Shown: positions 1 to 64,000 of the stretch, piece after piece | Layout: every line of letters begins with the position of its first letter | Position numbering within the stretch: the first letter of the stretch is position 1 | From: Chiloscyllium plagiosum | Taxonomy: Eukaryota | Reading direction: 5' to 3' | Length of the DNA stretch: 64,000 bases | Assembly (NCBI RefSeq): GCF_004010195.1 | Contig: NC_057755.1 | Coordinates: 1,997,803-2,061,802, forward strand | Program-made: the position numbers and the translations under genes | The notes under the pieces: model-generated | Database searches by the model: none | What the model saw: only the letters and a program-made list of their open reading frames with translations | What the model was told of the DNA's origin: nothing

Positions 1-160
1 ACACTTAGATGCATCTGGATGGGTATATGAATAGGAAGGGTTAAGAGGGATATGGGCCAAGTGCTGGCAAGTGCGATTAGATAATTTTGGATATCTGGAG
101 GGCATGGATGAGTTGGATCGAAGGGTGTGTTTCCGTGCTGTACATCTCTGTGACTCTAGA
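1..160 (+). mobile_element. CR1 LINE 3' end
   Basis: Matches the 3' UTR shared by other CR1 copies in the window (gagggatatgggccaagtgctggcaa...tacatctctgtgactcta). Confidence 0.75.
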
Positions 161-2514
161 ATTAACTAATGCATCAGACTGAAACTGATGCTTTGCAAAT
201 TCAATAAACCATGAAAAATTTACTTACAAATTGTCAACTGTCTGTCTTAGGTTCCTGTGATCACGAGCACCCCAAAAAATCAACAACAGCGTATCATTTG
301 GAAGAATTGTGTTAGATATCAAGTGAGGCCTTTCTTGCCATTGAGACCATCATGTCGCCTTACCAACCAAATCCTGGGGGCTGAGATGAGATTATTACTT
401 GTAAATGGCAAGAGACCTATTAATGGGGATTATTGCTTCTTATGATGATTATTATTACTTAATCTTTCTCATTAATACACAGTATCCTTTTCTACTGCAT
501 TCCGAATGGAAACTAGGTGTCAAGATCTTCTGACACAAACGTTAGTGAATCCCTGTGATACCAGGTTAGCACTTACTTCTCTGGACATCTACCTTGGACA
601 CCAAGCATCACCATCTCAAGGCGTGCTCAACTGGCAACAGCCACATGCACCCCATGTCGATTGACACTGGCATCCAACATGTAGCATCTGACATGTGCTA
701 TCCTTTGCATCATTGCAGCACAGCAACTACCTTCTTACAATCCGTATTTATACTGCCAGACTGCTAGGACTATTTGTGCAAAAGAACAGGGAACCAGTTC
801 ACAGACTAGATGAGTCTGCATCTCTGTTGATATCATAATACTCACTGCCTTGTGCCTCGTTGGTGTGTTGCTTTGCCTTTTTTAATTTTGGCCCCTCAGC
901 TTGACCTTAAAGATCAAAATATGTTATCTCTGTGCTGTTTAGTGAAAGCAGCTTCGGCAGCAACTGTAGGGAGAAAACAGAGTTAACATTTCAAGTTCTG
1001 GTGACTTTTCATCAGAATGCCAAACATGCTGTATATTTTACTAGCAGTTGATCATGCTTAAAAAACTAATGAGAGTAGGTCTCAGTCAAATCTGGGATGA
1101 CTCCCTTCAGTCTAGGTGTACAAGGTGTACAATAAGTCAAAGGCAGTATCTGATGTCTGTCCAGCTGTTTGGATGTGTCAGAGAGCTAGCTGATCAACAA
1201 CAGTCAGGATAAGGGAATTGCACATCTTCAGTGCCTTCAAGTGGGTCACAGACTGCCTTTTGGATCCTGGTACAACCTGTTGTGGAACACAGTCGGGGAC
1301 CTCTTTGTCCAGCTAATTCTCTCAAGAGAATGGAGTCTAATCTATCCTTTGGCTCCATCCACTAAAAGTCAAGAAGGGTGATCAGGGCTGCTGCAGCAGG
1401 AGGGAACATGGGAATTTAATTGTGGGATTGCAGTCAGATGGCTTTGATGCAAAGGAAATTACAATGCTGAAAGGGGACAACTCAATATATAAGGTGGGGA
1501 GATGATAGAGAGTAGAAAAGGATTATGCAAGGTGAGGGGAAAGAGATGGAATCCAACGTGGATCTCTGGCTAACCACTGAGCCACTGTACTGCCATTTGT
1601 TTGAGAATGCATCAAAGACTGTGAATCTCTCACATTGCATTGTTTCATGGTTCAAAGAATGTCCTTGGAAGCAGAGAGCAGTTTGTCTAATACCTTGCAA
1701 TATTGACATTGAGATATTACAGAAAGAGATGGACATGCCCAGGTTTGACCCGCCTCCGCAATTGGGTCTGATTCAAGAATTTGGAATCCTTTCTCACTTA
1801 TCTCTTGCCACAAAAATATTGTAAGTTGCAGAAAGTGCAATAAAATATTCCATCTCCAAACATGATGGTTCACTCAGAAACATCCGAGCACAATTGTAGT
1901 GGAAATACACCTTAATGTGTACACTCTGTCTCAGGAATACTACCCAATTTCAAACCTTTGCCACATTACAGAGGGAGAGGATTGTTGACTTTAATTAGCA
2001 TCGAGACTTCCATGGAGAGACAGTACACTAATAGACTTGGTTTCTTCATATGCCTGGAGTTGGAGGGTGGTACAGTGGTAGATAGACAAGTTAGGTGGGG
2101 ACTTCGGGAAATGCAAAGTCAATGGTGTCATCTGATGAGTGTTTAACTAAAACAAAAAGACTGAGCCTGAGACTCACTGTATATACTCCTAGCTCGTCAG
2201 CCCTGACCAAGAACTCCTAATCACAGCTCTACCCTTGTATTGGTTGAGATTTTCTAATCAACATGTTCAAGAAATGTTATTACACACCACTGAAACAATT
2301 GGGACTTGAAACCACACCTCCTGGCTCAGAGTTAGGGTCACTACCACTGTGCCACAGGAACCCTCTTTGAGTTATATGTTAGCTCAGTTGGCTGAGCAGC
2401 TGCATATGTGACACCAACAGTGCAGGTTAATTCCTGCACCAGCTGAGGTTACCATGTCTTCTCAGTCTGACATTTTCTTTAATTTCAAAAATACATTTTA
2501 TTCATAAAGAAAAT

Positions 2515-3022
2515 TGTGTACAGTTTTGGTCACCTTGTTACAAGAAGGACATAAGGAAAGAATGCAAAGAAGATTTACAAGGATGTTGCCAGGACTAGTA
2601 GGCCTGAGCTTTAGGGAGTGATTGGCCAGAATAGGACTTTTATCCTTGGTGTGTAGGAGAATGAGGGATGACCTTATTGTGGTCTATAAAATCATAGATA
2701 AAATGAAAGTATGTAGTCCTTTTCCAAGGGTTGTGGCATTGAAAACTAGAGGGCAAAGGATTCAGGTGAGAGGGGAAAGATTTAAGAAGGACCTGAGGGA
2801 CAACTTCTTCACATAGAGTGGTGGAATGGGCTGCCAGAGAAAGTGGTTGAGGCAGATACAATAGCAACATTTAAAAAACATTTGGATAGGTGCATGGATG
2901 GGAAAGCTTAGATGGATAAGAACTAAATGTGGGCAATTGGAACTAGCTGAGTGGGCACCATAGTCAGCATGAACCAGTTTGGGCTGAAGGGCATGTTTCC
3001 ATGCTGTATTACTCTATGACTT
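2515..3022 (+). mobile_element. CR1 LINE 3' fragment
   Basis: RRMRDDLIVVYKII...RGERFKKDLRDNFFT and a ctctatgact tail. Confidence 0.8.
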
Positions 3023-3307
3023 TAATATCTTTTTAAGTATACATAGTCACAAATGCAATTCTATACAGTAACATTTCAAGGAAACAAACATTGGAGTTTG
3101 GCGATCTTACAAACAACCAAATGCAACTCTTACTTTGTAATATTATATTTCCATATAATTGAGATATTGGGAAGGTCCGATTACTTGACAGACCCACATT
3201 TAACTTTGTCAGGAAGACCTCAAACAGTGGTCTTTCCCCATTGCGCGTTGGTGGCAGCTGTCCCAAGCTTTAATGTGTCCCTCAACATATATTTCTGGAC
3301 CTTAGAA

Positions 3308-3807
3308 NNNNNNNNNNNNNNNNNNNNNNNNNNNNNNNNNNNNNNNNNNNNNNNNNNNNNNNNNNNNNNNNNNNNNNNNNNNNNNNNNNNNNNNNNNNNN
3401 NNNNNNNNNNNNNNNNNNNNNNNNNNNNNNNNNNNNNNNNNNNNNNNNNNNNNNNNNNNNNNNNNNNNNNNNNNNNNNNNNNNNNNNNNNNNNNNNNNNN
3501 NNNNNNNNNNNNNNNNNNNNNNNNNNNNNNNNNNNNNNNNNNNNNNNNNNNNNNNNNNNNNNNNNNNNNNNNNNNNNNNNNNNNNNNNNNNNNNNNNNNN
3601 NNNNNNNNNNNNNNNNNNNNNNNNNNNNNNNNNNNNNNNNNNNNNNNNNNNNNNNNNNNNNNNNNNNNNNNNNNNNNNNNNNNNNNNNNNNNNNNNNNNN
3701 NNNNNNNNNNNNNNNNNNNNNNNNNNNNNNNNNNNNNNNNNNNNNNNNNNNNNNNNNNNNNNNNNNNNNNNNNNNNNNNNNNNNNNNNNNNNNNNNNNNN
3801 NNNNNNN
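3308..3807. other. Assembly gap (500 N)
   Basis: Run of N. Confidence 1.
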
Positions 3808-4292
3808 GAACCCCTCCTGTGCTCTATGACTTTCTCAGACTTCAGGAAACTGTCCTACACTTTTATTGTGGGGAACTGGAGAAGGCACAATAATTTCATG
3901 CAGCTATTTTTCCTGGAACTGATGGCCCTTAGATTTTCATTACTGGAGGTGCTGGTCACACGTACAATCCTACAAATAAGGCTGTGATGTGCCTCCGTGT
4001 CTGGTACACACTTCTATTGCCACATTAAAACCCAAATTACGGGTAGTATTGTAGGGTCTGCAGCTACCAGGATGTTTGGAAACTGTCTGTGAGTAGCTGC
4101 TACCTGTCTGGATTCTGCAGGATGTTGATTGACACAGTCACTTTGTCAAGGCAGGCTTCCATTTCCCAGCATCCTTTACTCCTTGTCTAATTTTACCAAA
4201 TTCCGACATAAATCATTTTTTTTAAGCAACCTGTGTGGCCACTTGTTCCTGAACGGGAACCGTGTTGGATCACCTCATAAAAGACAAAGGCA

Positions 4293-4410
4293 AAAGTGAA
4301 GACTGCAGATGTTGGAAGGACTGATGAAGGGCTTTTACCCGAAACGTTGACTTTCCTGCTGCTCGGATGCTGCCTGACCTGCTGTGATTTTCGAGTACCA
4401 CTCTAATCTA
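4293..4410. mobile_element. PLE family A 3'-end fragments
   Basis: ctgatgaagggcttttacccgaaacgttg plus tail. Similar solo fragments lie at ~5628-5752, 8925-9040, 30080-30185, 48475-48562, 52890-52985, 58825-58975 and 61350-61555. Confidence 0.7.
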
Positions 4411-4667
4411 AACCGTAATACAAAACCAATCTCTGTGCAGTGAGTACACAATCATCCAAGCTCAAGTAAAGCATAATACCTACTTAGATAACTGAACTCT
4501 TACAGGCAGTGAAGTAAATTAAACTGAATAATGACATTGAAGAAATGGGCAAATATAAAACGGTTCACAGCGAAAATTATAATGGCCAAACGTTATGAAG
4601 TCACACAATAAAAGGTCATTCATAATAATAAAAAAAATGAACCAACGTTACTCACACACCATGGTAA

Positions 4668-6230
4668 CTAAGATTCCTTAGCCCTTATCAAATATTTACA
4701 ATGCTTCAATAAGCTCAGGGAGACCGTAAGTGGATTGAAATCTGCACATTCAGTTTGTTTGACAGTTTGTTCCCACCAGCTAAATTTAATGGTGTGATAT
4801 ACCAGGGTAACCAGAATTAACAACGCAGTCAGATGTGAGACAAGGCGGACCCAGGGATGGATCACTATGTTGGAGCCGCAGTGCCAGAAATCCTCCCACA
4901 AAGTCGTTAATTTATTCTCTTTATTCCCTGTTTGGCATCATGGGCCTGCTGTTCACCCCTTGGAGAAGATTCTATGGGCTGTGACAAACCCAGCTCGATG
5001 CTGGCGTAACTCCTCCAGCAGGGGCTGGGGGACAGTGTGGTACTTCTCCAGACTTTTCCCCAGAGTCTGCCGGAGTTCCTCACTCACATTGAATAGCCCC
5101 CTCTCCCTTTTATGTCTATTAATGAGCTGGACTAGGCCTGTGCTGGCTGGCATGTGGACCCTAATGCTGAGGGTGTTGTTGTCGATATTATATTGGGCTG
5201 TCCCATACTGATAAGGGCCAAGTGTGGTTGTGAGGCCATACTGCCCTTCCCCTGTTACCCTGGTTATATTGGTGTCCAGGGTATAAGCCTCCACGATGCA
5301 CTTCAGGTTGGTGTTTGTCCTGAAGACACACAGTGCATGTTCATTTCAGTATATTGGGTACGGGCATGGTAAAACAGTGTTAGTTTGTTGACTCATCCAA
5401 AGTGGTGCCTGTGAGCTTCATGTCCTTCTCTACTGTGCACAGTAGGGTGTCATCGTATCCTATTCTTAGGTCCTCGTGAATAGTGCTTATGTTTTCTACT
5501 TCGAACATCCTTAGTCCAATTCAGTCGTGTTTCATTTGGAGTCCTAATACCATCTTAATGCTTCCCAGGAGTCCTTTTCCACTCATCATTGAACCAAACC
5601 TTGGTCAGTGGTCACAGTTGGCAGTCCGGGAGAAATTGAGGACTGCAGACGCTGGAGAGGCAGAGTCGAAAAGTGTGGCGCTGGAATAGCAGGTCAGGCA
5701 GCATCTGAGGAGCAGGAGAGTCAACGTTTCAGGCATCAGCCCTTCATCAGGGATGTTGGCAGTGTGATAATTTGAGGTGTTTGCTTCTCTGAAATAGATG
5801 TTCCAAATCGGTGCCAATGAGCCTTAGTTGCTGTCTCCTGTGGACAGTAGGGTGTTGTCAAATTATAACCATAGGCCCTCGTGAATAGCAACGTTTCAGG
5901 CATCAGCCCTTCATCAGGGATGTTGGCAGTGTGATAATTTAGGGTGTTTGTTTCTCTGAAATAGATGTTCCAAATCGGTGCCAATGAGCCTTAGTTGCTC
6001 TCTACTGTGGACAGTAGGGTGTTGTCATATTATAACCATAGGCCCTCGTGAATAGTGCCTGTGTTCGTGGTTGGTCCAGGATGGAACCTGAACCTGCCAA
6101 ACCTGATCGGGATTTCCCTCAACTGTTCTCTCATCCATTGTGCGGACATGCTGCACAGCGCCCGGTTCTGTTGTTCTATCTCAGGGCACCCATTGTTTGA
6201 GAATCCCCCTCCCCCCCCAGCCCAATTCAG
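4668..6230 (-). pseudogene. Degraded envelope-like glycoprotein of an LTR element/endogenous retrovirus
   Basis: Cys-rich ectodomain pieces (CPYPIY*NEHALCVFRTNTNLKCIVE), N-X-T sequons, a predicted helical segment, then a Trp-rich stretch and hydrophobic TM (WEDFWH...LTALLILVTLVY) in one frame across two stops. It lies downstream of the protease on the same strand. Confidence 0.45.
5723..6056. repeat. 167-bp tandem duplication, each unit starting with a PLE hammerhead core (minus strand)
   Basis: Units start at 5723 and 5890. Duplicated ORFs MAPIWNIYFRE are offset by 167. Confidence 0.85.
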
Positions 6231-6719
6231 GGTTTCCGTGAAGGATTGTACCTCGGTCGCTGGTTATTATAGTTGTGGGTATGTTGGCCGAGCGGAGAAG
6301 TTGGTTCGCAGATGTTTTATCCCCTATCTAGGTGAAATCCTCTGTGCTTTGGAGCCTCCTGTAAAGCGCTGCTATACTGTGTCTTGTGGAGTTCATTTGG
6401 TTCCATTCCTACCTTTCGATTGCTGATTCCAGTAGTTTCTTGCAGTCTGAAATGTTTGTAAACCAACTTCCCGAAGTGGCCAACATACCCACAACTACAA
6501 CAATCCCCACCAATCACCCGTTATTTCTACGCTCAGGAAACAATCATCTGTTTTATACGCTACCCGCTGGTTGGTGCATCCAAATATTATACTCCTATTG
6601 GGATGTACCCACATTCGCTGGCATCCAATGGGCCAAACCATAAATATCCAGGGGACATCCAGTGGGCCAAACCATAAATATCCTGGGGATGTGTCCCCAG
6701 GTTTGTTTGATGTCTCCTG

Positions 6720-6927
6720 CTGAAAAATGTGTTGCTGGAAAAGCGCAGCAGGTCAGGCAGCATCCAAGGAGCAAGAGAATCGACGTTCTGGGAATAAGCC
6801 CTTCTTCAGGCTAATGCCCGAAACGTCGATTCTCCTGCTCCTTGGATGCTGCCTGACCTGCTGCGCTTTTCCAGCAACACATGTTTCAGCTCTGATCTTC
6901 AGTATCTGCAGTCCTCAATTTCTCCTA
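6720..6927. mobile_element. PLE family A mini inverted pair (3' ends only)
   Basis: Two inverted copies of the gctggaaaagcgcagcaggtcaggcagcatcc tail. Target duplication tttgat(g/a)tctcctg at 6706-6719 and 6928-6941. Confidence 0.8.
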
Positions 6928-7339
6928 TTTGATATCTCCTGTGGCTGGTCCTCAATGACGATAATGATCCTGATGAGGTATATCATGTTTGTGTTTCATG
7001 CAATCATGGCTATCCCAGGGGGAGATTAAGGTTGATTCTGTTGTAATCTTTGTTTAATAGCTGACTAGTTTCTACACAGTACTCTATCGTATCCATACTA
7101 ACCCTTTCCCCAGTTTTGTTTTTAAGAAAACAATAACAATTCGAAAACTTGTAATGTGAACCCCAGTTGGCATGTTCAGCTGGGTTTTCAGAGGCAGGTC
7201 GGATCTAACTTTATTATCTAGTGGTCGGGTGTGGACTATTTCAATGACCCGACCATGATGTGTTTTTAAAGACAAGTGTCGATGAAGATAGTCTGCTAAA
7301 TGGACCATCAAGTACGATAATCAATTTAACGTTAAGTAG

Positions 7340-7717
7340 GCCTTTTCTCATTGGAACAGCGAAGGATGAGGGGTTACTTGATAGAGGTTTATAAGATGAT
7401 CGGAGGAATAGATAGAGTAGACAGTCAGAAACTTTTTCCCCGGGTACAACAGATTGTTACAAGGGGACATAAATTTAAGGTAAAGGGTGGAAGGTATAGG
7501 GGAGATGTCAGGGGTGGGTTCTTTACCCAGAGAGTGGTGGGGGCATGGAATGCGCTGCCTGTGGGAGTGGTAGAGTCAGAATCTTTGGTGACCTTTAAGC
7601 GGCAATTGGATAGGTACATGGATAGGTGCTTAAGCTGGGACAAATGTTCGGAACAACATCGTGGGCCGAAGGGCCTGATTTGTGCTGTATTGTTCTATGT
7701 TCTATGTTCTATGTTCT
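7340..7717 (+). mobile_element. CR1 LINE 3' fragment
   Basis: RRMRGYLIEVYKMI...FFTQRVVGAWNALP; (tgttcta)4 tail. Confidence 0.85.
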
Positions 7718-8154
7718 ACCAATGTGAACGGTGTCAAGAGACCAGTGGTTTACATATAAATTAAAGAAATGAGGGACACCAAAGAACAGTAACCTGATTA
7801 ATGCCATCAGTGTCCACAGGAAGACGAGTTGGAAGACAGATGAGGTCCGTGTGAGCGTGCACTATCAGAAACAGTAGGACCCTGCCTTTCATGGCTGCCA
7901 GGATCCATTATATCTCCTGGATTAGTGACTGAGTGAGTTTGTTAAGTAGGCAGGCCACAGAGGTTTTGAATCCTCTGTCTCCAGAGGCATGGCCACGTTA
8001 AATCATTTCGGTTCACATGTTTGTATCTAGTCATTCCCTCCAGTGGTGAGCAATGGAATGACCGTCTGGGAGTCTAAGCTCATCTGTTTAGTCAGTACTA
8101 GACGTCTTGTGGTATTACGGACTAATGCACCTAACTTATATATCCCTGACCATT

Positions 8155-8330
8155 ATGGGTGATTTAGAATGACCATTTCATGCAACTTGCATATCTTTGG
8201 ATTGTGGGAGGAAACCCGCGCAGACACAGAGAGAATAGGCAAACTCCATACAGACAGAGGGCCGAGGCTGGAATCAAACCGGGTCTCTAACATGTTAGGC
8301 AGCAGTGCATTCCCAATCGTGCTGCCTCGA
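8155..8330 (-). mobile_element. HE1/V-SINE-like fragment (related copies at 8622-8740 + and 37345-37725 -)
   Basis: Core sequence ggattgtgggaggaaacccgcgcagacac...gcaaactccatacagac. Confidence 0.72.
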
Positions 8331-8620
8331 TTAGCATAATGGCCCATTGAGATGACGGATGGGGCATTAATAACTGTGCCTAGGGGATGGGTGACTGAAA
8401 TAGTAGGGTGCTGGCACGTAATGTCGCCCAGTTTAAAGTCTATCAGTTCTGTCGCATACCCCTCGAGTACTTGGTAAGTCAACCCACTTGAAACAGTAGC
8501 CCCTGTGGCTTCTCAAGGTAAATTATTAAACCGAGAGACAGTCAGGGTTTTGCAAGAACTTCCAGTATCCCAAAGGAATTCTGCAGGATAGCCTCCGACC
8601 TCCCCATCGATTGCTGATCG
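8330..8620 (-). pseudogene. Retroviral-type aspartic protease remnant
   Basis: Minus frame reads IDGEVGGYPAEFLWDTGSSCKTL...P*EATGATVSSGLTYQVLEGYATELIDFKLG, with the catalytic DTG at 8561-8569 and one in-frame stop. Confidence 0.6.
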
Positions 8621-9402
8621 ACAGGGTGGCACGGTGGCTCAGCGACTGGAACTGTTGCCTCACAGCGCTAGGGAACTGGACTCAATTCCAGCCTCGGGTG
8701 ACTATCTGTGTGGAGTTTGGACATTCTACCTGTGTCTACACCTCCTCTGAATCAGGTTGTGAGGTGCTTCGATAACTGGTGCACACCTTGATGTTTCCGA
8801 TTGTCCTGGGGATGACATTCTGTTGTCACTTTCAAACCCTAATCCGGGTGGATACTTTCGGATCTGCAGCTACCAGGTTGTTTGCCGACTGTCTGTGAGT
8901 AGCTGCAGTGTCATAAAGTGCAAACTGTGATGAAGAGCATATTGTCCTGCTCCTTGGATGCTGCCTGACCTGCTGTGCTTTCAGTGCCACACGTTTTGAC
9001 TCTGACCCTCCAGCATCTGCACTCCTCAATTTCTCCTGTTGGTAGTTGCAGCCTGTCTGCATTCTGCAGCATGTTGATCAACACAGTCACTCTGTTCAAG
9101 GCAGGTTTCCATTTCCCAGCATACTTTAATCGTTGTCCAGCTTTTGTAACTCCAGTATAAGCTCATTATTTTCCATCATAAATTAATAATGTTGAGTGGG
9201 CCGTCCAGCCACAATATGAAATAAATCACAAACACAGTCATATGTTTCAAAGTGATTGGAGTAATAAAATAACAACTAATGCTTTGATTAACCAAGGTTT
9301 GTGTATGTGTATCAGTGCAGTAATGTACATCGTCTTACATCAGTCATCATGTGTGATTCTTTGACAGCTGTATAATTTTCAACGTTATTGTTTGGTCTTA
9401 AT

Positions 9403-11800
9403 AGAGTCATAGAATCATAGAGATGTACAGCATGGAAACAGACCCTTCGGTCCAAACCCGTCCATGCCGACCAGATATTCCAACCCAATCTAGTCCCACC
9501 TATCTATCCATATATCCATTCAAATGCCCCTTAAATATTGCAAATGTACCAGCCTCCACCACTTCCTCTGACAGCTCATTCCATATCCAAACCACCCTCT
9601 GTGTGAAACAGTTGTCCCTTAGGTCTCTTTTATATCTTTCCGCTTTCAACCAATGCCCTCTAGTTCTGGACTCCCGACCCCAGGAAAAAGACTTTGCCGA
9701 TTTATCCTATCAATCCCCCTCATAATTTTGTAAACCTCTATAGGATCACCCCTCAGCCTCCGACGCTCAGGGAAAACAGCCCCAGCCTGTTCAGCCTCTC
9801 CTTGTAGCTCAAATCCTCCAATCCTGGCAACATCCTAGTAAATCTTTTCTGAACCCTTTCAAGTTTCACAACATCTTTCCGATAGGAAGGAGACCAGAAT
9901 TACAAGTAATATTCCAACTGTGGCAGAACCCATGTCCTGTACAGCCGCAACTTGACCTCCTAATTCCTGTACTCAATACTCTAACCAATAAGATAAAGCA
10001 AACACCTACTTCGCTCTTCTATCTACCTGTGACTCCACTCACAAGGAGCTATGAGCCTGCACTCCAAGGTCTCTTTGTTCAGTAATGCTCCCAACGACTT
10101 TAGCATGAAGTGTATGAGTCCTGCTAACATTTGCTTTCTCAAAATGCAACACCTCGCATTTATCTGAACAAAACTCCATCTGCCACTTCTCAGCCCTTTA
10201 GCCAATCTAATCAAGATCCTGTGTAATCTAATGTAACCCTCTTCGCTGTCCATGACACCTCCAATTTTGGTGTCATCTGCAAACTTTCTACCTGTACATC
10301 TTATGCTCGCATCCAAATCATTTATGTAAATGACAAAAAGTGGAGGGCCCAGCACCGATCCTTGTGACACTCCACTCGTCACAGGCGACCAGTCCGACAA
10401 ACAACCCTCCCACCACCACCCTCTGTCTTCTACCTTTGAGCCAGTTCCGTATCCAAATGGCTAGTTTTCCTGTATTCCATGAGATCTAACCTTGCTAATC
10501 AGCCTCCAATGGGGAACCTTGTCGAACGCCTTCCTGAAGTCCATATACATCACCTCTACTGCTCTGCCCTCATCAATCCTCTTTGTTACTTCCTCAAAAA
10601 ACCCGATCAAATTTGTGAGACACGTTTTCTCACGCACAAAGCCATGTTGACTAACCTAATCAGTCCTTGCTTTTCCAAATACATGTACCTCCTGTCCCTC
10701 AGGATTCCCTCCAACAACTTGCCCACCCCCGAAGTCAGGCTCACTGATCTATCGTTCCCTGGCTTGTCCTTACCACACTTCTTAAACAGTGGCACCATGT
10801 TTGCCTACCTCCAGTATTCCGGTGCCTCACCTGTGACTAACAATGATACAAATATCTCAGCAAGACGCCCAGGAATCACTTCTTACCTTCCTACAGAATT
10901 CTCGGGTACACCTGATCAGGTCCTGGGATTTATCCACCTTTACCCGTTTCAAGACATCCAGCACTTCCTCCTCTATAATCTGGACATTTTGCAAGATGTC
11001 AGCATCTATTTCCCTACAGTCTATATCTTCCATATCCTTTTCCACAATAAATACTGATGCAAAATTCTCATTTAGTAACTCTTCCATTTTCTGCAGCTCA
11101 CCCAAAGGCTGCCTTGCTGATCGTTGAGGGGCTCTATTCTCTCCCTCGTTACCCGTTTGCCCTTAATGAATTTGTAAGAACCCTTTGGATTCTCCTTAAC
11201 TCTATTTGTCAAAGCTATCTCATGTCCCCTTTCTGCCCTCCTGATTTCCCTCTTAAGTATACTTCTACTTCCTTCATACGGTGATTTTTTTTTTTTTGTC
11301 TCCCGTACCCACCAGTAATTTCCCTCTGCTCCCTTGACCTTTCCGAGTTTATGTTTAGTTTAGATATTCTGTAGGACTGCCTATAATGTTCTGATTTTTT
11401 GTCATGGTCAGAATCATTCTTTGATTGTTCCATCCTCCCCTGTCTGTCTGGTGACACCAATGGGGCTCGAAATCTGGAAATACGACAATTTCTGCTGTTG
11501 TGTAATGTCTGCACGGTGTCTCCAGAATCTCAGTTTTGAAATCCTCCGACTGATTAGTCCGTAACTTCGCTTCAAGATCCAGCTCAAATTCACCAGATAA
11601 TCTCTCAGCTTCATCATATTTGGCTGCAACAAAAATCGAGGTTTGACCCTTGTTGTCTTTGTCTTGTTCTGTATTTACACTCAATGTAAAAGTGTCAATG
11701 TCAATGTCTCAAAAACAATCCATCCCTTCTAATTCATCTGCAAGCCCAGAATCATTTCAGAAGATTAAATCTAGAACTGCTGTCCCTGTCGTGGGCTAGT
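9403..11800 (-). mobile_element. CR1 LINE ORF2 fragments (minus strand)
   Basis: SGVSQGSVLGPPLFVIYINDL, KFADDTKIGG, VPLFKKCGKDKPGNDRSVSLTS; (atgactct)n-type tail at ~9403-9420. Confidence 0.85.
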
Positions 11801-11809
11801 GGGTGCTAA

Positions 11810-14800
11810 AGAGATTAGTTAAATAGTATTCTGTGTTCTCAGCCTTTCGCTTTGTTCAAAGGTTTCTAGGAGGTTGACAGGAGTGAGGTCAGAAATAGGG
11901 TTTCAAAGTAACAAGAATGTATCAGCAGGCAGGAAGGTGATGTGAAGTGCGTCTACTTTAACACCAGGAGCATCTGGAATAAAGTGGGTGAACTTGTAGC
12001 ATGGATTGGTAACTTGGACTTCAATGTTGTGGCCATTTCGGAGGCAGGGACAGGAATAGTTGTTGCAGGTTCCGGGATTTAGATGTTTCAGTAAGAACAG
12101 GGTAGGTGGTGAAAGCGGGGAGGTGTAGCATTGTCAACCAAAGAAGATATTATGGTGGCAGAAAGGACGTTTGAAGACTCGTCTACTGATGTAGAATGGG
12201 CTTATGTTATAAACAGGAAAGGAGAGGTCACCCTGTAGGGAGTTTTCTATAGACCTCTAAAAGATCCAGAGTTGTAAAGGAAACGATTGCAAAGATGATT
12301 CTGGATAGGATCGAGAGTGAGAGGGTAGTTGTTTAACTTTCCAAATATTGACTGGAAATGTTATAGTGCGAGTAATTTAGATCGGTCAGTTTTTGTCCAA
12401 TATGTGCAGGACGGTTTTCTGACACAGTATGTCGATAGGCCAAGAAGAGGCGAGACCACATTGTATTTGGTACTAGGTCATGAACCTGGCCAGGTGTTTG
12501 ATTTGGAGCTAGGTGAGCATTTTGGTGATAGCGACCATAATTTGGTTATGTTTACTTTAGTGATGGAAAAGGAAAAATATATACCACGGGGCAAGAGTTA
12601 TAGCTGGGGGAGCTGCAATTATGATGCGATTCGGCAAGTTGTAGGATGCATAGGATGGAGAAGAATACTGCAGGGATGGGCATAATTGAAATGTGGAGTC
12701 TATTCAAGGAACAGTTATTGCATGTCCTTGATAATTATAAAGTTAAAAATCACAGAACACCAGATTATAGTCCAACAGGTTTGACTGGAAGCACACTAGC
12801 TTTCGGAGCGCCCCTCGTTCATCTCCACAATCATCTCATGAACGAGGGGCGCTCCGAAAGCTCGTGTGCTTCCAATTAAACCTGTTTGGACTATAACCTG
12901 GTGTTGTGCGATTTTTAATTTTGTACACCCCAGTCCAACACCGGTATCTCCAAATGTTGATAAATATGTAGCTATCGGGCAGAGAGGAAGTGGTCGAACG
13001 AGGGTGCCGTGGTTTACTAAAGAAATTGAATCTCTTCTTAAAAGGAAGAGGAAGGCTTATGTTCGGATGAGATGTGAAGGCTCAGTTAGTGTGCTTGAGA
13101 ATTAGAAGCTGGTCAGGAAAGACCTAAAGAAAGTGTTAAGAAGAGCCAGGAGGGGACATGAGAAGTCATTAGCAGGTAGGATCAAGGAAAACCCTAAAAC
13201 TTTTAATAGGTCTATCAGAAATAAAAGAATGACTGGAGTAAGATTAGGGCCAATCAAGGGAAATTGTATGTGGAGTCTGAGGAAATGGGTGAGGTGCTAA
13301 ATGAATAATTTTCGTCAGTAATCACATTGGAAATAAAAAACAATGTTTTGAGGGAAATACTAAGATACAGGCTATGAGACTAGACGGGATTGAGGTTTGC
13401 AAGGTGGAGGTGTTATCAATTCTGAAATGTGTGGAAATAGTTAAGTCCACTGGGCTTGATGGAATGTATCCTAGGATTCTTTGGAAAGCCAGGGAGGAGA
13501 TTGCATAGACATTCGCTTTGATCTTTATGTCGTCATTGTCTACTGGAATAGTACCCGAAGATTAGAGGATAGCAAATGTTACTCCCTTGTTCAAGAAGGG
13601 GAGTAGACACAACTCTGGTAGATAAAGACTTACTTCAGTTGTGGCTAAGTGTGGGAAAGGGTTATAATAGATAGGATTTATAATCATCGAGAAAGGAATA
13701 CGTTGATTAGGGATAGTCAATACGGTTTTGTGAAGGGTAGGTTGGACCTCACGAACCTTATTGAGTACTTTGAAAAGGTGACCAACAGGTGGATGAGGGT
13801 AAAGCGGTTGATGTTGTGTATATGGATTTCAGTAAGGCATTTTATAAGGTTCCCCACGGTCGGCTATTGCAGAAAATACGGAGGCATATGATTGAGGATG
13901 ATTTAGCAGTTTTGGATGAGAAATTATCTAGTTGAAAGAGGATAGAAAGTGATGGTTGATGGAAAACATTCATCCTGGAGTTCAGTTACTAATGATGATC
14001 CGCAAAGATCTGTTTTGAAGCCTCTTCTCTTTGTAATCTTTACAAATGAGCTGTAGAAGGATGGGTTAGTAAATTTGCAGATGACACTAAGGTCGGTGGA
14101 GTTGTGCATGGTGCTGCAGGATGTTGCAGGTTACAGCGGGACAAAAATAAGCTGCAGAGCTGGGCTGAGAGGTGGCAAATGGAGTTTAATGCAGAAAAGT
14201 GTGAGGTGATTCACTTCGGAAGCAGTAAGAGGAATACAGAGTCCTGGGCCAATGGTAAGATTCTTGGTAGTGTGGATGAGCAGAGAGATCTCTGTGTCTA
14301 TGGTCATAGATCCCAGAAAGTCGCCACACAGGTTGATAGGGTTGTGAAGAATGCATATAGTGTGTTAGCTTTTACTGGTCGAGGGATTCAGTTTTCAGAG
14401 CGATGAGGTCATGTTGCAGCTGTACAAAACGTTGGTGCAGCCGCATTTGGAGTATTGCGTACAGTTCTGGTCGCTGTATTATGGGAAGTACACAGCAGCC
14501 TTTGAACCTGTACAGAGGTGATTTACCAGGATGTTGTCTGGTATGGAGGGAAGGTTGCATGGGGACAGGCTGAGGGACTTGAGGCTGTTTTAATTCATTT
14601 GAAGAAGCTTAAAAGGTGACTTAATAGACATATATAAGATAATCAGAGGGTTAGATAGGGTGGACACTGATTTCTAGCACAAGAAGATATAGCTTTAAAT
14701 TGAGAGGTGAAAGATATAGGACAGATATCAGAAGTAGTCTCTTTACTTAGAGAGAAGTAAGGGCGTGGAATGCCCTGCCTGCAACAGTAGTAGACTCGGC

Positions 14801-14925
14801 AGATTTATGGGCACTTAAATGGTCATTGGATAAACATATGGATGAAAATGGAATACTGCGGGAAAGATGGGCTTTAAATTGGTTTCACAAAGGGCCTGTA
14901 CTTTGCTCTAATGTTCTATGTTCTG
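11810..14925 (+). mobile_element. CR1 LINE ORF2 (APE-RT), degraded
   Basis: FNFPNIDW, FLTQYVDRPRRG, HFGDSDHN, SQYGFVKGRLDLTNL, WAERWQMEFNAEKCEVIHFG; atgttctatgttct tail. Confidence 0.88.
12739..12956. mobile_element. PLE family B mini inverted pair inserted in CR1
   Basis: Inverted copies of the family B terminal repeat. Duplication ttgataa(t/a)tat at 12728-12738 and 12957-12967. Confidence 0.8.
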
Positions 14926-15899
14926 ATACTTGAGGGTCATTAATCGTGTGGATCACAGATTTAATAGAGCTATATATGAGGGTCACAAATGGGGTGGGAA
15001 ATGTTTCGCGTACAATATTTTTTTGGGGGGGCATAAACTTTAGGGGAGGAAAAAAGTTTGAATGTGGGAAGCGGGGGAGGGGTGTGAAGAGGGCGTGCTA
15101 AGGCAGAAAAAGGGCAGAGAGAGCAAAGAGAGAAGAAAATGAGAAGATACAAAGAGGGAGGGAGAGATTGAGAGGCTTTCACTAAGTGAACAAAAAAGGA
15201 GAACGAAGACGAGTGAATAGCAGAAAAGGATAGAGACTCACACACAGAGAAGGAGAGAGAGAAAGAGACAGGCTGCCAGTAAGGGGCTCTAGGGAGAACA
15301 ATAGACAGTGAGAGAGAAAGAGTGAGAGATAAATGACACATGGTAATAGTTTGGAAGTATCTGAATAAAAGCCAATTTGATGGCTGGTTTCCTGGCTGAT
15401 TTAGAAGCCAATTTGATATTTCTGTTCCAATTACAAAGTACGGGTTGAAATGTAATTTATCATTGAGTGTAATATTATTTTTTTCTCGATTTGGCCTCTT
15501 TAAAAGGGGAATGCAGACTCTTGGGCCTGTCAACTACATTAACTTGAATTCATTGTGAACAATGATGAGACCATCCAGGGTGCTTCTGATCGAGATGGGT
15601 TCGTGTATTTACTCAGTGGGACGTTTGAAGGAACGATGGATGAGCTAAGTCAATTGTTTTCCCATGCAAAGGAAGGCATTAAGTGGAAAGATAGAATAGT
15701 TAATATGTGAGATGTATGTAATGTGTATATTTGCATTTTTTTATAAAGAACTCTCTCTATATAAAATAAGTTTAAAGGACTTTGGAATGTGTTCATGTGG
15801 AAAATTTGAATTTGAAAACAAAGGCTCCAGAAAGATATTTTCCCCCACCTCAGTAAGGATAGGAACAGCATTGGGAAGGAAAAATCCAAAAAGCGACAA

Positions 15900-17600
15900 A
15901 AAGCCTCAATCCTAGTCTGTCTTCAGCTGATTTATATATAATGCAAGCAGACGTTTTAAATATGGGGAGCTTAAAATTGTTCAAATCCTCAAGTCCAGAG
16001 GAGTTGTAACCAAGGAGACGAGGGAAGAAAGTGCAGGGACTCTGATTCAAACCTTTCATTCCTCTCGGGTCACAGAGGAGGTGTCAGAGGACTGGAGGGC
16101 AGCTGAGGTGTTTCCATTTCTCAAGAAGGGTTGTCGAGTTAGATCAAGAATACAAATCGATGAGTGTCACATCATTGATAGGGAAACTATTGGAGACATT
16201 TCCAAAGGATAGAATTAAATACCATGTCGAGAGGCAAGGTTTCATTATGAACAGTCAGCACAGATTTATCGGAAGGGGAAAATGCTTCCCAAATCTGGTG
16301 GAGTTTTACGAGGAGGTGACCAAGTCAGTCGATGAGGGTAGAGCAATTGATGTTTATATGGATTCCAGCAAAGCATTTGACAAGCCATCACATGGGAGAT
16401 TGATAACAAAAAGTAAAAGCACATGATATCTAGAGTAACTTGGCAAGTTGGCTCCAAATTTTGTTCACTCCGGAGAGGCAGAGGGCGGTTGATGGAAGGC
16501 TATTTGTGGAATTTTGGCTGTTTGTGTAACTGGGGGCTGTTTGCGGAATTGGGACAGTTTGTGTAATTGGGGGCTCATTGTGCAATTGGGGGTTGTTTGT
16601 GTAATTGTGGGAAGTCGGTGTGATTGGGGTAAAGGACTTTGGAATGTGTTCATGTGAAAAATTTGGATTTCAAAACAACGGCTCCAGAAAGATATTTCCC
16701 CCCACCTTGGTGTGATTGGGGCTGTTTGTGAAATTGGTGCAGTTTGCCTAATTGGAGGCTGTTTGTGTAATTGGGGCTGTTTGTGTAATTGGGGGCTGTT
16801 TGTGTAATTGGGAGCTGTTTGTGTAATTGGAGGCAGTTTGTGTAATTGGAAGCTATTTGTGTAATTGGGCGCTGTTTATGTAATTGGAGGTTCTTTGTGT
16901 AATTGGCGGCTGTTTGTGTGATTGGGGGCTCTTTGTGTGATTGGGGGCTGGTGTCCAGTGGAATACCACAATGATAACAATGAATGAATGTTTGTGTGTG
17001 TCAATGTGAGAGCGTGCATATTTGTGTGTGTGTTTTTTTGTGTATGTATGCATGTGTGTCGGGGTGTGTGTGGGTGGGCGTGTGTGAAGGTGGGTTTAAA
17101 GGAGTGTGTGTGTGTGGGTGTACAGGGAGGCAGGTTGGGGATTGTCACAAATATTGTCCACGTGGTAGAACGTGAGGAAAATAGTCCTTGGTTTGAGATA
17201 GAAGTCGACAGATTGGTCAGATCAATGGCAGTTGAAGTGTAATCCTGATAAATGTGTGGTGATGCACTTTGCCAGAGTAAACAAGACAAGGCAGTACACC
17301 GTGAATGGCAGGACACGAGGAAGCTCAGACAGTGCTACTGTTTCCCCTCAGTCGAAGGGTCAATAACAGTGTGGTTGCATTTTCAACTAAAGGCAAGTGG
17401 TTTCGAGGGGACATGGAGCTGGCCATGCACTGCCCGGGAGGGGCGTTGAGATGGGAAACCTCTCAACCTTTAAAATGTGGATGAGCATTTGAAATGTTAT
17501 GACATTTTCGGCTATGGGCCAATTGCTGGAAAGTGGGGCTGATGGAGAGTTATTGTAGTTTTGGCATGATGGGCTAAAGGGCATGTTCCGTTTTGGTGAT
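15900..17600 (+). mobile_element. Degraded CR1 RT and 3' fragments interrupted by a minisatellite
   Basis: SQHRFIGRGKCFPNLVEFYEEVT...KAFDK. Confidence 0.65.
16500..16950. repeat. ~17-19 bp minisatellite (tgtttgtgtaattggggc)
   Basis: Direct tandem repeats visible in the sequence. Confidence 0.88.
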
Positions 17601-17983
17601 ACAGTTGCTCTAGAATTCTGAAGTTAAGGTTCTGAATTCGCTTTTATTTATTTATATTTGTTTTGAGAAAAATATTACTTAGTAGAAATTCCAGCTATTG
17701 TTATGGTCAGTATCAGCTTCAGGCGCTGTATCAGAGTGCTCACTCACAGATAAGATATCCCAAGTAACTTGTAAAACTAAATTAGCAAGAAATACAGAGC
17801 TATAGCAGTGTGCAGTACAACAGCTCACAAAGTGATCTACAAAATGAATTATTGAATGGTTGGACAACCTAAGCAAAATAAAGTTCATCACTGAAAAGAA
17901 TATCAAAAGATATTTCGATATTCATGTGAAATAATGTAAGTATTGTTGCTTGAAAACAAGTTGCAATCCATATTTGAACACTA

Positions 17984-18012
17984 ATAGGATCAGACTAATC
18001 CAGTCTTTGGGG
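17984..18012 (+). promoter_or_regulatory. Conserved upstream element of GPCR gene A containing TAATCC (K50 homeodomain-type site)
   Basis: ataggatcagactaatccagtctttgggg matches the reverse complement of 58563-58591 at 28/29 nt, at a similar distance (~225-230 nt) from the ATG. Confidence 0.5.
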
Positions 18013-18234
18013 TATTCACACACAGTCTTGTACAGCAATCATTAAAATAAACCTGTTGACGTAACCTGTTTGTTCAAAATGATAAAAAAAGAACAGAATG
18101 ATTAGTCAGTTTCCCAATAGAGATACCAGCAGACAATATAAATAATGTCTCTCAAGCTGACTCATAGACAATTCTGAGAGAATTCTCCAATTCCGACAGT
18201 TTTCCAGCAGGGAAGGAAGAGGTTATTTGGCAAA

Positions 18235-18301
18235 ATGCATCTTCTAAGGGAAAGGGTCGAAAAAGTGTACGACACCGTCCTCACCATTGTTGGTATTCCT
18301 G
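18235..18301 (+). CDS. Exon 1 of GPCR gene A (class A orphan GPCR, GPR139/GPR142-like)
   Basis: ATG at 18235 reads MHLLRERVEKVYDTVLTIVGIP plus one base, then G|gtaaat donor (phase 1). It is homologous to exon 1 of paralog B and supplies the first half of TM1 missing from ORF 20433-21311. Confidence 0.88.
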
Positions 18302-19833
18302 GTAAATCCTGGAACAGCTTAACTTTGATAAAGCTCTGCATTTAATCAAAATTACCTCCAATGTATAACAGATATTTATTTTTTTTCCATTTAGCAAGGC
18401 AATTACTGATGGGCATATGGTAGTGTCCGCAATAACTGAGTTTAAAATGAACAGCTTGTCAGTTAGGAGATTCCTCAGTAATGTGCAGCATTGTCTGTTT
18501 CTCTATACTGTGCAGAATGGGATTGCCCTGAGGCCACACTGATGGGGTTTAGCTGAGCACCAGCCGTGGCTGGTGTAGAAAGTGTTTCAAACGACCTCTC
18601 TCTCTCTCACTCTCTCTCTCTCTCACTCTCTCTCTCTCTGTGTTGGAGTCCAAAGCCTGCTATTGACCAGATGGGTTTTGTAACAACCCACCTCTTCGTG
18701 ATACCTGGTGTTTTCCACTCCTTGGACATGAAGGGATTTTTGTGTGGATCTTGATCAGGCAGGTCTCTCCAAATGGGAGCCCAGGTAAAACAGATGGACA
18801 ATGGATGGGATGACCAGGTTCTTATGGAATGATAAGTGAGGGTCATCACAAGTGCTGTCAATCATCTAGTGTGTACTGGTCAGTCAGTGGATGTGTGGGG
18901 GTATGATAATTGTGAGGACAGGTCACTGGTAGGGTTGTTCAGCACAGGGCTCCAATTATGATGCGTAATATTGAATTATTTGATTGTGAAAAAGCGTATG
19001 TCCCGTGTCATTTGCACAGTGCTTTGGTGCAGGGTCTAAAGAGACAACTACTGAGATCTGGAGTATAGTGTCAGCAGCTCTCCCACAGAGGATCAAACAA
19101 CTTTGTCCAATAGGATGTTTCCTACCTTGCCCTTTGTTGCTGTTACCCTTTGATGTTCCCTGAACAATAATGGGTTATGTGAAGGTGTTCCCACGTACCT
19201 TTGTTTGCGATTGTTGTTTGTTTTTTGGCTATCAATTCAGATTTGTATTTATTACTATCTCATGTGGTACAATTCCAGTGACCTCCATGGAGAATTACTG
19301 GGTAAATTATGGGGACCCCGAGCCCCAGAGGGCTCCGAATCTAGGAGGGTGATCTCTGTATACAAGGAAAGAGCCTAGGAGAGGCGCTTGGGTGTGTGCA
19401 GGCAGAAAACTATGCTGAATCCGAGATAGAGAGTCTGATTTCTCAAACAAAACTTTACAATGCTGCATGGATTCAGCTTTTGTTTGGGTGGAGGCTGTGG
19501 TGGACAGTCTTGGTCAGATGGGCGAGTCCGTGCCAAATGTTGAAGTTCTTGTGATTGTAATGGGAATCCAACCTGAGATATGGTGGTTGGATTCACTCAT
19601 GAATATCTTCATAGTTCAGAATATCACGATATTAAATGCTGCACTTGAGAAAGGGACTCTCTCGATTATTTGTTCATCCATTCCTGTCCACTGTGGAGTG
19701 ATTCGATGTGTCGTTTTTATGGTATGGATATACAATGCTTGAGCAATCTGTGGTTTGAGATTCCGAAATCGAATACAGCTATTGCAATCAGTGTCTGTGT
19801 CAGGTGTCTCCCGTTCTTGGTTTTGTTGATCCC

Positions 19834-20128
19834 AGATTACTTACAGTGTGGAAACGCCGAACAAATCCACACCGACCCGCCGAAGCGTATAGCACCCAGA
19901 CCCCTACATTTACCCCTTCACCTAACACTACGGACAATTTAGCATGGTCAATTCACCTAACCTGCACATTTTTGGATTGTGGGAGGAAACCGGTGCACCC
20001 GGAGAAAACCCACGCAGACACGGGGAGAATGTGCAAACTCCACACAGAGAGTCGCCTGAGGCGGGAATTGAACCTGGGTCTCTGGTGCTGTGAGGCAGCA
20101 GTGCTAACAACTGTGCCACCGTGCCGCC
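19834..20128 (-). mobile_element. tRNA-derived SINE (HE1/V-SINE-like) in the intron of GPCR gene A
   Basis: Head ggcggcacggtggcacagttgttagc (A box) and gggttcaattccc (B box), core tgtgtggagtttgcacattctccccgtgtctgcgtggg, and aatct tail. Confidence 0.88.
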
Positions 20129-20424
20129 ATGAGTCTGAGTAATCTATAAAACAGGTAAAATATATCTCTGCTGATCCCCCCAAAACAATTGAAGACATGA
20201 CTGTGTTTCTGCGAGAAATACTTTGCTAATGATTTTCCCTTTGTCATTTATAAGCGCAAATGATTTATTTTGAGAGAGCTTGTTGCTGTGGATCATATTC
20301 TTTAGACTACATCTGACATGGAAAACAACTATCTTTGTGCCATTACTTACAACCACAGTTCAAGTATGGAGAATGTTTGATTAATAAATTCAAGTATCTG
20401 TTCTTTCCTTTTTCTCTCTAACAG

Positions 20425-21311
20425 TTAGTCTCATGGTGATCATAACCTTAGCTCGTGGCAAGTGTGGTCTTTCTACATGCAGCACTCGCTATCTGGTGGC
20501 CATGGCAGCATCTGATCTACTGTTCATTATTTTTTATGTCCTACTTCGTCGATTTCCTTACTATTATTATCCACAGTGTTTCCTGGACATCACTCCTGTT
20601 TGTAGTGTGATCTATGTCCTGGTTCGTGTGACCATTGATTGTTCTGTCTGGTTCACTGCTGCTTTTACTTTTGATCGGTTTGTTGCCATTTGTTTTCATC
20701 AGATGAAATCTCAGTATTGCACAGAGAAAACTGCAATCAGGGTTCTAGCAACAATCTGCATTTTCTTTTCTTTAAAGAACATTCCCAACTACTTTCGATT
20801 TAGACCTGGAAAGATCAGCAATAATATTCCATGGTACTGCTATACCTACAACAGTTATTATTATGACCTCCGGTGGGCAAGTTTTAAACATTTTGAACAA
20901 TTTTTAACACCACTTTTCCCATTCATTTTTATTCTCTTTATCAATGTTCTGACTGTCAGACACATCTTCGAGGCTAATAAGGTGCGTAAGGGACTGAAGG
21001 TCCAAAACGAAACAGAAAATGACCCAGAGATCGGGAGCAGAAAGAAATCTGTGATTTTACTCTTTGCCATATCTGCAAGCTTTATCCTTCTCTGGTTGAT
21101 GTATATTTTATTTTTCTTTAATGCCAGCTACTCATTGGATTCTGCTGCTTATCATCTCTTTCTACAAGCTGCATATATGCTGCGGAACCTCAGTTGCTGC
21201 ACAAATGCCTTCATTTATGTGGTGACACAGAAAACATTCAGAGAACAGTTAATTTATGCAGCGAAATATCCAGTTATAACAATAATTCAAGTGATTGCTA
21301 AATCCAACTAA
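20425..21311 (+). CDS. Exon 2 of GPCR gene A, probable G-protein coupled receptor 139-like (7TM class A); spliced product 317 aa
   Basis: Polypyrimidine tract and acag acceptor end at 20424 and join exon 1 in frame (IVGIP-VSLMVII). Motifs: GKCGLSTCSTRYLVAMAASDLL (TM2), TPVC (TM3 Cys), FDRF, ECL2 PWYC, TPLFP (TM5), CTNAFIY (TM7), FREQL (helix 8). Open to TAA at 21311. Confidence 0.93.
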
Positions 21312-21711
21312 CTGAGTGGCGAAATGAAACATTGGAACGAGGAGTCTCTGTGAGGAATGGCCTGAAAGGAGAAGGAGGAGCAGCAATGTGATCACACTCC
21401 TTTTCTCATGGGCAAGGAATGACTCCATCTGAGGAACAACTTTAAAGGGGCTGGAGGAGTAAAGCCAGTGTAAAGTGCTGTTAGCAAGGAGCAACAGATT
21501 GCAAAAAGATGAACAACAAAGGCATAACCGACAGAGGACTTAGATCTGCCCCCCAAAAAATCAATCCAAGCAATCCATTCTCAGTGGGTGAACCAGATAC
21601 AAACTAATGACCTGGAGGAAAGGATCATTGTTCACTGCAGGCCCAGAGTGGGAACAGCAACGACAGGCTCTTTCCTGCTTTTCCTCATGGAGTTCCCTGT
21701 TCCACAGAAAT

Positions 21712-22625
21712 TTACAGTCATATAACTGCCCAGCATGGAAACAGATCCTTCAACCCAACTCATCCATGCCAAACAGATATCCTAAATTAATCTAGTCCCA
21801 TTTGCCAGCATTTGGCCTGTATCCCTCTAAACTCATCTCGATGTCTTTTAAATGTTGTAATTGTATCAGTCTCCACCATTTCCTCTGGCAGCTCATTCAG
21901 AGACACACTACCCTCTGCATGAAAATCTTACCTCTTAGGTCCATTTTAAAACTCTCCACTCTTACCTTAAACCTATGTCCTCTAGTTTTGGTCTCCACTA
22001 CAGTGAGACCTTCGCTATTCACTGTTTCCATGCCCCTTATGATTTTATAAACCTCTATAATGTCACCCTCAGCCTCCGAGGCTCCAGGGAAAACAGCATC
22101 AGCCTGTTCATCCTCTCCCTGTAGCTCAAACCCACCAACTGTGGCAATGCCCTTGGAAATCTTTTCTGGACCTTACAAATTTCACAACATCCTTCCTGGA
22201 ACAGGGAGACCATAACTGCACACAGTATTCCAAAAGTAGATTAAACAATGTCCTATGCAGCCGCAACATGAATTCCCAACTCCTGTACTCAATACTCTGA
22301 CCAATAAAGGAAAGCATACCAAACGCCTCTTCACTATCCTATCTACCTTTCAAGGAGCTCCACTTTCAAGGAGCTATGAACCTGCACTCAAGGTCTCTTT
22401 GTTCAGCAACCTGACCAATAAAGGAAAGCATACCAAACGCCTCTTCACTATCCTATCTACCTGTGACTCTACTTTCAAGGAGCTATGAACCTGCACTCAA
22501 GGTCGCTTTGTTCAGCAACACTCCACAGGACCTTATCATTAAGTGTATAAGTCCTGTTCTGATTTGCATTTCCATAATGTAGCACCTCACATTTATCTGA
22601 ATTAAACTGCATCTGCCATTCCTAA
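21712..22625 (-). mobile_element. CR1 LINE 3' fragment with an internal tandem duplication (~22298-22519)
   Basis: LEYCVQLWSP motif; repeated ctgaccaataaaggaaagcataccaaacgcc block. Confidence 0.8.
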
Positions 22626-23239
22626 TGTCACTGAACTTGCTGTGGGTTGTGGCTTGGAAAGAGTTAGTAAACTAACAGCTTTGCCTGCATTCCTGTCCGA
22701 CTGACTTTGGAGAGGGTGCATGTGGGGCCCACCAACACCCTCAATGTCTTTGGGCACTAGAAGGGTGCAGGAGCCATATCTACCAATTTAACCCCTTTGT
22801 AAGATAAAGCCCTTCTTCTCTCCCTCCCGTCCCCTATTTTATTGTTATTGTTGCATTACGCTGATTGGAAATTATTATTTCAATTCGGACTCAGGCGATT
22901 GGGCAATGCTTTGCATTCGTTTCTTTATTTAAAAAAGCAACTGCGTTTGGTCACCAAGGCATAGGATTGGCGTTTGAGACAAGGGATTGGTCGGTCTCGG
23001 ATCTTTTGAGGATTGAGTCCTGCTCCCTTTGCTTTCTCACTGACATACGGCTGGGTGAACATTTCTGAATCGTCTCACACCTCCTGTTTCGCAGACTGAA
23101 ATGAAACTTAAATTTCGAGCGTTTTATTCCTCCAGCAAAGTGTAATGGCAGGGCCCAACCAGGTGACAGTTGACAGCAATGGGGAGATTGTCTTGCTGTT
23201 GTCAATAGTTTCACCCATTTACGGAACTGCGGAGATATT

Positions 23240-23810
23240 GGATGCACTGGTCAGAACCTTCCAGGGAGCCTGTCAGCCTGGAAACGTCCTAGAGGATTGG
23301 AAAACTCTCAAATGTCACATCAGGAAGGAGATTTTTTTTTTAAGAAAAGATAAATTCTTTCCCCTCGTGGGAACGTCTAGGACCAGACAGCATAACCTCG
23401 GAGTAAGCGGTCACACGTGAAGAAGTAACAAAGAGGACTGATGCGGTAGAGTGGTAGATGTGATTTATGTGGACTTCAGTAAGGCATTCGACAAGGTTCC
23501 CCATGGGAGACTGGTTAGCAAGTTTAGATCTCAAGGAATAAAGGGAGTACTAGCTATTTGAGTACAGATCTAGATCGAAGGTAATGGTACTGGTGGAGGG
23601 TTGTTTTTCAGAATGGAGGCCTGTGACCAGCGGACTGCCACTAGGTTCGGTGCTGGGTCCATTACTTTTTGGCATTTATATAAATTATTTGGATGTGAAC
23701 ATAGGAGATATAATTAGTAAGCTTACAGATGACACCACAGGACCATGAAGAAGGTTACCTTGGATTACAATGGGATCTTGATCAGACGTGCCAATGGGCT
23801 TAGGAGTGAC
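23240..23810 (+). mobile_element. CR1 RT fragments
   Basis: Sequence encodes DVIYVDFSKAFDKVPHGRLVSK and a GSVLGPLLF-like motif. Confidence 0.7.
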
Positions 23811-24574
23811 ATCCTGACACAGTCATAACATGTCTCACAAATACAAATTTATAGCGCACTCATAAATACAGTCATATACTTAGTTATACAGTCACATACA
23901 CATTGGTAGTCTCACACAGAGGTGAACACATACAATCGCAAATATAGACATGCTCATGCTGATAAATACAACCACAGTTATTCATAGATACAGTCACATA
24001 ATATGACAAACACAATCACAAATGCGCATATACGCATAAATACACATAAATAGCATGCACATTCATAAATACAATCACATAAATGCAGTTCTGGACTGGG
24101 TGTGTGTGTGTGAAGGTAGGGCTGGGGATATAATATTTTGCAGTCTTCAATCTAGTCACCTATTCATCTTCTAAATTTGAGAGAAAATGGGCCTAATTTA
24201 TATAATTCTCTTTCATAACTTAATGCCCGAACACCAGCTATCATTCCTGTGCACGTGCGTTGAACTCCCCAAAGGTCAGTACTGTATATCCTGACTAAGG
24301 TGTGGCACATATATCTGCTCACAAGTGGGGTTTAATCAGGATTTTGTCGAACTTCAGCATAGCTTCGCCATCCTTATACTCAAGATATAAAGGCCAGCGT
24401 TCCAACAGCCACTTTTGCCATTTTCTGCAGCTGTTTGTGAAAAATTAAAGATAGATGCACTGAGCGTCCAGTTGTCTTTGGATATTCTCTATTTAACGTC
24501 ATACCATCCCGGCAGTCTCCTGATCCATGCTGTTTCTGTCCAAAGTGTCCAGCACCTTACCCTTGCTGCCATAG

Positions 24575-24760
24575 TCGATACTGTGGTGCTGGAAAAGCAC
24601 TGCAAATCAGGCAGCATCCAAGGAGCAGGATTCATGATGAAGGGCTTATGCCCGAAATGTTAACTTCCCTGCTCCTCGGATGCTGCCTGAGCTGCTGTGC
24701 TTTTCCAGCACCACACTCTCGACTCTGATTTCCAGCATCTGCAGGATTCACTTTCTCCTA
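24575..24760. mobile_element. PLE family A mini inverted pair
   Basis: Inverted tails with an HHR-like core (tgatgaagggcttatgcccgaaa). Duplication cttgctgc(c/t)atag at 24562-24574 and 24761-24773. Confidence 0.8.
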
Positions 24761-25264
24761 CTTGCTGCTATAGCTTTGTGAATTAACCTACTTTGTTAAT
24801 AACGCTTTGTAACTCTATGCTATCACCTCCACTGTGTAAAACACTCCCTAACATTGAATGATGAGCAAGTTTAGATTCTGCATGTGGGACTAATTTAATT
24901 TGGGATTATGATTGGCACAATCACAAATGCGCATATACACATAAATACAATAGCATGCACATTCATAAATACAATCACATAAATGCAGTTCTGGACTGGG
25001 TGTGTGTGTGAAGGTAAGGCTGGGGATATAATATTTTGCAGCCTTCAATGTAATCACCTATTCATCTTCTAAATTTGAGAGAAAGTGGGCCTAATTTATA
25101 TAATTCTCTGATTGGACCAAAGGATCTGGTCTCCATGCTGTATGACTCTATACGACTTCTCTGCCATTATCCAAGTGGCTTATAAATGTTTGAATAATTT
25201 GAACACAGCCATGACACAGATCCTTATGGGATCCCATTGGTCACATCCCACCATATCGGCTAAT

Positions 25265-26690
25265 AGGTCCATAAGGAACAGGAACAAGAGTTGGCTATTC
25301 GGTCCCACGAGGCTGCTGCAACATTCAATAGAATCATGGCTGATCCGACATCCCTCACATCCATGCTCCTGTCCTTTGCCCTTTCCCCTCGATTCCCCGA
25401 CTGATTCAGAATCTTTCTCTGTCAGCCTTAAGTACACACGAGGTCTCTAACTCCACAGCGTTCTGAGTCAAGGGGTTCCAAAGACTCTTCATCCTGAGAG
25501 AAGAAATTTCTCCTCACCTCAGACTGAAGCTGGCGCCCATTTATTCTCAGGCTCGTCGGTCTGGTCCAAGACCCTTCTATGAGGGGAAACATCCCCTCAG
25601 TATTTACTCTCTCCAGCCCCTTAAAAATCTGGTACGTTTGAGTTAAATCAGTACTCATTTTTTTTTAAACTTCAGTGAGTCGTGTCCCAACCTGTTTAAC
25701 CCTTGGTCATAAAACAATCCCTCCATACCGAGGATTATCCTAAGGAATCTTCCCCTAACGGTCTCCAATGAAATGATATCTTGATATCTTTCCTTAAATG
25801 AAGTGATCGAAACTGCACTCAGTACTCCCGCTATGAGTTCACCAGCACCTTGTATGGTTACTGTAACACTTCCCTACTCTTATACTCCAACATCCTTGAA
25901 GTAAGGGCCCAAATTCGACCAGCCTTCCTGATTACCTGCTGTAACCTGTGTGCTAGCTTTCTGTGTTCTCCGCACAGCTTCCCCCAAGTCTTATTGCGTT
26001 GCATGCGTCTGCAGGTTTTCTTTTTTTAAATAATATTTTGCTCTTTTGTTCGCAATTCCCAAATTAATAAAAACATTTTTAACATATTCTATTTAATTTG
26101 ACAGTTAGTTAACCTATTAATCAAAGGCTGTCTGTCAACTCTTTGTATTCCTTTCACAACCTATCTATTTTTGTGTCATCTATACATTTGCCTGTAGCAT
26201 GCTCATTTCCTCCCCCCCCCCTCCAAGTCAGTAATATATATTGGAAACAGTTATGATCACAGAACTGAATTCTGTGGAACCCCACTGGTCACCAGTCACC
26301 AGCCTGAAAAAGAAACTCGCTATCCTCAGTCGCTGTTTCCAGCCCATTAATCCCTTATCTACCCAGACCAATATACTACCTCTAATGCCGCGGGCTTATC
26401 TTAAGGGTTAGCATGTGTGGGATATCTTGTCAAACACCTTCTTGAAGTCCAAATACAATTTATCAACTAATTCTCCTCTCTCGACCCAGGTTGATATTTT
26501 CTTGGAAATCTGTAATAAGTTATCCAGACATGATTTCCTTTTCATGAAGCCATGCTGACTCTGCTTGATCATATTATTATTTTCCAAATTTGTCGCTCTT
26601 GCTTCCTTAATAATTGATCCTGGCATTTTCCCAACAATAGATGTGAGGCTCATCTGCTTTTAACTCCCTCCCTATGAATCGCGGTGTGAC
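25265..26690 (-). mobile_element. CR1 LINE RT and 3' fragment
   Basis: SLTSIVGK...QSQHGFMKRKSCLDNL...YLDFKKVFDKISH; SEVRRNFFSQ. Confidence 0.8.
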
Positions 26691-27999
26691 ATTGGCAGCA
26701 GAATGGAGTCATGGTCACAATCAGGTCAGCCACGATTTTACTGAATGATCGAAGGGTCAGAAGAGGCCAAATGGCCTCCTCCTAGTCCCAATTCTGAACA
26801 CATTCTGAACCTGGCACTTGGATTGTTCCATGCCAAGACTCAAATCTAATGGTGGCGCGCTGCATGGACGGCGATAGAAGCAGAAGTTGGTACTCTCTTG
26901 CAGGCACTGCACCCTCTCATCGATGGTACGAACTGTCCTAAACCAGGGAGCAAGTCCCAGGTGCCATTCTTCTGCTAAAAGACAACATGTTAAAAAAAAG
27001 CATCCCTCGACAGAATAGAACATTAAAACCGAGCTTGTTCACATTGAAGTCACTAATCAACTCATTTTCAAAGAGTAACTCATCCAAAACGAGGCAGAAA
27101 CATTGTTGATCGCATGCCTCTGACAAAGATGGTGGTCCAACCACATCTTGTCCTGTGATGGTTTGAATAAAGTTGATTTCAATTGGGCAATATAATTTTA
27201 TTTCTGCAGTTCCTTTGGGTAACATTTGGAGGGAATATCCTATAGATTGCCTCAGGGCTAGGGCAATTCAGCCTCCCCGTGCTGAAAGACGTCAGAATCA
27301 ATGCGCATTTTTGCCGGTAGTGCTGTGTTCTTTAGTGTCACTCAAACCTTCATCCAAAACTCCTACTCACTGCAGAAGTTGGTACTCTCGTGCAGGCACT
27401 GCACCCTGTCATCGATAGTACGAACTGTCCTAAACCAGGGGGCAAGTCCCAGGTGTCATTCTTCTGCTAAAAGATAAAATCCCCCGACAGAATAGAACAC
27501 TAAAGCTTCACTCCTTCTGCTTCCTCCGTATCCTCATCTTCACTGTTTATGTCTTTACTTTCCTGGATTTTCATATTGAATAGATGCAGTTCTTTCTTTT
27601 GGCACTGTTCAACATCTGAAAATCTCAGTGTCCCGAATCAGACTGCCTGCTCTACCTGGCAGCCTGATGTCAACTTTCACTGCCTATTTCTCTGCTCCAC
27701 AGTTAATACATTGATAATGGTGATTCTATTTCAAAGAAAGAGTGGCCTCTTCAAATGTATCACCTGATGTACGTGACAGTGGTGGATTGACTGGTTATAT
27801 TCCTTGACATGGCATTGGGACACATTTGATTTTATTAAGCAACACTTTTATTTCATGAAGTCTACCCTGTTGAAATCCTGCTGTTCGCAACCTGTGACTG
27901 GTCTGTCCCATCCAAATTTAATTTCACCCTTGATTGATCTTTGCCCATGTGTCTTAATGATGGTTAAACTCAGGGCAGTGTCAGTTACTACACACAGTC

Positions 28000-28875
28000 T
28001 TTTCCTATGTATGTCAGTGTGTTTCTGAATTTATGTGTGTGCCTGCATATATGCATGTCTTTGTGTCTGTCTGTGTATAACTCTCTCTCTGTATCTGTAT
28101 GTCTTCATTGTCCAGAGTGTGGTGCTGGAAAAGCACAGCAGGTCAGGCAACGTCCGACGAGCAGGAGAAGCGACATTTCAAGCATAAGCCTTTCCATCAG
28201 GAATAATTCCTGATGAAGGGATTATACCTGAAATGTCGATTCTCTGCTCCTCATTTGCTGGATGACCTGCTGTGCTTTTCCAGCACCACACTCTCAACTC
28301 TCATCTCCAGCCGTCCTCACTTTCTTCTATGTGTGCCTTTGTGCTTGTGTGTACGTTTCTATGTGTTTCTGTCTGCGTGTCTTGATCAGTATGTATATGT
28401 TTCTGTGTGCACTTGTGCATCTGCAGATGTGTGTTTCTGTGTGTCAGTGTATGTGTATATCTCTGTCTATATATGTGTTTCTGTGTCTACCTGTCTGTGT
28501 ATCCTTGCACATATATATTCATGAATTTGTGTTTATGAGTGCATGTGCCTATGTCTTAATTTGTTCCTGTCTCTGTATGTGCGTGTTGGTCTGTGTATAT
28601 GTGTGTTTGGTCTGAGTTGGTCTCTGCGTGTGTGCGTCTGTATATGTGTATATATCAATCAGTATATGCGTTTCTCCGTGTGTCGGACTGTGTATGTGTG
28701 TCTCTGTTTTTGTCAGTCAATATGTGTGCATCAGTGTGTATGTGTATGCCAGTCTGCATGTGTGTGTTTGTCCGTACGTGTATGTGCCTGCATCTTTTTC
28801 ACTGTCTGATGATCTTTTTTGTGTGTATTAGTATATATCAATGTGTGTGTGTCTCTCTCTATGTCTGTGTCTCTG
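28000..28875. repeat. Degenerate TG-rich simple repeat (similar CA/TG, GA and CT tracts at 15100-15330, 16985-17120, 23820-24110, 59950-60240 and 63770-64000)
   Basis: Low-complexity composition. Confidence 0.85.
28112..28328. mobile_element. PLE family A mini inverted pair
   Basis: Same inverted tail architecture, with a CTGATGA...GAAA core at ~28210-28235. Confidence 0.75.
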
Positions 28876-29519
28876 TCCAATGGGGTCTCTGTTGTTTTTG
28901 GTGGCTGTATACATTTGGATGTGGTTAACCCCTTCACCCCGTCAGTCCTTCTGGTATTCAAAGTGATACAATGCTGATGGTCATGTTGATGTGAGCTTCC
29001 ATGTGTGAGTATGTGGGTGTGAGTCTATCCCTGTCTGCAATGGGGCACAGTTTGTCCCGGATGGATGTCTGAATGAATGAATGAATCAAAGAGTGATGAA
29101 TTTATGTCTCTGACTATCCCACCTCCAGCGGGTTACGCTGACAGCTTGAGAAACTTTAGTTGTGTGGAACTGCCCTGAAACCCAGAGCAGCAGAAGAAGA
29201 AGGCGCATTCGAGTGACCAGTCCTCCAGGGGGCTGGATCAAGTCCCCATCACATCGTTCGCCCACTCCTCCAGAGGGGTTGATCAATCCTCCATCTCATC
29301 GATCGCCCTGTCGTCCGCGGACGGGGGTGGGGGGTGGGGGGTTGATCAATCCCTCATCTCATCGATCGCCTCCCCCGATCTGGAAAAGGAGCAGTGCTCT
29401 GAAAGCTTGTGATTTTAAATAAACCTGTCAGACTGTATCCTGGTGTCATGTAATGAGGGGTATCACATGACTATGCCAAATTTTTTAAACATTTCCTCAT
29501 TAAATGCTTCAATAATACA

Positions 29520-29817
29520 ATACAGCTTTAAAATATGGGGTAGATCATTTAGGACAGAGATGAGGAGAAACATCTTCACCCAGAGAGTGGTGGCTGTATG
29601 GAATGGTCTGCCCCAGAGGGCAGTGGAGGCCCAGTCTCTGGATTCATTTAAGAAAGAGTTGGATAGAGCTCTCAAGGATAGTGGAATCAAGGGTTATGGA
29701 GATAAGACAGGAACAGGATACTGATTAAGGATGATCAGCCATGATCATATTGAATGGTGGTGCAGGCTCGAAGGGTAGAATTGCCTACTCCTGCACCTGT
29801 TGTCTATTGTCTATTGT
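29520..29817 (+). mobile_element. CR1 LINE 3' fragment
   Basis: FRTEMRRNIFTQRVVAVWNGLP; (tctattg)n tail. Confidence 0.82.
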
Positions 29818-30499
29818 GAATTATAAAAAAATGGACAAGTGATTATACAGGGCTATTTTTCAAATTGACAGCAGTCTATTGAATAAAATGAACACAAATT
29901 AAAAAGATCAACCTCTACATAGACGATATTAGCGGACGTTGTCTGTGTTTCTGTTTCTGTATCAGTCTAACTGCTTGTGTGTGTTCGTGTATCTCTGTGT
30001 ACCTGTGTCTCTGTGCAATAGGCTTTCTGCTGTTTTGGGGGCTGTATCCATTGAAATGGGTTTCAACCTCCTTCTAGGAGACAGTGAGGTATGCAGATGC
30101 TGGAGATCAGGACGTTTCCTTGATTATCCTCCTCCTCGGATGCTGACTGACCTGCTGTGCTTTTCCAGCAACACACTCTCAACCTCAACCTCCTTCTCTC
30201 TGTCTCTCTGTTTTTCTTGTGATTAAAGTGATACAATGCTAATGGGTCTTTGTTCCCTCCTCTATCTGCAATGGGACACAGTTTGTCCTGGAGAGAAGCT
30301 TGAATCAATTAATTAATTAAAACCTGATGAATTAGCCTCCCTGACTTTCTCTCTTTCTCTGTGTCTCTCTTGTGTTTAAAGTGATGCAATGCCACCCTCT
30401 GCTCGCCTCCTCGCGTCACTGCACACGCAGCATGTCTTTGTTTCTGGGACAATTTGCGCCCGTCCCTGTTCATTTTGTTATTTCTGACAGTCTCACAAT

Positions 30500-30635
30500 G
30501 ACCTAAATGACGCAACGGCGCAAGGGGCTGCGCGGTGACGTCACCACGAGATGGCTGCCCTTCCAGGGAAAGACTGACAAGAAGGTAGTGTACCGTGAGG
30601 GGATGCAGAGTGGCTGCCTCTAGCGGCCAGGAGGA
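30500..30635. promoter_or_regulatory. CpG-rich patch with palindromic CRE and YY1-like/CTCF-like motifs
   Basis: TGACGCAA at ~30508, GGTGACGTCACC at 30534-30545, gagatggctgcc at ~30548, tggctgcctctagcggcca at 30611-30629. CpGs are clustered in an otherwise CpG-poor window. Confidence 0.45.
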
Positions 30636-31985
30636 GGAATCAGCAGCTACTGTCTGAATGAATGAAACTAGTTTTTTTTAAAACAGAAATGTCCCACGGG
30701 GTCACTCTATTCTCCTTTCATCATTCTGTAGCAAGATTGCAACCACGCCCTGAAATACCAACATGATTTACTTCAATACAATAAAGTTGAAGAACACACC
30801 ATACCAGGTTACAAACTAATGTTGTGGGATTTTTAACTTTGTGCACCCCAGTCCAACGCCAGCACCTCCAAACCATAACAATGATGCGATAATACAAGGC
30901 AATGTACCTATTAGGACCTACAGAAGGATGAAAACGATTAACATAAATATCCTTAGTGTCCAGGGAGGTGTGGGCTGGTGTGGGTTGGCAATGGGAAATA
31001 CAGGTTACAGGGACAGGGTAGGGAGGTAGGTTTAGTGGATGATCCTCGGAGGAGCAGTGCAGTCTCAATGGGTCAAGAGGTTTCCACCTGCATTGCAGAG
31101 ATTCTCTGATTCTCAGTTAGCTGAATAGCTGTTTGTGATACAGAGCTAACAGCAGGGGCTGTGTTACCCCATACCAGCTGAGGTCACCCGAAGGTCCTGC
31201 CTTCCCTGTGGGGCCCCCAAATTAAACCCACCACCAGTTGCCTGTCCACAGTGAGAGAGGGACACTCCAGGGCAATAGTGACTGGGTCAGTGACAGAGAC
31301 ACAGTGGGATCGGTCTAATACCCTCAGGGGTCAGTGACAGAGACACAGAGGGGTCAGTCTAATGTCCCCAGGGATAAATGATATGGGCACAGTAACATCA
31401 TTCCCCTCTCCTTCCCCCTTCCACTTGTGGACTTGATGATACCTTTTCTCACGGATTCAGACACGCTCCAAGTCATGCTCTCACATACCACGGGAGAATC
31501 ATGGCTGGTCAAGTCCCACAGAGACAAATATAAGTCATTGGATCATTGCTTCTGGCAGTGCTATTCTTCTGAAAGGACTCTCCAAAGTTCGTGATTTGTC
31601 TAGCCCCTCCCATGTATCATTGTCCGTGGTCTCCGTGATGTAGATTGGGAGTGGATGTGAGGCCATGCTCTTTGTGGACATCACTCCATACAATACGGAA
31701 GAAAACAATTCTCTGATCTTCAAAAATGTCGGACTGTGAGGAAGCGAGGGAATAGATTGCTAGGCCAATGGTGGCTATTGGGACTAGAATAGGTTGGGAG
31801 ATCTGTTTGCATGGACGAGATGGACCGAAGGGTCTGTTTCCATGCTGTACTTCTCGATGGCTCAATGACTCTCTGCCTCGATGAAATGTTCCTACTAACA
31901 ACCACGGGTGGGCAGCAGAGACTGGAGGGTGGCTGACGTGGTGCCATTACTTGTGAATATTAGTAAGGAAAGGCTGGGGAACTGT

Positions 31986-32511
31986 AGAGCTTAAAAATTC
32001 GTTGCTGGAAAAGCGCAGCAGGTCACGCAGCATCAAAGGAGCAGGGGAATCGACGTTTCGGGCATAAGCTCTTCTTCAGGAATGAGGAGGGTGTGCCAAG
32101 CAGGCGAAGATAAAAGGAAGGGAGCAGGAACTTGGGGGAGGGGCGTTGGGAATGCGATAGGTGGAAGAAGGTTAAAGTGAGGGTGATAGGCCGGAGAGGG
32201 GGTGGGGGCGGAGAGGTCGGGAAGAAGATTGCAGGTCAAGAAGGCGGTACTGATCCGCCCACACCCCCTCTCCGGCCTATCACCCTCACCTTAACCTCCT
32301 TCAACCTATCGCATACCCAACGCCCCTCCCCCAAGTCCCTCCTCCCTACCTTTTATCTTAGCCTGCTTGGCACACCCTCCTCATTCCTGAAGAAGGGCAT
32401 ATGCCCGAAACGTCGATTCTTCTGCTCCTTTGATGCTGCCTGACCTGCTGCACTTTTCCAGCAACACATTTTTAAGCTCTGATCTCCAGCATCTGCAGTC
32501 CTCACTTCCTC
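31986..32511. mobile_element. PLE family A inverted pair (~260-bp arms)
   Basis: Long inverted repeat of the family A 3' end (matches 35115-35370). Duplication ctggggaact at 31974-31983 and 32512-32521. Confidence 0.82.
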
Positions 32512-32591
32512 CTGGGGAACTCTGAACCAATGAGTTTGTCAGCATTGGTGGGTACAGAAATAAAGTAACATCAACAAATACGCAGAGAAGC

Positions 32592-34606
32592 GGAGATTGT
32601 TTATGTACGGAGTTTATGAAGCGGCCGACACGTGGACTGCTCTGGAGAGATTGTTTATACATGTGGAGCTTGGGGAGAGGCCTACATGTGGACACATTGT
32701 TTATATATGGAGCATGTGGAGAGACCTACATGTGGATGGCTCTGGTGAAATTGTTTAAATACAGAAGAGGCCAACACGTGGATAGTTCTGGTGAGATTGT
32801 TTATATATGGAGCTTGTGGAGAGGCCTACACGTGGACGGCTCTGGAGACATTCTTTATATACGGAGATTGTGGGGAGGCCTACATTTGGAAGGCTCTTCA
32901 GAGATTGTTTATATACAGAGCTTGTGGAGAGGCCTACACGTGGATGGCTCTGGAGAGATTGTTCATACACGGAGCTTGTGGAGAGGCCTGCATGTGGACA
33001 GCTCTGGAGCGATTGTTTATATACTCAGCTTGTGGAGAGGCCTACATGTCGACGGCTCCAGAGTGATTGTTTATACATGCAACTTGTGGCGAGGGCTACA
33101 TGTGGGAAGTTCTAGAGAGATTGTTTCTGTATGGAGCTTGTGGAGAGGCCTACATGTGAAAGCTCTTCAAAGATTGTTTATATACAGAGCTTGTGGAGAG
33201 CCCTACACATGGACGGATCTGGAGACATTGTTTATTTATAGAGCTTGTGAAGAAGTCTACATGTGAACGGCTCCAGAGTAATTGTTTAAATGCGGAGCTT
33301 GTAGAGAGGCCAATATGTGGAAGGCTCTTCAGATATTGTTTATATACGGAGCTTGTGGAGAGGCCTACACGTGGATCGTTCTGGATATACGTTTGATACA
33401 TGTGGAGCTTGTGGAGAGGCCTACTGGTGGACAGCTCTGGAGCGAATGTTTATATTCGGAGCTTGTGGAAAGGCCTACACGTGGACGGCTCTGGAGAGAT
33501 TGTTTATATGCGGAGCTTGTGGAGAGGCTTACACATGGGCAGCTCTGGAGAGATTGATTATATGTGGAGCTTTTGGAGAGCTGAAAATGTGTTGCTGGAA
33601 AAGTGCAGCAGGTCAGGCAGCATCCAAGGAGCAGGAGAATCGACGTTTCGCGCATGAGCCCTTCTTCCAGCATCTGCAGTCCTCACGTTCTCCTCGGAGC
33701 TTTGGTAGAGGCCTACTCATGGATGGCTCTGGATGGAATGTTTAATTATGGAGCTTGTGGAGAGGACTACACGTGGACAGCTCTGGTGAGATTGTTTATA
33801 CATTGGAGCTTGGGGAGAGGCCTACATGTGGACGGTTCTGGAGAGATTGTTCGTATACGGAGCTTGTGGAGAGGCCTACACGTGGACTGTTCTGAAGAGA
33901 TTGTTTATATATGGAGCTCATAGAGAGGCCGACATGTGGCTCGCTCTGGAGAGATTGTTTATATACGGAACTTGTGGAGTGGCCTACACGTGGATGGCTC
34001 TGGAGAGATTGTTCATATGCGGAGCTTGTGGAGAGGCCGACACGTTGCTGGCTCTGGAGAGATTGTTCATATACGGAGCTTGTGGAGAGACGTACACATG
34101 GACAGTTCTGGAGAGATTGTATATACACGGAGCCTATGGAGAGGCCTACACGTGGACGGTTCTGGAGAGATTGTTTACATACTGATCTTGTAGAGAGGGC
34201 TACTCATGGACAGTTTGGGAGATACTCTTTATATACGGAACTTGTGGAGAAACCTCCACGTGGACGGTACTGGAGAGATTGTTTATATACGGAGCTTATG
34301 GAGAGACCTACACTTCGACGGTTCTGGAGAGATTGTTTATATACAGAGCTTATGGAGAGTTCTACACGTTGCTAGCTCTGGAGACATTGTTTATATACGG
34401 AGCTTGTGGAGAGGCCTACACGTGGAAAGTTCTGGAGACATTGTTTATATACGGAGGTTGTGAATAGACCCACAAGTGGACGGTTCTGGAGAGATTGTTT
34501 ATATATGGAGCATGTGGAGAGGCCTACACGTGGTCGGCTCTGGTGAGATTGTTTCTGTACCCAGTGCTCGTGGAGAGGTGTACGCGTGGACAGCACTGGA
34601 GAGAAC
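32592..34606. repeat. 54-bp minisatellite, ~35 diverged units
   Basis: Consensus gagattgtttatatacggagcttgtggagaggcctacacgtggacggctctgga; 18-aa periodicity in the ORF track. Confidence 0.93.
33581..33695. mobile_element. PLE family A mini insertion within the 54-bp minisatellite
   Basis: Family A tails in opposite orientations. A 15-bp array segment is imperfectly duplicated (33566-33580 and 33696-33710). Confidence 0.78.
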
Positions 34607-34779
34607 TTTTTTAAAATGCAGAAGCCATAAGCTGAATGCTGCATTATTTGAGGATTTGTTTTGTTTTTCATTTGTTCAGTTACATTTTTGATTTATTTTT
34701 ATTATTAATATTACTTTTCTTTACTATTTTTTCATACTCCATATGAAATCTATGGATAAGTAAAATTAATTTATTTTTC

Positions 34780-37700
34780 GATATAAGATGCTATTGAGAG
34801 CTTCTTCATTTCAGATGTAATATCATTGAAGCCATACAGTAGACACTGAGTGGGATGACGGGTAGATTTAGAGAAGGGATTACACATCAGGAACAGTCAG
34901 ATAGATGATTGTCTGTCAACAAAGGGAAGAGGGTCGTACATACGTCTCCTGCGGCTATTTCTCTCTCTGTATTTTTCAGGTGCTGCTGAAAGAGTCTCTC
35001 AAAGGTAAATAGAAATAGTAACCAGACCTTGGGCGCTAAGGACCAATCTAATGTTCAGTGGGTTTGTCAAGATTTAAAAGAATAATTGTTATCTTGGGTT
35101 CTTTTGAAAGGGGTTAAAAATGTGTTGCTGTAAAAGCGCAGCAGGTCAGGCAGCATCAAAGGAGCAGGAGAATCGACGTTTCGGGCATAAGCCCTTCTTC
35201 AGGAATGAGGAGGGTGTGCCAAGCAGGCTAAGATAAAAGGTAGTAAGGAGGGACTTGGGGGAGGGGCATTGGGAATGCGCTCAGTGGAAGGAGGTTAAGG
35301 TGAGGGCGATAGGCTGGAGAGGGGGTGGGGGCGGAGTGGTCTTCAAGAAGATTGCAGGTCAAGAAGGCGGTGCTGAGTCTGAGGGTTGGGCCTGAGAAAA
35401 GGTGGGGGAAGGAGAAATGAGGGAGTTGGAGAAATCTACATTCATCCCTTGTGGTTGGAGGGTTCCAAGATGGAAAATGAGGCGCTCTTCCTCCAGGCGA
35501 CATGTTGCCATAGTCTGGCGACGGAGGAGGCCAAGGACCTGCATGTCCTTGGCTGAGTGGGAGGGAGAGTTAAAATGTTCAGCCACGGGGCGATTGGGTT
35601 GGTTGGTGCGCGTGTCCCAGAGGTGTTCTTTGAAATGTTCCGCAAGTAGGCGGCCTGTCTCCGCAATGTATAGGAGGCCACATCGGGTGCAGCAGATGCA
35701 GTAAATGATGTGTTTGGAGGTGCAGGTGAATTTCTGATGGATATAGAAGGATCCCTTCGGGCCTTGGAGGGAAGTGAGGGAGAGGTGCGAGCGCAAGTTT
35801 TGCATTTCTTGCGGTTGCAGGTGTAGGTGCCAGGAGTGGAGGTTGGTTTGGTGGGGGTTGTGGATCTGACAAGAGAGTCGCGGAGGGAATGGTCTTTCCG
35901 AAACACAAATAGGGGAGGGAAGGGAAATATATCGTTGGTGGTGGGGGCTATTTGGAGGTGGCGGAAATGACGAAGGATGAACCGATGTATCTGGAGGTTG
36001 GTGGGGTAGTAGGTGAGGACCAGTGGGGTTCAATCCTGGTAGTGATTGGAGGGGCGGGGAGCGGGAAGTATAGGAGATGCGGTGGAGAGCATCGTCAACC
36101 ACCTCTGAGGGGAAATTGCGGTCTTTGAAGAAGGAGGCCATCTGGGGTTGTTCGGTATTGGATTTGGTCCTCTTTTGACAGGGGCACAGGCAGGAGATTC
36201 GGCAGCAGTGATTGTGAGTCTAGGAGATTGTGTTGCCTTTCTGGTGCCAGGGTAAATGAATTATCAAAACGTGTGAAGCAGGTTGTCAAAGGGGAGAGTG
36301 AGAAACTGGAAGTTATTGTATACATTGGGAGGAGTGGCATATTCAGGGAATGTGTTGAGACTTTGCAGAGTGAGTCTAAGAGGTTAGGTAGAAGATTAAA
36401 GTACAGCACAAGTAATAATCTCGGATTTGCTTCTGATGCCAATTCGGATGAGGGAAGGAATAAAAAGAGTGTACAGATAAATCAATGGCTGAAGAGCAGT
36501 TGCAATGTGCAGGGATTCCGTTTCTTGGATCATCCGGGATATTGTCTGGGACAGAACAAACATGTTTAAGAAAGGTGGATTTCACCTGAACTGGAAAGGG
36601 ACCGATATCCTGGTGGGAAAATCTAATAGTTCTAATTCGAATGCCTGTAAGTTGTTAGGGTTGGATTGGGGACTTCCTTAATAACAATGAAAGTAGAAAG
36701 AAAAATGAGGATGGTTGTGACTCAGATAAGAACAAGTTAATTCGAAAAAAAAAACAGTCAGGAGCAAGTCAGAGAACCAAATAATTCTGGGGCATTTTCT
36801 GTGTTTATTGCAGTCAGAGGTCTTACAGATCAGGCAGATGAACTCAGGGCATGTTTAGGAACATGGGAGTGTGCTGTTGTATTTATTACAGAAAACTGGT
36901 TGTGGGCAGGACAAGACAGGCTGCTCAATGTTCTAGGTTTTAGACGTTATGGGAAGGATAGGAAGAGAGACAAGACAAGGTGGGGGAGTAGCATTTTTGT
37001 TTCCGGAAATCATTCCTACTACACTGAGCGTAGCTGTGACTGAAAGGACATTTAGTGAAAATCTATGGTTTGAAATTAGAAATAAGAAAGGGATGGTCAT
37101 CCTCATGGGATTGGACTACAGGCATCCCCAACAATCAGAAGGAAATACAGAAGCAAATCTTTCGAGCTCTTAAATATATGTAAGACTATTAAATTTGTAA
37201 AAGTAGGGGATTTTAATTTTCCGAACGCTGACTGGGACTGCCACAGTGTTAAAGGCTTGGATCATGAAGAACTTCCAAAATGTGTTCAAGAAAAGTTCTT
37301 TACCAATACATTATTGTTCCAGCTGGAGAAAGAGCAAAACTTGAATGTCTTAGATCCCTGCGATGTGGAAGCAGGTCGTTCAGCCTCACAAATCCACAAT
37401 ACACCTTGGAAGAGGATCCCACCTGGACCAATACCCTTATCTTATATTTCACATGGGGTAGCATACCTAATCTGCACATCCTTGGATACTATGGCATAAT
37501 GGCCAACCAATCTAACTTGCACATCCCTGGATACTGTGATGTAATGGCCAACCAACCTAACTTGCACATCTTTCGACTGTGGAAGAGAATCAGAGCATCT
37601 GGAGGAAACCCACACAGACTCAGGGAGCTTTTGTAAACCCCACAGAAGCTCCATCACTGCAGGGGAGGATCGGAAGTGGGTCTCTCCTGCTTTGAGGCAA

Positions 37701-38640
37701 CAGTGTTAACCATTGAGTCACTGACCTACTAAGGCAGCTTTTAACAATTATACCAAGGCAAGTTTCTGAAGTGTTAGTCATGGAACACTTTGGCACGATT
37801 GATCATAATACTATCAGTTTTAAAACAGTTACGGAATTGGATAAGCCTTGCACAAACGTTAAGCTCTTAATTGGAGTAAGAGATATTTTAAGGATATAAA
37901 ACTGAGCTTTGAAATGTTGATTGGAATAAACTGTTCGCAAATGGGAGAACTTCAATTGTGTGATAATGAGAGTTCAGTAGCATGATGTTCCTGTCAGAGT
38001 GAAAGGCAAGGCTGGTAAGATTAGGAAACAATGGATGAACACAGGAATTAAAGTTGTCGTCAGGAATAAAGCAGGAATCATATTGACTACAGACAATTGG
38101 GATAAACTGAAACTCTTGACGAGTTTAAAATGTGTCGCAGTTCTCTTAAGAAGGAAATCAGGAAGATAAAGACATGATGAAATATCATTCCCACATAAGG
38201 TTAAAGTTAATTTTAAAAACAAGATTCTACAAATCCATTAAGAGCAAAAGAACAATTTGAGTCAGAGTAGGCCCCTCTTATAATCAGTGAGGTTTTATTT
38301 GCGTTGAAGTTGAGGAGATGGGATGGTTATTAAATGAATATTTTGTGCCAGTTATAACTTTTGAGAAAGAAGTGGGCTTTAGATATCGCAGGGAAATAAA
38401 GATTGATGTTTCGACAACAGTTTACATGACGGAAAAAGACATGCTAGAGGCCTTAGAAAAAATAAAGGATCAAGTGTATCCGAGAATATTGTAGGAATTT
38501 AGGGAGGAAATTGCAAGGCCCCAAGTAGAAATGCTTGTATCATCTGCCAACACGAGTGAAGAACCAAAGGAAAAGTGGGTGAAGAAGGTTATACCAGATT
38601 ACAATGGGACCTTGATCAGATGGACCAGTGGGTTTAGGAG
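34780..38640 (+). mobile_element. Old degraded CR1 LINE (ORF1 esterase and ORF2 APE remnants); continues at ~47620-48195 after the nested CR1
   Basis: Remnants CCLSGARV...GFRFLDH and ADELRACLGTWECAVVFITENWL. The RT-region sequence ending gatcagatggaccagtgggtttaggag resumes as atggagtttaattttgataaatgtgag at 47622. Confidence 0.7.
35115..36175 (-). mobile_element. 5'-truncated Penelope-like element (family A) with GIY-YIG domain and hammerhead-containing 3' end
   Basis: Translations include CNRKKCKTC, IYCICCTRCGLLYIAETG, PVAEHFNSPSHS and LGTLQPQGMNVDF. The minus strand carries CTGAAGA-a-GGGC-ttat-GCCC-GAAACGTC near 35173-35202. Confidence 0.88.
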
Positions 38641-40327
38641 TTAGAACATAGAACAGTACAGCACAGAACAGGCCCTTCAGCTCATAATGTTGTACCGACC
38701 ATTGATCCTCATGCATGCACCCTCAAATTTCTGTGGCCATATGCATGTCCAGCAGTTTCTTAAATGTTCCCAATGACCTTGCTTCCACAACTGCTGCTGG
38801 CAACGCATTCCATGCTCTCACAACTCTCTGTGTAAAGAACCCGTCTCTGACATCCTCTCTATACTTTCCTCCAGTCAGCTTAAATATTGACACCGCGTGA
38901 TAGCCATTTCTGAGCTGGGAAATAGACTATAACTTTCGACTCAATCTATGCCTTTCATTATCTTGTATACCTCATTTAAGACCCCTCTCCTCCTCCTTTT
39001 CTCCAATAAAAAACGTACATGCTCAGTCACGCTCTCTTCATAAGGTAAGCCCTCCAGTCCAGGCAGCATCTTGGTAAACCTCCTCTGAACCCTCTCCAAA
39101 ACATCCACACCTTTCCTATAATAGGGCGTCCAGAACTGGAGCAATATTCCAAGTGTGATCTAACCAAAGTTTTATAGAGTTGCAACAAGGTCTCTTAAAC
39201 TCAATACTCCTGCTAATGAAAGCTAAAACACCATATGTTTTCTAAACAAGCATGTCCACTTGGGTGGCCATTTTAAGGGATCGATGTACCTGCACACCAA
39301 GATCCCTCTGTTCCTCCACACTGTCAAGAATCCTATCCTTAATCCTGTGCTCAGCTTTAAATTTCACCTTCCAAAATGCATCACCTCGCATTTATCCAGG
39401 TTGAACTCCATCTGCTACCTCTCAGCCCATCTCTGCATCCTGCCAATGTCACGCTGCAGCCTACAACAGCCCTCTATACTGTCAACGACACTTCTAACCT
39501 TTGTGCCATGATTCGGAGATGCCGGTGTTGGACTGGGGTGTCCAAACTTAAAAATCACACAACACCAGGTTATAGTCCAACAGGTTTAATTGGAAGCACA
39601 CTAGCTTTTGGGAGCGACGCTCCTTCGTCAGGTGATTGTGGAGGGCTCGATCGCAACACAGAATTTATAGCAAAAATTTGCAGTGTGATGCAACTGAAAT
39701 TATACATTGAAGAATTGATTGTCTGTTAAGCCTTTTATCTGTTAGAATACAGTGATAGTTTCACTTCTTTCATGTGTAAATCACAAAATCGTTTTTTTAA
39801 AAGTTGCATTCTCGGGTTAGCTGTTAACAATGGTGATAGCTAGACAATATGTTGAAGGTGTTAGCCCCCTGTGTTCTCTGTCGATGACCTGATGTTTAGA
39901 TTGATTCCAATCTAAAAAGTGAAATAACAGAGTTTTACATAAATTCATGCAGTTTTTGAGCTCAGAATTCGACAAGAATCTATGTGGTGTTTGAGCAAAG
40001 TGCAATGTAACTTTGTACCAAAAGTTTCACCACACACAATATATATGTGTGCATGTGGGTCTTTGTCTGCCTGTGTGTCTGTCTGTCTGTCTGGGGTGGG
40101 GGTTGTGAGTGTGAAAAAGTGTGTGTGTGTGTGTGTGTGTAGTGAGTGCAGAGTGTCTTAAGTCTGTAAGGGGGTGTATGTGTGGGAGTCTGTGTGTCTA
40201 TAAGATAGTGTGTGGATGTCTGTGTGCACGTCTGTGTGTATCTGTGTCCGTGTGCATGTGAGAGTGTGTGCGTGTGTAGGAATATCTGTGTGTGTGTGTG
40301 TGTGTGTGTGTGTAGTGCAATGGTGAT

Positions 40328-41636
40328 CACCTGTAATGTGACATGAACCCAAGGTCCCGGTTGAGGCCCTCCCTATGGGTACCGAACTTAGCTATCAGCC
40401 TCTGCTCAGCCACTTTCCTCTGCTGCCTATCCCGAAGTCCACCTTGGAGGATGGTCACCCGAAGGGTCGAGGCAAAGTGTCCTGGACCACTGAAGTGTTC
40501 CCCAACTGGGAGGGAAGCCTCCTATCTTTTGATTGTTGTGCGGTGTCGTAGCCTTTGCTCAGTTTCCCCAATGTACCATGCCTCTGGGCAACCCTGCCTG
40601 CAACGTATAAGATAGACAATGTTGGCTGAGTCACATGAGTACCTGCCATGTACACGGTGGGAGGTATTCCCACGCGAAATAGTGGTATCTCTGTCCACAA
40701 TCTGACACGTTTTGCAGCGTCCACCGTGACAGGGTTGTATGGAGTTGTCCTGAGAGCCAGGCAGTGTGCTACGAACAATGATCTGTTTGAGATTTGGCGG
40801 TTGTTTGAAGGCAAGTAGTGGAGGTGTGGGGAAGGTCTTGGTGAGGTGCTCATCTCCATTGATAATGTGTTGTAGGTCACGAAGAACATGGCGTAATTTT
40901 TCAGCCCCTGGGAAGTACTGAACAACGAAAGGTACCCTGTCAATTGCAGCCCATGTCTGTCTCCTGAGGAGGTCATTACGGTTCCTTGCTGTGGCACGTC
41001 GGAACTGGCGGTCGATGAGTTGAACATTGTACCGGGTCCTTGTGAGGGCATCCTTGAGTACTTCCAGGTATCCGTCACGTTCCTCCTCATCTGAGCAGAA
41101 CCGGTGTTTGCGTAGGGCTTGTCCATAGGGAATGGCTGTTTTAATATGTTTTGGGTGGAAGCTGAAGAAGTGTAGCATTGTGAGGTTGTCTGTGTGTTTG
41201 CGGTATAGTGTGGTGCTGAGGTGTCCGTCCTTGATGGAGACTCACGTGTCCAAGAATGAGACAGACAGTCGAAAGTAGTCCATGGTGAGTTTGATGGTGG
41301 GATGAAAATTGTTGATGTCACTGTGTAGTTTTATCAGTGACTCCTCGCCATGGGTCCAGAGGAAGAAAATGTCATCAATGTACCTGGTGTACAATGTCGG
41401 TTGGAGATCCTGCATAGAGAAGAAATCTTGTTCGAACCTGTGCATAAAAATGTTGGCATATTGGGGTGCAAATTTGGTCCCCATGGCTGTTCCGTGTGTC
41501 TGGATGAAGAATTGCTTGTCAAAGGTGAAGACGTTATGATCGAGGATAAAGCGAATGAGTTGTAGGATGGTGTTTGGAGACTGGCAGTTGTTGGTGTTGA
41601 GTACTGAGCCTATTGCCGCGATGCCATCATTGTGGG
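40328..41636 (-). pseudogene. Inverted partial copy of the Penelope RT/GIY-YIG ORF
   Basis: ORFs 41242-41643 and 40522-41178 are near-identical to the plus-strand copy, share its internal TGA and carry a private TAG. Confidence 0.88.
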
Positions 41637-41659
41637 ACAACATTGTGTGACAAAATTAT

Positions 41660-43837
41660 CACTGCGGGGAAGTCTATTGTCAACTTATTGGACCACACCC
41701 TTCGACCGGAAGAGATTGAGGTCCTGAGTAGGGGTCTCAACTTCTGCCCCACCACCAAAATGGACCCGTTGGTTTTGGCAGCAGACACAGAGGAGTTCGT
41801 CAGACGAATGAGACTCCGGGAATTCTTTCAAGGTGCCGGCATTGATCCAACTGAGCCCACTGATGAACTAGAACAGTCATCACAGGGATCTGTAGAGGAG
41901 CGACCAAAGAAGGCCGCTGCCCTGGGCTTGACATGTATGCTCAAACTGTCAGGAAATATATAAATGCCAGATTCATCATCCGTACCCATAAGGTAGAGCA
42001 AAACACCACCCGTTCCCAACGCAATGCCATCCAGGCTCTGAAAACCAATCACACCATTGTCATCAAACCAGCAGATAAAGGAGGAGCCGTTGTCATTCAG
42101 AATAGAATAGGTTACGGCAAGGAAGTGTACCGACAACTGAACCACCAGGAACACGACAGGCAACTACCAACTGATCCGACCAAAGAACATATCCGAGAAT
42201 TAAACACACTGATCAGAACTTTGGATCCAGTCCTTCAGAGCTCCCTACACGCACTCATCCCACGTACTTTTCGTGTAGGCGACTTCTACTGCCTTCCAAA
42301 GGTACACAAAGCCAACACACCGGGACGTCCCATCGTGTCGGGAAATGGGACCCTATGTGAGAATCTCTCTGGCTATGTGGAAGGCATCTTGAAACCTATT
42401 GTACAGGGGATCCACAGCTTCTGTCGCGACACTACGGATTTCTTACAGAAACTCAGTGCCCATGGACCAGTCGAACCAGGAACATTCCTCGTCACAATGG
42501 ATGTTTCCGCACTCTACACCAGCATCCCCCACAATGATGGCATCGCGGCAACAGCCTCAGTACTCAACACCAACAACTGCCAGTCTCCAAACACCATCCT
42601 ACAACTCATTCGCTTTATCCTCGATCATAACGTCTTCACCTTTGACAAGCAATTCTTCAACCAGACACACGGAACAGCCATGGGGACCAGATTTGCACCC
42701 CAATATGCCAACATTTTTATGCACAGGTTCGAACAAGATTTCTACTCTATGCAGGATCTCCAACCGACATTGTACACCAGGTACATTGATGACATTTTCT
42801 TCCTCTGGACCCATGGCGAGGAGTCACTGATAAAACTACACAGTGACATCAACAATTTTCATCCCACCATCAAACTCACCATGGACTACTTTCGACTGTC
42901 TGTCTCATTCTTGGACACGTGAGTCTCCATCAAGGGCGGACACCTCAGCACCACACTATACCGCAAACACACAGGCAACCTCACAATGCTACACTTCTCC
43001 AGCTTCCACCCAAAACATATTAAAACAGCCATTCCCTATGGACAAGCCCTACGCAAACACCGGTTCTGCTCAGATGAGGAGGAACGTGACGGACACCTGG
43101 AAGTACTCAAGGAAGCCCACACAAGAACGGGGTACAATGTTCAACTCATCGACCGCCAGTTCCGACGTGCCACAGCAAGGAACCGTAATGATCTCCTCAG
43201 GAGACAGACATGGGCTGCAATTGACAGGGTACCCTTCGTTGTTCAGTACTTCCCAGGGGCTGAAAAATTACGCCATGTTCTTCGTGACCTACAACACATT
43301 ATCAATGGAGATGAGCACCTCACCAAGACCTTCCCCACACCTCCACTACTTGCCTTCAAACAACCGCCAAACCTCATACAGATCATTGTTCGTAGCAAAC
43401 TGCCCGGGTCTCAGGACAACTCCATACAACCCTGTCACGGTGGACGCTGCAAAACGTGTCAGATTGTGGACATAGATACCACTATTACGCGTGGGAACAC
43501 CTCCCACCGTGTACATGGCAGGTACTCATCTGACTCAGCCAACATTGTCTTTCTTATACGTTGCAGGCAGGGATGCCCAGAGGCATGGTACATTGGGGAA
43601 ACTGAGCAAAGGCTACGACACCGCACAACAATCAACAGACAGGAGGGTTCCCTCCCAGTTGGGGAACACTTCAGTGGCCCAGGACATTCAGCCTCGGACA
43701 TTCGGGTGACCATCCTCCAAGGTGGACTTCGGGACAGGCAGCAGAGGAAAGTGGCTGAGCAGAGGCTGATAGCTAGGTTCGGTACCCATAGGGAGGGCCT
43801 CAACCAGGACCTTGGGTTCATGTCACATTACAGGTGA
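41660..43837 (+). pseudogene. Disrupted Penelope RT + GIY-YIG endonuclease ORF (5'-truncated)
   Basis: ORF pieces 41613-41963, 41933-42922 and 42986-43837, with a frameshift near 41910 and an in-frame TGA at 42920-42922 (FLDT*VSIK). Confidence 0.88.
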
Positions 43838-44494
43838 TCACCATTGCACTACACACACACAGATATTCCGACACACACACACACACACTCTCATATGCAC
43901 ACGGACACAGATACACACAGACGCGCACACAGACATCCACACACAGACTCCCACACATACACCCCCTCACAGACTTAAGACACTCTGTACTCACTACACA
44001 CACACACACACACACTTTCTCACACTCACAACCCACACCCCAGACAGACACACACACACAGGCAGACAAAGACACACATGCACACATATATATTGTGTGT
44101 GGTGAATTTTTTTGGTGCAAAGTTACATTGTACTTTGCTCAAAAAACACATAGATTCATGTCGAACTCTGAGCTCAAAGACTGCATGAATTTATGTAAAA
44201 CTCTGTTATTTCACTTTTTAGATTGGAATCAATCTAAACATCAGGTCATCGACAGAGAACACAGGGGGCTAACACCTTCAACACATTGTCTAGCTATCAC
44301 CATTGTTAACAGCTAACTCGAGAATACAATTTTAAAAAAAGTTTGTGATTTACACATGAAAGAAGTGAAACTATCACTGTATTCTAACAGATGAAAGGCT
44401 TAACAGAAAATCAATTCTTCAATGTATAATTTCAGTTACATCACACTGCAAATTTTTGCTATAAATTCTGTGTTACAATCGAGCCCTCCACAAT

Positions 44495-44530
44495 CACCTG
44501 ATGAAGGAGCGTCGCTCAGAAAGCTAGTGT
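44495..44530 (+). ncRNA. Minimal hammerhead ribozyme motif in the PLE family B terminal repeat
   Basis: cac-CTGATGA-a-GGAGC-gtc-GCTCa-GAAA-g-CTA-gtg contains the CUGANGA and GAAA cores, stem II, an NUH triplet and a short cac/gtg stem I. A mutated mirror copy lies at ~39598-39634. Confidence 0.7.
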
Positions 44531-47500
44531 GCTTCCAATTAAACCTGTTGGACTATAACCTGGTGTTGTGTGATTTTTAACCTTTGTGTCGTCTGCAAAC
44601 TTGCTGACCCATTCTTCAATCCCCTTATCCAAGTCATCAATAGAAAATTACAAACAGTAGAGGTACAAGAACAGATCCGTGTGGAACACCACTCACCACA
44701 GACTTCCAGGCCGAATATTTTCCTTCAACTACCACTCGCTGTCTTCTGTTGGCCAGCCAATTCTGTATCCAAACAGCTAAGTTCCCCTGTATCCCATTCC
44801 TCCTGACCTTCTGAATGAGCCTACCATGGGGAACCTTATCAAATGTCATATACACCACAACCACAGCTCGACCCTCATCAACTTTTCTAGTCACATCCTC
44901 AAAGAACTCGGTAAGATTTGTTAGGTATGATCTGCCCCTCACAAAGCCATGTTGACTGCATTCAATCAATCCATGCTCTTCCAGATGGTTATAACTCCTA
45001 TCCCTCAGAATCCTTTCTAAAACTTTGCAGACAACAGACCTGAGACTTACTGGTCTTTAATTGCCGGAGATTTCCCTATTTCCTTCCTTGCAGAGAGGAA
45101 TTACATTTGCCTCTCTCCAGTCCTCAGGTACGACTCCAGTGGAGAGTGAGGATGCAAATATCTTCGCAACTGGCGAAGCAATCACATTTCTCGTTTCCCA
45201 AAGCAGCCGAGGACAAATCTCGTCCGGGCTTGGCGACTTGTCAATCTTAACGTTTGACAAAATTTTCAGCACATCAGCTTCCTCTATCTCTATCCATTCC
45301 AGTCTGCTCACCTGCTCTTCAAAGGTTTCATTCATTGCAAAGTTCATTTCTTTCGTAAAGACAGAAGCAAAAAACTCATTTAGGGCTTTCCCGACCTCCT
45401 CAGACTCCACACACAAGTTCTCTATGCTATCTCTGATCGGCCCTACTCTTTCTTTGACCATTCTCTTATTCCTCACATAAGTGTAAAATGCCTTTGTGTT
45501 CTCCCTAATCCGTTCTGCCAAGCCTTTCTCGTGCCCCCTCTTGGCTCTCCTCAGACCATTTTTGAGCTCCTTCCTCGCCTGCCTGTAATCCTCTAGTGAT
45601 GAGCTTGACCCTAACTTCCTCCACCTTATGTAAGCTACCTTCTTCCTTTGGACGAGAAGCTCCACCACTCTCTTACCCCTTCTTGCCTGTCTCAGAGGGA
45701 CATATTTATTCATCACTCGCAACAACTGTTCCTTAAACAGTCTCCACATGTCTATAGTGCCTTTACCATTGAACAATTGCTCTTATTCCATGCTTCCTAA
45801 ATCATGACTAATCGCATCATAGATTCCTCTTCCCCAATTAAATATCCTCCCATTAGGATCCTCCTAATCCTCTCATTCTCTATAGATATGTAGAATGTGA
45901 GGCAGTTGTGGTCATTATCACCAAAATGCTCTCCCACCACAGGATCAGATATCTGCCCCGGCTCCTTTCCGAGCACCAAGTCTAGAATGGCCTCATCCCT
46001 TGTCGGTCTGTCAACGTACTGAGTTAGGAAACCCTCCAGAAACAGACCTTACATTCAAATCTTCTGCTCGAAGGAGGTTCCAATCAATATTATGAAAGTT
46101 AAAGTCACCCATTACAACAACCCTACTACATCCACACTTTTCCAAAATCTGTCGACCTATGCTTTCTTTAATCTCCCTGCTGCTATTGTGGGCCTGTAGT
46201 AAATCCCTAACGAGGTAACTGTTCCCTTGCTGTTCCTAATTTCCACCCATACTGACTCGGTAGGAAGATCTTCCTTGACAATGGAAGTTTATATATCTGT
46301 GATAGCCTCTCTGATTAGTAGTGATACACCCCCTCCTCTTTTCCCCCCTCCCTATTCTTTTCAAATGTTCTAAACCCTGGAACATCCAGCAACCACTCCT
46401 GTCCCTGAGAAACCCATATCTCTGATATGACCACAACATCATAGCACCAGGTACTGATCCATGCTCTAAGTTCATCACTTTTATTCCTGATACTCCTTGC
46501 GTTAAAGCAAACACACTTTAACTGGTCCCTTTCTTCCTTTCCAGGAATATCCTTCCCACTAGCTGCTCTATTTCTTGATATTGCCTCATCTGCATCAACT
46601 CTCACCTCTGGTATACCGCTCAGGTTACCACCCCCCAGCCATACTAGTTTAAACCTTCTCGAACTACTTGAGCAAACCTTCCACTCAGGACATTGGTCTC
46701 CTTCCAGTTCAGATGCAACCCATTCTCTATGTACAGGCCCCACCTTCCCCAGAAGGCATCCCAATTATCTACATATCTGAAGCCTTCCCTCCTACACCAG
46801 CTGTACAGCCACGCATTAGACTGCGCCCGTTCCCTGTTCCTTGCCTCGTTATCTCGTGGCACCGGTAGTAATCTAGATAACACTATTCTATTCGTCTAGC
46901 TTTGCAGCTTCCATCCTAACTCCCTGAAATCACTTATTATATCCTCAATCCTTTTTTTTGGCTATGTCATTAGTGCCAATATGTAACACGATTTCTGGCA
47001 GTTCGCCCTCCCCATTTTTGGCCTTATACACACGATCGGAGACGTCTCAAACCCTGGCACCAGGGATGCAAAATACCTTCTGGGAATCTTGATCCTGACC
47101 ACAAAATCTCCTGTCGATTCCCCTAACTATTGAGTCCCCTATCACGACTACTTTTCTATTCTGCCCCCTTCCCTGCTTTGCCACAGTATCAGGCTCAGTG
47201 CCAGAGAACTGACCACTATGGCTTTCCTCTGGAGGTCATCCCCCCCAGCAGTATCCAAAACTGTATACTTATTGCTGAAGGGAATGTCCACAGGGGATCT
47301 CTGCACTGCCTGCCTGTCCCCTTTCCTCCCCCTAACTGTAACCCATCTATCCTTGTCCTGAGCCTTAGGAATGACCAACTCCTGGTAACTCCTCTCAGTT
47401 ACCCCCCCAGTCTCCCGAATGATCCGTAGTTCATCCAGCTCCAGCTCCAATTCCCTAAAACGGTTTTCACGGAGTTGGAGTTGGGTGCACTTCCTTGCTG

Positions 47501-48574
47501 ATATATATGGTCACTGCCTTCCTTCCCGGCTGCCCCTCTGGTCCGCGTCACTTCCTCCGCTGCTCCCGCTCCTTCTGTGAAAGAGAAAATACTGCTGCCC
47601 GCTAACGGTATTTTTTTTTAAATGGAGTTTAATTTTGATAAATGTGAGTTGCGTTCAATTCTGGTCTCCCTATTATAGGTAGGATGCTATTAAACTTGTA
47701 AGGGTTCAGAAAAAAATTACAAGGATGTTGCTGGGATTGGAGGATTTGAGCTACACGGAGAGGTTGAATGGGCTGGGGCTGTTTTTCTGCAGTGTCGGAG
47801 ACTGGAGTGGGGGAGGGGTGGGGGATTAGTTGACCTTACAGAGCTTTATAAAATTATAAGGGATATAGGTAAAGTAAATAGACAAAATTTGTTCAGTGAA
47901 GAGGAGTCCAAAGCTAGATAGATTTAAGCTGAGAGAGGAAATGTTTAACATGACCTGAGGGGGAACTTTCTCACATAGAGTGCTGTGCGTGCATGGAATG
48001 AACTGCCAGAGGAAGTGGTGGATGCTGGTACAATTACAGCATTTAAAAACATTTGGATGGGTGTATATTTCAAAAAGGGTTTCCAGGGATATGGGCCGAC
48101 TGCTGGCAAAAGATATCAGATCAAATCAGGATATCTGGTTGGCATGGATGAGTTGGACCAAAGGGCCTGTTTCCACAGTATAAAACTCTGTCTCTGGAAA
48201 TGTACTTAAAAAAACGTATATCATGGCAACTTACACTGACCCACAGAAGGTGATATTAGGTCATTTGGCAATAATTTGGTCGAGGAGGTAAATTTCAAGG
48301 AGTATTATAATTCAGAGAGGGAGCTGGGTAATCGGAAGAACTGAGAGTTGGGATCCAGAAGCGAACACAGCTCAGTCGCGCAAGATTGTTCCCATTGTCA
48401 GAGTTAGTGTTGTTTCTGGCATTCTTCCCTGCCATTTCATTCTGGCCTTGCATGATTTGGATGTGAACATAGGAGTTGAGAGTGTGATGCTGCAAAACAC
48501 AGCAGGTCAGGCAGCATCCGAGGAGCTGGAGAATCGACGTTCTGTGCAAAAGCCCTTCATCATAAATAAGCCTG

Positions 48575-49506
48575 AACTTTGGAGCTATAGTTAGTAATTT
48601 TGCAGCTGACACCAAACTTAGAGTTGTAGTGGACAGCAAAGAAGTTTGCCTCAGATTACAATGGAATCTTAATCAGGTGGGCCAATAGACTGAGGAGTGG
48701 AGTTTAATTTCGATAAAGCAAGGTGCTGCATTAAAAAAAAACAAATCAAAGCAGGACTTCTACACTTAATGTTGAGTTCTCGGGAGTGTTGCTGAACAAA
48801 GACACCTTGGAGTGCAGGTTCACAGTTCCTAGAAGGAGGAGTTGCAGGTAAATAGGATAGTAAAAAAGACCTTTGGTATGCTTTCCTTTTTTGGTCTGAG
48901 TACAGAAGTTGGGAGATCATGTTGCGTCTGTACAGGACATTGGTTAGGGCATTATTTGGGATATTTCTTGCAATTCTAATATCCTTCCTTTCGGAAGAAC
49001 ATTGTGAAACGTGAAAGGGTTCAGAAAAGACTTCTAAGTGTGTTGCCATGGTTGGAAGATTTGAGCTATAAGGAGAGGCTGAATAGGCTGGGGCTGTTTT
49101 CCCTGGAATGTCAGAGGCTGAAGGTGACCTTATAGAGATTTAGAAAATCCTGAGGGGTATAGATAGGGTGAATTTGCAAGGTAATTTCTCTTGGGTGGAG
49201 GAAGACCAGAACTGGAGGGCATAGGTTTAGGGTGAGGGGAAAAATTTAAAAGGGATCTACCGGGCAACGTTTTTACACAGAGGGTGGAGTGTGTATGGAA
49301 TGAGCTGCCAGAGGAAATGGTGGAAGGTGATATAATTCCAACATTTAAAAGACACTTGGGTGGGTATATGAACATGAAGGATTCAAAGGGATATGAAACA
49401 AATGCTGGCAAAAGAGCCTCAAGTAGGATAGGATATCTGGTCGGCATGGACTGTTTTGGACCAAAGGGCTTGTTTCCGTGGTGTATATCTCTTTGACTAT
49501 ATGACT
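48575..49506 (+). mobile_element. CR1 LINE 3' fragment
   Basis: ADTKL-like motif, WNELPEEMVE, ctatatgactc tail. Confidence 0.78.
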
Positions 49507-49749
49507 CGAAACCGAAATTCTATGAAATCTGTCATATCTTTGACTATCACACCAGCTGGAAATATTACACTACTGCAGAATATTTAACACTTTCATAGAG
49601 ATTTTACAAAACATGATTTAAACCACTCCAAAAAATCAAGTAAATCAATGGATGACTTTGGAACATTTTGAATAGATGAATGAGAAGTTAAAATTGAGAA
49701 TGTGGAGGACAACATGCCTGTATAGGTCACTGTAGTCAGTGTATAATCA

Positions 49750-50635
49750 TAGATTTATAGAGTCATCGAGGTGTACAGCATGGAAACAGATTTTTCGGTC
49801 CAACCCGTCCATGCCGACCAGATATCCCAACCGAATTAGTCCCAACTTCCAGCACCCAGCCCATATCCCTCCAAACCCTTCCCATTCTTTTCCCGATCCA
49901 AATTCCTCTTAAATGTTGTGATTGTACGAGCCTCCACCATTTCCTCTGGCAGCTCATTCCATTCACATGCCACCCTCTGTTTGAAAATGTTGTCCCTTGG
50001 TCTCTTTGATACCTTTCCCCTCTCACCCTAAACCTATGTCCTCTAGTTCTGGACTATTCCACCCCAGGGAAAAGACTCTATTTATCCTATCTATGCCCCT
50101 CATAGTTTTGTAAACCTCTGTAAGGTCATCCCTCAGCCTCGGCGCTTCAGGGAAAACTGGTCCAGTCTGTTCAGCCTCTCCCTATAGCTCAAATCCTCCA
50201 AGGAGAAGTGAGGATGCTGGAGTACCAGAGATGTTGGAGTACCAGAGTTGAAAAATGTAGTGCTGGAAAAACACAGCAGGCCAGGAAGCATCCGAAGAGC
50301 AGGTGAATTAACGCTTCAGACATAAGCCCTTCTTCAGGAATCTTTTGAAAAGAGTCCATGAGGGGTCAGTCGGTTCCGTAGGCAGGTGCTGAGGAAGGAG
50401 ATGTGGCTGTGGTAGCGAGTCTGTTTCAGGACATGACTGAAGAAATTCAGGACAAAGCTGAATGCCCGAAACGTCGATTCTCCTGCTCCTCGGATGCTAC
50501 ATGGCTTGCTGTGTTTTTCCAGCACCACATTTTTCAACTCAAATCCTCCAACCCTGGTGACATCCTTGTAAATCTTTTCTGAACCCTTTCAAGTTTCACA
50601 ACATCTTTCCGATAGGAAGGAAACCAAAATTGGCA
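49750..50635 (-). mobile_element. CR1 LINE 3' fragment (interrupted by a PLE pair)
   Basis: Near-identical in structure to 9403-9900. Confidence 0.8.
50202..50537. mobile_element. PLE family A inverted pair with an extra internal segment, inserted in CR1
   Basis: Perfect 14-bp duplication ctcaaatcctccaa at 50188-50201 and 50538-50551, with inverted tails. Confidence 0.82.
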
Positions 50636-50639
50636 CGGG

Positions 50640-50992
50640 AATTGGTTTAGGATCTGTGTTACATATGAAAACAATGGAATGAATGACCGTTTCCCTGCTG
50701 ATGAGCTGTGAGGCAGGGGATGGGTTTAGGAGCTGTGTTACAGATGGAGGCAACGGACTGAATGACTGCTTACCCGATGATAAGCTGTGAGACAGTGGGC
50801 TTGGTTTAGGATCTGGTTTACAGATGTAAACATTGGAATGAATGACTGTTTCCCCGATGATGAGCTGTGAGGCAGGGAGATGGGTTTAGGAGCTGTGTTA
50901 CACATGGACACAATGGAATGAATGACTGTTTCCGCGATGATGAGCTGTGAGGCAATGGATGTGTTTAGGAGCTGGTTGACAGATGGAAACAG
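50640..50992. repeat. ~80-bp tandem repeat, ~4.5 copies
   Basis: ggtttaggagctgtgttacagatgg...gaatgaatgactgtttcccgatgatgagctgtgaggc recurs near 50644, 50722, 50802, 50883 and 50963. Confidence 0.88.
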
Positions 50993-51743
50993 CCATCTTG
51001 GAGGTGATGTGGGTTGAACTAATCTCATACTCCATTATGAAGCCACAAACGAACAGGCTTCATTCAGAGTGAATTCCCCTTGAGTTGGGTGGAGTCAGTG
51101 AGAGCCACACAACCTTTTCATAGAAGCACGGAGGATATCGGCTCATCCCCCACATCCCATTCCCGAGCTTCAGTTCCCAACTACCCCCGAGACCTCTGAT
51201 TGGGCCTTGGGTTCTCCATCAACACAGCAGCTGATTGGTGGGAAAAAAACAAATAAAGAAAGGGAGTGATATTAGCATTAAACCGGGGGCAGCTGAATGA
51301 AACTCCAGATGGAGGTCAAACTTCTCTTTTTTTTTACTTTTATACAGACCTGAGTATTCCATGAGGAAGAGTGGACAGGAGCCTGTCATTGCTGTTCACC
51401 CTGCAATGAAGGCTGATCCTTTCCTCCAGTTCTGTTTATTGTATCCTTGTCACTTGCTGTGAACTGAATACTAGGGACGACTTTTTTGGAAGGCACACAT
51501 AATTCCATTTTTGGTTATGCTTTTGTTGTTCAGCTTTCTCCTGACTATTGCTCCTTTGTAACGGTTGCTCCTTTACTCTGGCTTCACTCCTGCAGGGTAT
51601 CTCATGTTGTTCCTCAGATGGAGTAAGTCCTTGCCCCTGAGAAAAGGAGTGTTTTCATGCTACTGCTCCTCCTTCTCCTTTCGGGCCATTTTTCATGTAG
51701 ACTCCTCATTCCATTAGCTGCTACAGCGAATGTTGTCACTCAG

Positions 51744-52624
51744 TTACTTGGATTTATTCACCAATTGAATTATTTTTATAGCTGGATATTTCACTGCATT
51801 CTTTAACTGGTCTCTGAAACTATTCTGTGTCACCACATAAATCACTGCATTGGTGCAGCAACTGAGGTTCCGCAGTTTATATGCAACTTTTTCAAAGAGA
51901 TAAAAATCATCCACGTAATAACCAATACCATATAAATATATAATATACACCAACCAGAGCAGTATGAAGCTGGCAGAGATAGCAAACAGTAAAGTCACAG
52001 ATTTATTTCTGCTCACTATCTCTGGGTCATTCTCTGTTTTTGTCTGACCCCTCAGTCCCTTACGCGCCTTATTGGCCTCAAAGATGTGTCTGACTGTCAG
52101 AACATTGAGAAAGAGAATCAAAATGAATGGAAGAAGTGGTGTTATAAATGATTCAATATATCTATAAGTCACCCACAAATGATCATTAAAGTAATCGTAA
52201 CTGGTGTAACAATACCACGGAACATTGTCGATGATCCTTCCAGGTTCAAGTCGAAAATAGTTGGGAATGTTCTTTACAGAAAAAAAAATACAGATAGTTG
52301 CCAGAACTCGCTTCGCAGTTTTCTCTGTGCAATACTGAGATTTCATCTGATGAAAACAAATGGCGACAAATCGATCAAAAGAAAAACCGACAGTGAAGCA
52401 GACAGAACAATCAACTGTGAAGTCAGTCAGGACCCAGTTTACACTACAAACAGGAGTGATGTCCAGGAAACACAGTGGATAATAATAGTATTTAACCTGA
52501 ATAAGTATGACCTCAAAAATAATGAACAGTAGATCAGATACAGCCATCGCGACCAGATAGCGAGTGGTGCATGTCGAAAGTCCACACTTGTCACCAGACA
52601 AGAACACAATCGCCGCTAGACTAA
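51744..52624 (-). CDS. Exon 2 of GPCR gene B, probable G-protein coupled receptor 139-like; spliced product 315 aa
   Basis: Acceptor tttctttctcttgcag ends at 52625 and joins in frame (VGVP-VSLAAIV). Intact 7TM ORF with AVSDLL, TPVC, FDRF, PWYC, TPLLP and CTNAVIY. The first ~23 aa of the ORF-track call (to 52694) are intronic. Confidence 0.93.
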
Positions 52625-53769
52625 CTGCAAGAGAAAGAAATAAAGATTTGAAGTTAACTGATCGAATATTCTCCGTGCCAGATGGTTTTAACACAAAGAT
52701 GTTTGTATGTCAGATCACCTGAACCATTACAGTTCTCACTGTCAAATGGATTATTTTCACTTTTAAATTTGTTGGGAATTACATGACGATCAAATAACTC
52801 CCAGGAACATAATACATTCTCAATATTTTTGAAGTGGTCAGTAATTAATTTCTTCTAGGCAAAAGACTCCCAGAGGCTCCCTGTCTCTATTCCTGATGAA
52901 GGGCTTTTGTCCAAAATATCGATTTTCCTGCACCTCGGATGCTGCCTGATCTGTTGTGCTTTTCCAGCACCACTCTTATCTAAACAATTAATTTATTCTG
53001 ATTTGCAGGTGACTCTGACTGGCTGGAGATGCTCATAAGACCACAACATCCAAACAAAATCACCCAGGATCAATGGGAGACACGGAGGACGGACATTGAT
53101 TACAAACTTCCTGAACTTCGTTGTGGAGTCTCCAAAGCTCAGATTGCTTCCAGGATTGGGCATTCACACTGTGTAACTATGGTACAGGGCAGTGAATCCT
53201 TCCAGTGTTCAGGAATGGATGCTCTCTACAACGTGAATGAAGAAATGATTGGTCATCGAACTGCCACCCTTCACATTTCCACCCCACCCCCACAATCCCA
53301 CTTGTACAGTATTGAAAGTAAAGACAATCTGAAACATGGAAGTTTTCAGCATGGAATCCAACCACCATGTCCCAAGTTGGGTGCCCACTGCAATCAGAAG
53401 AATGTTAATAGTTGATATAGACTCCTCCCACAATGTTAATGATTGTATAGCACAGCCCCCACTCAAGCAAATTCTGAATTGATGCAGCTTTGGTCATTGC
53501 AAATTTCCGGTTTGGAAATCATGAGATGACGCAAAGCTTCCTGCCTGATGTCCAGGCTCCTGCAGTTCGCCTTGTGAACAGAGATCACCCTCCCAGATTC
53601 AGAGTAGAAGCTGGGGCTAGCAATCCCCATAGTGTAAGCAGCACCCTCTATGGAGGTCACTGGAATTGTATCCCAGCTTGTTCTGGCGACCCATACATTG
53701 TATGATTGCTTGGTATCAGAGACTGTTTTTGCGGATTCAGTCCAATGTCAAGCATTTAGGGAGATGAGA

Positions 53770-53930
53770 AGAGATAGTGAGGACTGCAAATGCAGAAGAT
53801 CAGAGTCGAGAGTGTGGTGGGAGAAAAGCACAGCATTACTGATGAAGGGTTGATGCCTGAAACGTCGATTCTCCTGCTCCTTGTATACTGCCTGACCTGC
53901 TGTGCTTTCCAGCATCACTCTCTCGACTCA
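53770..53930. mobile_element. PLE family A mini inverted pair (intron of GPCR gene B)
   Basis: gtgaggactgcaaatgc... followed by ctgatgaagggttgatgcctgaaacgtcg...ctctcgactc. Confidence 0.7.
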
Positions 53931-54048
53931 ATGTCTGCTATGGCAGACAATGAAATTTGAGTTCAATCAAAATCTGGACGTAACAGTCTAATGGTGACCA
54001 TTAAACTGTTGTCAATTGTCATGAAAACAAAATGTATCTCCTTTACAA

Positions 54049-54320
54049 ACGTCCCTTAGAGAAGATAATCTTTCATCCTAACATGGACTGGCCTATAGAT
54101 GACTCTAAACACATGACAAACTGGTTACTCTTACGTGCTCTCTGGGCAATTAGGGATGGGCGGTCATTACTGGCTGAGGCATTAGAAACGTCCCTTAGAG
54201 AAGATAATCTTTCATCCTAACATGGACTGGCCTATAGATGACTCCAAACACATGACAAACTGGTGACTCTTCCGTGCTGTCTGGGCAATTAGGGATGGGC
54301 GGTCATTACTGGCTGAGGCA
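54049..54320. repeat. ~137-bp tandem duplication
   Basis: aacgtcccttagagaagataatctttcatcc...ggctgaggca occurs twice. Confidence 0.85.
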
Positions 54321-57300
54321 GTGACACCCACATGCATTGAATATATAACAGGAAATGGAGTTCCCCACACATACCTAACTCTCCAGTATAGACAACTCCT
54401 CCCCTTTTTACAGCATCCCATTGAAATGAATATTCCGAATCTAAGTTTATTGTGACAAACATGCAACTCCCAAAATCGATCCACTTTTGAAGATAAGAGA
54501 TCGTTCACTCGATTCATCACAGTAACACATAGGCCAGGTGCCAGCACAGACAACTGAGGGAAAAGGATTTGTCTCTTGGCTTTGATACTCACAAGAGTTC
54601 AGTAACCCATTGGAATCAACCAATTGAGACATAACACGAACTGTCCTCTGGGATAATAGACGCTCTGAATTTAGCAATACCTCAGCACAAAGCATCCAAC
54701 CTTTCACTTTGAATGATTCTCCTGTCCTTTATTGTACAGGAAATTCCCATCGACACAAATCCCCTTTGGATTCACAGATGTTTTCTTGAAGAGATAGTAA
54801 TCGTGATCATTTTTAAATGTGCTCATGCAATGTAAGTTTTGGCCAGGCCAGTGTTGATTGCCCAGCTCTAATCGCCATTTTGATGCTGTTGGATATCTGG
54901 CTTTTTGAATATCTGTAATGCCAGGGATGCAGGAAATTCCACAGAGTTTTCAGAAGGGAGTTCCATAAATATTACCCGGCAATAGTGATGATACAACCAT
55001 ATACTGCATTTCCAAGTCGGAATGAAATCTGTTTTGAGAGAGAACTTGTATGGGACAGTGTTTCTGATCACCTGCAGCCCTTGGCCATGGGTCATGTGTT
55101 TATGAGGTGCTGTTGAAAGAGAGTTGGGGAGTTCCTCGTTTGCATCTTGTAGGTGGTACCCATTTTTGGTCATGGATGGTGAAGAGTGTGAGGACGAAAT
55201 GTGGTGATTATGCATTACAAACAACCAATAAGGAGTTCTGTGAATGATGCACTCAGCCAGATCCATGAGAGAGCATTCCATCCCATCCCTGAGCTCGGCT
55301 TTCTGGACGTAGGAGATGGATTGGAGAGGGAGGCGGGCAGCGTATTACTACAGGATTCATGTATAATATATGTCTGATATATAACAATTTTATGGCCAGA
55401 CAAGTTCATTTTCTTGTCCATGGTTGGCCCAGGTCATGCATTCAGTGACGGTAACGACATAGTAAGCTAATGGCAGATTGGTACATTCTCATTTTTCGAG
55501 ACAGTTGTTAGCTGGTACTTGTGGGACGGTAATGTTACTTTCCAATTGTCAGCCAAAATTCGGTGTTATGTCACTGTATATGGATACAGATGTCTTCATT
55601 ACCTAAGGAGTTGTAAATGGTGCTGCATATTGCATGACCATGTGCAAACCTCTTTACTTTAGAAATGATTATGGAGGGAATGGATGAGATGAGGCATTTT
55701 TTTAATCTGTGGTCGAGGATACAATCCTGAAGAATTCCTGCAGAGATGTCCCATGGCTGAGGTTATTGACCTTCATCAGCCATACCATCCTGTCCTGCAT
55801 TCAGAATTGAAACCGAAACAAGCTGTAATCTCACTGAGTTCAGGTCGTTGAGGCTTGCTCTTGTGAATATGGGTTCATAATTAATATGCTTAAGAGCTGA
55901 ATATTTCTTTTCAGTCATTAAAATATAACTATAAAAGTAGGCAAATGTAATTGAGGAACAGGTAATCAATGTTTCTGTAAATGCAAGACAATCCTGAGTT
56001 CGTCACGATTTAGAGTGAACATGTGGTTGTACTGGAATGTCAGAGGCGATGGAACAAAACTGTACAATGTGTGATTGAGGTTGGATACCCTTCAGAGTCA
56101 GCCTGTTTGTCATTAGCACACAAAAAGAACAGAAAAGCTCTCACAGTTCTGGAAATGACTTATGTGAGCTCTGTTATTGACATAGTGTGTACGGATGGTG
56201 GGTATAACCGAATCAGGTCAATGTCTCATTCACAGTTTCTGTATTTAATGTAACATGTTCTGTATGCTGCACTGTTAATTCTCTGTAATGCTGTCCAACA
56301 CAATTATTCACCACAGTCATAATATTGCAGGTACTAGTCAGTTATTTGATGAAACAACGTATTCATGCACATTTTCTTTATTTTTCTGCATTGCCTTATG
56401 ACTGATTTTTGCATGGCCCTCATCAAATCCTCATCCTCCCAAGGAGAACATGCATCGTGAAGCAGCGATCACTGTAACATTAACTGTGGCTAGATCTACA
56501 GTTTATTGTAGATCTAATAAACAATAGATCTAATCAGACACAGAGGTGAAATAGTGGTAACCAGCCGAGGTGATATCCATCCTCATTAACATATGGATAA
56601 TGATTGAGAATAGTCATGTCCCAGAGTCTATCCTAACATTGCTGGAAGATTAATCGCTCCCAAAAATATTATTTAAGGAAACGTTGTATGTCCTTGAAGC
56701 AACTAATTGAATTCACACTGTGGTTTGCTTATTTTCATTTTTTGCAAGAGGTCACAACTATTCATCTCCAATAGAACACTGCAAACTAAGTATCAAATGT
56801 ACCAACCAAAGATTTTCCCACTTGTACGCCCTCATATTTCCAAACTACGTTGATAGCTCAATCAGTGAACAGATCAGAAATGTGAAATGAGGAATGTAGC
56901 ATAAAAGAAGCATCGCATGGTTTCAGACAAATTATGTTCCTAATTATAATTACATTCAAGTATTCCCTTTCATTCAGTTCCCCGTGAGTTATATTCTAAC
57001 CTCAGAGATACTCCTTCTTTTGCAAGACCACTGGAGTGAATTGTTTCCGAATAGTTGGTAACTCATACTCAGTGTAATTGTATTTTGACAGCTATTCCCA
57101 GTAACACTTGGAGACTGGGCTTGTTGTCCTCCTTTTGCTAAGGTCCCAGACCCAGTTAGAATTTTACAGAAAGCTGCTCACTGCATCACATTGCCACGGG
57201 AATCGGATGTTGCCTTCATGTTATTGACCCACATTTTATACAGCTCTCTCCACTTAAAGATATTCCCAATAATATTTACAATTAAGGTCATGGATATTCC

Positions 57301-58265
57301 TCCCTTCGTGCCATACACTGACAGCAATGCTGTGTTTACAGATACCCGAGAAATGCAACAATACTTGGTCAGAAGTTCACATCTGAGCGGTTATCCATAC
57401 TCAGTACAATTCTACAATGACACATACTCTGAGAAACATGAGGCAACAGTAATAAGAGGTTAATCCCCACTCAGTACAACTCCATGATCAGGAATATCTT
57501 CATTCAGAATGATTTCTGGAAATCTTGATAATCAGTCCACTACTATCTAATCTATCTCTGGATAATGTCAAGTGTGTATGAACTACAGATAGAGATTTTA
57601 TTTTCTCAGTTCAGGAATTACACCACAGAGTTAGTTTAAAAATGTTAACTATCTACATTTCTATCACACACTTGGAACTCATATTAACATAATTACCTGC
57701 CCTCAAAATCATTCCTCCACACATCCACTGACTAAGGAAAGCACACAAGATCATTAAGGTCATCTGCCCTTTGTTTATCATTCCATAATGACCTGCGCAA
57801 TGCACCCGTTGCCCACCTGATGAATCTGGGCTCCCATTTGGAGCGAGCGACCTGTGCAAAACCCATCAACATAATCCCTTCAGATCAAGGAATGGAAAAC
57901 ACCAGGTATCACTAAGAGGTGAGTTGTTACAAAACCCTTCTGACCAATAGCAGGCTTTGAACTCCCACAGAGAGAGAGAGTGGTTTTGCTAAACACTTTC
58001 TCGACCAGCCTGGGCCCGTGCTCAGCCAAACCCAATCAATGTGACCTCAGGAAATTCTGCACAGTATAGAGAAACAGACAATACTGGACACTACTGAGGA
58101 GCCTCATAATTGACAAACTGTTTGTTTTAAACACAGTGAGAACACTATTATCAGGCATCGGGATTTGTCTTACTGAGTGGAAATAAAATAATTATTAGTC
58201 ATTAAGCTGAAAAGAGTCTGATGTAATGCAGAGATTTATACAAACTAAATTGTAAGAAGACTTAC

Positions 58266-58332
58266 CAGGAACACCAACAATAGCAAAGATGGTGTAATAT
58301 ACTTTAGCGACCATTTCCCTTGTCAGATTCAT
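58266..58332 (-). CDS. Exon 1 of GPCR gene B (GPR139-like)
   Basis: Minus-strand ATG at 58332 reads MNLTREMVAKVYYTIFAIVGVP plus G, then a canonical gtaagt donor. Same length (67 nt) and phase as exon 1 of gene A. Confidence 0.9.
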
Positions 58333-58562
58333 TGTGTTGTTTGTGAAACAACCTCTCCCTCCCTGCTGCTGTCAATCTCTTGGAATTGGAGAATTCTCTC
58401 GAAGTTGGAGCTGACACAGTTCCAGATACTTTCTATTGTGTAATATTTCCACTGGGAATCTGTGATTACATCTTCATTTTTTTTAAAAAAAGCAAACAAA
58501 TTATGACAACAGGCTTATTTTAATGATATGATATCATTGAAATTTAAATCTGTACTTGGTTC

Positions 58563-58591
58563 CCCCAAAGACTGGATTAATCTGATCCTAT
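58563..58591 (-). promoter_or_regulatory. Conserved upstream element of GPCR gene B containing TAATCC
   Basis: Paralogous copy of 17984-18012. Confidence 0.5.
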
Positions 58592-58975
58592 AAGGTGAAA
58601 AATGTGACTTTCAACTTGTCTTCAAATAGCAACACTATTTCACTCACCAGCAGTCTCATTAATTATCAAATACCTTTTGATATTATTTTAAGTGATTGAT
58701 CTTCATATTGTTGCGGTTATTCAGCCATTCAATCCCTCATATTGTAAAGATTCTTGAGAGCTGATCAACTGCACACTGTTATCCCAGTGCTGTTCTTGTT
58801 AATTCAGTTTTACAGCACATTTGGGAAATGGAGGTCATGGAGGTCCTGGGCCTCCTTCACCGCCGCTCCCTCACCACTGACGCCTGGAGAAAGAACGCCT
58901 CATCTTCTGCCTCGGAACACTTCAACACCAGGACATCAATGTGGACTTCACCAGTTTCCTTATTTCCCCTTCCCC

Positions 58976-59475
58976 NNNNNNNNNNNNNNNNNNNNNNNNN
59001 NNNNNNNNNNNNNNNNNNNNNNNNNNNNNNNNNNNNNNNNNNNNNNNNNNNNNNNNNNNNNNNNNNNNNNNNNNNNNNNNNNNNNNNNNNNNNNNNNNNN
59101 NNNNNNNNNNNNNNNNNNNNNNNNNNNNNNNNNNNNNNNNNNNNNNNNNNNNNNNNNNNNNNNNNNNNNNNNNNNNNNNNNNNNNNNNNNNNNNNNNNNN
59201 NNNNNNNNNNNNNNNNNNNNNNNNNNNNNNNNNNNNNNNNNNNNNNNNNNNNNNNNNNNNNNNNNNNNNNNNNNNNNNNNNNNNNNNNNNNNNNNNNNNN
59301 NNNNNNNNNNNNNNNNNNNNNNNNNNNNNNNNNNNNNNNNNNNNNNNNNNNNNNNNNNNNNNNNNNNNNNNNNNNNNNNNNNNNNNNNNNNNNNNNNNNN
59401 NNNNNNNNNNNNNNNNNNNNNNNNNNNNNNNNNNNNNNNNNNNNNNNNNNNNNNNNNNNNNNNNNNNNNNNNNNN
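58976..59475. other. Assembly gap (500 N)
   Basis: Run of N. Confidence 1.
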
Positions 59476-61560
59476 CACGAATTTCAAGTGAGAAATGAGG
59501 ACATTGGAACAGCACTGGGCACGTTAACGTCCTTCTCCTAATACCTCTGGTTCAACATCGCAAAGAAATGGGCAAATCTGCTCCGTGTCTCTAAAGGCAT
59601 TCTTTGAACAACAAAACAAATATTTAATGTAGAGATTCCCAGACTTCGATGCTGTCTCTGAAAGAAATCTGCTGCCTGTGCAGTGGAATGGGCAGCCCAG
59701 CAGAGGTAGCATTGTATCCCTTTGAACAATAGGGGGGTGGACAGAGATGGAAGAGAGAAGGTGTGGAGAGGGAGGGGATTCACCCTCTAAAACAACAGAG
59801 ACCCCATTAGACAGAGACACATTGACACATTCCCAGGTTGAAGCAAACACCAGGAGCTGGGTCGGTCCCTCATGGGAAAGTGGGAGTATGAGAAACCATC
59901 GACAAAGCTAGGACCAACTGGAATACTGAAGATCACCCTTTCAGTCTGTCCATGTCTTAACCACAGTTTGTCTCTGTCTGACTTTTCCCCTTCCGTCTCT
60001 CATTCTCTGTCCCTCTCTCTCTCTCACTCTGTCCTTCTCTCTGCCTATCTTTCTGTCTCTCGCTGTGTCTTTTTCTCTGTCCTTCTATCTCCCTCACTTT
60101 CTGTCCTTCTCTCTCCTCCCCATCACGCGTCCTTCTCTCTCTCTCTGACTTCTCTCTGTCCTTCTCTCTCCCTGTCCCTCTTTCTCTATTCCCATTCTCT
60201 CTCTTTATCTCTCTCACTCTCCTTTTCTCCCTCTTTATCCATTTCAGACCTGAAAGTGCCGACACAATTTTGCATCACCCAACAACATTTTGCGCCCCAT
60301 TTTCACTTACCTCCCAAATTTATAGCCTTCTCCAAAGATATTGCCTTCCCAAATATTGGCCTCACCAAATATGCCTCCCCCAAATATTTTACTCTCCCAA
60401 TGTTGCGCTGAACCCCATTCCCTGGGGCAGAGGTAAATGAGTCTGTGTGAAATGACTGCCCTGTGACTGACCACTTCACTGCACAGCAAGGTCCCAGTCT
60501 GCAGCCATCTCTGGCCACACACTCAATGAGATTGAAGATAAATGAGACAGTGTGAGATTGCAGTACAAGCACTGTGCTCATGAAACTATAAAATGATATT
60601 TAGGTCTTCTTTAAATGGGGAAAACAGAAGGGGACTGTGCTCAAAGTAGGCAAGTGGGGATTCACTAAAATCGTGTTGTTTATGACTTCAACACATCAAG
60701 GATCATAGAAGTTTGACATTTGTTTGATCAGAAGAAAATTGACCACATATCAGTTTTATGTTTCAGTGCAGATTTACAATAATCTGATGCCTTTTCCTCA
60801 TTATCCGACTTCAATCCCAAGTAAAGTCTGGGAACACATCATTTATCCTTCCGAATCTTCCCTGAATGAGCAGCTTAACTTCTTGTGATTTGTCGTCTTT
60901 CCAATTTCCCTTCCAAGCTCTCGCTGCTGATGGCCATTTTGAAATCCAAATCTCCTTCAGTCCCTTACTCAATGTTGGTCACTGGGGGAGTGTCTGCTTG
61001 ATTCTCTCGCATCTTCCATACAATAGTGGTCAGTCTCGTTTTTGGGTTGGTGCATGCTGGGTACATTCTCCCTTTATTTTCTCCCCTCCCATATCTGGTT
61101 GCTCTGTATCTAAATCATCCACTCCCCGAATTAGATTCCAGTTTATACTGAGTTATGGACGAAATCACATTGATGATCTGAGCGAGTTTACGTCTTGTAT
61201 AACACACCGGGGAGTGAGTATCGGGCTAAAATCTAATTGAGGGATAAGGGGAGTAATATACAGACTAACATATACGAGAGTGGTTCCTGAGGAACGTTTC
61301 GGGGAGATGTCAGAGATAGATTCTTTACACAGAGAGTGGTGGGTGCGTGTGGCAGTCCCAAAATTTCCTTACCACCCCTTCCCCTCCCTGTCATTGTTCC
61401 CCTCCCTGCCACCAACCAGATCCATTCCTCCCATTGACCAATGAGGTCGTAGCCTCCGACTGTCTTCAACTACCCCTACTTCACTACCCTGTCCCAGCTT
61501 TCTCCTTTATATGCAGCTCCCCCACACTCAAATCCAGTCCTAAAGAAAGGTTATACCTTT

Positions 61561-61862
61561 GGGCGGCACGGTGGCACAGTGGCTAGCACTGCTGCCTCAC
61601 AGTGCCAGAGATCCGGGTTCATTTCCCGCCTCAGGCGACTCTCTGTGTGGAGTTTTCACGTTCTCCCTGTGCCTGCGTGGGTTTCCTCCCACAATCCAAA
61701 AATGTGCAGGTTAGGTGAATTGGCCATGCTAAATTGCCCGTAGTGTTCGGTGAAGGGGTAAATGTAGGGGAATGGGTCTGGGTGGGTTACGCTTCGGCGG
61801 GTCGGGGTGGACTTGTTGGGCAGAAGGGCCTGTTTCCACACTGTAAGTAATCTAGTCTAATT
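61561..61862 (+). mobile_element. tRNA-derived SINE (HE1/V-SINE-like)
   Basis: Same family as 19834-20128, with A/B boxes and a taatcta tail. Confidence 0.88.
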
Positions 61863-62089
61863 TTAAACATCGACTACTCCACCTGTCGATGCGACCTCTG
61901 TTCTTTCAGCCTCCTGCCTGTCTACAGCATGGTAGTTGAGTCAGATACATGAGGGAGATTTAAGTGACTCTTGGATAGGCACATGGATGACGGCAAAATT
62001 AAGGGTATGTCGGCTAGTTTGACCTTCTAGTAGGATAAAAGGTCGGCACAACATTGAGGGCCGAAGTGTCTGTACTGTTCTGTGTTCTC

Positions 62090-62920
62090 TGTAACCCAAT
62101 CCTGCGGCTGTGGTATTCTCTGTATAAATGCTCGTGATTACGTCGATTAGAATCCAGTCAATATCTCACTCCCGGATATCTGTTATTCTATATCTAAACT
62201 ATCCTGAAACCCTCGATTAGATTCCAAAATGTATCTCACTCCCGGCATCTATTATTCTATACACAACCTACCCTGAACCCTTCCATTAGATTTTTGTCTG
62301 TAGCTCACTCCCACTATCTCATTCTATAAATAAACTACTCTGAACCCTTCGATTAGGTTCCTGCCTGTATCTGGCTCTCTGTATCTGTTATTCTATGCAT
62401 AAGATACCCTGAACCCTTTGATTTGATTCCAGTCAGTATCTCACTCCTGGGTATCTGCGATTCGATATATAAACTATCCTGAAGCTTTTGATTAGATTCC
62501 AGCCTATAACTCACTCATGAGTGTCCGTTATTTTATAAATAAATGCTCCAATCCCATAGATAAAATTCCAATCTGTAACCTATTTTTCATTTACCTGTTA
62601 CTCCACACATAACACCAGCCCCTGAAACTTTCCATTAGATTCCAGCCGATACCTTATTCTTGAGTATCTGTGGTTCCAAAGATAAACGCCCGAAACACTT
62701 CAGTTACATTTCAGTCTGTATCTCACTTCCCAGTTTTGTTTACTTAGTTATGAACCACATCGTATCCTTCGACGATACTTTTATCCGAAACTCACTCCCT
62801 GGTACCTATTACTCTGTATATTAATCCCCAATCCCTCAAGTAGATTTCAGACTGAAACTCCCTCCGCGGTGTCTTACAATACATAAACTCACTGCGACCA
62901 TCGATGAGATTCCAGTCACT
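62090..62920. repeat. ~69-bp degenerate satellite, ~12 copies
   Basis: Unit gattagattccagtctgtatctcactcccggtatctgttattctatatataaactaccctgaacccctc. Isolated units also occur at ~61100-61270 in both orientations. Confidence 0.85.
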
Positions 62921-62999
62921 AATTCAATATAAACTAAATGGTTGAATATTAAATTGGGAGCAGAAACACAGAAAGTAGAATTTCACTTCTGCCTCATTT

Positions 63000-63660
63000 T
63001 GTTGCCCCAAAAAATATTAGTTTCTTGGAGTGCAGTGGTTTAAGAAGACCTCTGATGTGAGATGGATGTGCAGAGGGATTGCACATCCATGGAGAAGAGG
63101 ATGCAGCTAGGACCAAGGAAGAAAAATCTACAAATTTTGCAACTAACTGAAAGCTTCAGAAGAATCATGGATATGAGTGCTTTTTCAATTGTTTTCCATT
63201 TCAGTAAGTCACAGCACTCCCATGCAATAATTTCCCACTGTACCTCGCATCTTTATTTTCTGCCATGACCTTTGATATGTCAATTTATTTTTAAGAAATG
63301 AAGCTTTTTCACCATCATCATTGGCACATGTTCCACCCTCAAATAAATGCAATAAAATCACAAAACAATGTTGACTCTGCCAGATTATCTTGACCTGCTC
63401 CATGTGGCCTGTTGAATAATATCTTCCCACAGTTTCACTTTGACATGTTAAGCTAACTGGTGTATGCTTTCTGCCTCCTGATTGCCTTTTAAATACAGGA
63501 CTTCCAATTGCGATCTTCGAATAGACTGGGACTGAATCATGAATCATCAGGAAGAGCATTAGTTTGAAGAAATCATAGTAAGACTCTTTCACTCGCAGGG
63601 TAGCGGTTTCCCCATTCTCCATCAGAATGGATTTTTTTTTGAGGAGATTAATGATTCTAA
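63000..63660 (-). mobile_element. Degraded CR1-like RT fragment
   Basis: PVSLT...QSQHCFV...FEGGT remnants. Confidence 0.55.
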
Positions 63661-64000
63661 CAGGTGTATTACCAAAGCAATGGAGGTGAATCTGCATTGT
63701 TGCAAACATGTTAGTTTTGAAATTTGCTGAATTCCCTTGCAGATATGCTCATGCCCGTTCCCGTACAAAAACCACACACCCACAAACACGCACACAGATG
63801 CACATACACAGAGACGCACACAGACAGACAGATGCACACGCACACACCCACACACTGACAGGCATACACACATAGTCGCGCACACACAAACAGATGTGCG
63901 TGCACACACACAGACAGACATGCACACATGCTCATGCGTTCGCACAGAAAAACACAAGTGTGTGCACACACAGACACCCGCACATGTGCATAGACACGCA

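Follow-up and report, generated by a model that had tools for sequence, protein, structure and literature searches.

Asymmetric inverted pairs of Penelope-like elements in a shark genome window and their possible origin by priming at two fixed start sites

The 64-kb stretch of Chiloscyllium plagiosum DNA analysed here (the window) raises the question of how a retroelement comes to insert as two inverted arms whose 3' ends both point outward, one bearing a short terminal tail and the other stopping shortly before it. Penelope-like elements (PLEs) are the retroelements closest to telomerase, and the cited literature calls the mechanism of their inverted and tailed insertions undefined. The architecture itself is already published (Arkhipova 2013, PMC3846280; Craig 2021, PMC8557442), as the first-pass annotation of this DNA partly acknowledged: endonuclease-bearing PLEs carry an inverted pLTR and a one-sided tail of 30-40 nt (see also Schostak et al. 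2008, PMC2377424). What we add is a strict coupling of one start site to each end, lesions shared by the two arms of one insertion, three pairs whose arms do not overlap and the failure of a simple fold-back origin in 7/12 pairs. Self-priming, two-RNA and one-RNA models can be told apart by this strictness, by the 37-nt spacing common to two families and by the shared lesions. Shark genomes carry tens of thousands of copies, which makes these models cheap to test, and the result yields a sharp prediction for the in vitro system.

Inverted pairs and their target duplications

The window holds 12 inverted, tail-outward pairs and six lone arms, numbered I1 to I18 from left to right, of two Neptune/Nematis-type Penelope-like families (A and B). 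One arm is tailed and the other short in 12/12 pairs, with zero symmetric cases. All seven insertions cited by the first-pass annotation (6720, 12739, 24575, 31986, 33581, 39507 and 50202) are present with 3' ends outward, one tailed and one shorter arm, and five pairs (4288, 28110, 30076, 30782 and 53768) come in addition. Arm boundaries were in part read by eye, in a single window and in old copies, the arms within pairs being about 82-96% alike.

Eight pairs lie between target duplications. Those of family A are I3 (6706..6941; short arm 6720-6810 (-), tailed arm 6811-6926 (+), duplication 6706-6719 / 6928-6941 with 13/14 matches); I6 (24562..24773; short 24575-24629 (-), tailed 24630-24759 (+) with its 5' end at position -130, duplication 24562-24574 / 24761-24773, 12/13); I9 (30063..30197; a tail-only arm at 30076-30110 (-) and a short arm at 30120-30183 (+), with an 8-nt hammerhead piece, 30111-30118 (-), between them, duplication 30063-30075 / 30185-30197, 13/13); I11 (31976..32523; short 31986-32253 (-), 33 nt short, tailed 32254-32513 (+) with the tail at 32477-32513, duplication 31976-31985 / 32514-32523, 9/10); I12, within a 54-bp satellite (33566..33710; short 33581-33667 (-), tail-only 33666-33694 (+), duplication 33566-33580 / 33696-33710, 13/15); and I16, within a CR1-like repeat (50188..50551; tailed 50202-50341 (-) with its 5' end at -130, short 50462-50537 (+), duplication 50188-50201 / 50538-50551, 14/14). 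A source for the 120-nt filler between the I16 arms was sought within the window and none was found. Family B contributes I5 (12728..12967; short 12739-12822 (-), 37 nt short, tailed 12823-12956 (+), duplication 12728-12738 / 12957-12967, 10/11) and I14 (39495..44588; tailed 39507-41636 (-), short 41637-44577 (+), duplication 39495-39505 / 44578-44588, 11/11 in its core).

Target duplications of 10-15 nt had been claimed as a general feature, and for these eight pairs the claim stands; scanning gave no callable duplication at 4/12 pairs. These are I1 (4288..4413; tail-only 4288-4317 (-), short 4321-4413 (+), arms without overlap), I7 (28110..28328; short to 28204 (-), tailed 28206-28328 (+), both 5' ends at -130) and I18 (53768..53929; tailed to 53833 (-), short 53834-53929 (+) with its 5' end at -130), all of family A, and I10 of family B (30782..30878; short 30782-30812 (-), 37 nt short, tailed to 30878 (+)). 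The full terminus was likewise said to be kept on one arm; the cited tail is indeed there, but the tailed arm at 33581 has only its last 29 nt.

Two of the lone arms are tailed: I2 (5617..5766; arm 5629-5754 (-), 5' end at -130, duplication 5617-5628 / 5755-5766, partner arm not found) and I4 of family A (8929..9037 (+), no duplication called). Three of family A are short, namely I13 (35100..36184; arm 35114-36170 (-), with a decayed linker and GIY-YIG coding piece, duplication 35100-35113 / 36171-36184, 13/14), I15 (48473..48570 (-), no duplication called) and I17 (52889..52985 (+), 5' end at -130); I8 is an old family-B-like piece (29370..29454 (+)). Partner arms were sought for seven lone arms and found for one; the I10 partner arm scores 34, a value reached by 0/300 background stretches. 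Arm-to-arm identity was weakly informative, the true partner ranking 1, 1, 9, 2 and 1 of 19, with one pair unscorable.

The duplication scan took in 17 insertions, with I8 left out. Scores of at least 8 were found in 10/17 insertions compared with 6/272 mismatched boundary pairs, and scores of at least 10 in 7/17 compared with 0/272, the ten duplications being those of eight of the 12 pairs and of the lone arms at 5629 and 35114. Their AT content is 55.6% against 56.3% for the window, which gives no AT bias, and no target motif was evident by eye among the insertion sites. Empty sites already containing both copies of the duplication had been named as the outcome that would count against insertion, and sister repeats in the window served as a proxy for such sites: for 10/10 sister host repeats (four for 50202, two for 39507, one for 12739 and three satellite units for 33581) the alignment was best with a single copy of the target and poorer with none or two, so that the sister repeats of these four insertions have the target once.

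The two families and their fixed ends

Family B has a broken ORF at 41867..43837 (+) in which a reverse transcriptase (RVT_1, E=2.7e-9) is followed by a CxxC linker and, at the C-terminal end, a GIY-YIG domain with CCHH, the order seen in endonuclease-bearing PLEs. A stop at 42920-42922 and a 15-nt deletion in the endonuclease interrupt it, and both recur in the other I14 arm. Across most of the C-terminal part its relatives show 38-74% identity, and several of them have GIY-YIG (PF01541). The coding part of family A is an endonuclease piece only. A zinc-finger-like CX2-5CxxC linker before GIY-YIG, a Neptune/Nematis trait (PMC8557442), occurs both in family B and in the piece of family A; the Penelope/Poseidon clade, which lacks this linker finger, was therefore rejected for both. 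The two families had been called unrelated, a description that does not hold at the protein level, where they are of the same clade type and match at 32% of 123 aa in the endonuclease, although no alignment was obtained between their tails. The family B tail ends in ATG. No full-length copy of either family lies in the window, pattern scans of metagenome and viral contigs gave 0 matches, and a profile scan of metagenomes confirmed 0 of 27 pattern hits, with no related loci found.

Both families carry a hammerhead-like motif, with core and cleavage triplet at -126/-99 in family A and -124/-95 in family B. It resembles the minimal dimer-type PLE hammerheads (Cervera and de la Pena 2014, PMC4209133) in its CUGANGA core, long helix II and palindromic, minimal 4-nt helix III. 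Compared with those, most window copies are decayed, and the call is a pattern match by eye against PMC4209133, Rfam giving no hammerhead hit at the gathering threshold. Folding of whole ends was not clearly better than that of shuffles (z 0.06, -1.96, -1.73 and 0.85).

Just upstream of the motif lies a fixed 5' boundary, position -130, which in I11 is the A at 32383 in an initiator-like pyrimidine context (32383..32416 (+)). Both the tail end and the 5' end at -130 are fixed in 4/4 read runs from three organisms. When partial-tandem organisation was looked for in the read runs, joints from the tail to -130 appeared in 6+1+1 contigs; the end data showed no pile of RNA starts or ends. Hammerhead cleavage products as templates are not favoured, since 5' ends accumulate at -130 instead of -98.

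The short end and the template

The first-pass annotation had one arm about 30-40 nt shorter than the other. A shorter end is consistently present, and its measured shortfall ranges from 33 to 44 nt, the most frequent value being 37 in each family; 7/10 measurable ends, A and B together, are compatible with exactly 37 nt. Genome-wide, the short-end peak is masked by a subfamily mismatch at 32468-32477, with 24 of 1169 loose ends listed. Each insertion end takes a different site: if the choice were independent, with lone arms at 2 tailed to 3 short, the pattern would have a probability of about 0.5^12, or 0.5^11 = 0.0005 for 11 pairs.

How far the arms extend inward is variable. They overlap in 9/12 pairs, by up to about 2.1 kb in I14 and 227 nt in I11, and are non-overlapping in three; in three pairs (I1, I9 and I12) the tailed arm halts 29-35 nt in. 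The short arm reaches further 5' than the tailed arm in 7/12 pairs, in I14 by 890 nt.

Over 334 columns, 12 amino-acid changes, a stop among them, and a deletion of 5 residues are common to both I14 arms, and each arm has further changes of its own (9 and 10). Leaving aside one row that aligns poorly, none of the shared differences was seen in the 12 close relatives used for comparison. The common stop and 15-nt deletion point to one defective template. The mismatches show no significant patchiness along these arms (p=0.11), and hence no evident conversion tract. At the near-fixed sites where the right arm of I11 departs from its family, the left arm agrees with it in 0/6, among 40 listed of 190 variants, and homogenisation of arms is thus not general.

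Proposed priming at two fixed sites and its alternatives

We think there is about an even chance that these insertions arise by a twin priming in which 3' overhangs are extended from two fixed start sites, probably on one RNA. An element protein, probably a dimer, would cut both target strands, with the nicks 10-15 nt from each other, and leave two 3' overhangs, which the geometry of the duplications requires if both target ends are extended directly. Each overhang would then prime reverse transcription at its own site, one at the tail end and the other about 37 nt further 5', and each site would serve a single time per event, the simplest reason being that one RNA carries both. Where the cDNA from the tail end stops near the other start, non-overlapping arms would result; where it displaces the first cDNA and continues, the arms would overlap. 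Primer-template pairing of 1-4 nt may adjust the short start, and many arms would run off at the fixed 5' boundary, probably the RNA start. That both sides of a staggered cut prime reverse transcription, as had been proposed, appears correct given the duplication geometry, the lone short arm of I13 with its own 14-nt duplication and the activity of a Poseidon protein on both strands (PMC11167929). Priming of one side at the RNA end is not supported: both Poseidon start sites are internal to the RNA in that account, and in flies and rotifers the next ORF of the element begins with the tail (PMC2377424, PMC3846280). In a more specific and tentative version, which is less likely than not, twin priming would be built in: a dimer would place two reverse transcriptases on a single RNA at a distance of 37 nt, flanking a conserved helix beside the hammerhead, each being given one end of the 10-15-nt staggered cut. 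The tail would be a ruler set by the protein, the inverted pLTR the second enzyme's product, and the 95/130-nt stubs run-off (strong-stop-like) copies from the 5' copy of the module.

The window insertions resemble published PLEs in the head-to-head inverted, 5'-truncated copy, the tail at one end, the short duplication and the hammerhead upstream. Published duplications are 8-10 bp and tails 31-37 nt, compared with duplications of 10-15 nt here; the pattern is attributed there to self-priming or to resolution by the endonuclease, whereas here it is counted as a strict rule (12/12) with one 37-nt spacing in two families. The closest biochemical parallel is Poseidon of Anolis (PAc; Frangieh et al. 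2024, PMC11167929), with a protein that cuts and extends both strands in vitro, a predicted dimer and two start sites, internal to the RNA, that bound the tail. Hammerhead cleavage is not needed there, and window arms likewise cross the cut site. PAc belongs to a clade without the CxxC linker carried by the window families and prefers AT-rich targets, unlike the window duplications; target homology was not reported for it, and in the part of the paper available its two sites are not assigned to opposite ends of a single insertion. In L1 twin priming, and in dual priming as proposed (both described in Meyer et al. 2010, PMC2837659), a second-nick 3' overhang likewise primes a second reverse transcription, and inverted fragments are left between target duplications. 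In L1, however, the first primer sits on the poly(A) tail, the internal site is variable and the fragments do not overlap, while here the second site is fixed and most pairs overlap. L1-type twin priming was rejected, with non-overlapping fragments in just 3/12 pairs and an internal site confined to 33-44 nt short.

Some observations sit uneasily with twin priming. A convoy on one RNA predicts a short arm reaching further 5', which is true in just 7/11 untied pairs, and the shared I14 lesions could stem from one conversion of a whole arm. At the population level, the data on a Poseidon element (PMC11167929) have the start site alike on both strands and no target homology. A third of the pairs (4/12) have no callable duplication, and all come from one window of old copies.

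The alternative that survives best, which we consider unlikely, is dual priming by an asymmetric dimer whose subunits each carry their own RNA and are forced onto different start sites; these RNAs would be either a pair of transcripts from the same locus or two units within one tandem transcript, with the dimer-type hammerhead perhaps pairing them. The long overlaps of I14 and I11 would then need no strand displacement, and the palindromic helix III of both families (PMC4209133) and the two I7 arms ending at -130 are in keeping with it. It needs an extra rule for the 12/12 asymmetry, though, I14 would require a defective RNA, mobilised in trans, to be captured twice, and tailed arms halting beside the short start (I1, I9 and I12) are not predicted.

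Fold-back is quite improbable. Here a cDNA primed at the tail end copies itself, the endonuclease cuts or resolves the returning strand about 37 nt before the end, and the palindrome is trimmed afterwards by deletions at its centre. Self-priming has been put forward in PMC3846280 and tail resolution by the endonuclease in PMC8557442, and asymmetry and shared lesions would follow directly. Yet the tailed arm must then contain all of the short arm, and the simple form fails wherever the short arm reaches further 5', as in 7/12 pairs. The arms of I1 and I12 share nothing, so that each deviating pair needs a separate later deletion, the lone short arm of I13 has its own duplication, and the short start works directly in vitro in the Poseidon data (PMC11167929).

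We doubt still more strongly the L1-like version, close to the original proposal, in which one end primes at the true RNA 3' end and the other invades internally at any microhomology. The three cited microhomologies (44578, 50538 and 33577) are all present. Overlaps of 1 nt in I3, 2 nt in I6, 3 nt in I16, 4 nt in I12 and a strict 4 nt in I14 give a total of 14 nt over nine junctions, compared with 6.0 under the null (p=0.012), and four junctions have at least 2 nt (p=0.041). At 44578, where 9/10 nt pair around one bulge, the start lies 40-44 nt short, a shift seemingly due to this pairing. Against this modest excess, 4/9 short-end junctions have zero overlap, all measurable short ends keep to the narrow range around 37 nt in both families, and tails are internal to the RNA in the studied elements cited above. 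Microhomology adjusts the short start site, modestly, instead of selecting it, and the claim of internal priming by microhomology is partly supported.

An assembly artefact or chance juxtaposition of repeats is hardly credible: the family is very abundant (53,951 contigs matched from one read run) and the assembly has gaps, but arms differ by about 4-18%, duplications exceed their null, the sister repeats refute it for four insertions, and opposite-strand joints in independent runs fall, among the six listed, at the same inner positions as the window arm junctions. An estimate based on word share and arm divergence suggests that the insertions predate the split from a second organism of the read runs.

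Pair geometry and target duplications

Self-comparison and end alignments confirmed all seven tail-outward inverted insertions of Penelope-like elements described in the first-pass annotation (6720, 12739, 24575, 31986, 33581, 39507 and 50202) and added four pairs to them (4288, 28110, 30076 and 53768). A search for hidden partners, which found one for one of the seven lone arms searched, supplied a twelfth pair at 30782. The 3' ends point outward in 12 of 12 pairs, and each pair consists of one tailed arm, reaching the full 3' terminus, and one short arm; the earlier claim that one arm keeps the full terminus while the other is consistently shorter holds for every pair. Under independent site choice at even odds the chance of this asymmetry is about 0.5^12 (the value computed was 0.5^11 = 0.0005). 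The lone arms left are two tailed arms, three short arms and one old family B piece. At 4288, 30076 and 33581 the tailed arm extends for 29-35 nt and halts next to the short start.

The 10-15 bp target duplications claimed earlier were also borne out. Duplication scores were at least 8 in 10 of 17 insertions and at least 10 in 7 of 17, as against 6 and 0 of 272 mismatched boundary pairs, and lengths in the scan were 10-15 nt, or up to 16 counting a mismatched edge base. No duplication was callable for four of the 12 pairs. Four insertions lie in host repeats having sister copies within the window, which allowed us to ask whether empty sites already hold both copies of the duplication. In all 10 such comparisons the target fitted better as a single copy than as none or two, thus the duplications arose at insertion. 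The targets showed no AT-richness. Between the arms at 50202 lies a 120-nt filler (50342-50461), with no source found within the window; the pair at 33581 splits a 54-bp satellite of about 32 units (32593-34604); and a 167-bp tandem duplication (96%, 5722-6055) takes in the 5' end of the lone arm at 5629.

The short end and its microhomology

Expressed as minimum-to-maximum element extent, the short end lacks 37-36 nt at 6720 and 30076, 37-35 at 24575, 37-33 at 33581, 37-34 at 50202, 37 at 12739 and 30782, 38 at the lone arm 35114, 33 at 31986 and 44-40 at 39507, so that 37 missing nt lie within the extent of 7 of the 10 short ends measured. This count leaves out 28110, 48473 and 53768 (family A, with no duplication fixing the boundary), 4288 and 52889 (subfamily tail incompletely represented in the window) and the old piece at 29370.

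The first-pass annotation had the short arm primed internally by microhomology. At nine junctions the element and the duplication strictly overlap by 1, 0, 2, 0, 0, 4, 0, 4 and 3 nt, and the total of 14, scored by eye, compares with 6.0 for random targets (p=0.012). Given this excess, yet zeros at four of the nine junctions, pairing is enriched but not required, and the claim stands only to that extent. The junction at 44578, with 9 of 10 target nt paired around a bulge and a start displaced in the 5' direction, seems to be the sole case in which pairing shifted the start.

Terminal structure and read data

Positions are numbered backwards, with 0 as the final base of the tail, which spans -36 to 0. 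A hammerhead-like core motif (minimal form defined in PMC4209133) lies at -126 in family A and -124 in family B, with the cleavage triplet at -99 and -95. A helix of 7 nt (A) or 9 nt (B) pairs the tail at about -27 to -19 with a stretch near -80 to -67, enclosing the short end; it is significant against shuffles in B (<1%) and not in A (8-11% of shuffles), and whole-end folds are unremarkable. Seven family A arms in the window end exactly at -130, an A in an initiator-like context. Within 32351-32387, a T-rich motif 25-32 nt upstream of this fixed 5' boundary and the initiator-like motif at 32383 make up a candidate promoter within the terminal repeat of family A.

Four runs from three organisms (4 of the 24 runs listed) were aligned to one tailed arm, that of the pair at 31986 (tail 32477-32513). 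The tail end at 32513 is among the top loose-end rows in all four (884, 723, 518 and 191 records), with unrelated flanks, and 32512 likewise in three. The 5' end at 32383 (-130) also appears in all four (242, 262, 213 and 72 records, agreement 0.31-0.39), and upstream of it raw RNA depth drops about eightfold, a fall to which subfamily divergence may contribute. Among the 24 of 1169 loose-end rows listed the short end is masked, since the peaks at 32468, 32472 and 32477 are other subfamilies diverging from the reference. Six opposite-strand joints among the 15 of 60 joints listed connect 32381-32407 to 32433-32484, inner positions as expected of head-to-head junctions. The read data support fixed ends, their scope being end positions rather than genome-wide pair types.

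Several further arrangements were seen. Three runs have tandem 130-nt units (6, 1 and 1 contigs), made by head-to-tail joints from tail end to -130 (32383-32513). Past the tail end, A is the first base of the flank consensus in all four runs (CAG following 32512 in three), and four window copies also carry an A at this point; beyond a pyrimidine run the element may go on with AG, resembling a splice acceptor. The family B tail terminates in ATG. At 30076 the tailed arm breaks off at about -34 and resumes in an 8-nt piece (30111-30118) ending exactly at the hammerhead cleavage triplet, omitting just the stretch present in the short arm, and one contig of sequencing run X13 has a similar skip (32413 to 32485); the former, a single case, is possibly a template jump, either past the first cDNA or to the end of a cleaved RNA. 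The tailed arm at 50202 holds a 17-nt tandem repeat (50213-50247) of the tail's first part, from the short-end boundary on, and run X1 has repeated tails (32511 to 32479, 32513 to 32482, 32514 to 32479), which look like telomerase-like stutter at the boundary.

Template, priming and element families

The arms of the 5-kb family B pair at 39507 have 12 amino-acid changes in common, among them a stop, as well as a 5-residue endonuclease deletion, all absent from close relatives, and have 9 and 10 private changes (334 columns, 12 relatives). The simplest reading of these sequences is that one already defective RNA, mobilised in trans, templated both arms. Whole-arm conversion could alternatively have made them share lesions, but the left arm at 31986 has 0 of 6 near-fixed sites where its right arm is derived, and the mismatches at 39507 are not clearly patchy.

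The lone short arm at 35114 bears its own 14-nt duplication, therefore the short site primes alone. If both target ends were extended directly, a duplication would require 3' overhangs of its length. We favor over its rivals, at about an even chance, a dimer that would nick the target 10-15 nt apart and use one RNA as template from two fixed priming sites, with a putative displacement over 2 kb. In seven pairs the short arm extends further 5', in four the tailed arm does, and one pair is a tie; this split weakly supports a convoy on one RNA. That twin priming takes place on a single RNA and is set by a 37-nt ruler is a tentative reading. Two RNAs on an asymmetric dimer are unlikely, and fold-back with later deletions is more doubtful still, as under simple fold-back the short arm's sequence should lie wholly within the tailed arm, yet in those seven pairs the short arm goes further. 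RNA-end priming with microhomology, as first proposed, is the least probable.

In published accounts, inverted pLTRs have a 31-bp tail on one only and 8-10-bp duplications, with self-priming proposed (PMC3846280), a 30-40-bp tail is often confined to one end (PMC8557442), and a 34-bp repeat at the ORF start recurs once or twice at the 3' end (PMC2377424). In its main text, PMC11167929 shows cutting and extension of both strands, a pair of internal starts on either side of the tail, start sites without strand difference and no target homology, and L1 twin and dual priming are described in PMC2837659. One-site-per-end coupling for these elements was not found stated in the literature searched, subscription papers being mostly outside reach. 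The insertions are real and of a kind already known, and what they add is a quantitative means of discriminating between models.

Among named proteins, the nearest relatives of the element protein come from sharks (identity up to 90% over parts). Family B runs RT, CxxC linker, GIY-YIG domain. The two families had been called unrelated, which fits tails that do not align, with matching layout all the same, but not the family A piece at 35114, which has the CxxC linker of family B and 32% identity to it over 123 aa. By the definition in PMC8557442, both are of Neptune/Nematis type, not Poseidon. Another family A coding piece (58832-58975, +) is ended by an assembly gap. The window is eukaryotic, repeat-rich DNA, and its self-comparison gave many repeat pieces, presumably CR1-like. 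Two single-exon 7TM receptor ORFs (20388-21311, +; 51744-52709, -), 77% alike, belong to an old inverted duplication extending into their flanks (17770-21691 versus 51358-58814).

Follow-up and report, generated by a model that had tools for sequence, protein, structure and literature searches.

The window analyzed here (the whole 64-kb stretch of DNA) carries two paralogous receptor genes, designated A and B, and raises the question of whether these are orthologs of GPR139 or members of a separate, expanded family of chemical sensors, as a first-pass annotation had suggested. The evidence points to a family of over a thousand copies that stands apart from GPR139 and GPR142 and that, with a probability of roughly 0.6, constitutes a repertoire of olfactory type that detects amino-acid or peptide cues. 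A chemosensory role is likely on the basis of genomic signature and promoter architecture: because the family has fast-changing ligand-facing surfaces and many copies have promoters resembling those of smell genes, the receptors are likely to be overlooked chemical sensors.

Gene A lies on the forward strand and consists of exon 1 (18235–18301; 22 codons plus one base), which contains the start codon and the first part of TM1, a phase-1 GT–AG intron (18302–20424) preceding the codon for position 1.50, and exon 2 (20425–21311), which runs in an open frame from the end of TM1 to the stop codon. Gene B, on the reverse strand, comprises exon 1 (58332–58266; 22 codons plus one base), a phase-1 GT–AG intron (52625–58265) and an open exon 2 (52624–51744). 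Splicing was read from the DNA sequence; both spliced two-exon frames are open and encode proteins of 317 (A) and 315 (B) amino-acid residues. Each protein has seven helices and matches Pfam 7tm_1 (B also matches Srw weakly), as expected of class A (rhodopsin-like) GPCRs. The class A marks D2.50, DR3.50, P5.50, W6.48, N7.49 and Y7.53 were found; P6.50 and P7.50 are missing throughout the family, and position 1.50 is Ser in both A and B. Eight of the motif fragments quoted previously (DRFVAI, TRYLVAM, KCGLS and the pocket segments among them) were located, and the quoted segments are present in the A/B alignment, which supports the reality of this two-exon class A pair. The common two-exon layout and very short N-terminus were likewise seen, but are ancestral, because a single-copy sister gene has both, with its intron at the matching position, and are no sign of sensory specialization. 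Elsewhere in the window, the search found neither another family gene nor a relic of one.

The A and B proteins are identical at 217 of 318 aligned positions (68%); by region, identity is 53/105 on the extracellular face, 84/101 in the helix core and 56/73 in the intracellular part. ICL2 is identical as claimed (16/16 positions), whereas ICL1, which had been described as nearly identical, matches at 9 of 13. The dN/dS ratio between A and B is 0.78 in extracellular regions and 0.31 elsewhere, and the reported divergence of ligand-facing positions with a change of charge was recovered at 3.33 (Arg in A, Asp in B). The description of both genes as intact holds for the reading frames, but gene B has two odd substitutions in exon 2: a Cys at 3.41, a site occupied by Trp in 200 of 201 family sequences, and a Lys at 7.40 that is seen in 1 of 201. 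Because its twin, B′, retains Trp and Met at these sites, gene B may be impaired, judging from its sequence; omega between B and B′ is near 1 (small numbers). The twins B′ and A′ are borne by the second arm of a large inverted duplication, which lies just outside the window and is 89–97% identical to the arm at 9653–58975.

If A and B were true orthologs or recent duplicates of GPR139 or GPR142, they would be expected to sense Trp and Phe. This explanation draws on the automatic name "probable GPR139" given to shark and ray relatives (among the best 120 of 1,940 matches), and on two features that place the family in the GPR139-related superfamily: the phase-1 intron before position 1.50 is shared, and a PDB search with the family profile ranks human GPR139 first (E 6e-14; just 16th of 18 in a search with a single sequence). 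However, the genome was found to carry one GPR139 and one GPR142 at other sites, which share 24–26% identity with gene A. In the tree, the family and GPR139/GPR142 form separate clades, and joining them is rejected by the AU test (p 0.034). Four pocket residues are key to the response of GPR139 to Trp and Phe (F3x33, H5x43, W6x48 and N7x38; PMC5430874), and W6.48 alone is kept in the family. Both the tree and the existence of true orthologs thus reject a GPR139/GPR142 identity of A and B, which is scarcely tenable and which, for GPR139, the annotation had already doubted.

The same annotation had framed GPR139 and GPR142 as the relatives, whereas the nearest are two other conserved orphan genes, also auto-named "probable GPR139", which fall in one clade with the family (support 100/98). 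The first is present from sharks to squamates (coelacanth XP_005988539) and the second in bichirs (XP_028654722), and each has an ortholog in this genome, with one copy each found. They are possibly the "GPR210" subtypes of PMC6504862. In sequence-based phylogeny the family therefore forms its own clade adjoining these two genes, and no bony-vertebrate ortholog of the family itself was found among the best 120 of 1,940 matches.

Family expansion, as proposed, was confirmed, but its size had been far underestimated. Two motifs gave 1,299 and 1,777 exact matches genome-wide, compared with 45 and 9 for reversed controls; at least 389 distinct loci were listed, 55 of them with stops by hand count. 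When 40 matches were sampled on eight contigs (C1–C8), 36 belonged to the family, 16 of these with an open exon 2 and 20 broken or partial. Members of diverse kinds were found in at least 11 shark and ray genera among the best 120 of 1,940 matches. This is a very large, clustered birth-and-death family of over a thousand copies with pseudogenes, and the alternative of one or two members is clearly contradicted. It has grown by segmental and inverted duplication, giving clusters on small chromosomes as well as dispersed copies, and its losses are pseudogenes.

Such growth could itself account for most of the copy number: segmental duplication and the repeat-driven spread of a cassette would incidentally have produced copies that are for the most part redundant or decaying, rather than a tuned repertoire. 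The broken or partial state of 20 of the 36 sampled copies is in line with this, as are the flanks that copies have in common over as much as about 8 kb, accompanied by satellite arrays, the many loci on unplaced contigs and the near-neutral omega of gene B against its twin. The spread of diverse members over shark and ray genera argues against it, and so does the finding that no pair among 79 sequences exceeds 98.2% identity, a low-power test in which allelic duplicates were likewise not seen. The explanation is further weakened by the pattern of selection and is very improbable overall. Sites under selection are almost solely extracellular; in the helix core and the intracellular regions, omega is 0.33–0.37.

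In codon models (M2a versus M1a), the window's subfamily (39 sequences) gives an LRT of 86.8, with 6.9% of sites at omega 2.6, and a second, fast-evolving subfamily (40 sequences) gives an LRT of 705, with 5.5% of sites at omega 8.0. Positively selected sites are extracellular in 7 of 8 cases in the former and 16 of 16 in the latter, where they reach omega of about 8–11 and show 6–13 different residues each among the 40 sequences. The result stands on a tree made without extracellular codons, and dS is alike across regions in the window's subfamily. Site-wise dN/dS thus indicates diversifying selection on extracellular sites and clearly contradicts uniform purifying selection. At the level of sequence, positive selection has diversified the extracellular loops and the tops of the helices while the G-protein face has stayed constant, the combination of diversified ligand face and constrained signaling face expected of a chemoreceptor repertoire.

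The intensity of this selection also bears on the main rival, an innate immune or pathogen-sensing repertoire, comprising either the whole family or its fast branch, that would act on leukocytes or barrier epithelia by FPR- or MRGPR-like recognition of fast-changing microbial or parasite peptides. Outer loops with an omega at about 8 are more arms-race-like than is typical of odorant receptors, and the 16 selected extracellular sites and the scatter of young copies (83–92% identical) across many chromosomes fit this explanation. Peptide and chemokine receptors are among the closest folds, which is not discriminating. EBF sites are also known from B-cell promoters, and EBF and homeodomain factors act in B cells and in other neurons as well. 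Against an immune role, neuronal or neuroendocrine receptors are the nearest relatives, and a homeodomain site accompanies the EBF-like site of the family at a constant distance, an arrangement known from olfactory enhancers. We therefore regard an immune repertoire as unlikely, though the strongest of the competing explanations.

The pairing just mentioned is part of a core-promoter module (homeodomain site, O/E (EBF) site and TATA box) shared by diverged family members. In the window the module is degenerate and fits weakly (best scores 4.2 and 5.3): the putative proximal promoter of gene A (18103–18142, forward strand) has homeodomain-like and O/E-like sites, both degenerate, and then a TATA box, and that of gene B (58430–58468, reverse strand) has a homeodomain-like site, an O/E-like site and a weak TATA. 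The de novo motif score is 330, compared with 219–230 in six control sets. In a search interval of −140 to −50 that was picked after the data had been seen, and with consensus strings taken as background knowledge, an O/E-like site was found in 16 of 24 family promoters (34/240 controls), a homeodomain site in 11 of 24 (26/240) and the adjacent homeodomain–O/E composite in 8 of 24 (2/216), the promoters compared being paralogous. A strict pattern derived from the family itself has 32 genome matches compared with 3 in the control, and 28 of the 30 matches examined directly precede a family first exon. The module is absent from the single-copy sister gene, and no first exon or promoter of the fast-evolving subfamily was found within 7–27 kb upstream in the loci scanned. 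First exons of GPR139, GPR142 and the bichir-type gene were not found in the stretches examined, and the negative controls therefore exclude these genes. The core promoter is kept among promoters that otherwise hardly align, which argues again against a mere by-product of duplication. In mouse, OR enhancers are described as driven by adjacent homeodomain and O/E sites (PMC5608512, PMC7804114).

An olfactory-type repertoire has to be weighed against chemosensory use outside the nose, in taste buds, solitary chemosensory cells of the skin or gills, gut endocrine cells, gametes or the reproductive tract, for nutrients or conspecific peptides. The genomic signature would be identical, and GPR142 is an amino-acid sensor of the gut and islet. 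To our knowledge, no taste or gut repertoire reaches hundreds of open genes, which counts against such a use. GPR139 is reported to respond to Trp and Phe (PMC5430874), and catshark OR genes that are not expressed in the nose are described (PMC10116579), which implies that receptor class does not fix the tissue in sharks; conversely, the homeodomain and O/E module is the signature of olfactory neurons in the mammalian work cited (PMC5608512, PMC7804114). Overall, a non-nasal role appears rather improbable. A search with the stretch itself listed no RNA data set that carries it. For the family, 66 mostly paralogous reads occur in about 2% of the single-cell run X6, which has no tissue label, but just 2 of these are at 95–99% identity and DNA carry-over is possible, and run X7 from the same sample contains none. 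In a catshark brain and olfactory library, no GPCR appears among the top 50 genes given (PMC11979771), a ranking that sparsely expressed receptors would escape.

For an olfactory-type repertoire, factors of the Lhx2/Emx2 type together with EBF would turn on single members in olfactory, probably microvillous, neurons. Each receptor would take a different ligand, predicted to be an external cue of the amino-acid or peptide type, in an open peptide-type pocket with a C3.25–ECL2 disulfide, a predicted β-hairpin and almost no N-terminus, and all receptors would signal through one common G protein. Among relatives, aromatic amino acids or peptides are described as ligands (PMC5430874, PMC12208981). 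A more specific proposal is that sharks and rays possess their own main olfactory family, with several hundred working genes, which arose from a GPR139-related peptide-receptor ancestor independently of OR, TAAR, V1R and V2R, uses a mammalian-type homeodomain/EBF code and has one branch in an arms race over peptide cues; this is held tentatively, at somewhat less than an even chance. If true, it would overturn the idea that shark olfaction depends on just a few dozen receptors. Regardless of tissue, one wrong automatic name has concealed a GPCR family comparable in size to the mammalian odorant receptors. The 2019 white shark genome paper reportedly noted a few dozen "GPR139" copies, and no paper describing the family was found in the literature covered, which excluded subscription papers and supplements. 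Cartilaginous fishes are described as having large olfactory organs and a repertoire of a few dozen receptors (about 34 V2Rs in sharks and 4–9 genes per other family), an open paradox (PMC10116579) that becomes testable with existing olfactory RNA-seq, given hundreds of open genes with selected ligand surfaces and olfactory-type promoters. The statement that sharks are GPCR-poor (PMC8455134) would also have to be revised. Natural entry points to ligands are provided by the conserved orphan sister genes.

Compared with known systems, the family shares with the class A orphans GPR139 and GPR142 (PDB 7VUG, 9M42) the phase-1 intron before 1.50, W3.41 and the N7.49-x-x-x-Y7.53 sequence without proline. 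GPR139 and GPR142 lack the C3.25–ECL2 disulfide and have P6.50 (P6.50–R6.51), whereas the family shows the opposite (C3.25 in 198/201 sequences, the ECL2 Cys in 201/201, and Pro absent from the residues listed at 6.50); they also have F3.33, H5x43 and N7x38, which the family lacks, and were found in one copy each, versus over a thousand. As in the family, the two conserved orphans combine a short N-terminus with the same exon layout, disulfide and ICL1 cysteine motif, but the pocket of the one found from sharks to squamates is near-invariant across vertebrates. Foldseek (generic peptide receptors, TM about 0.6–0.7) and Atlas (generic 7tm_1 clusters) do not discriminate between functions.

Vertebrate chemoreceptors (OR, TAAR, V1R/ORA, V2R/OlfC and FPR-rs) are likewise large, clustered birth-and-death families with a variable pocket and a constant signaling face; they also have homeodomain and O/E promoter sites, to which the family's module, degenerate in A and B, may correspond. 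A and B have no Pfam match to OR, TAAR, V1R, V2R or T2R families at E 0.01, such receptors are absent from the PDB matches listed, and their sequences were not included in the family tree. The family differs from them in its origin in the GPR139/MIP/FMRFamide-receptor group and in its one coding intron. From this wider group, Srw and Aplysia receptors have been co-opted for chemosensation. The group includes invertebrate MIP/sex-peptide, proctolin and FMRFamide receptors and nematode Srw (PMC12208981), of which the family is an independent vertebrate expansion; in the tree, vertebrate groups are linked against the invertebrate sequences with weak support (89/54). In the mouse Greek Island Lhx2/Ebf composite, the homeodomain site lies two bases before the O/E-like site, as in the family (PMC5608512), and the J element has the same spacing, as deduced from a mutagenesis primer (PMC7804114). 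The mouse composite, as described in these sources, is a mark of enhancers that seldom occurs in promoters, whereas the shark module, a predicted pair of binding sites, lies in the core promoter at a fixed distance from the TATA box.

Gene A (exon 1 at 18235–18301 and exon 2 at 20425–21311 of the window, plus strand; 317 aa) and gene B (exon 1 at 58332–58266 and exon 2 at 52624–51744, minus strand; 315 aa) are convergent, and the first-pass annotation of two intact two-exon receptor genes is borne out by their open frames, phase-1 GT-AG introns, and Pfam match to 7tm_1. An AlphaFold model of gene A exon 2 (pLDDT 76, pTM 0.72) contains the helices and a β-hairpin in extracellular loop 2 (ECL2); a fold comparison of the model gave generic peptide receptors. 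The proteins are 68% identical. They share 53 of 105 residues extracellularly, 84 of 101 within the core of the helices, and 56 of 73 intracellularly, and dN/dS is 0.78 in the extracellular part versus 0.31 elsewhere; the suspected contrast between a conserved inside and a divergent ligand side is therefore real. Position 1.50, which is Asn in nearly all class A receptors, carries Ser in gene A (20427–20429), gene B (52620–52622), and most of their subfamily. Judging from its sequence, gene B may be impaired, because it has two residues that each occur in 1 of 201 family sequences, Cys at 3.41 and Lys at 7.40.

Both genes lie in one arm (9653–58975) of an inverted duplication, which is 89–97% identical to the other arm with the twins B′ and A′. 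Between 50466–58975 and the arm past the window, identity is about 97% in the inner part and about 90% in the outer part, a difference suggesting that the arms have undergone conversion close to the centre. A 500-base assembly gap adjoins the end of this arm (about 58980–59480), and another lies at about 3310–3810. Presumably Penelope-like retroelement frames, whose motifs resemble reverse transcriptase and endonuclease, occupy 35359–36219 and 39548–44580, and an inverted pair (39548–41636 and 44580–42528) is 94.7% identical. Tandem arrays have units of 54 bp (32766–34604), 80 bp (50644–50991), and 69 bp (62143–62543); the long repetitive open frames from the 54-bp array are probably not genes.

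Two loci in the genome match a short GPR139 motif: GPR139, 95% identical to that of another shark and 85% to the human protein, and a GPR142-like gene 55% identical to the GPR139 locus. Gene A shares 24–26% identity with these. A GPR139/142 profile search revealed two further orphan lineages. The first is conserved in sharks, sturgeon, teleosts, coelacanth, amphibians, turtles, and squamates; the 120 matches listed include no named mammal or bird. One copy of it was found in the source genome (L133, G000:C26:36600778-36601743). This gene (L133, L157) is automatically named GPR139 and has a near-invariant pocket; two database entries of its lineage carry names fused with TMEM183A, which suggests that it lies beside TMEM183A. 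The second, known from bichirs, has an orthologue in the source genome (L134, G000:C98156:21314-22201), about 7 kb upstream of which a homeodomain and O/E-like (EBF-type) motif precedes a short frame that is unlikely to be the first exon of this gene. The unstudied 'GPR210' subtypes of fishes and coelacanth, named next to GPR139/142 (PMC6504862), may correspond to these orphan lineages.

In a mixture-model tree of 46 selected rows (a quick tree was also built), the family forms a clade (100/100) that joins the two orphan genes (100/98), and GPR139/142 stand apart (100/100). A forced topology uniting the family with GPR139/142 was rejected (p-AU 0.034). The family and the first orphan have the same intron before position 1.50 as GPR139/142, whereas the C3.25–ECL2 disulfide, absent in GPR139/142, is kept in the family, P6.50 is lost, and W6.48 alone is retained of the four residues described as required for Trp/Phe activation (PMC5430874). 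The separate clades, the rejected topology, and the true GPR139 elsewhere in the genome uphold the earlier view that the window genes are not GPR139 orthologues, and that the family is true GPR139 is extremely improbable.

Searching the 3.56-Gb genome with gene A gave 133 scored loci of 7,956 candidates, all 67–100% identical; a second-subfamily query gave 135 matches (83–100%) and a sister-gene query, using the first orphan, 121 additional presumed members; when seven of these were added to the tree, six grouped with the family and the seventh was another orphan gene. The combined lists hold 389 loci without coordinate overlap, 55 of them with stops (a hand count, in lists biased to intact copies), and at least 38 family loci lie on the window's own 12.8-Mb contig. 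Exact motifs matched 1,299 times for TM3 (45 in the reversed control) and 1,777 times for TM7 (9 in the control), and these are lower bounds because the motifs recover 1 and 5 of 11 diverse loci. The expanded paralogous family proposed from the window is thus real and large. Among 40 TM3 matches hand-picked, non-randomly, from the first 100 listed (contigs C1–C8), 36 belong to the family and 16 have an open exon 2, including two whose C-terminal tail contains a stop. This sample suggests roughly 500–750 open copies, a figure in which assembly errors may mimic frameshifts and unplaced contigs may contain alleles; the highest pairwise identity among 79 sequences is 98.2%. Among 1,940 database relatives, the best 120 belong exclusively to 11 genera of sharks and rays, mostly under the automatic name 'probable GPR139'; the closest is from zebra shark (74%), which makes a carpet shark the probable source of the window. 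A 2019 white shark paper reportedly noted a few dozen 'GPR139' copies, and no description of the family was found in the open literature; shark repertoire papers cover established receptor families only (PMC6368271, PMC10116579).

Codon models used open exon-2 frames only, excluding broken copies, with 39 sequences of the window subfamily and 40 of the second subfamily among 81 distinct frames (two, from other subfamilies, were set aside); M0 likelihoods agree with those of IQ-TREE. M2a was favoured over M1a in the window subfamily (LRT 86.8; ω 2.6 at 6.9% of sites) and the second subfamily (LRT 705; ω 8.0 at 5.5% of sites), and with trees from non-extracellular codons the LRT rises to 129 and 1,046, respectively. 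Seven of eight confident sites in the window subfamily are extracellular (Fisher p 0.004), at the top of TM2, in ECL2, and at 5.36, 5.43, and 7.32, as are 16 of 16 in the second, with 6–13 residues per site. Diversifying selection on extracellular sites, in line with the first-pass view, is thereby supported. It is an excess at few sites, since mean extracellular ω is 0.66 in the window subfamily and 1.16, not clearly above 1, in the second; core and intracellular ω is 0.33–0.36 in both. Synonymous length differs little by region in the window subfamily (5.2 versus 5.0). In the second it is somewhat elevated (3.1 versus 2.2), and part of the signal there may therefore stem from gene conversion. 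A by-product of duplication is a very unlikely reading of the family, and an immune-sensing role is an unlikely one. The second subfamily (L049, L073–L102; contigs C8, C10, C18, C22, C27, C37, C39, and others) is young and dispersed, and its copies have common flanks bearing satellites of 40 and 65 bp; a search 7–27 kb upstream of the loci scanned found no first exon. The subfamilies may differ in role.

First exons, nearly all of 21–23 codons with one common donor, were located at 28 of 40 diverse loci. Though the promoters are mostly unalignable, 23 located loci and gene A have in common a module of a homeodomain site, two bases, an O/E-like site, about 13 bases, and TATA, of which genes A and B carry degenerate versions only. 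Its de novo score is 330, versus 219–230 in introns, distal DNA, and shuffles. In a test region picked after inspection, the O/E consensus string occurs in 16 of 24 promoters versus 34 of 240 controls, the homeodomain string in 11 of 24 versus 26 of 240, and the composite in 8 of 24 versus 2 of 216. A strict pattern derived from the family itself matches 32 places versus 3 in the control. Of 30 matching loci examined (two overlapping on one contig, several near-copies), 28 lie directly before a first exon of the family, whether intact or broken. EBF is not confined to olfactory neurons. Chemosensing in other tissues is a rather improbable alternative.

No RNA data set was listed as containing the window. 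Four sequencing runs were compared with gene A exon 2 at 80% likeness. Single-cell run X6 yielded 66 reads in about 2% of the run (two at 95–99%, none at ≥99%), run X7 of the same sample yielded no matching reads at this threshold, and the further run X8, RNA by guess, yielded 32 contigs. The X6 sample may express some members of the family. The text of a catshark atlas does not mention the family, and the top 50 brain and olfactory genes it gives include no GPCR (PMC11979771).

The genes thus belong to a separate, very large GPCR family that is duplicating and decaying; its signalling face is constant, its ligand face is under selection, and its core promoter is conserved. With a probability of about 0.6, it is an olfactory-neuron repertoire for amino-acid or peptide cues, in which homeodomain and EBF factors would switch on single members in neurons of the microvillous, Go/TRPC2 type described for sharks (PMC10116579), each receptor detecting different cues; the cues are judged from ancestry (PMC12208981) and from the open pocket of peptide type. 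By the genomic criteria that were tested, the family is like an odorant-receptor repertoire and lies outside GPR139/142 and the known chemoreceptor families. Mouse odorant-receptor enhancers are described as driven by adjacent sites for Ebf and the homeodomain factor Lhx2, sites in which the promoters are also enriched (PMC5608512), and the two-base spacing of the family module is that of the mouse J element, as deduced from a primer (PMC7804114).
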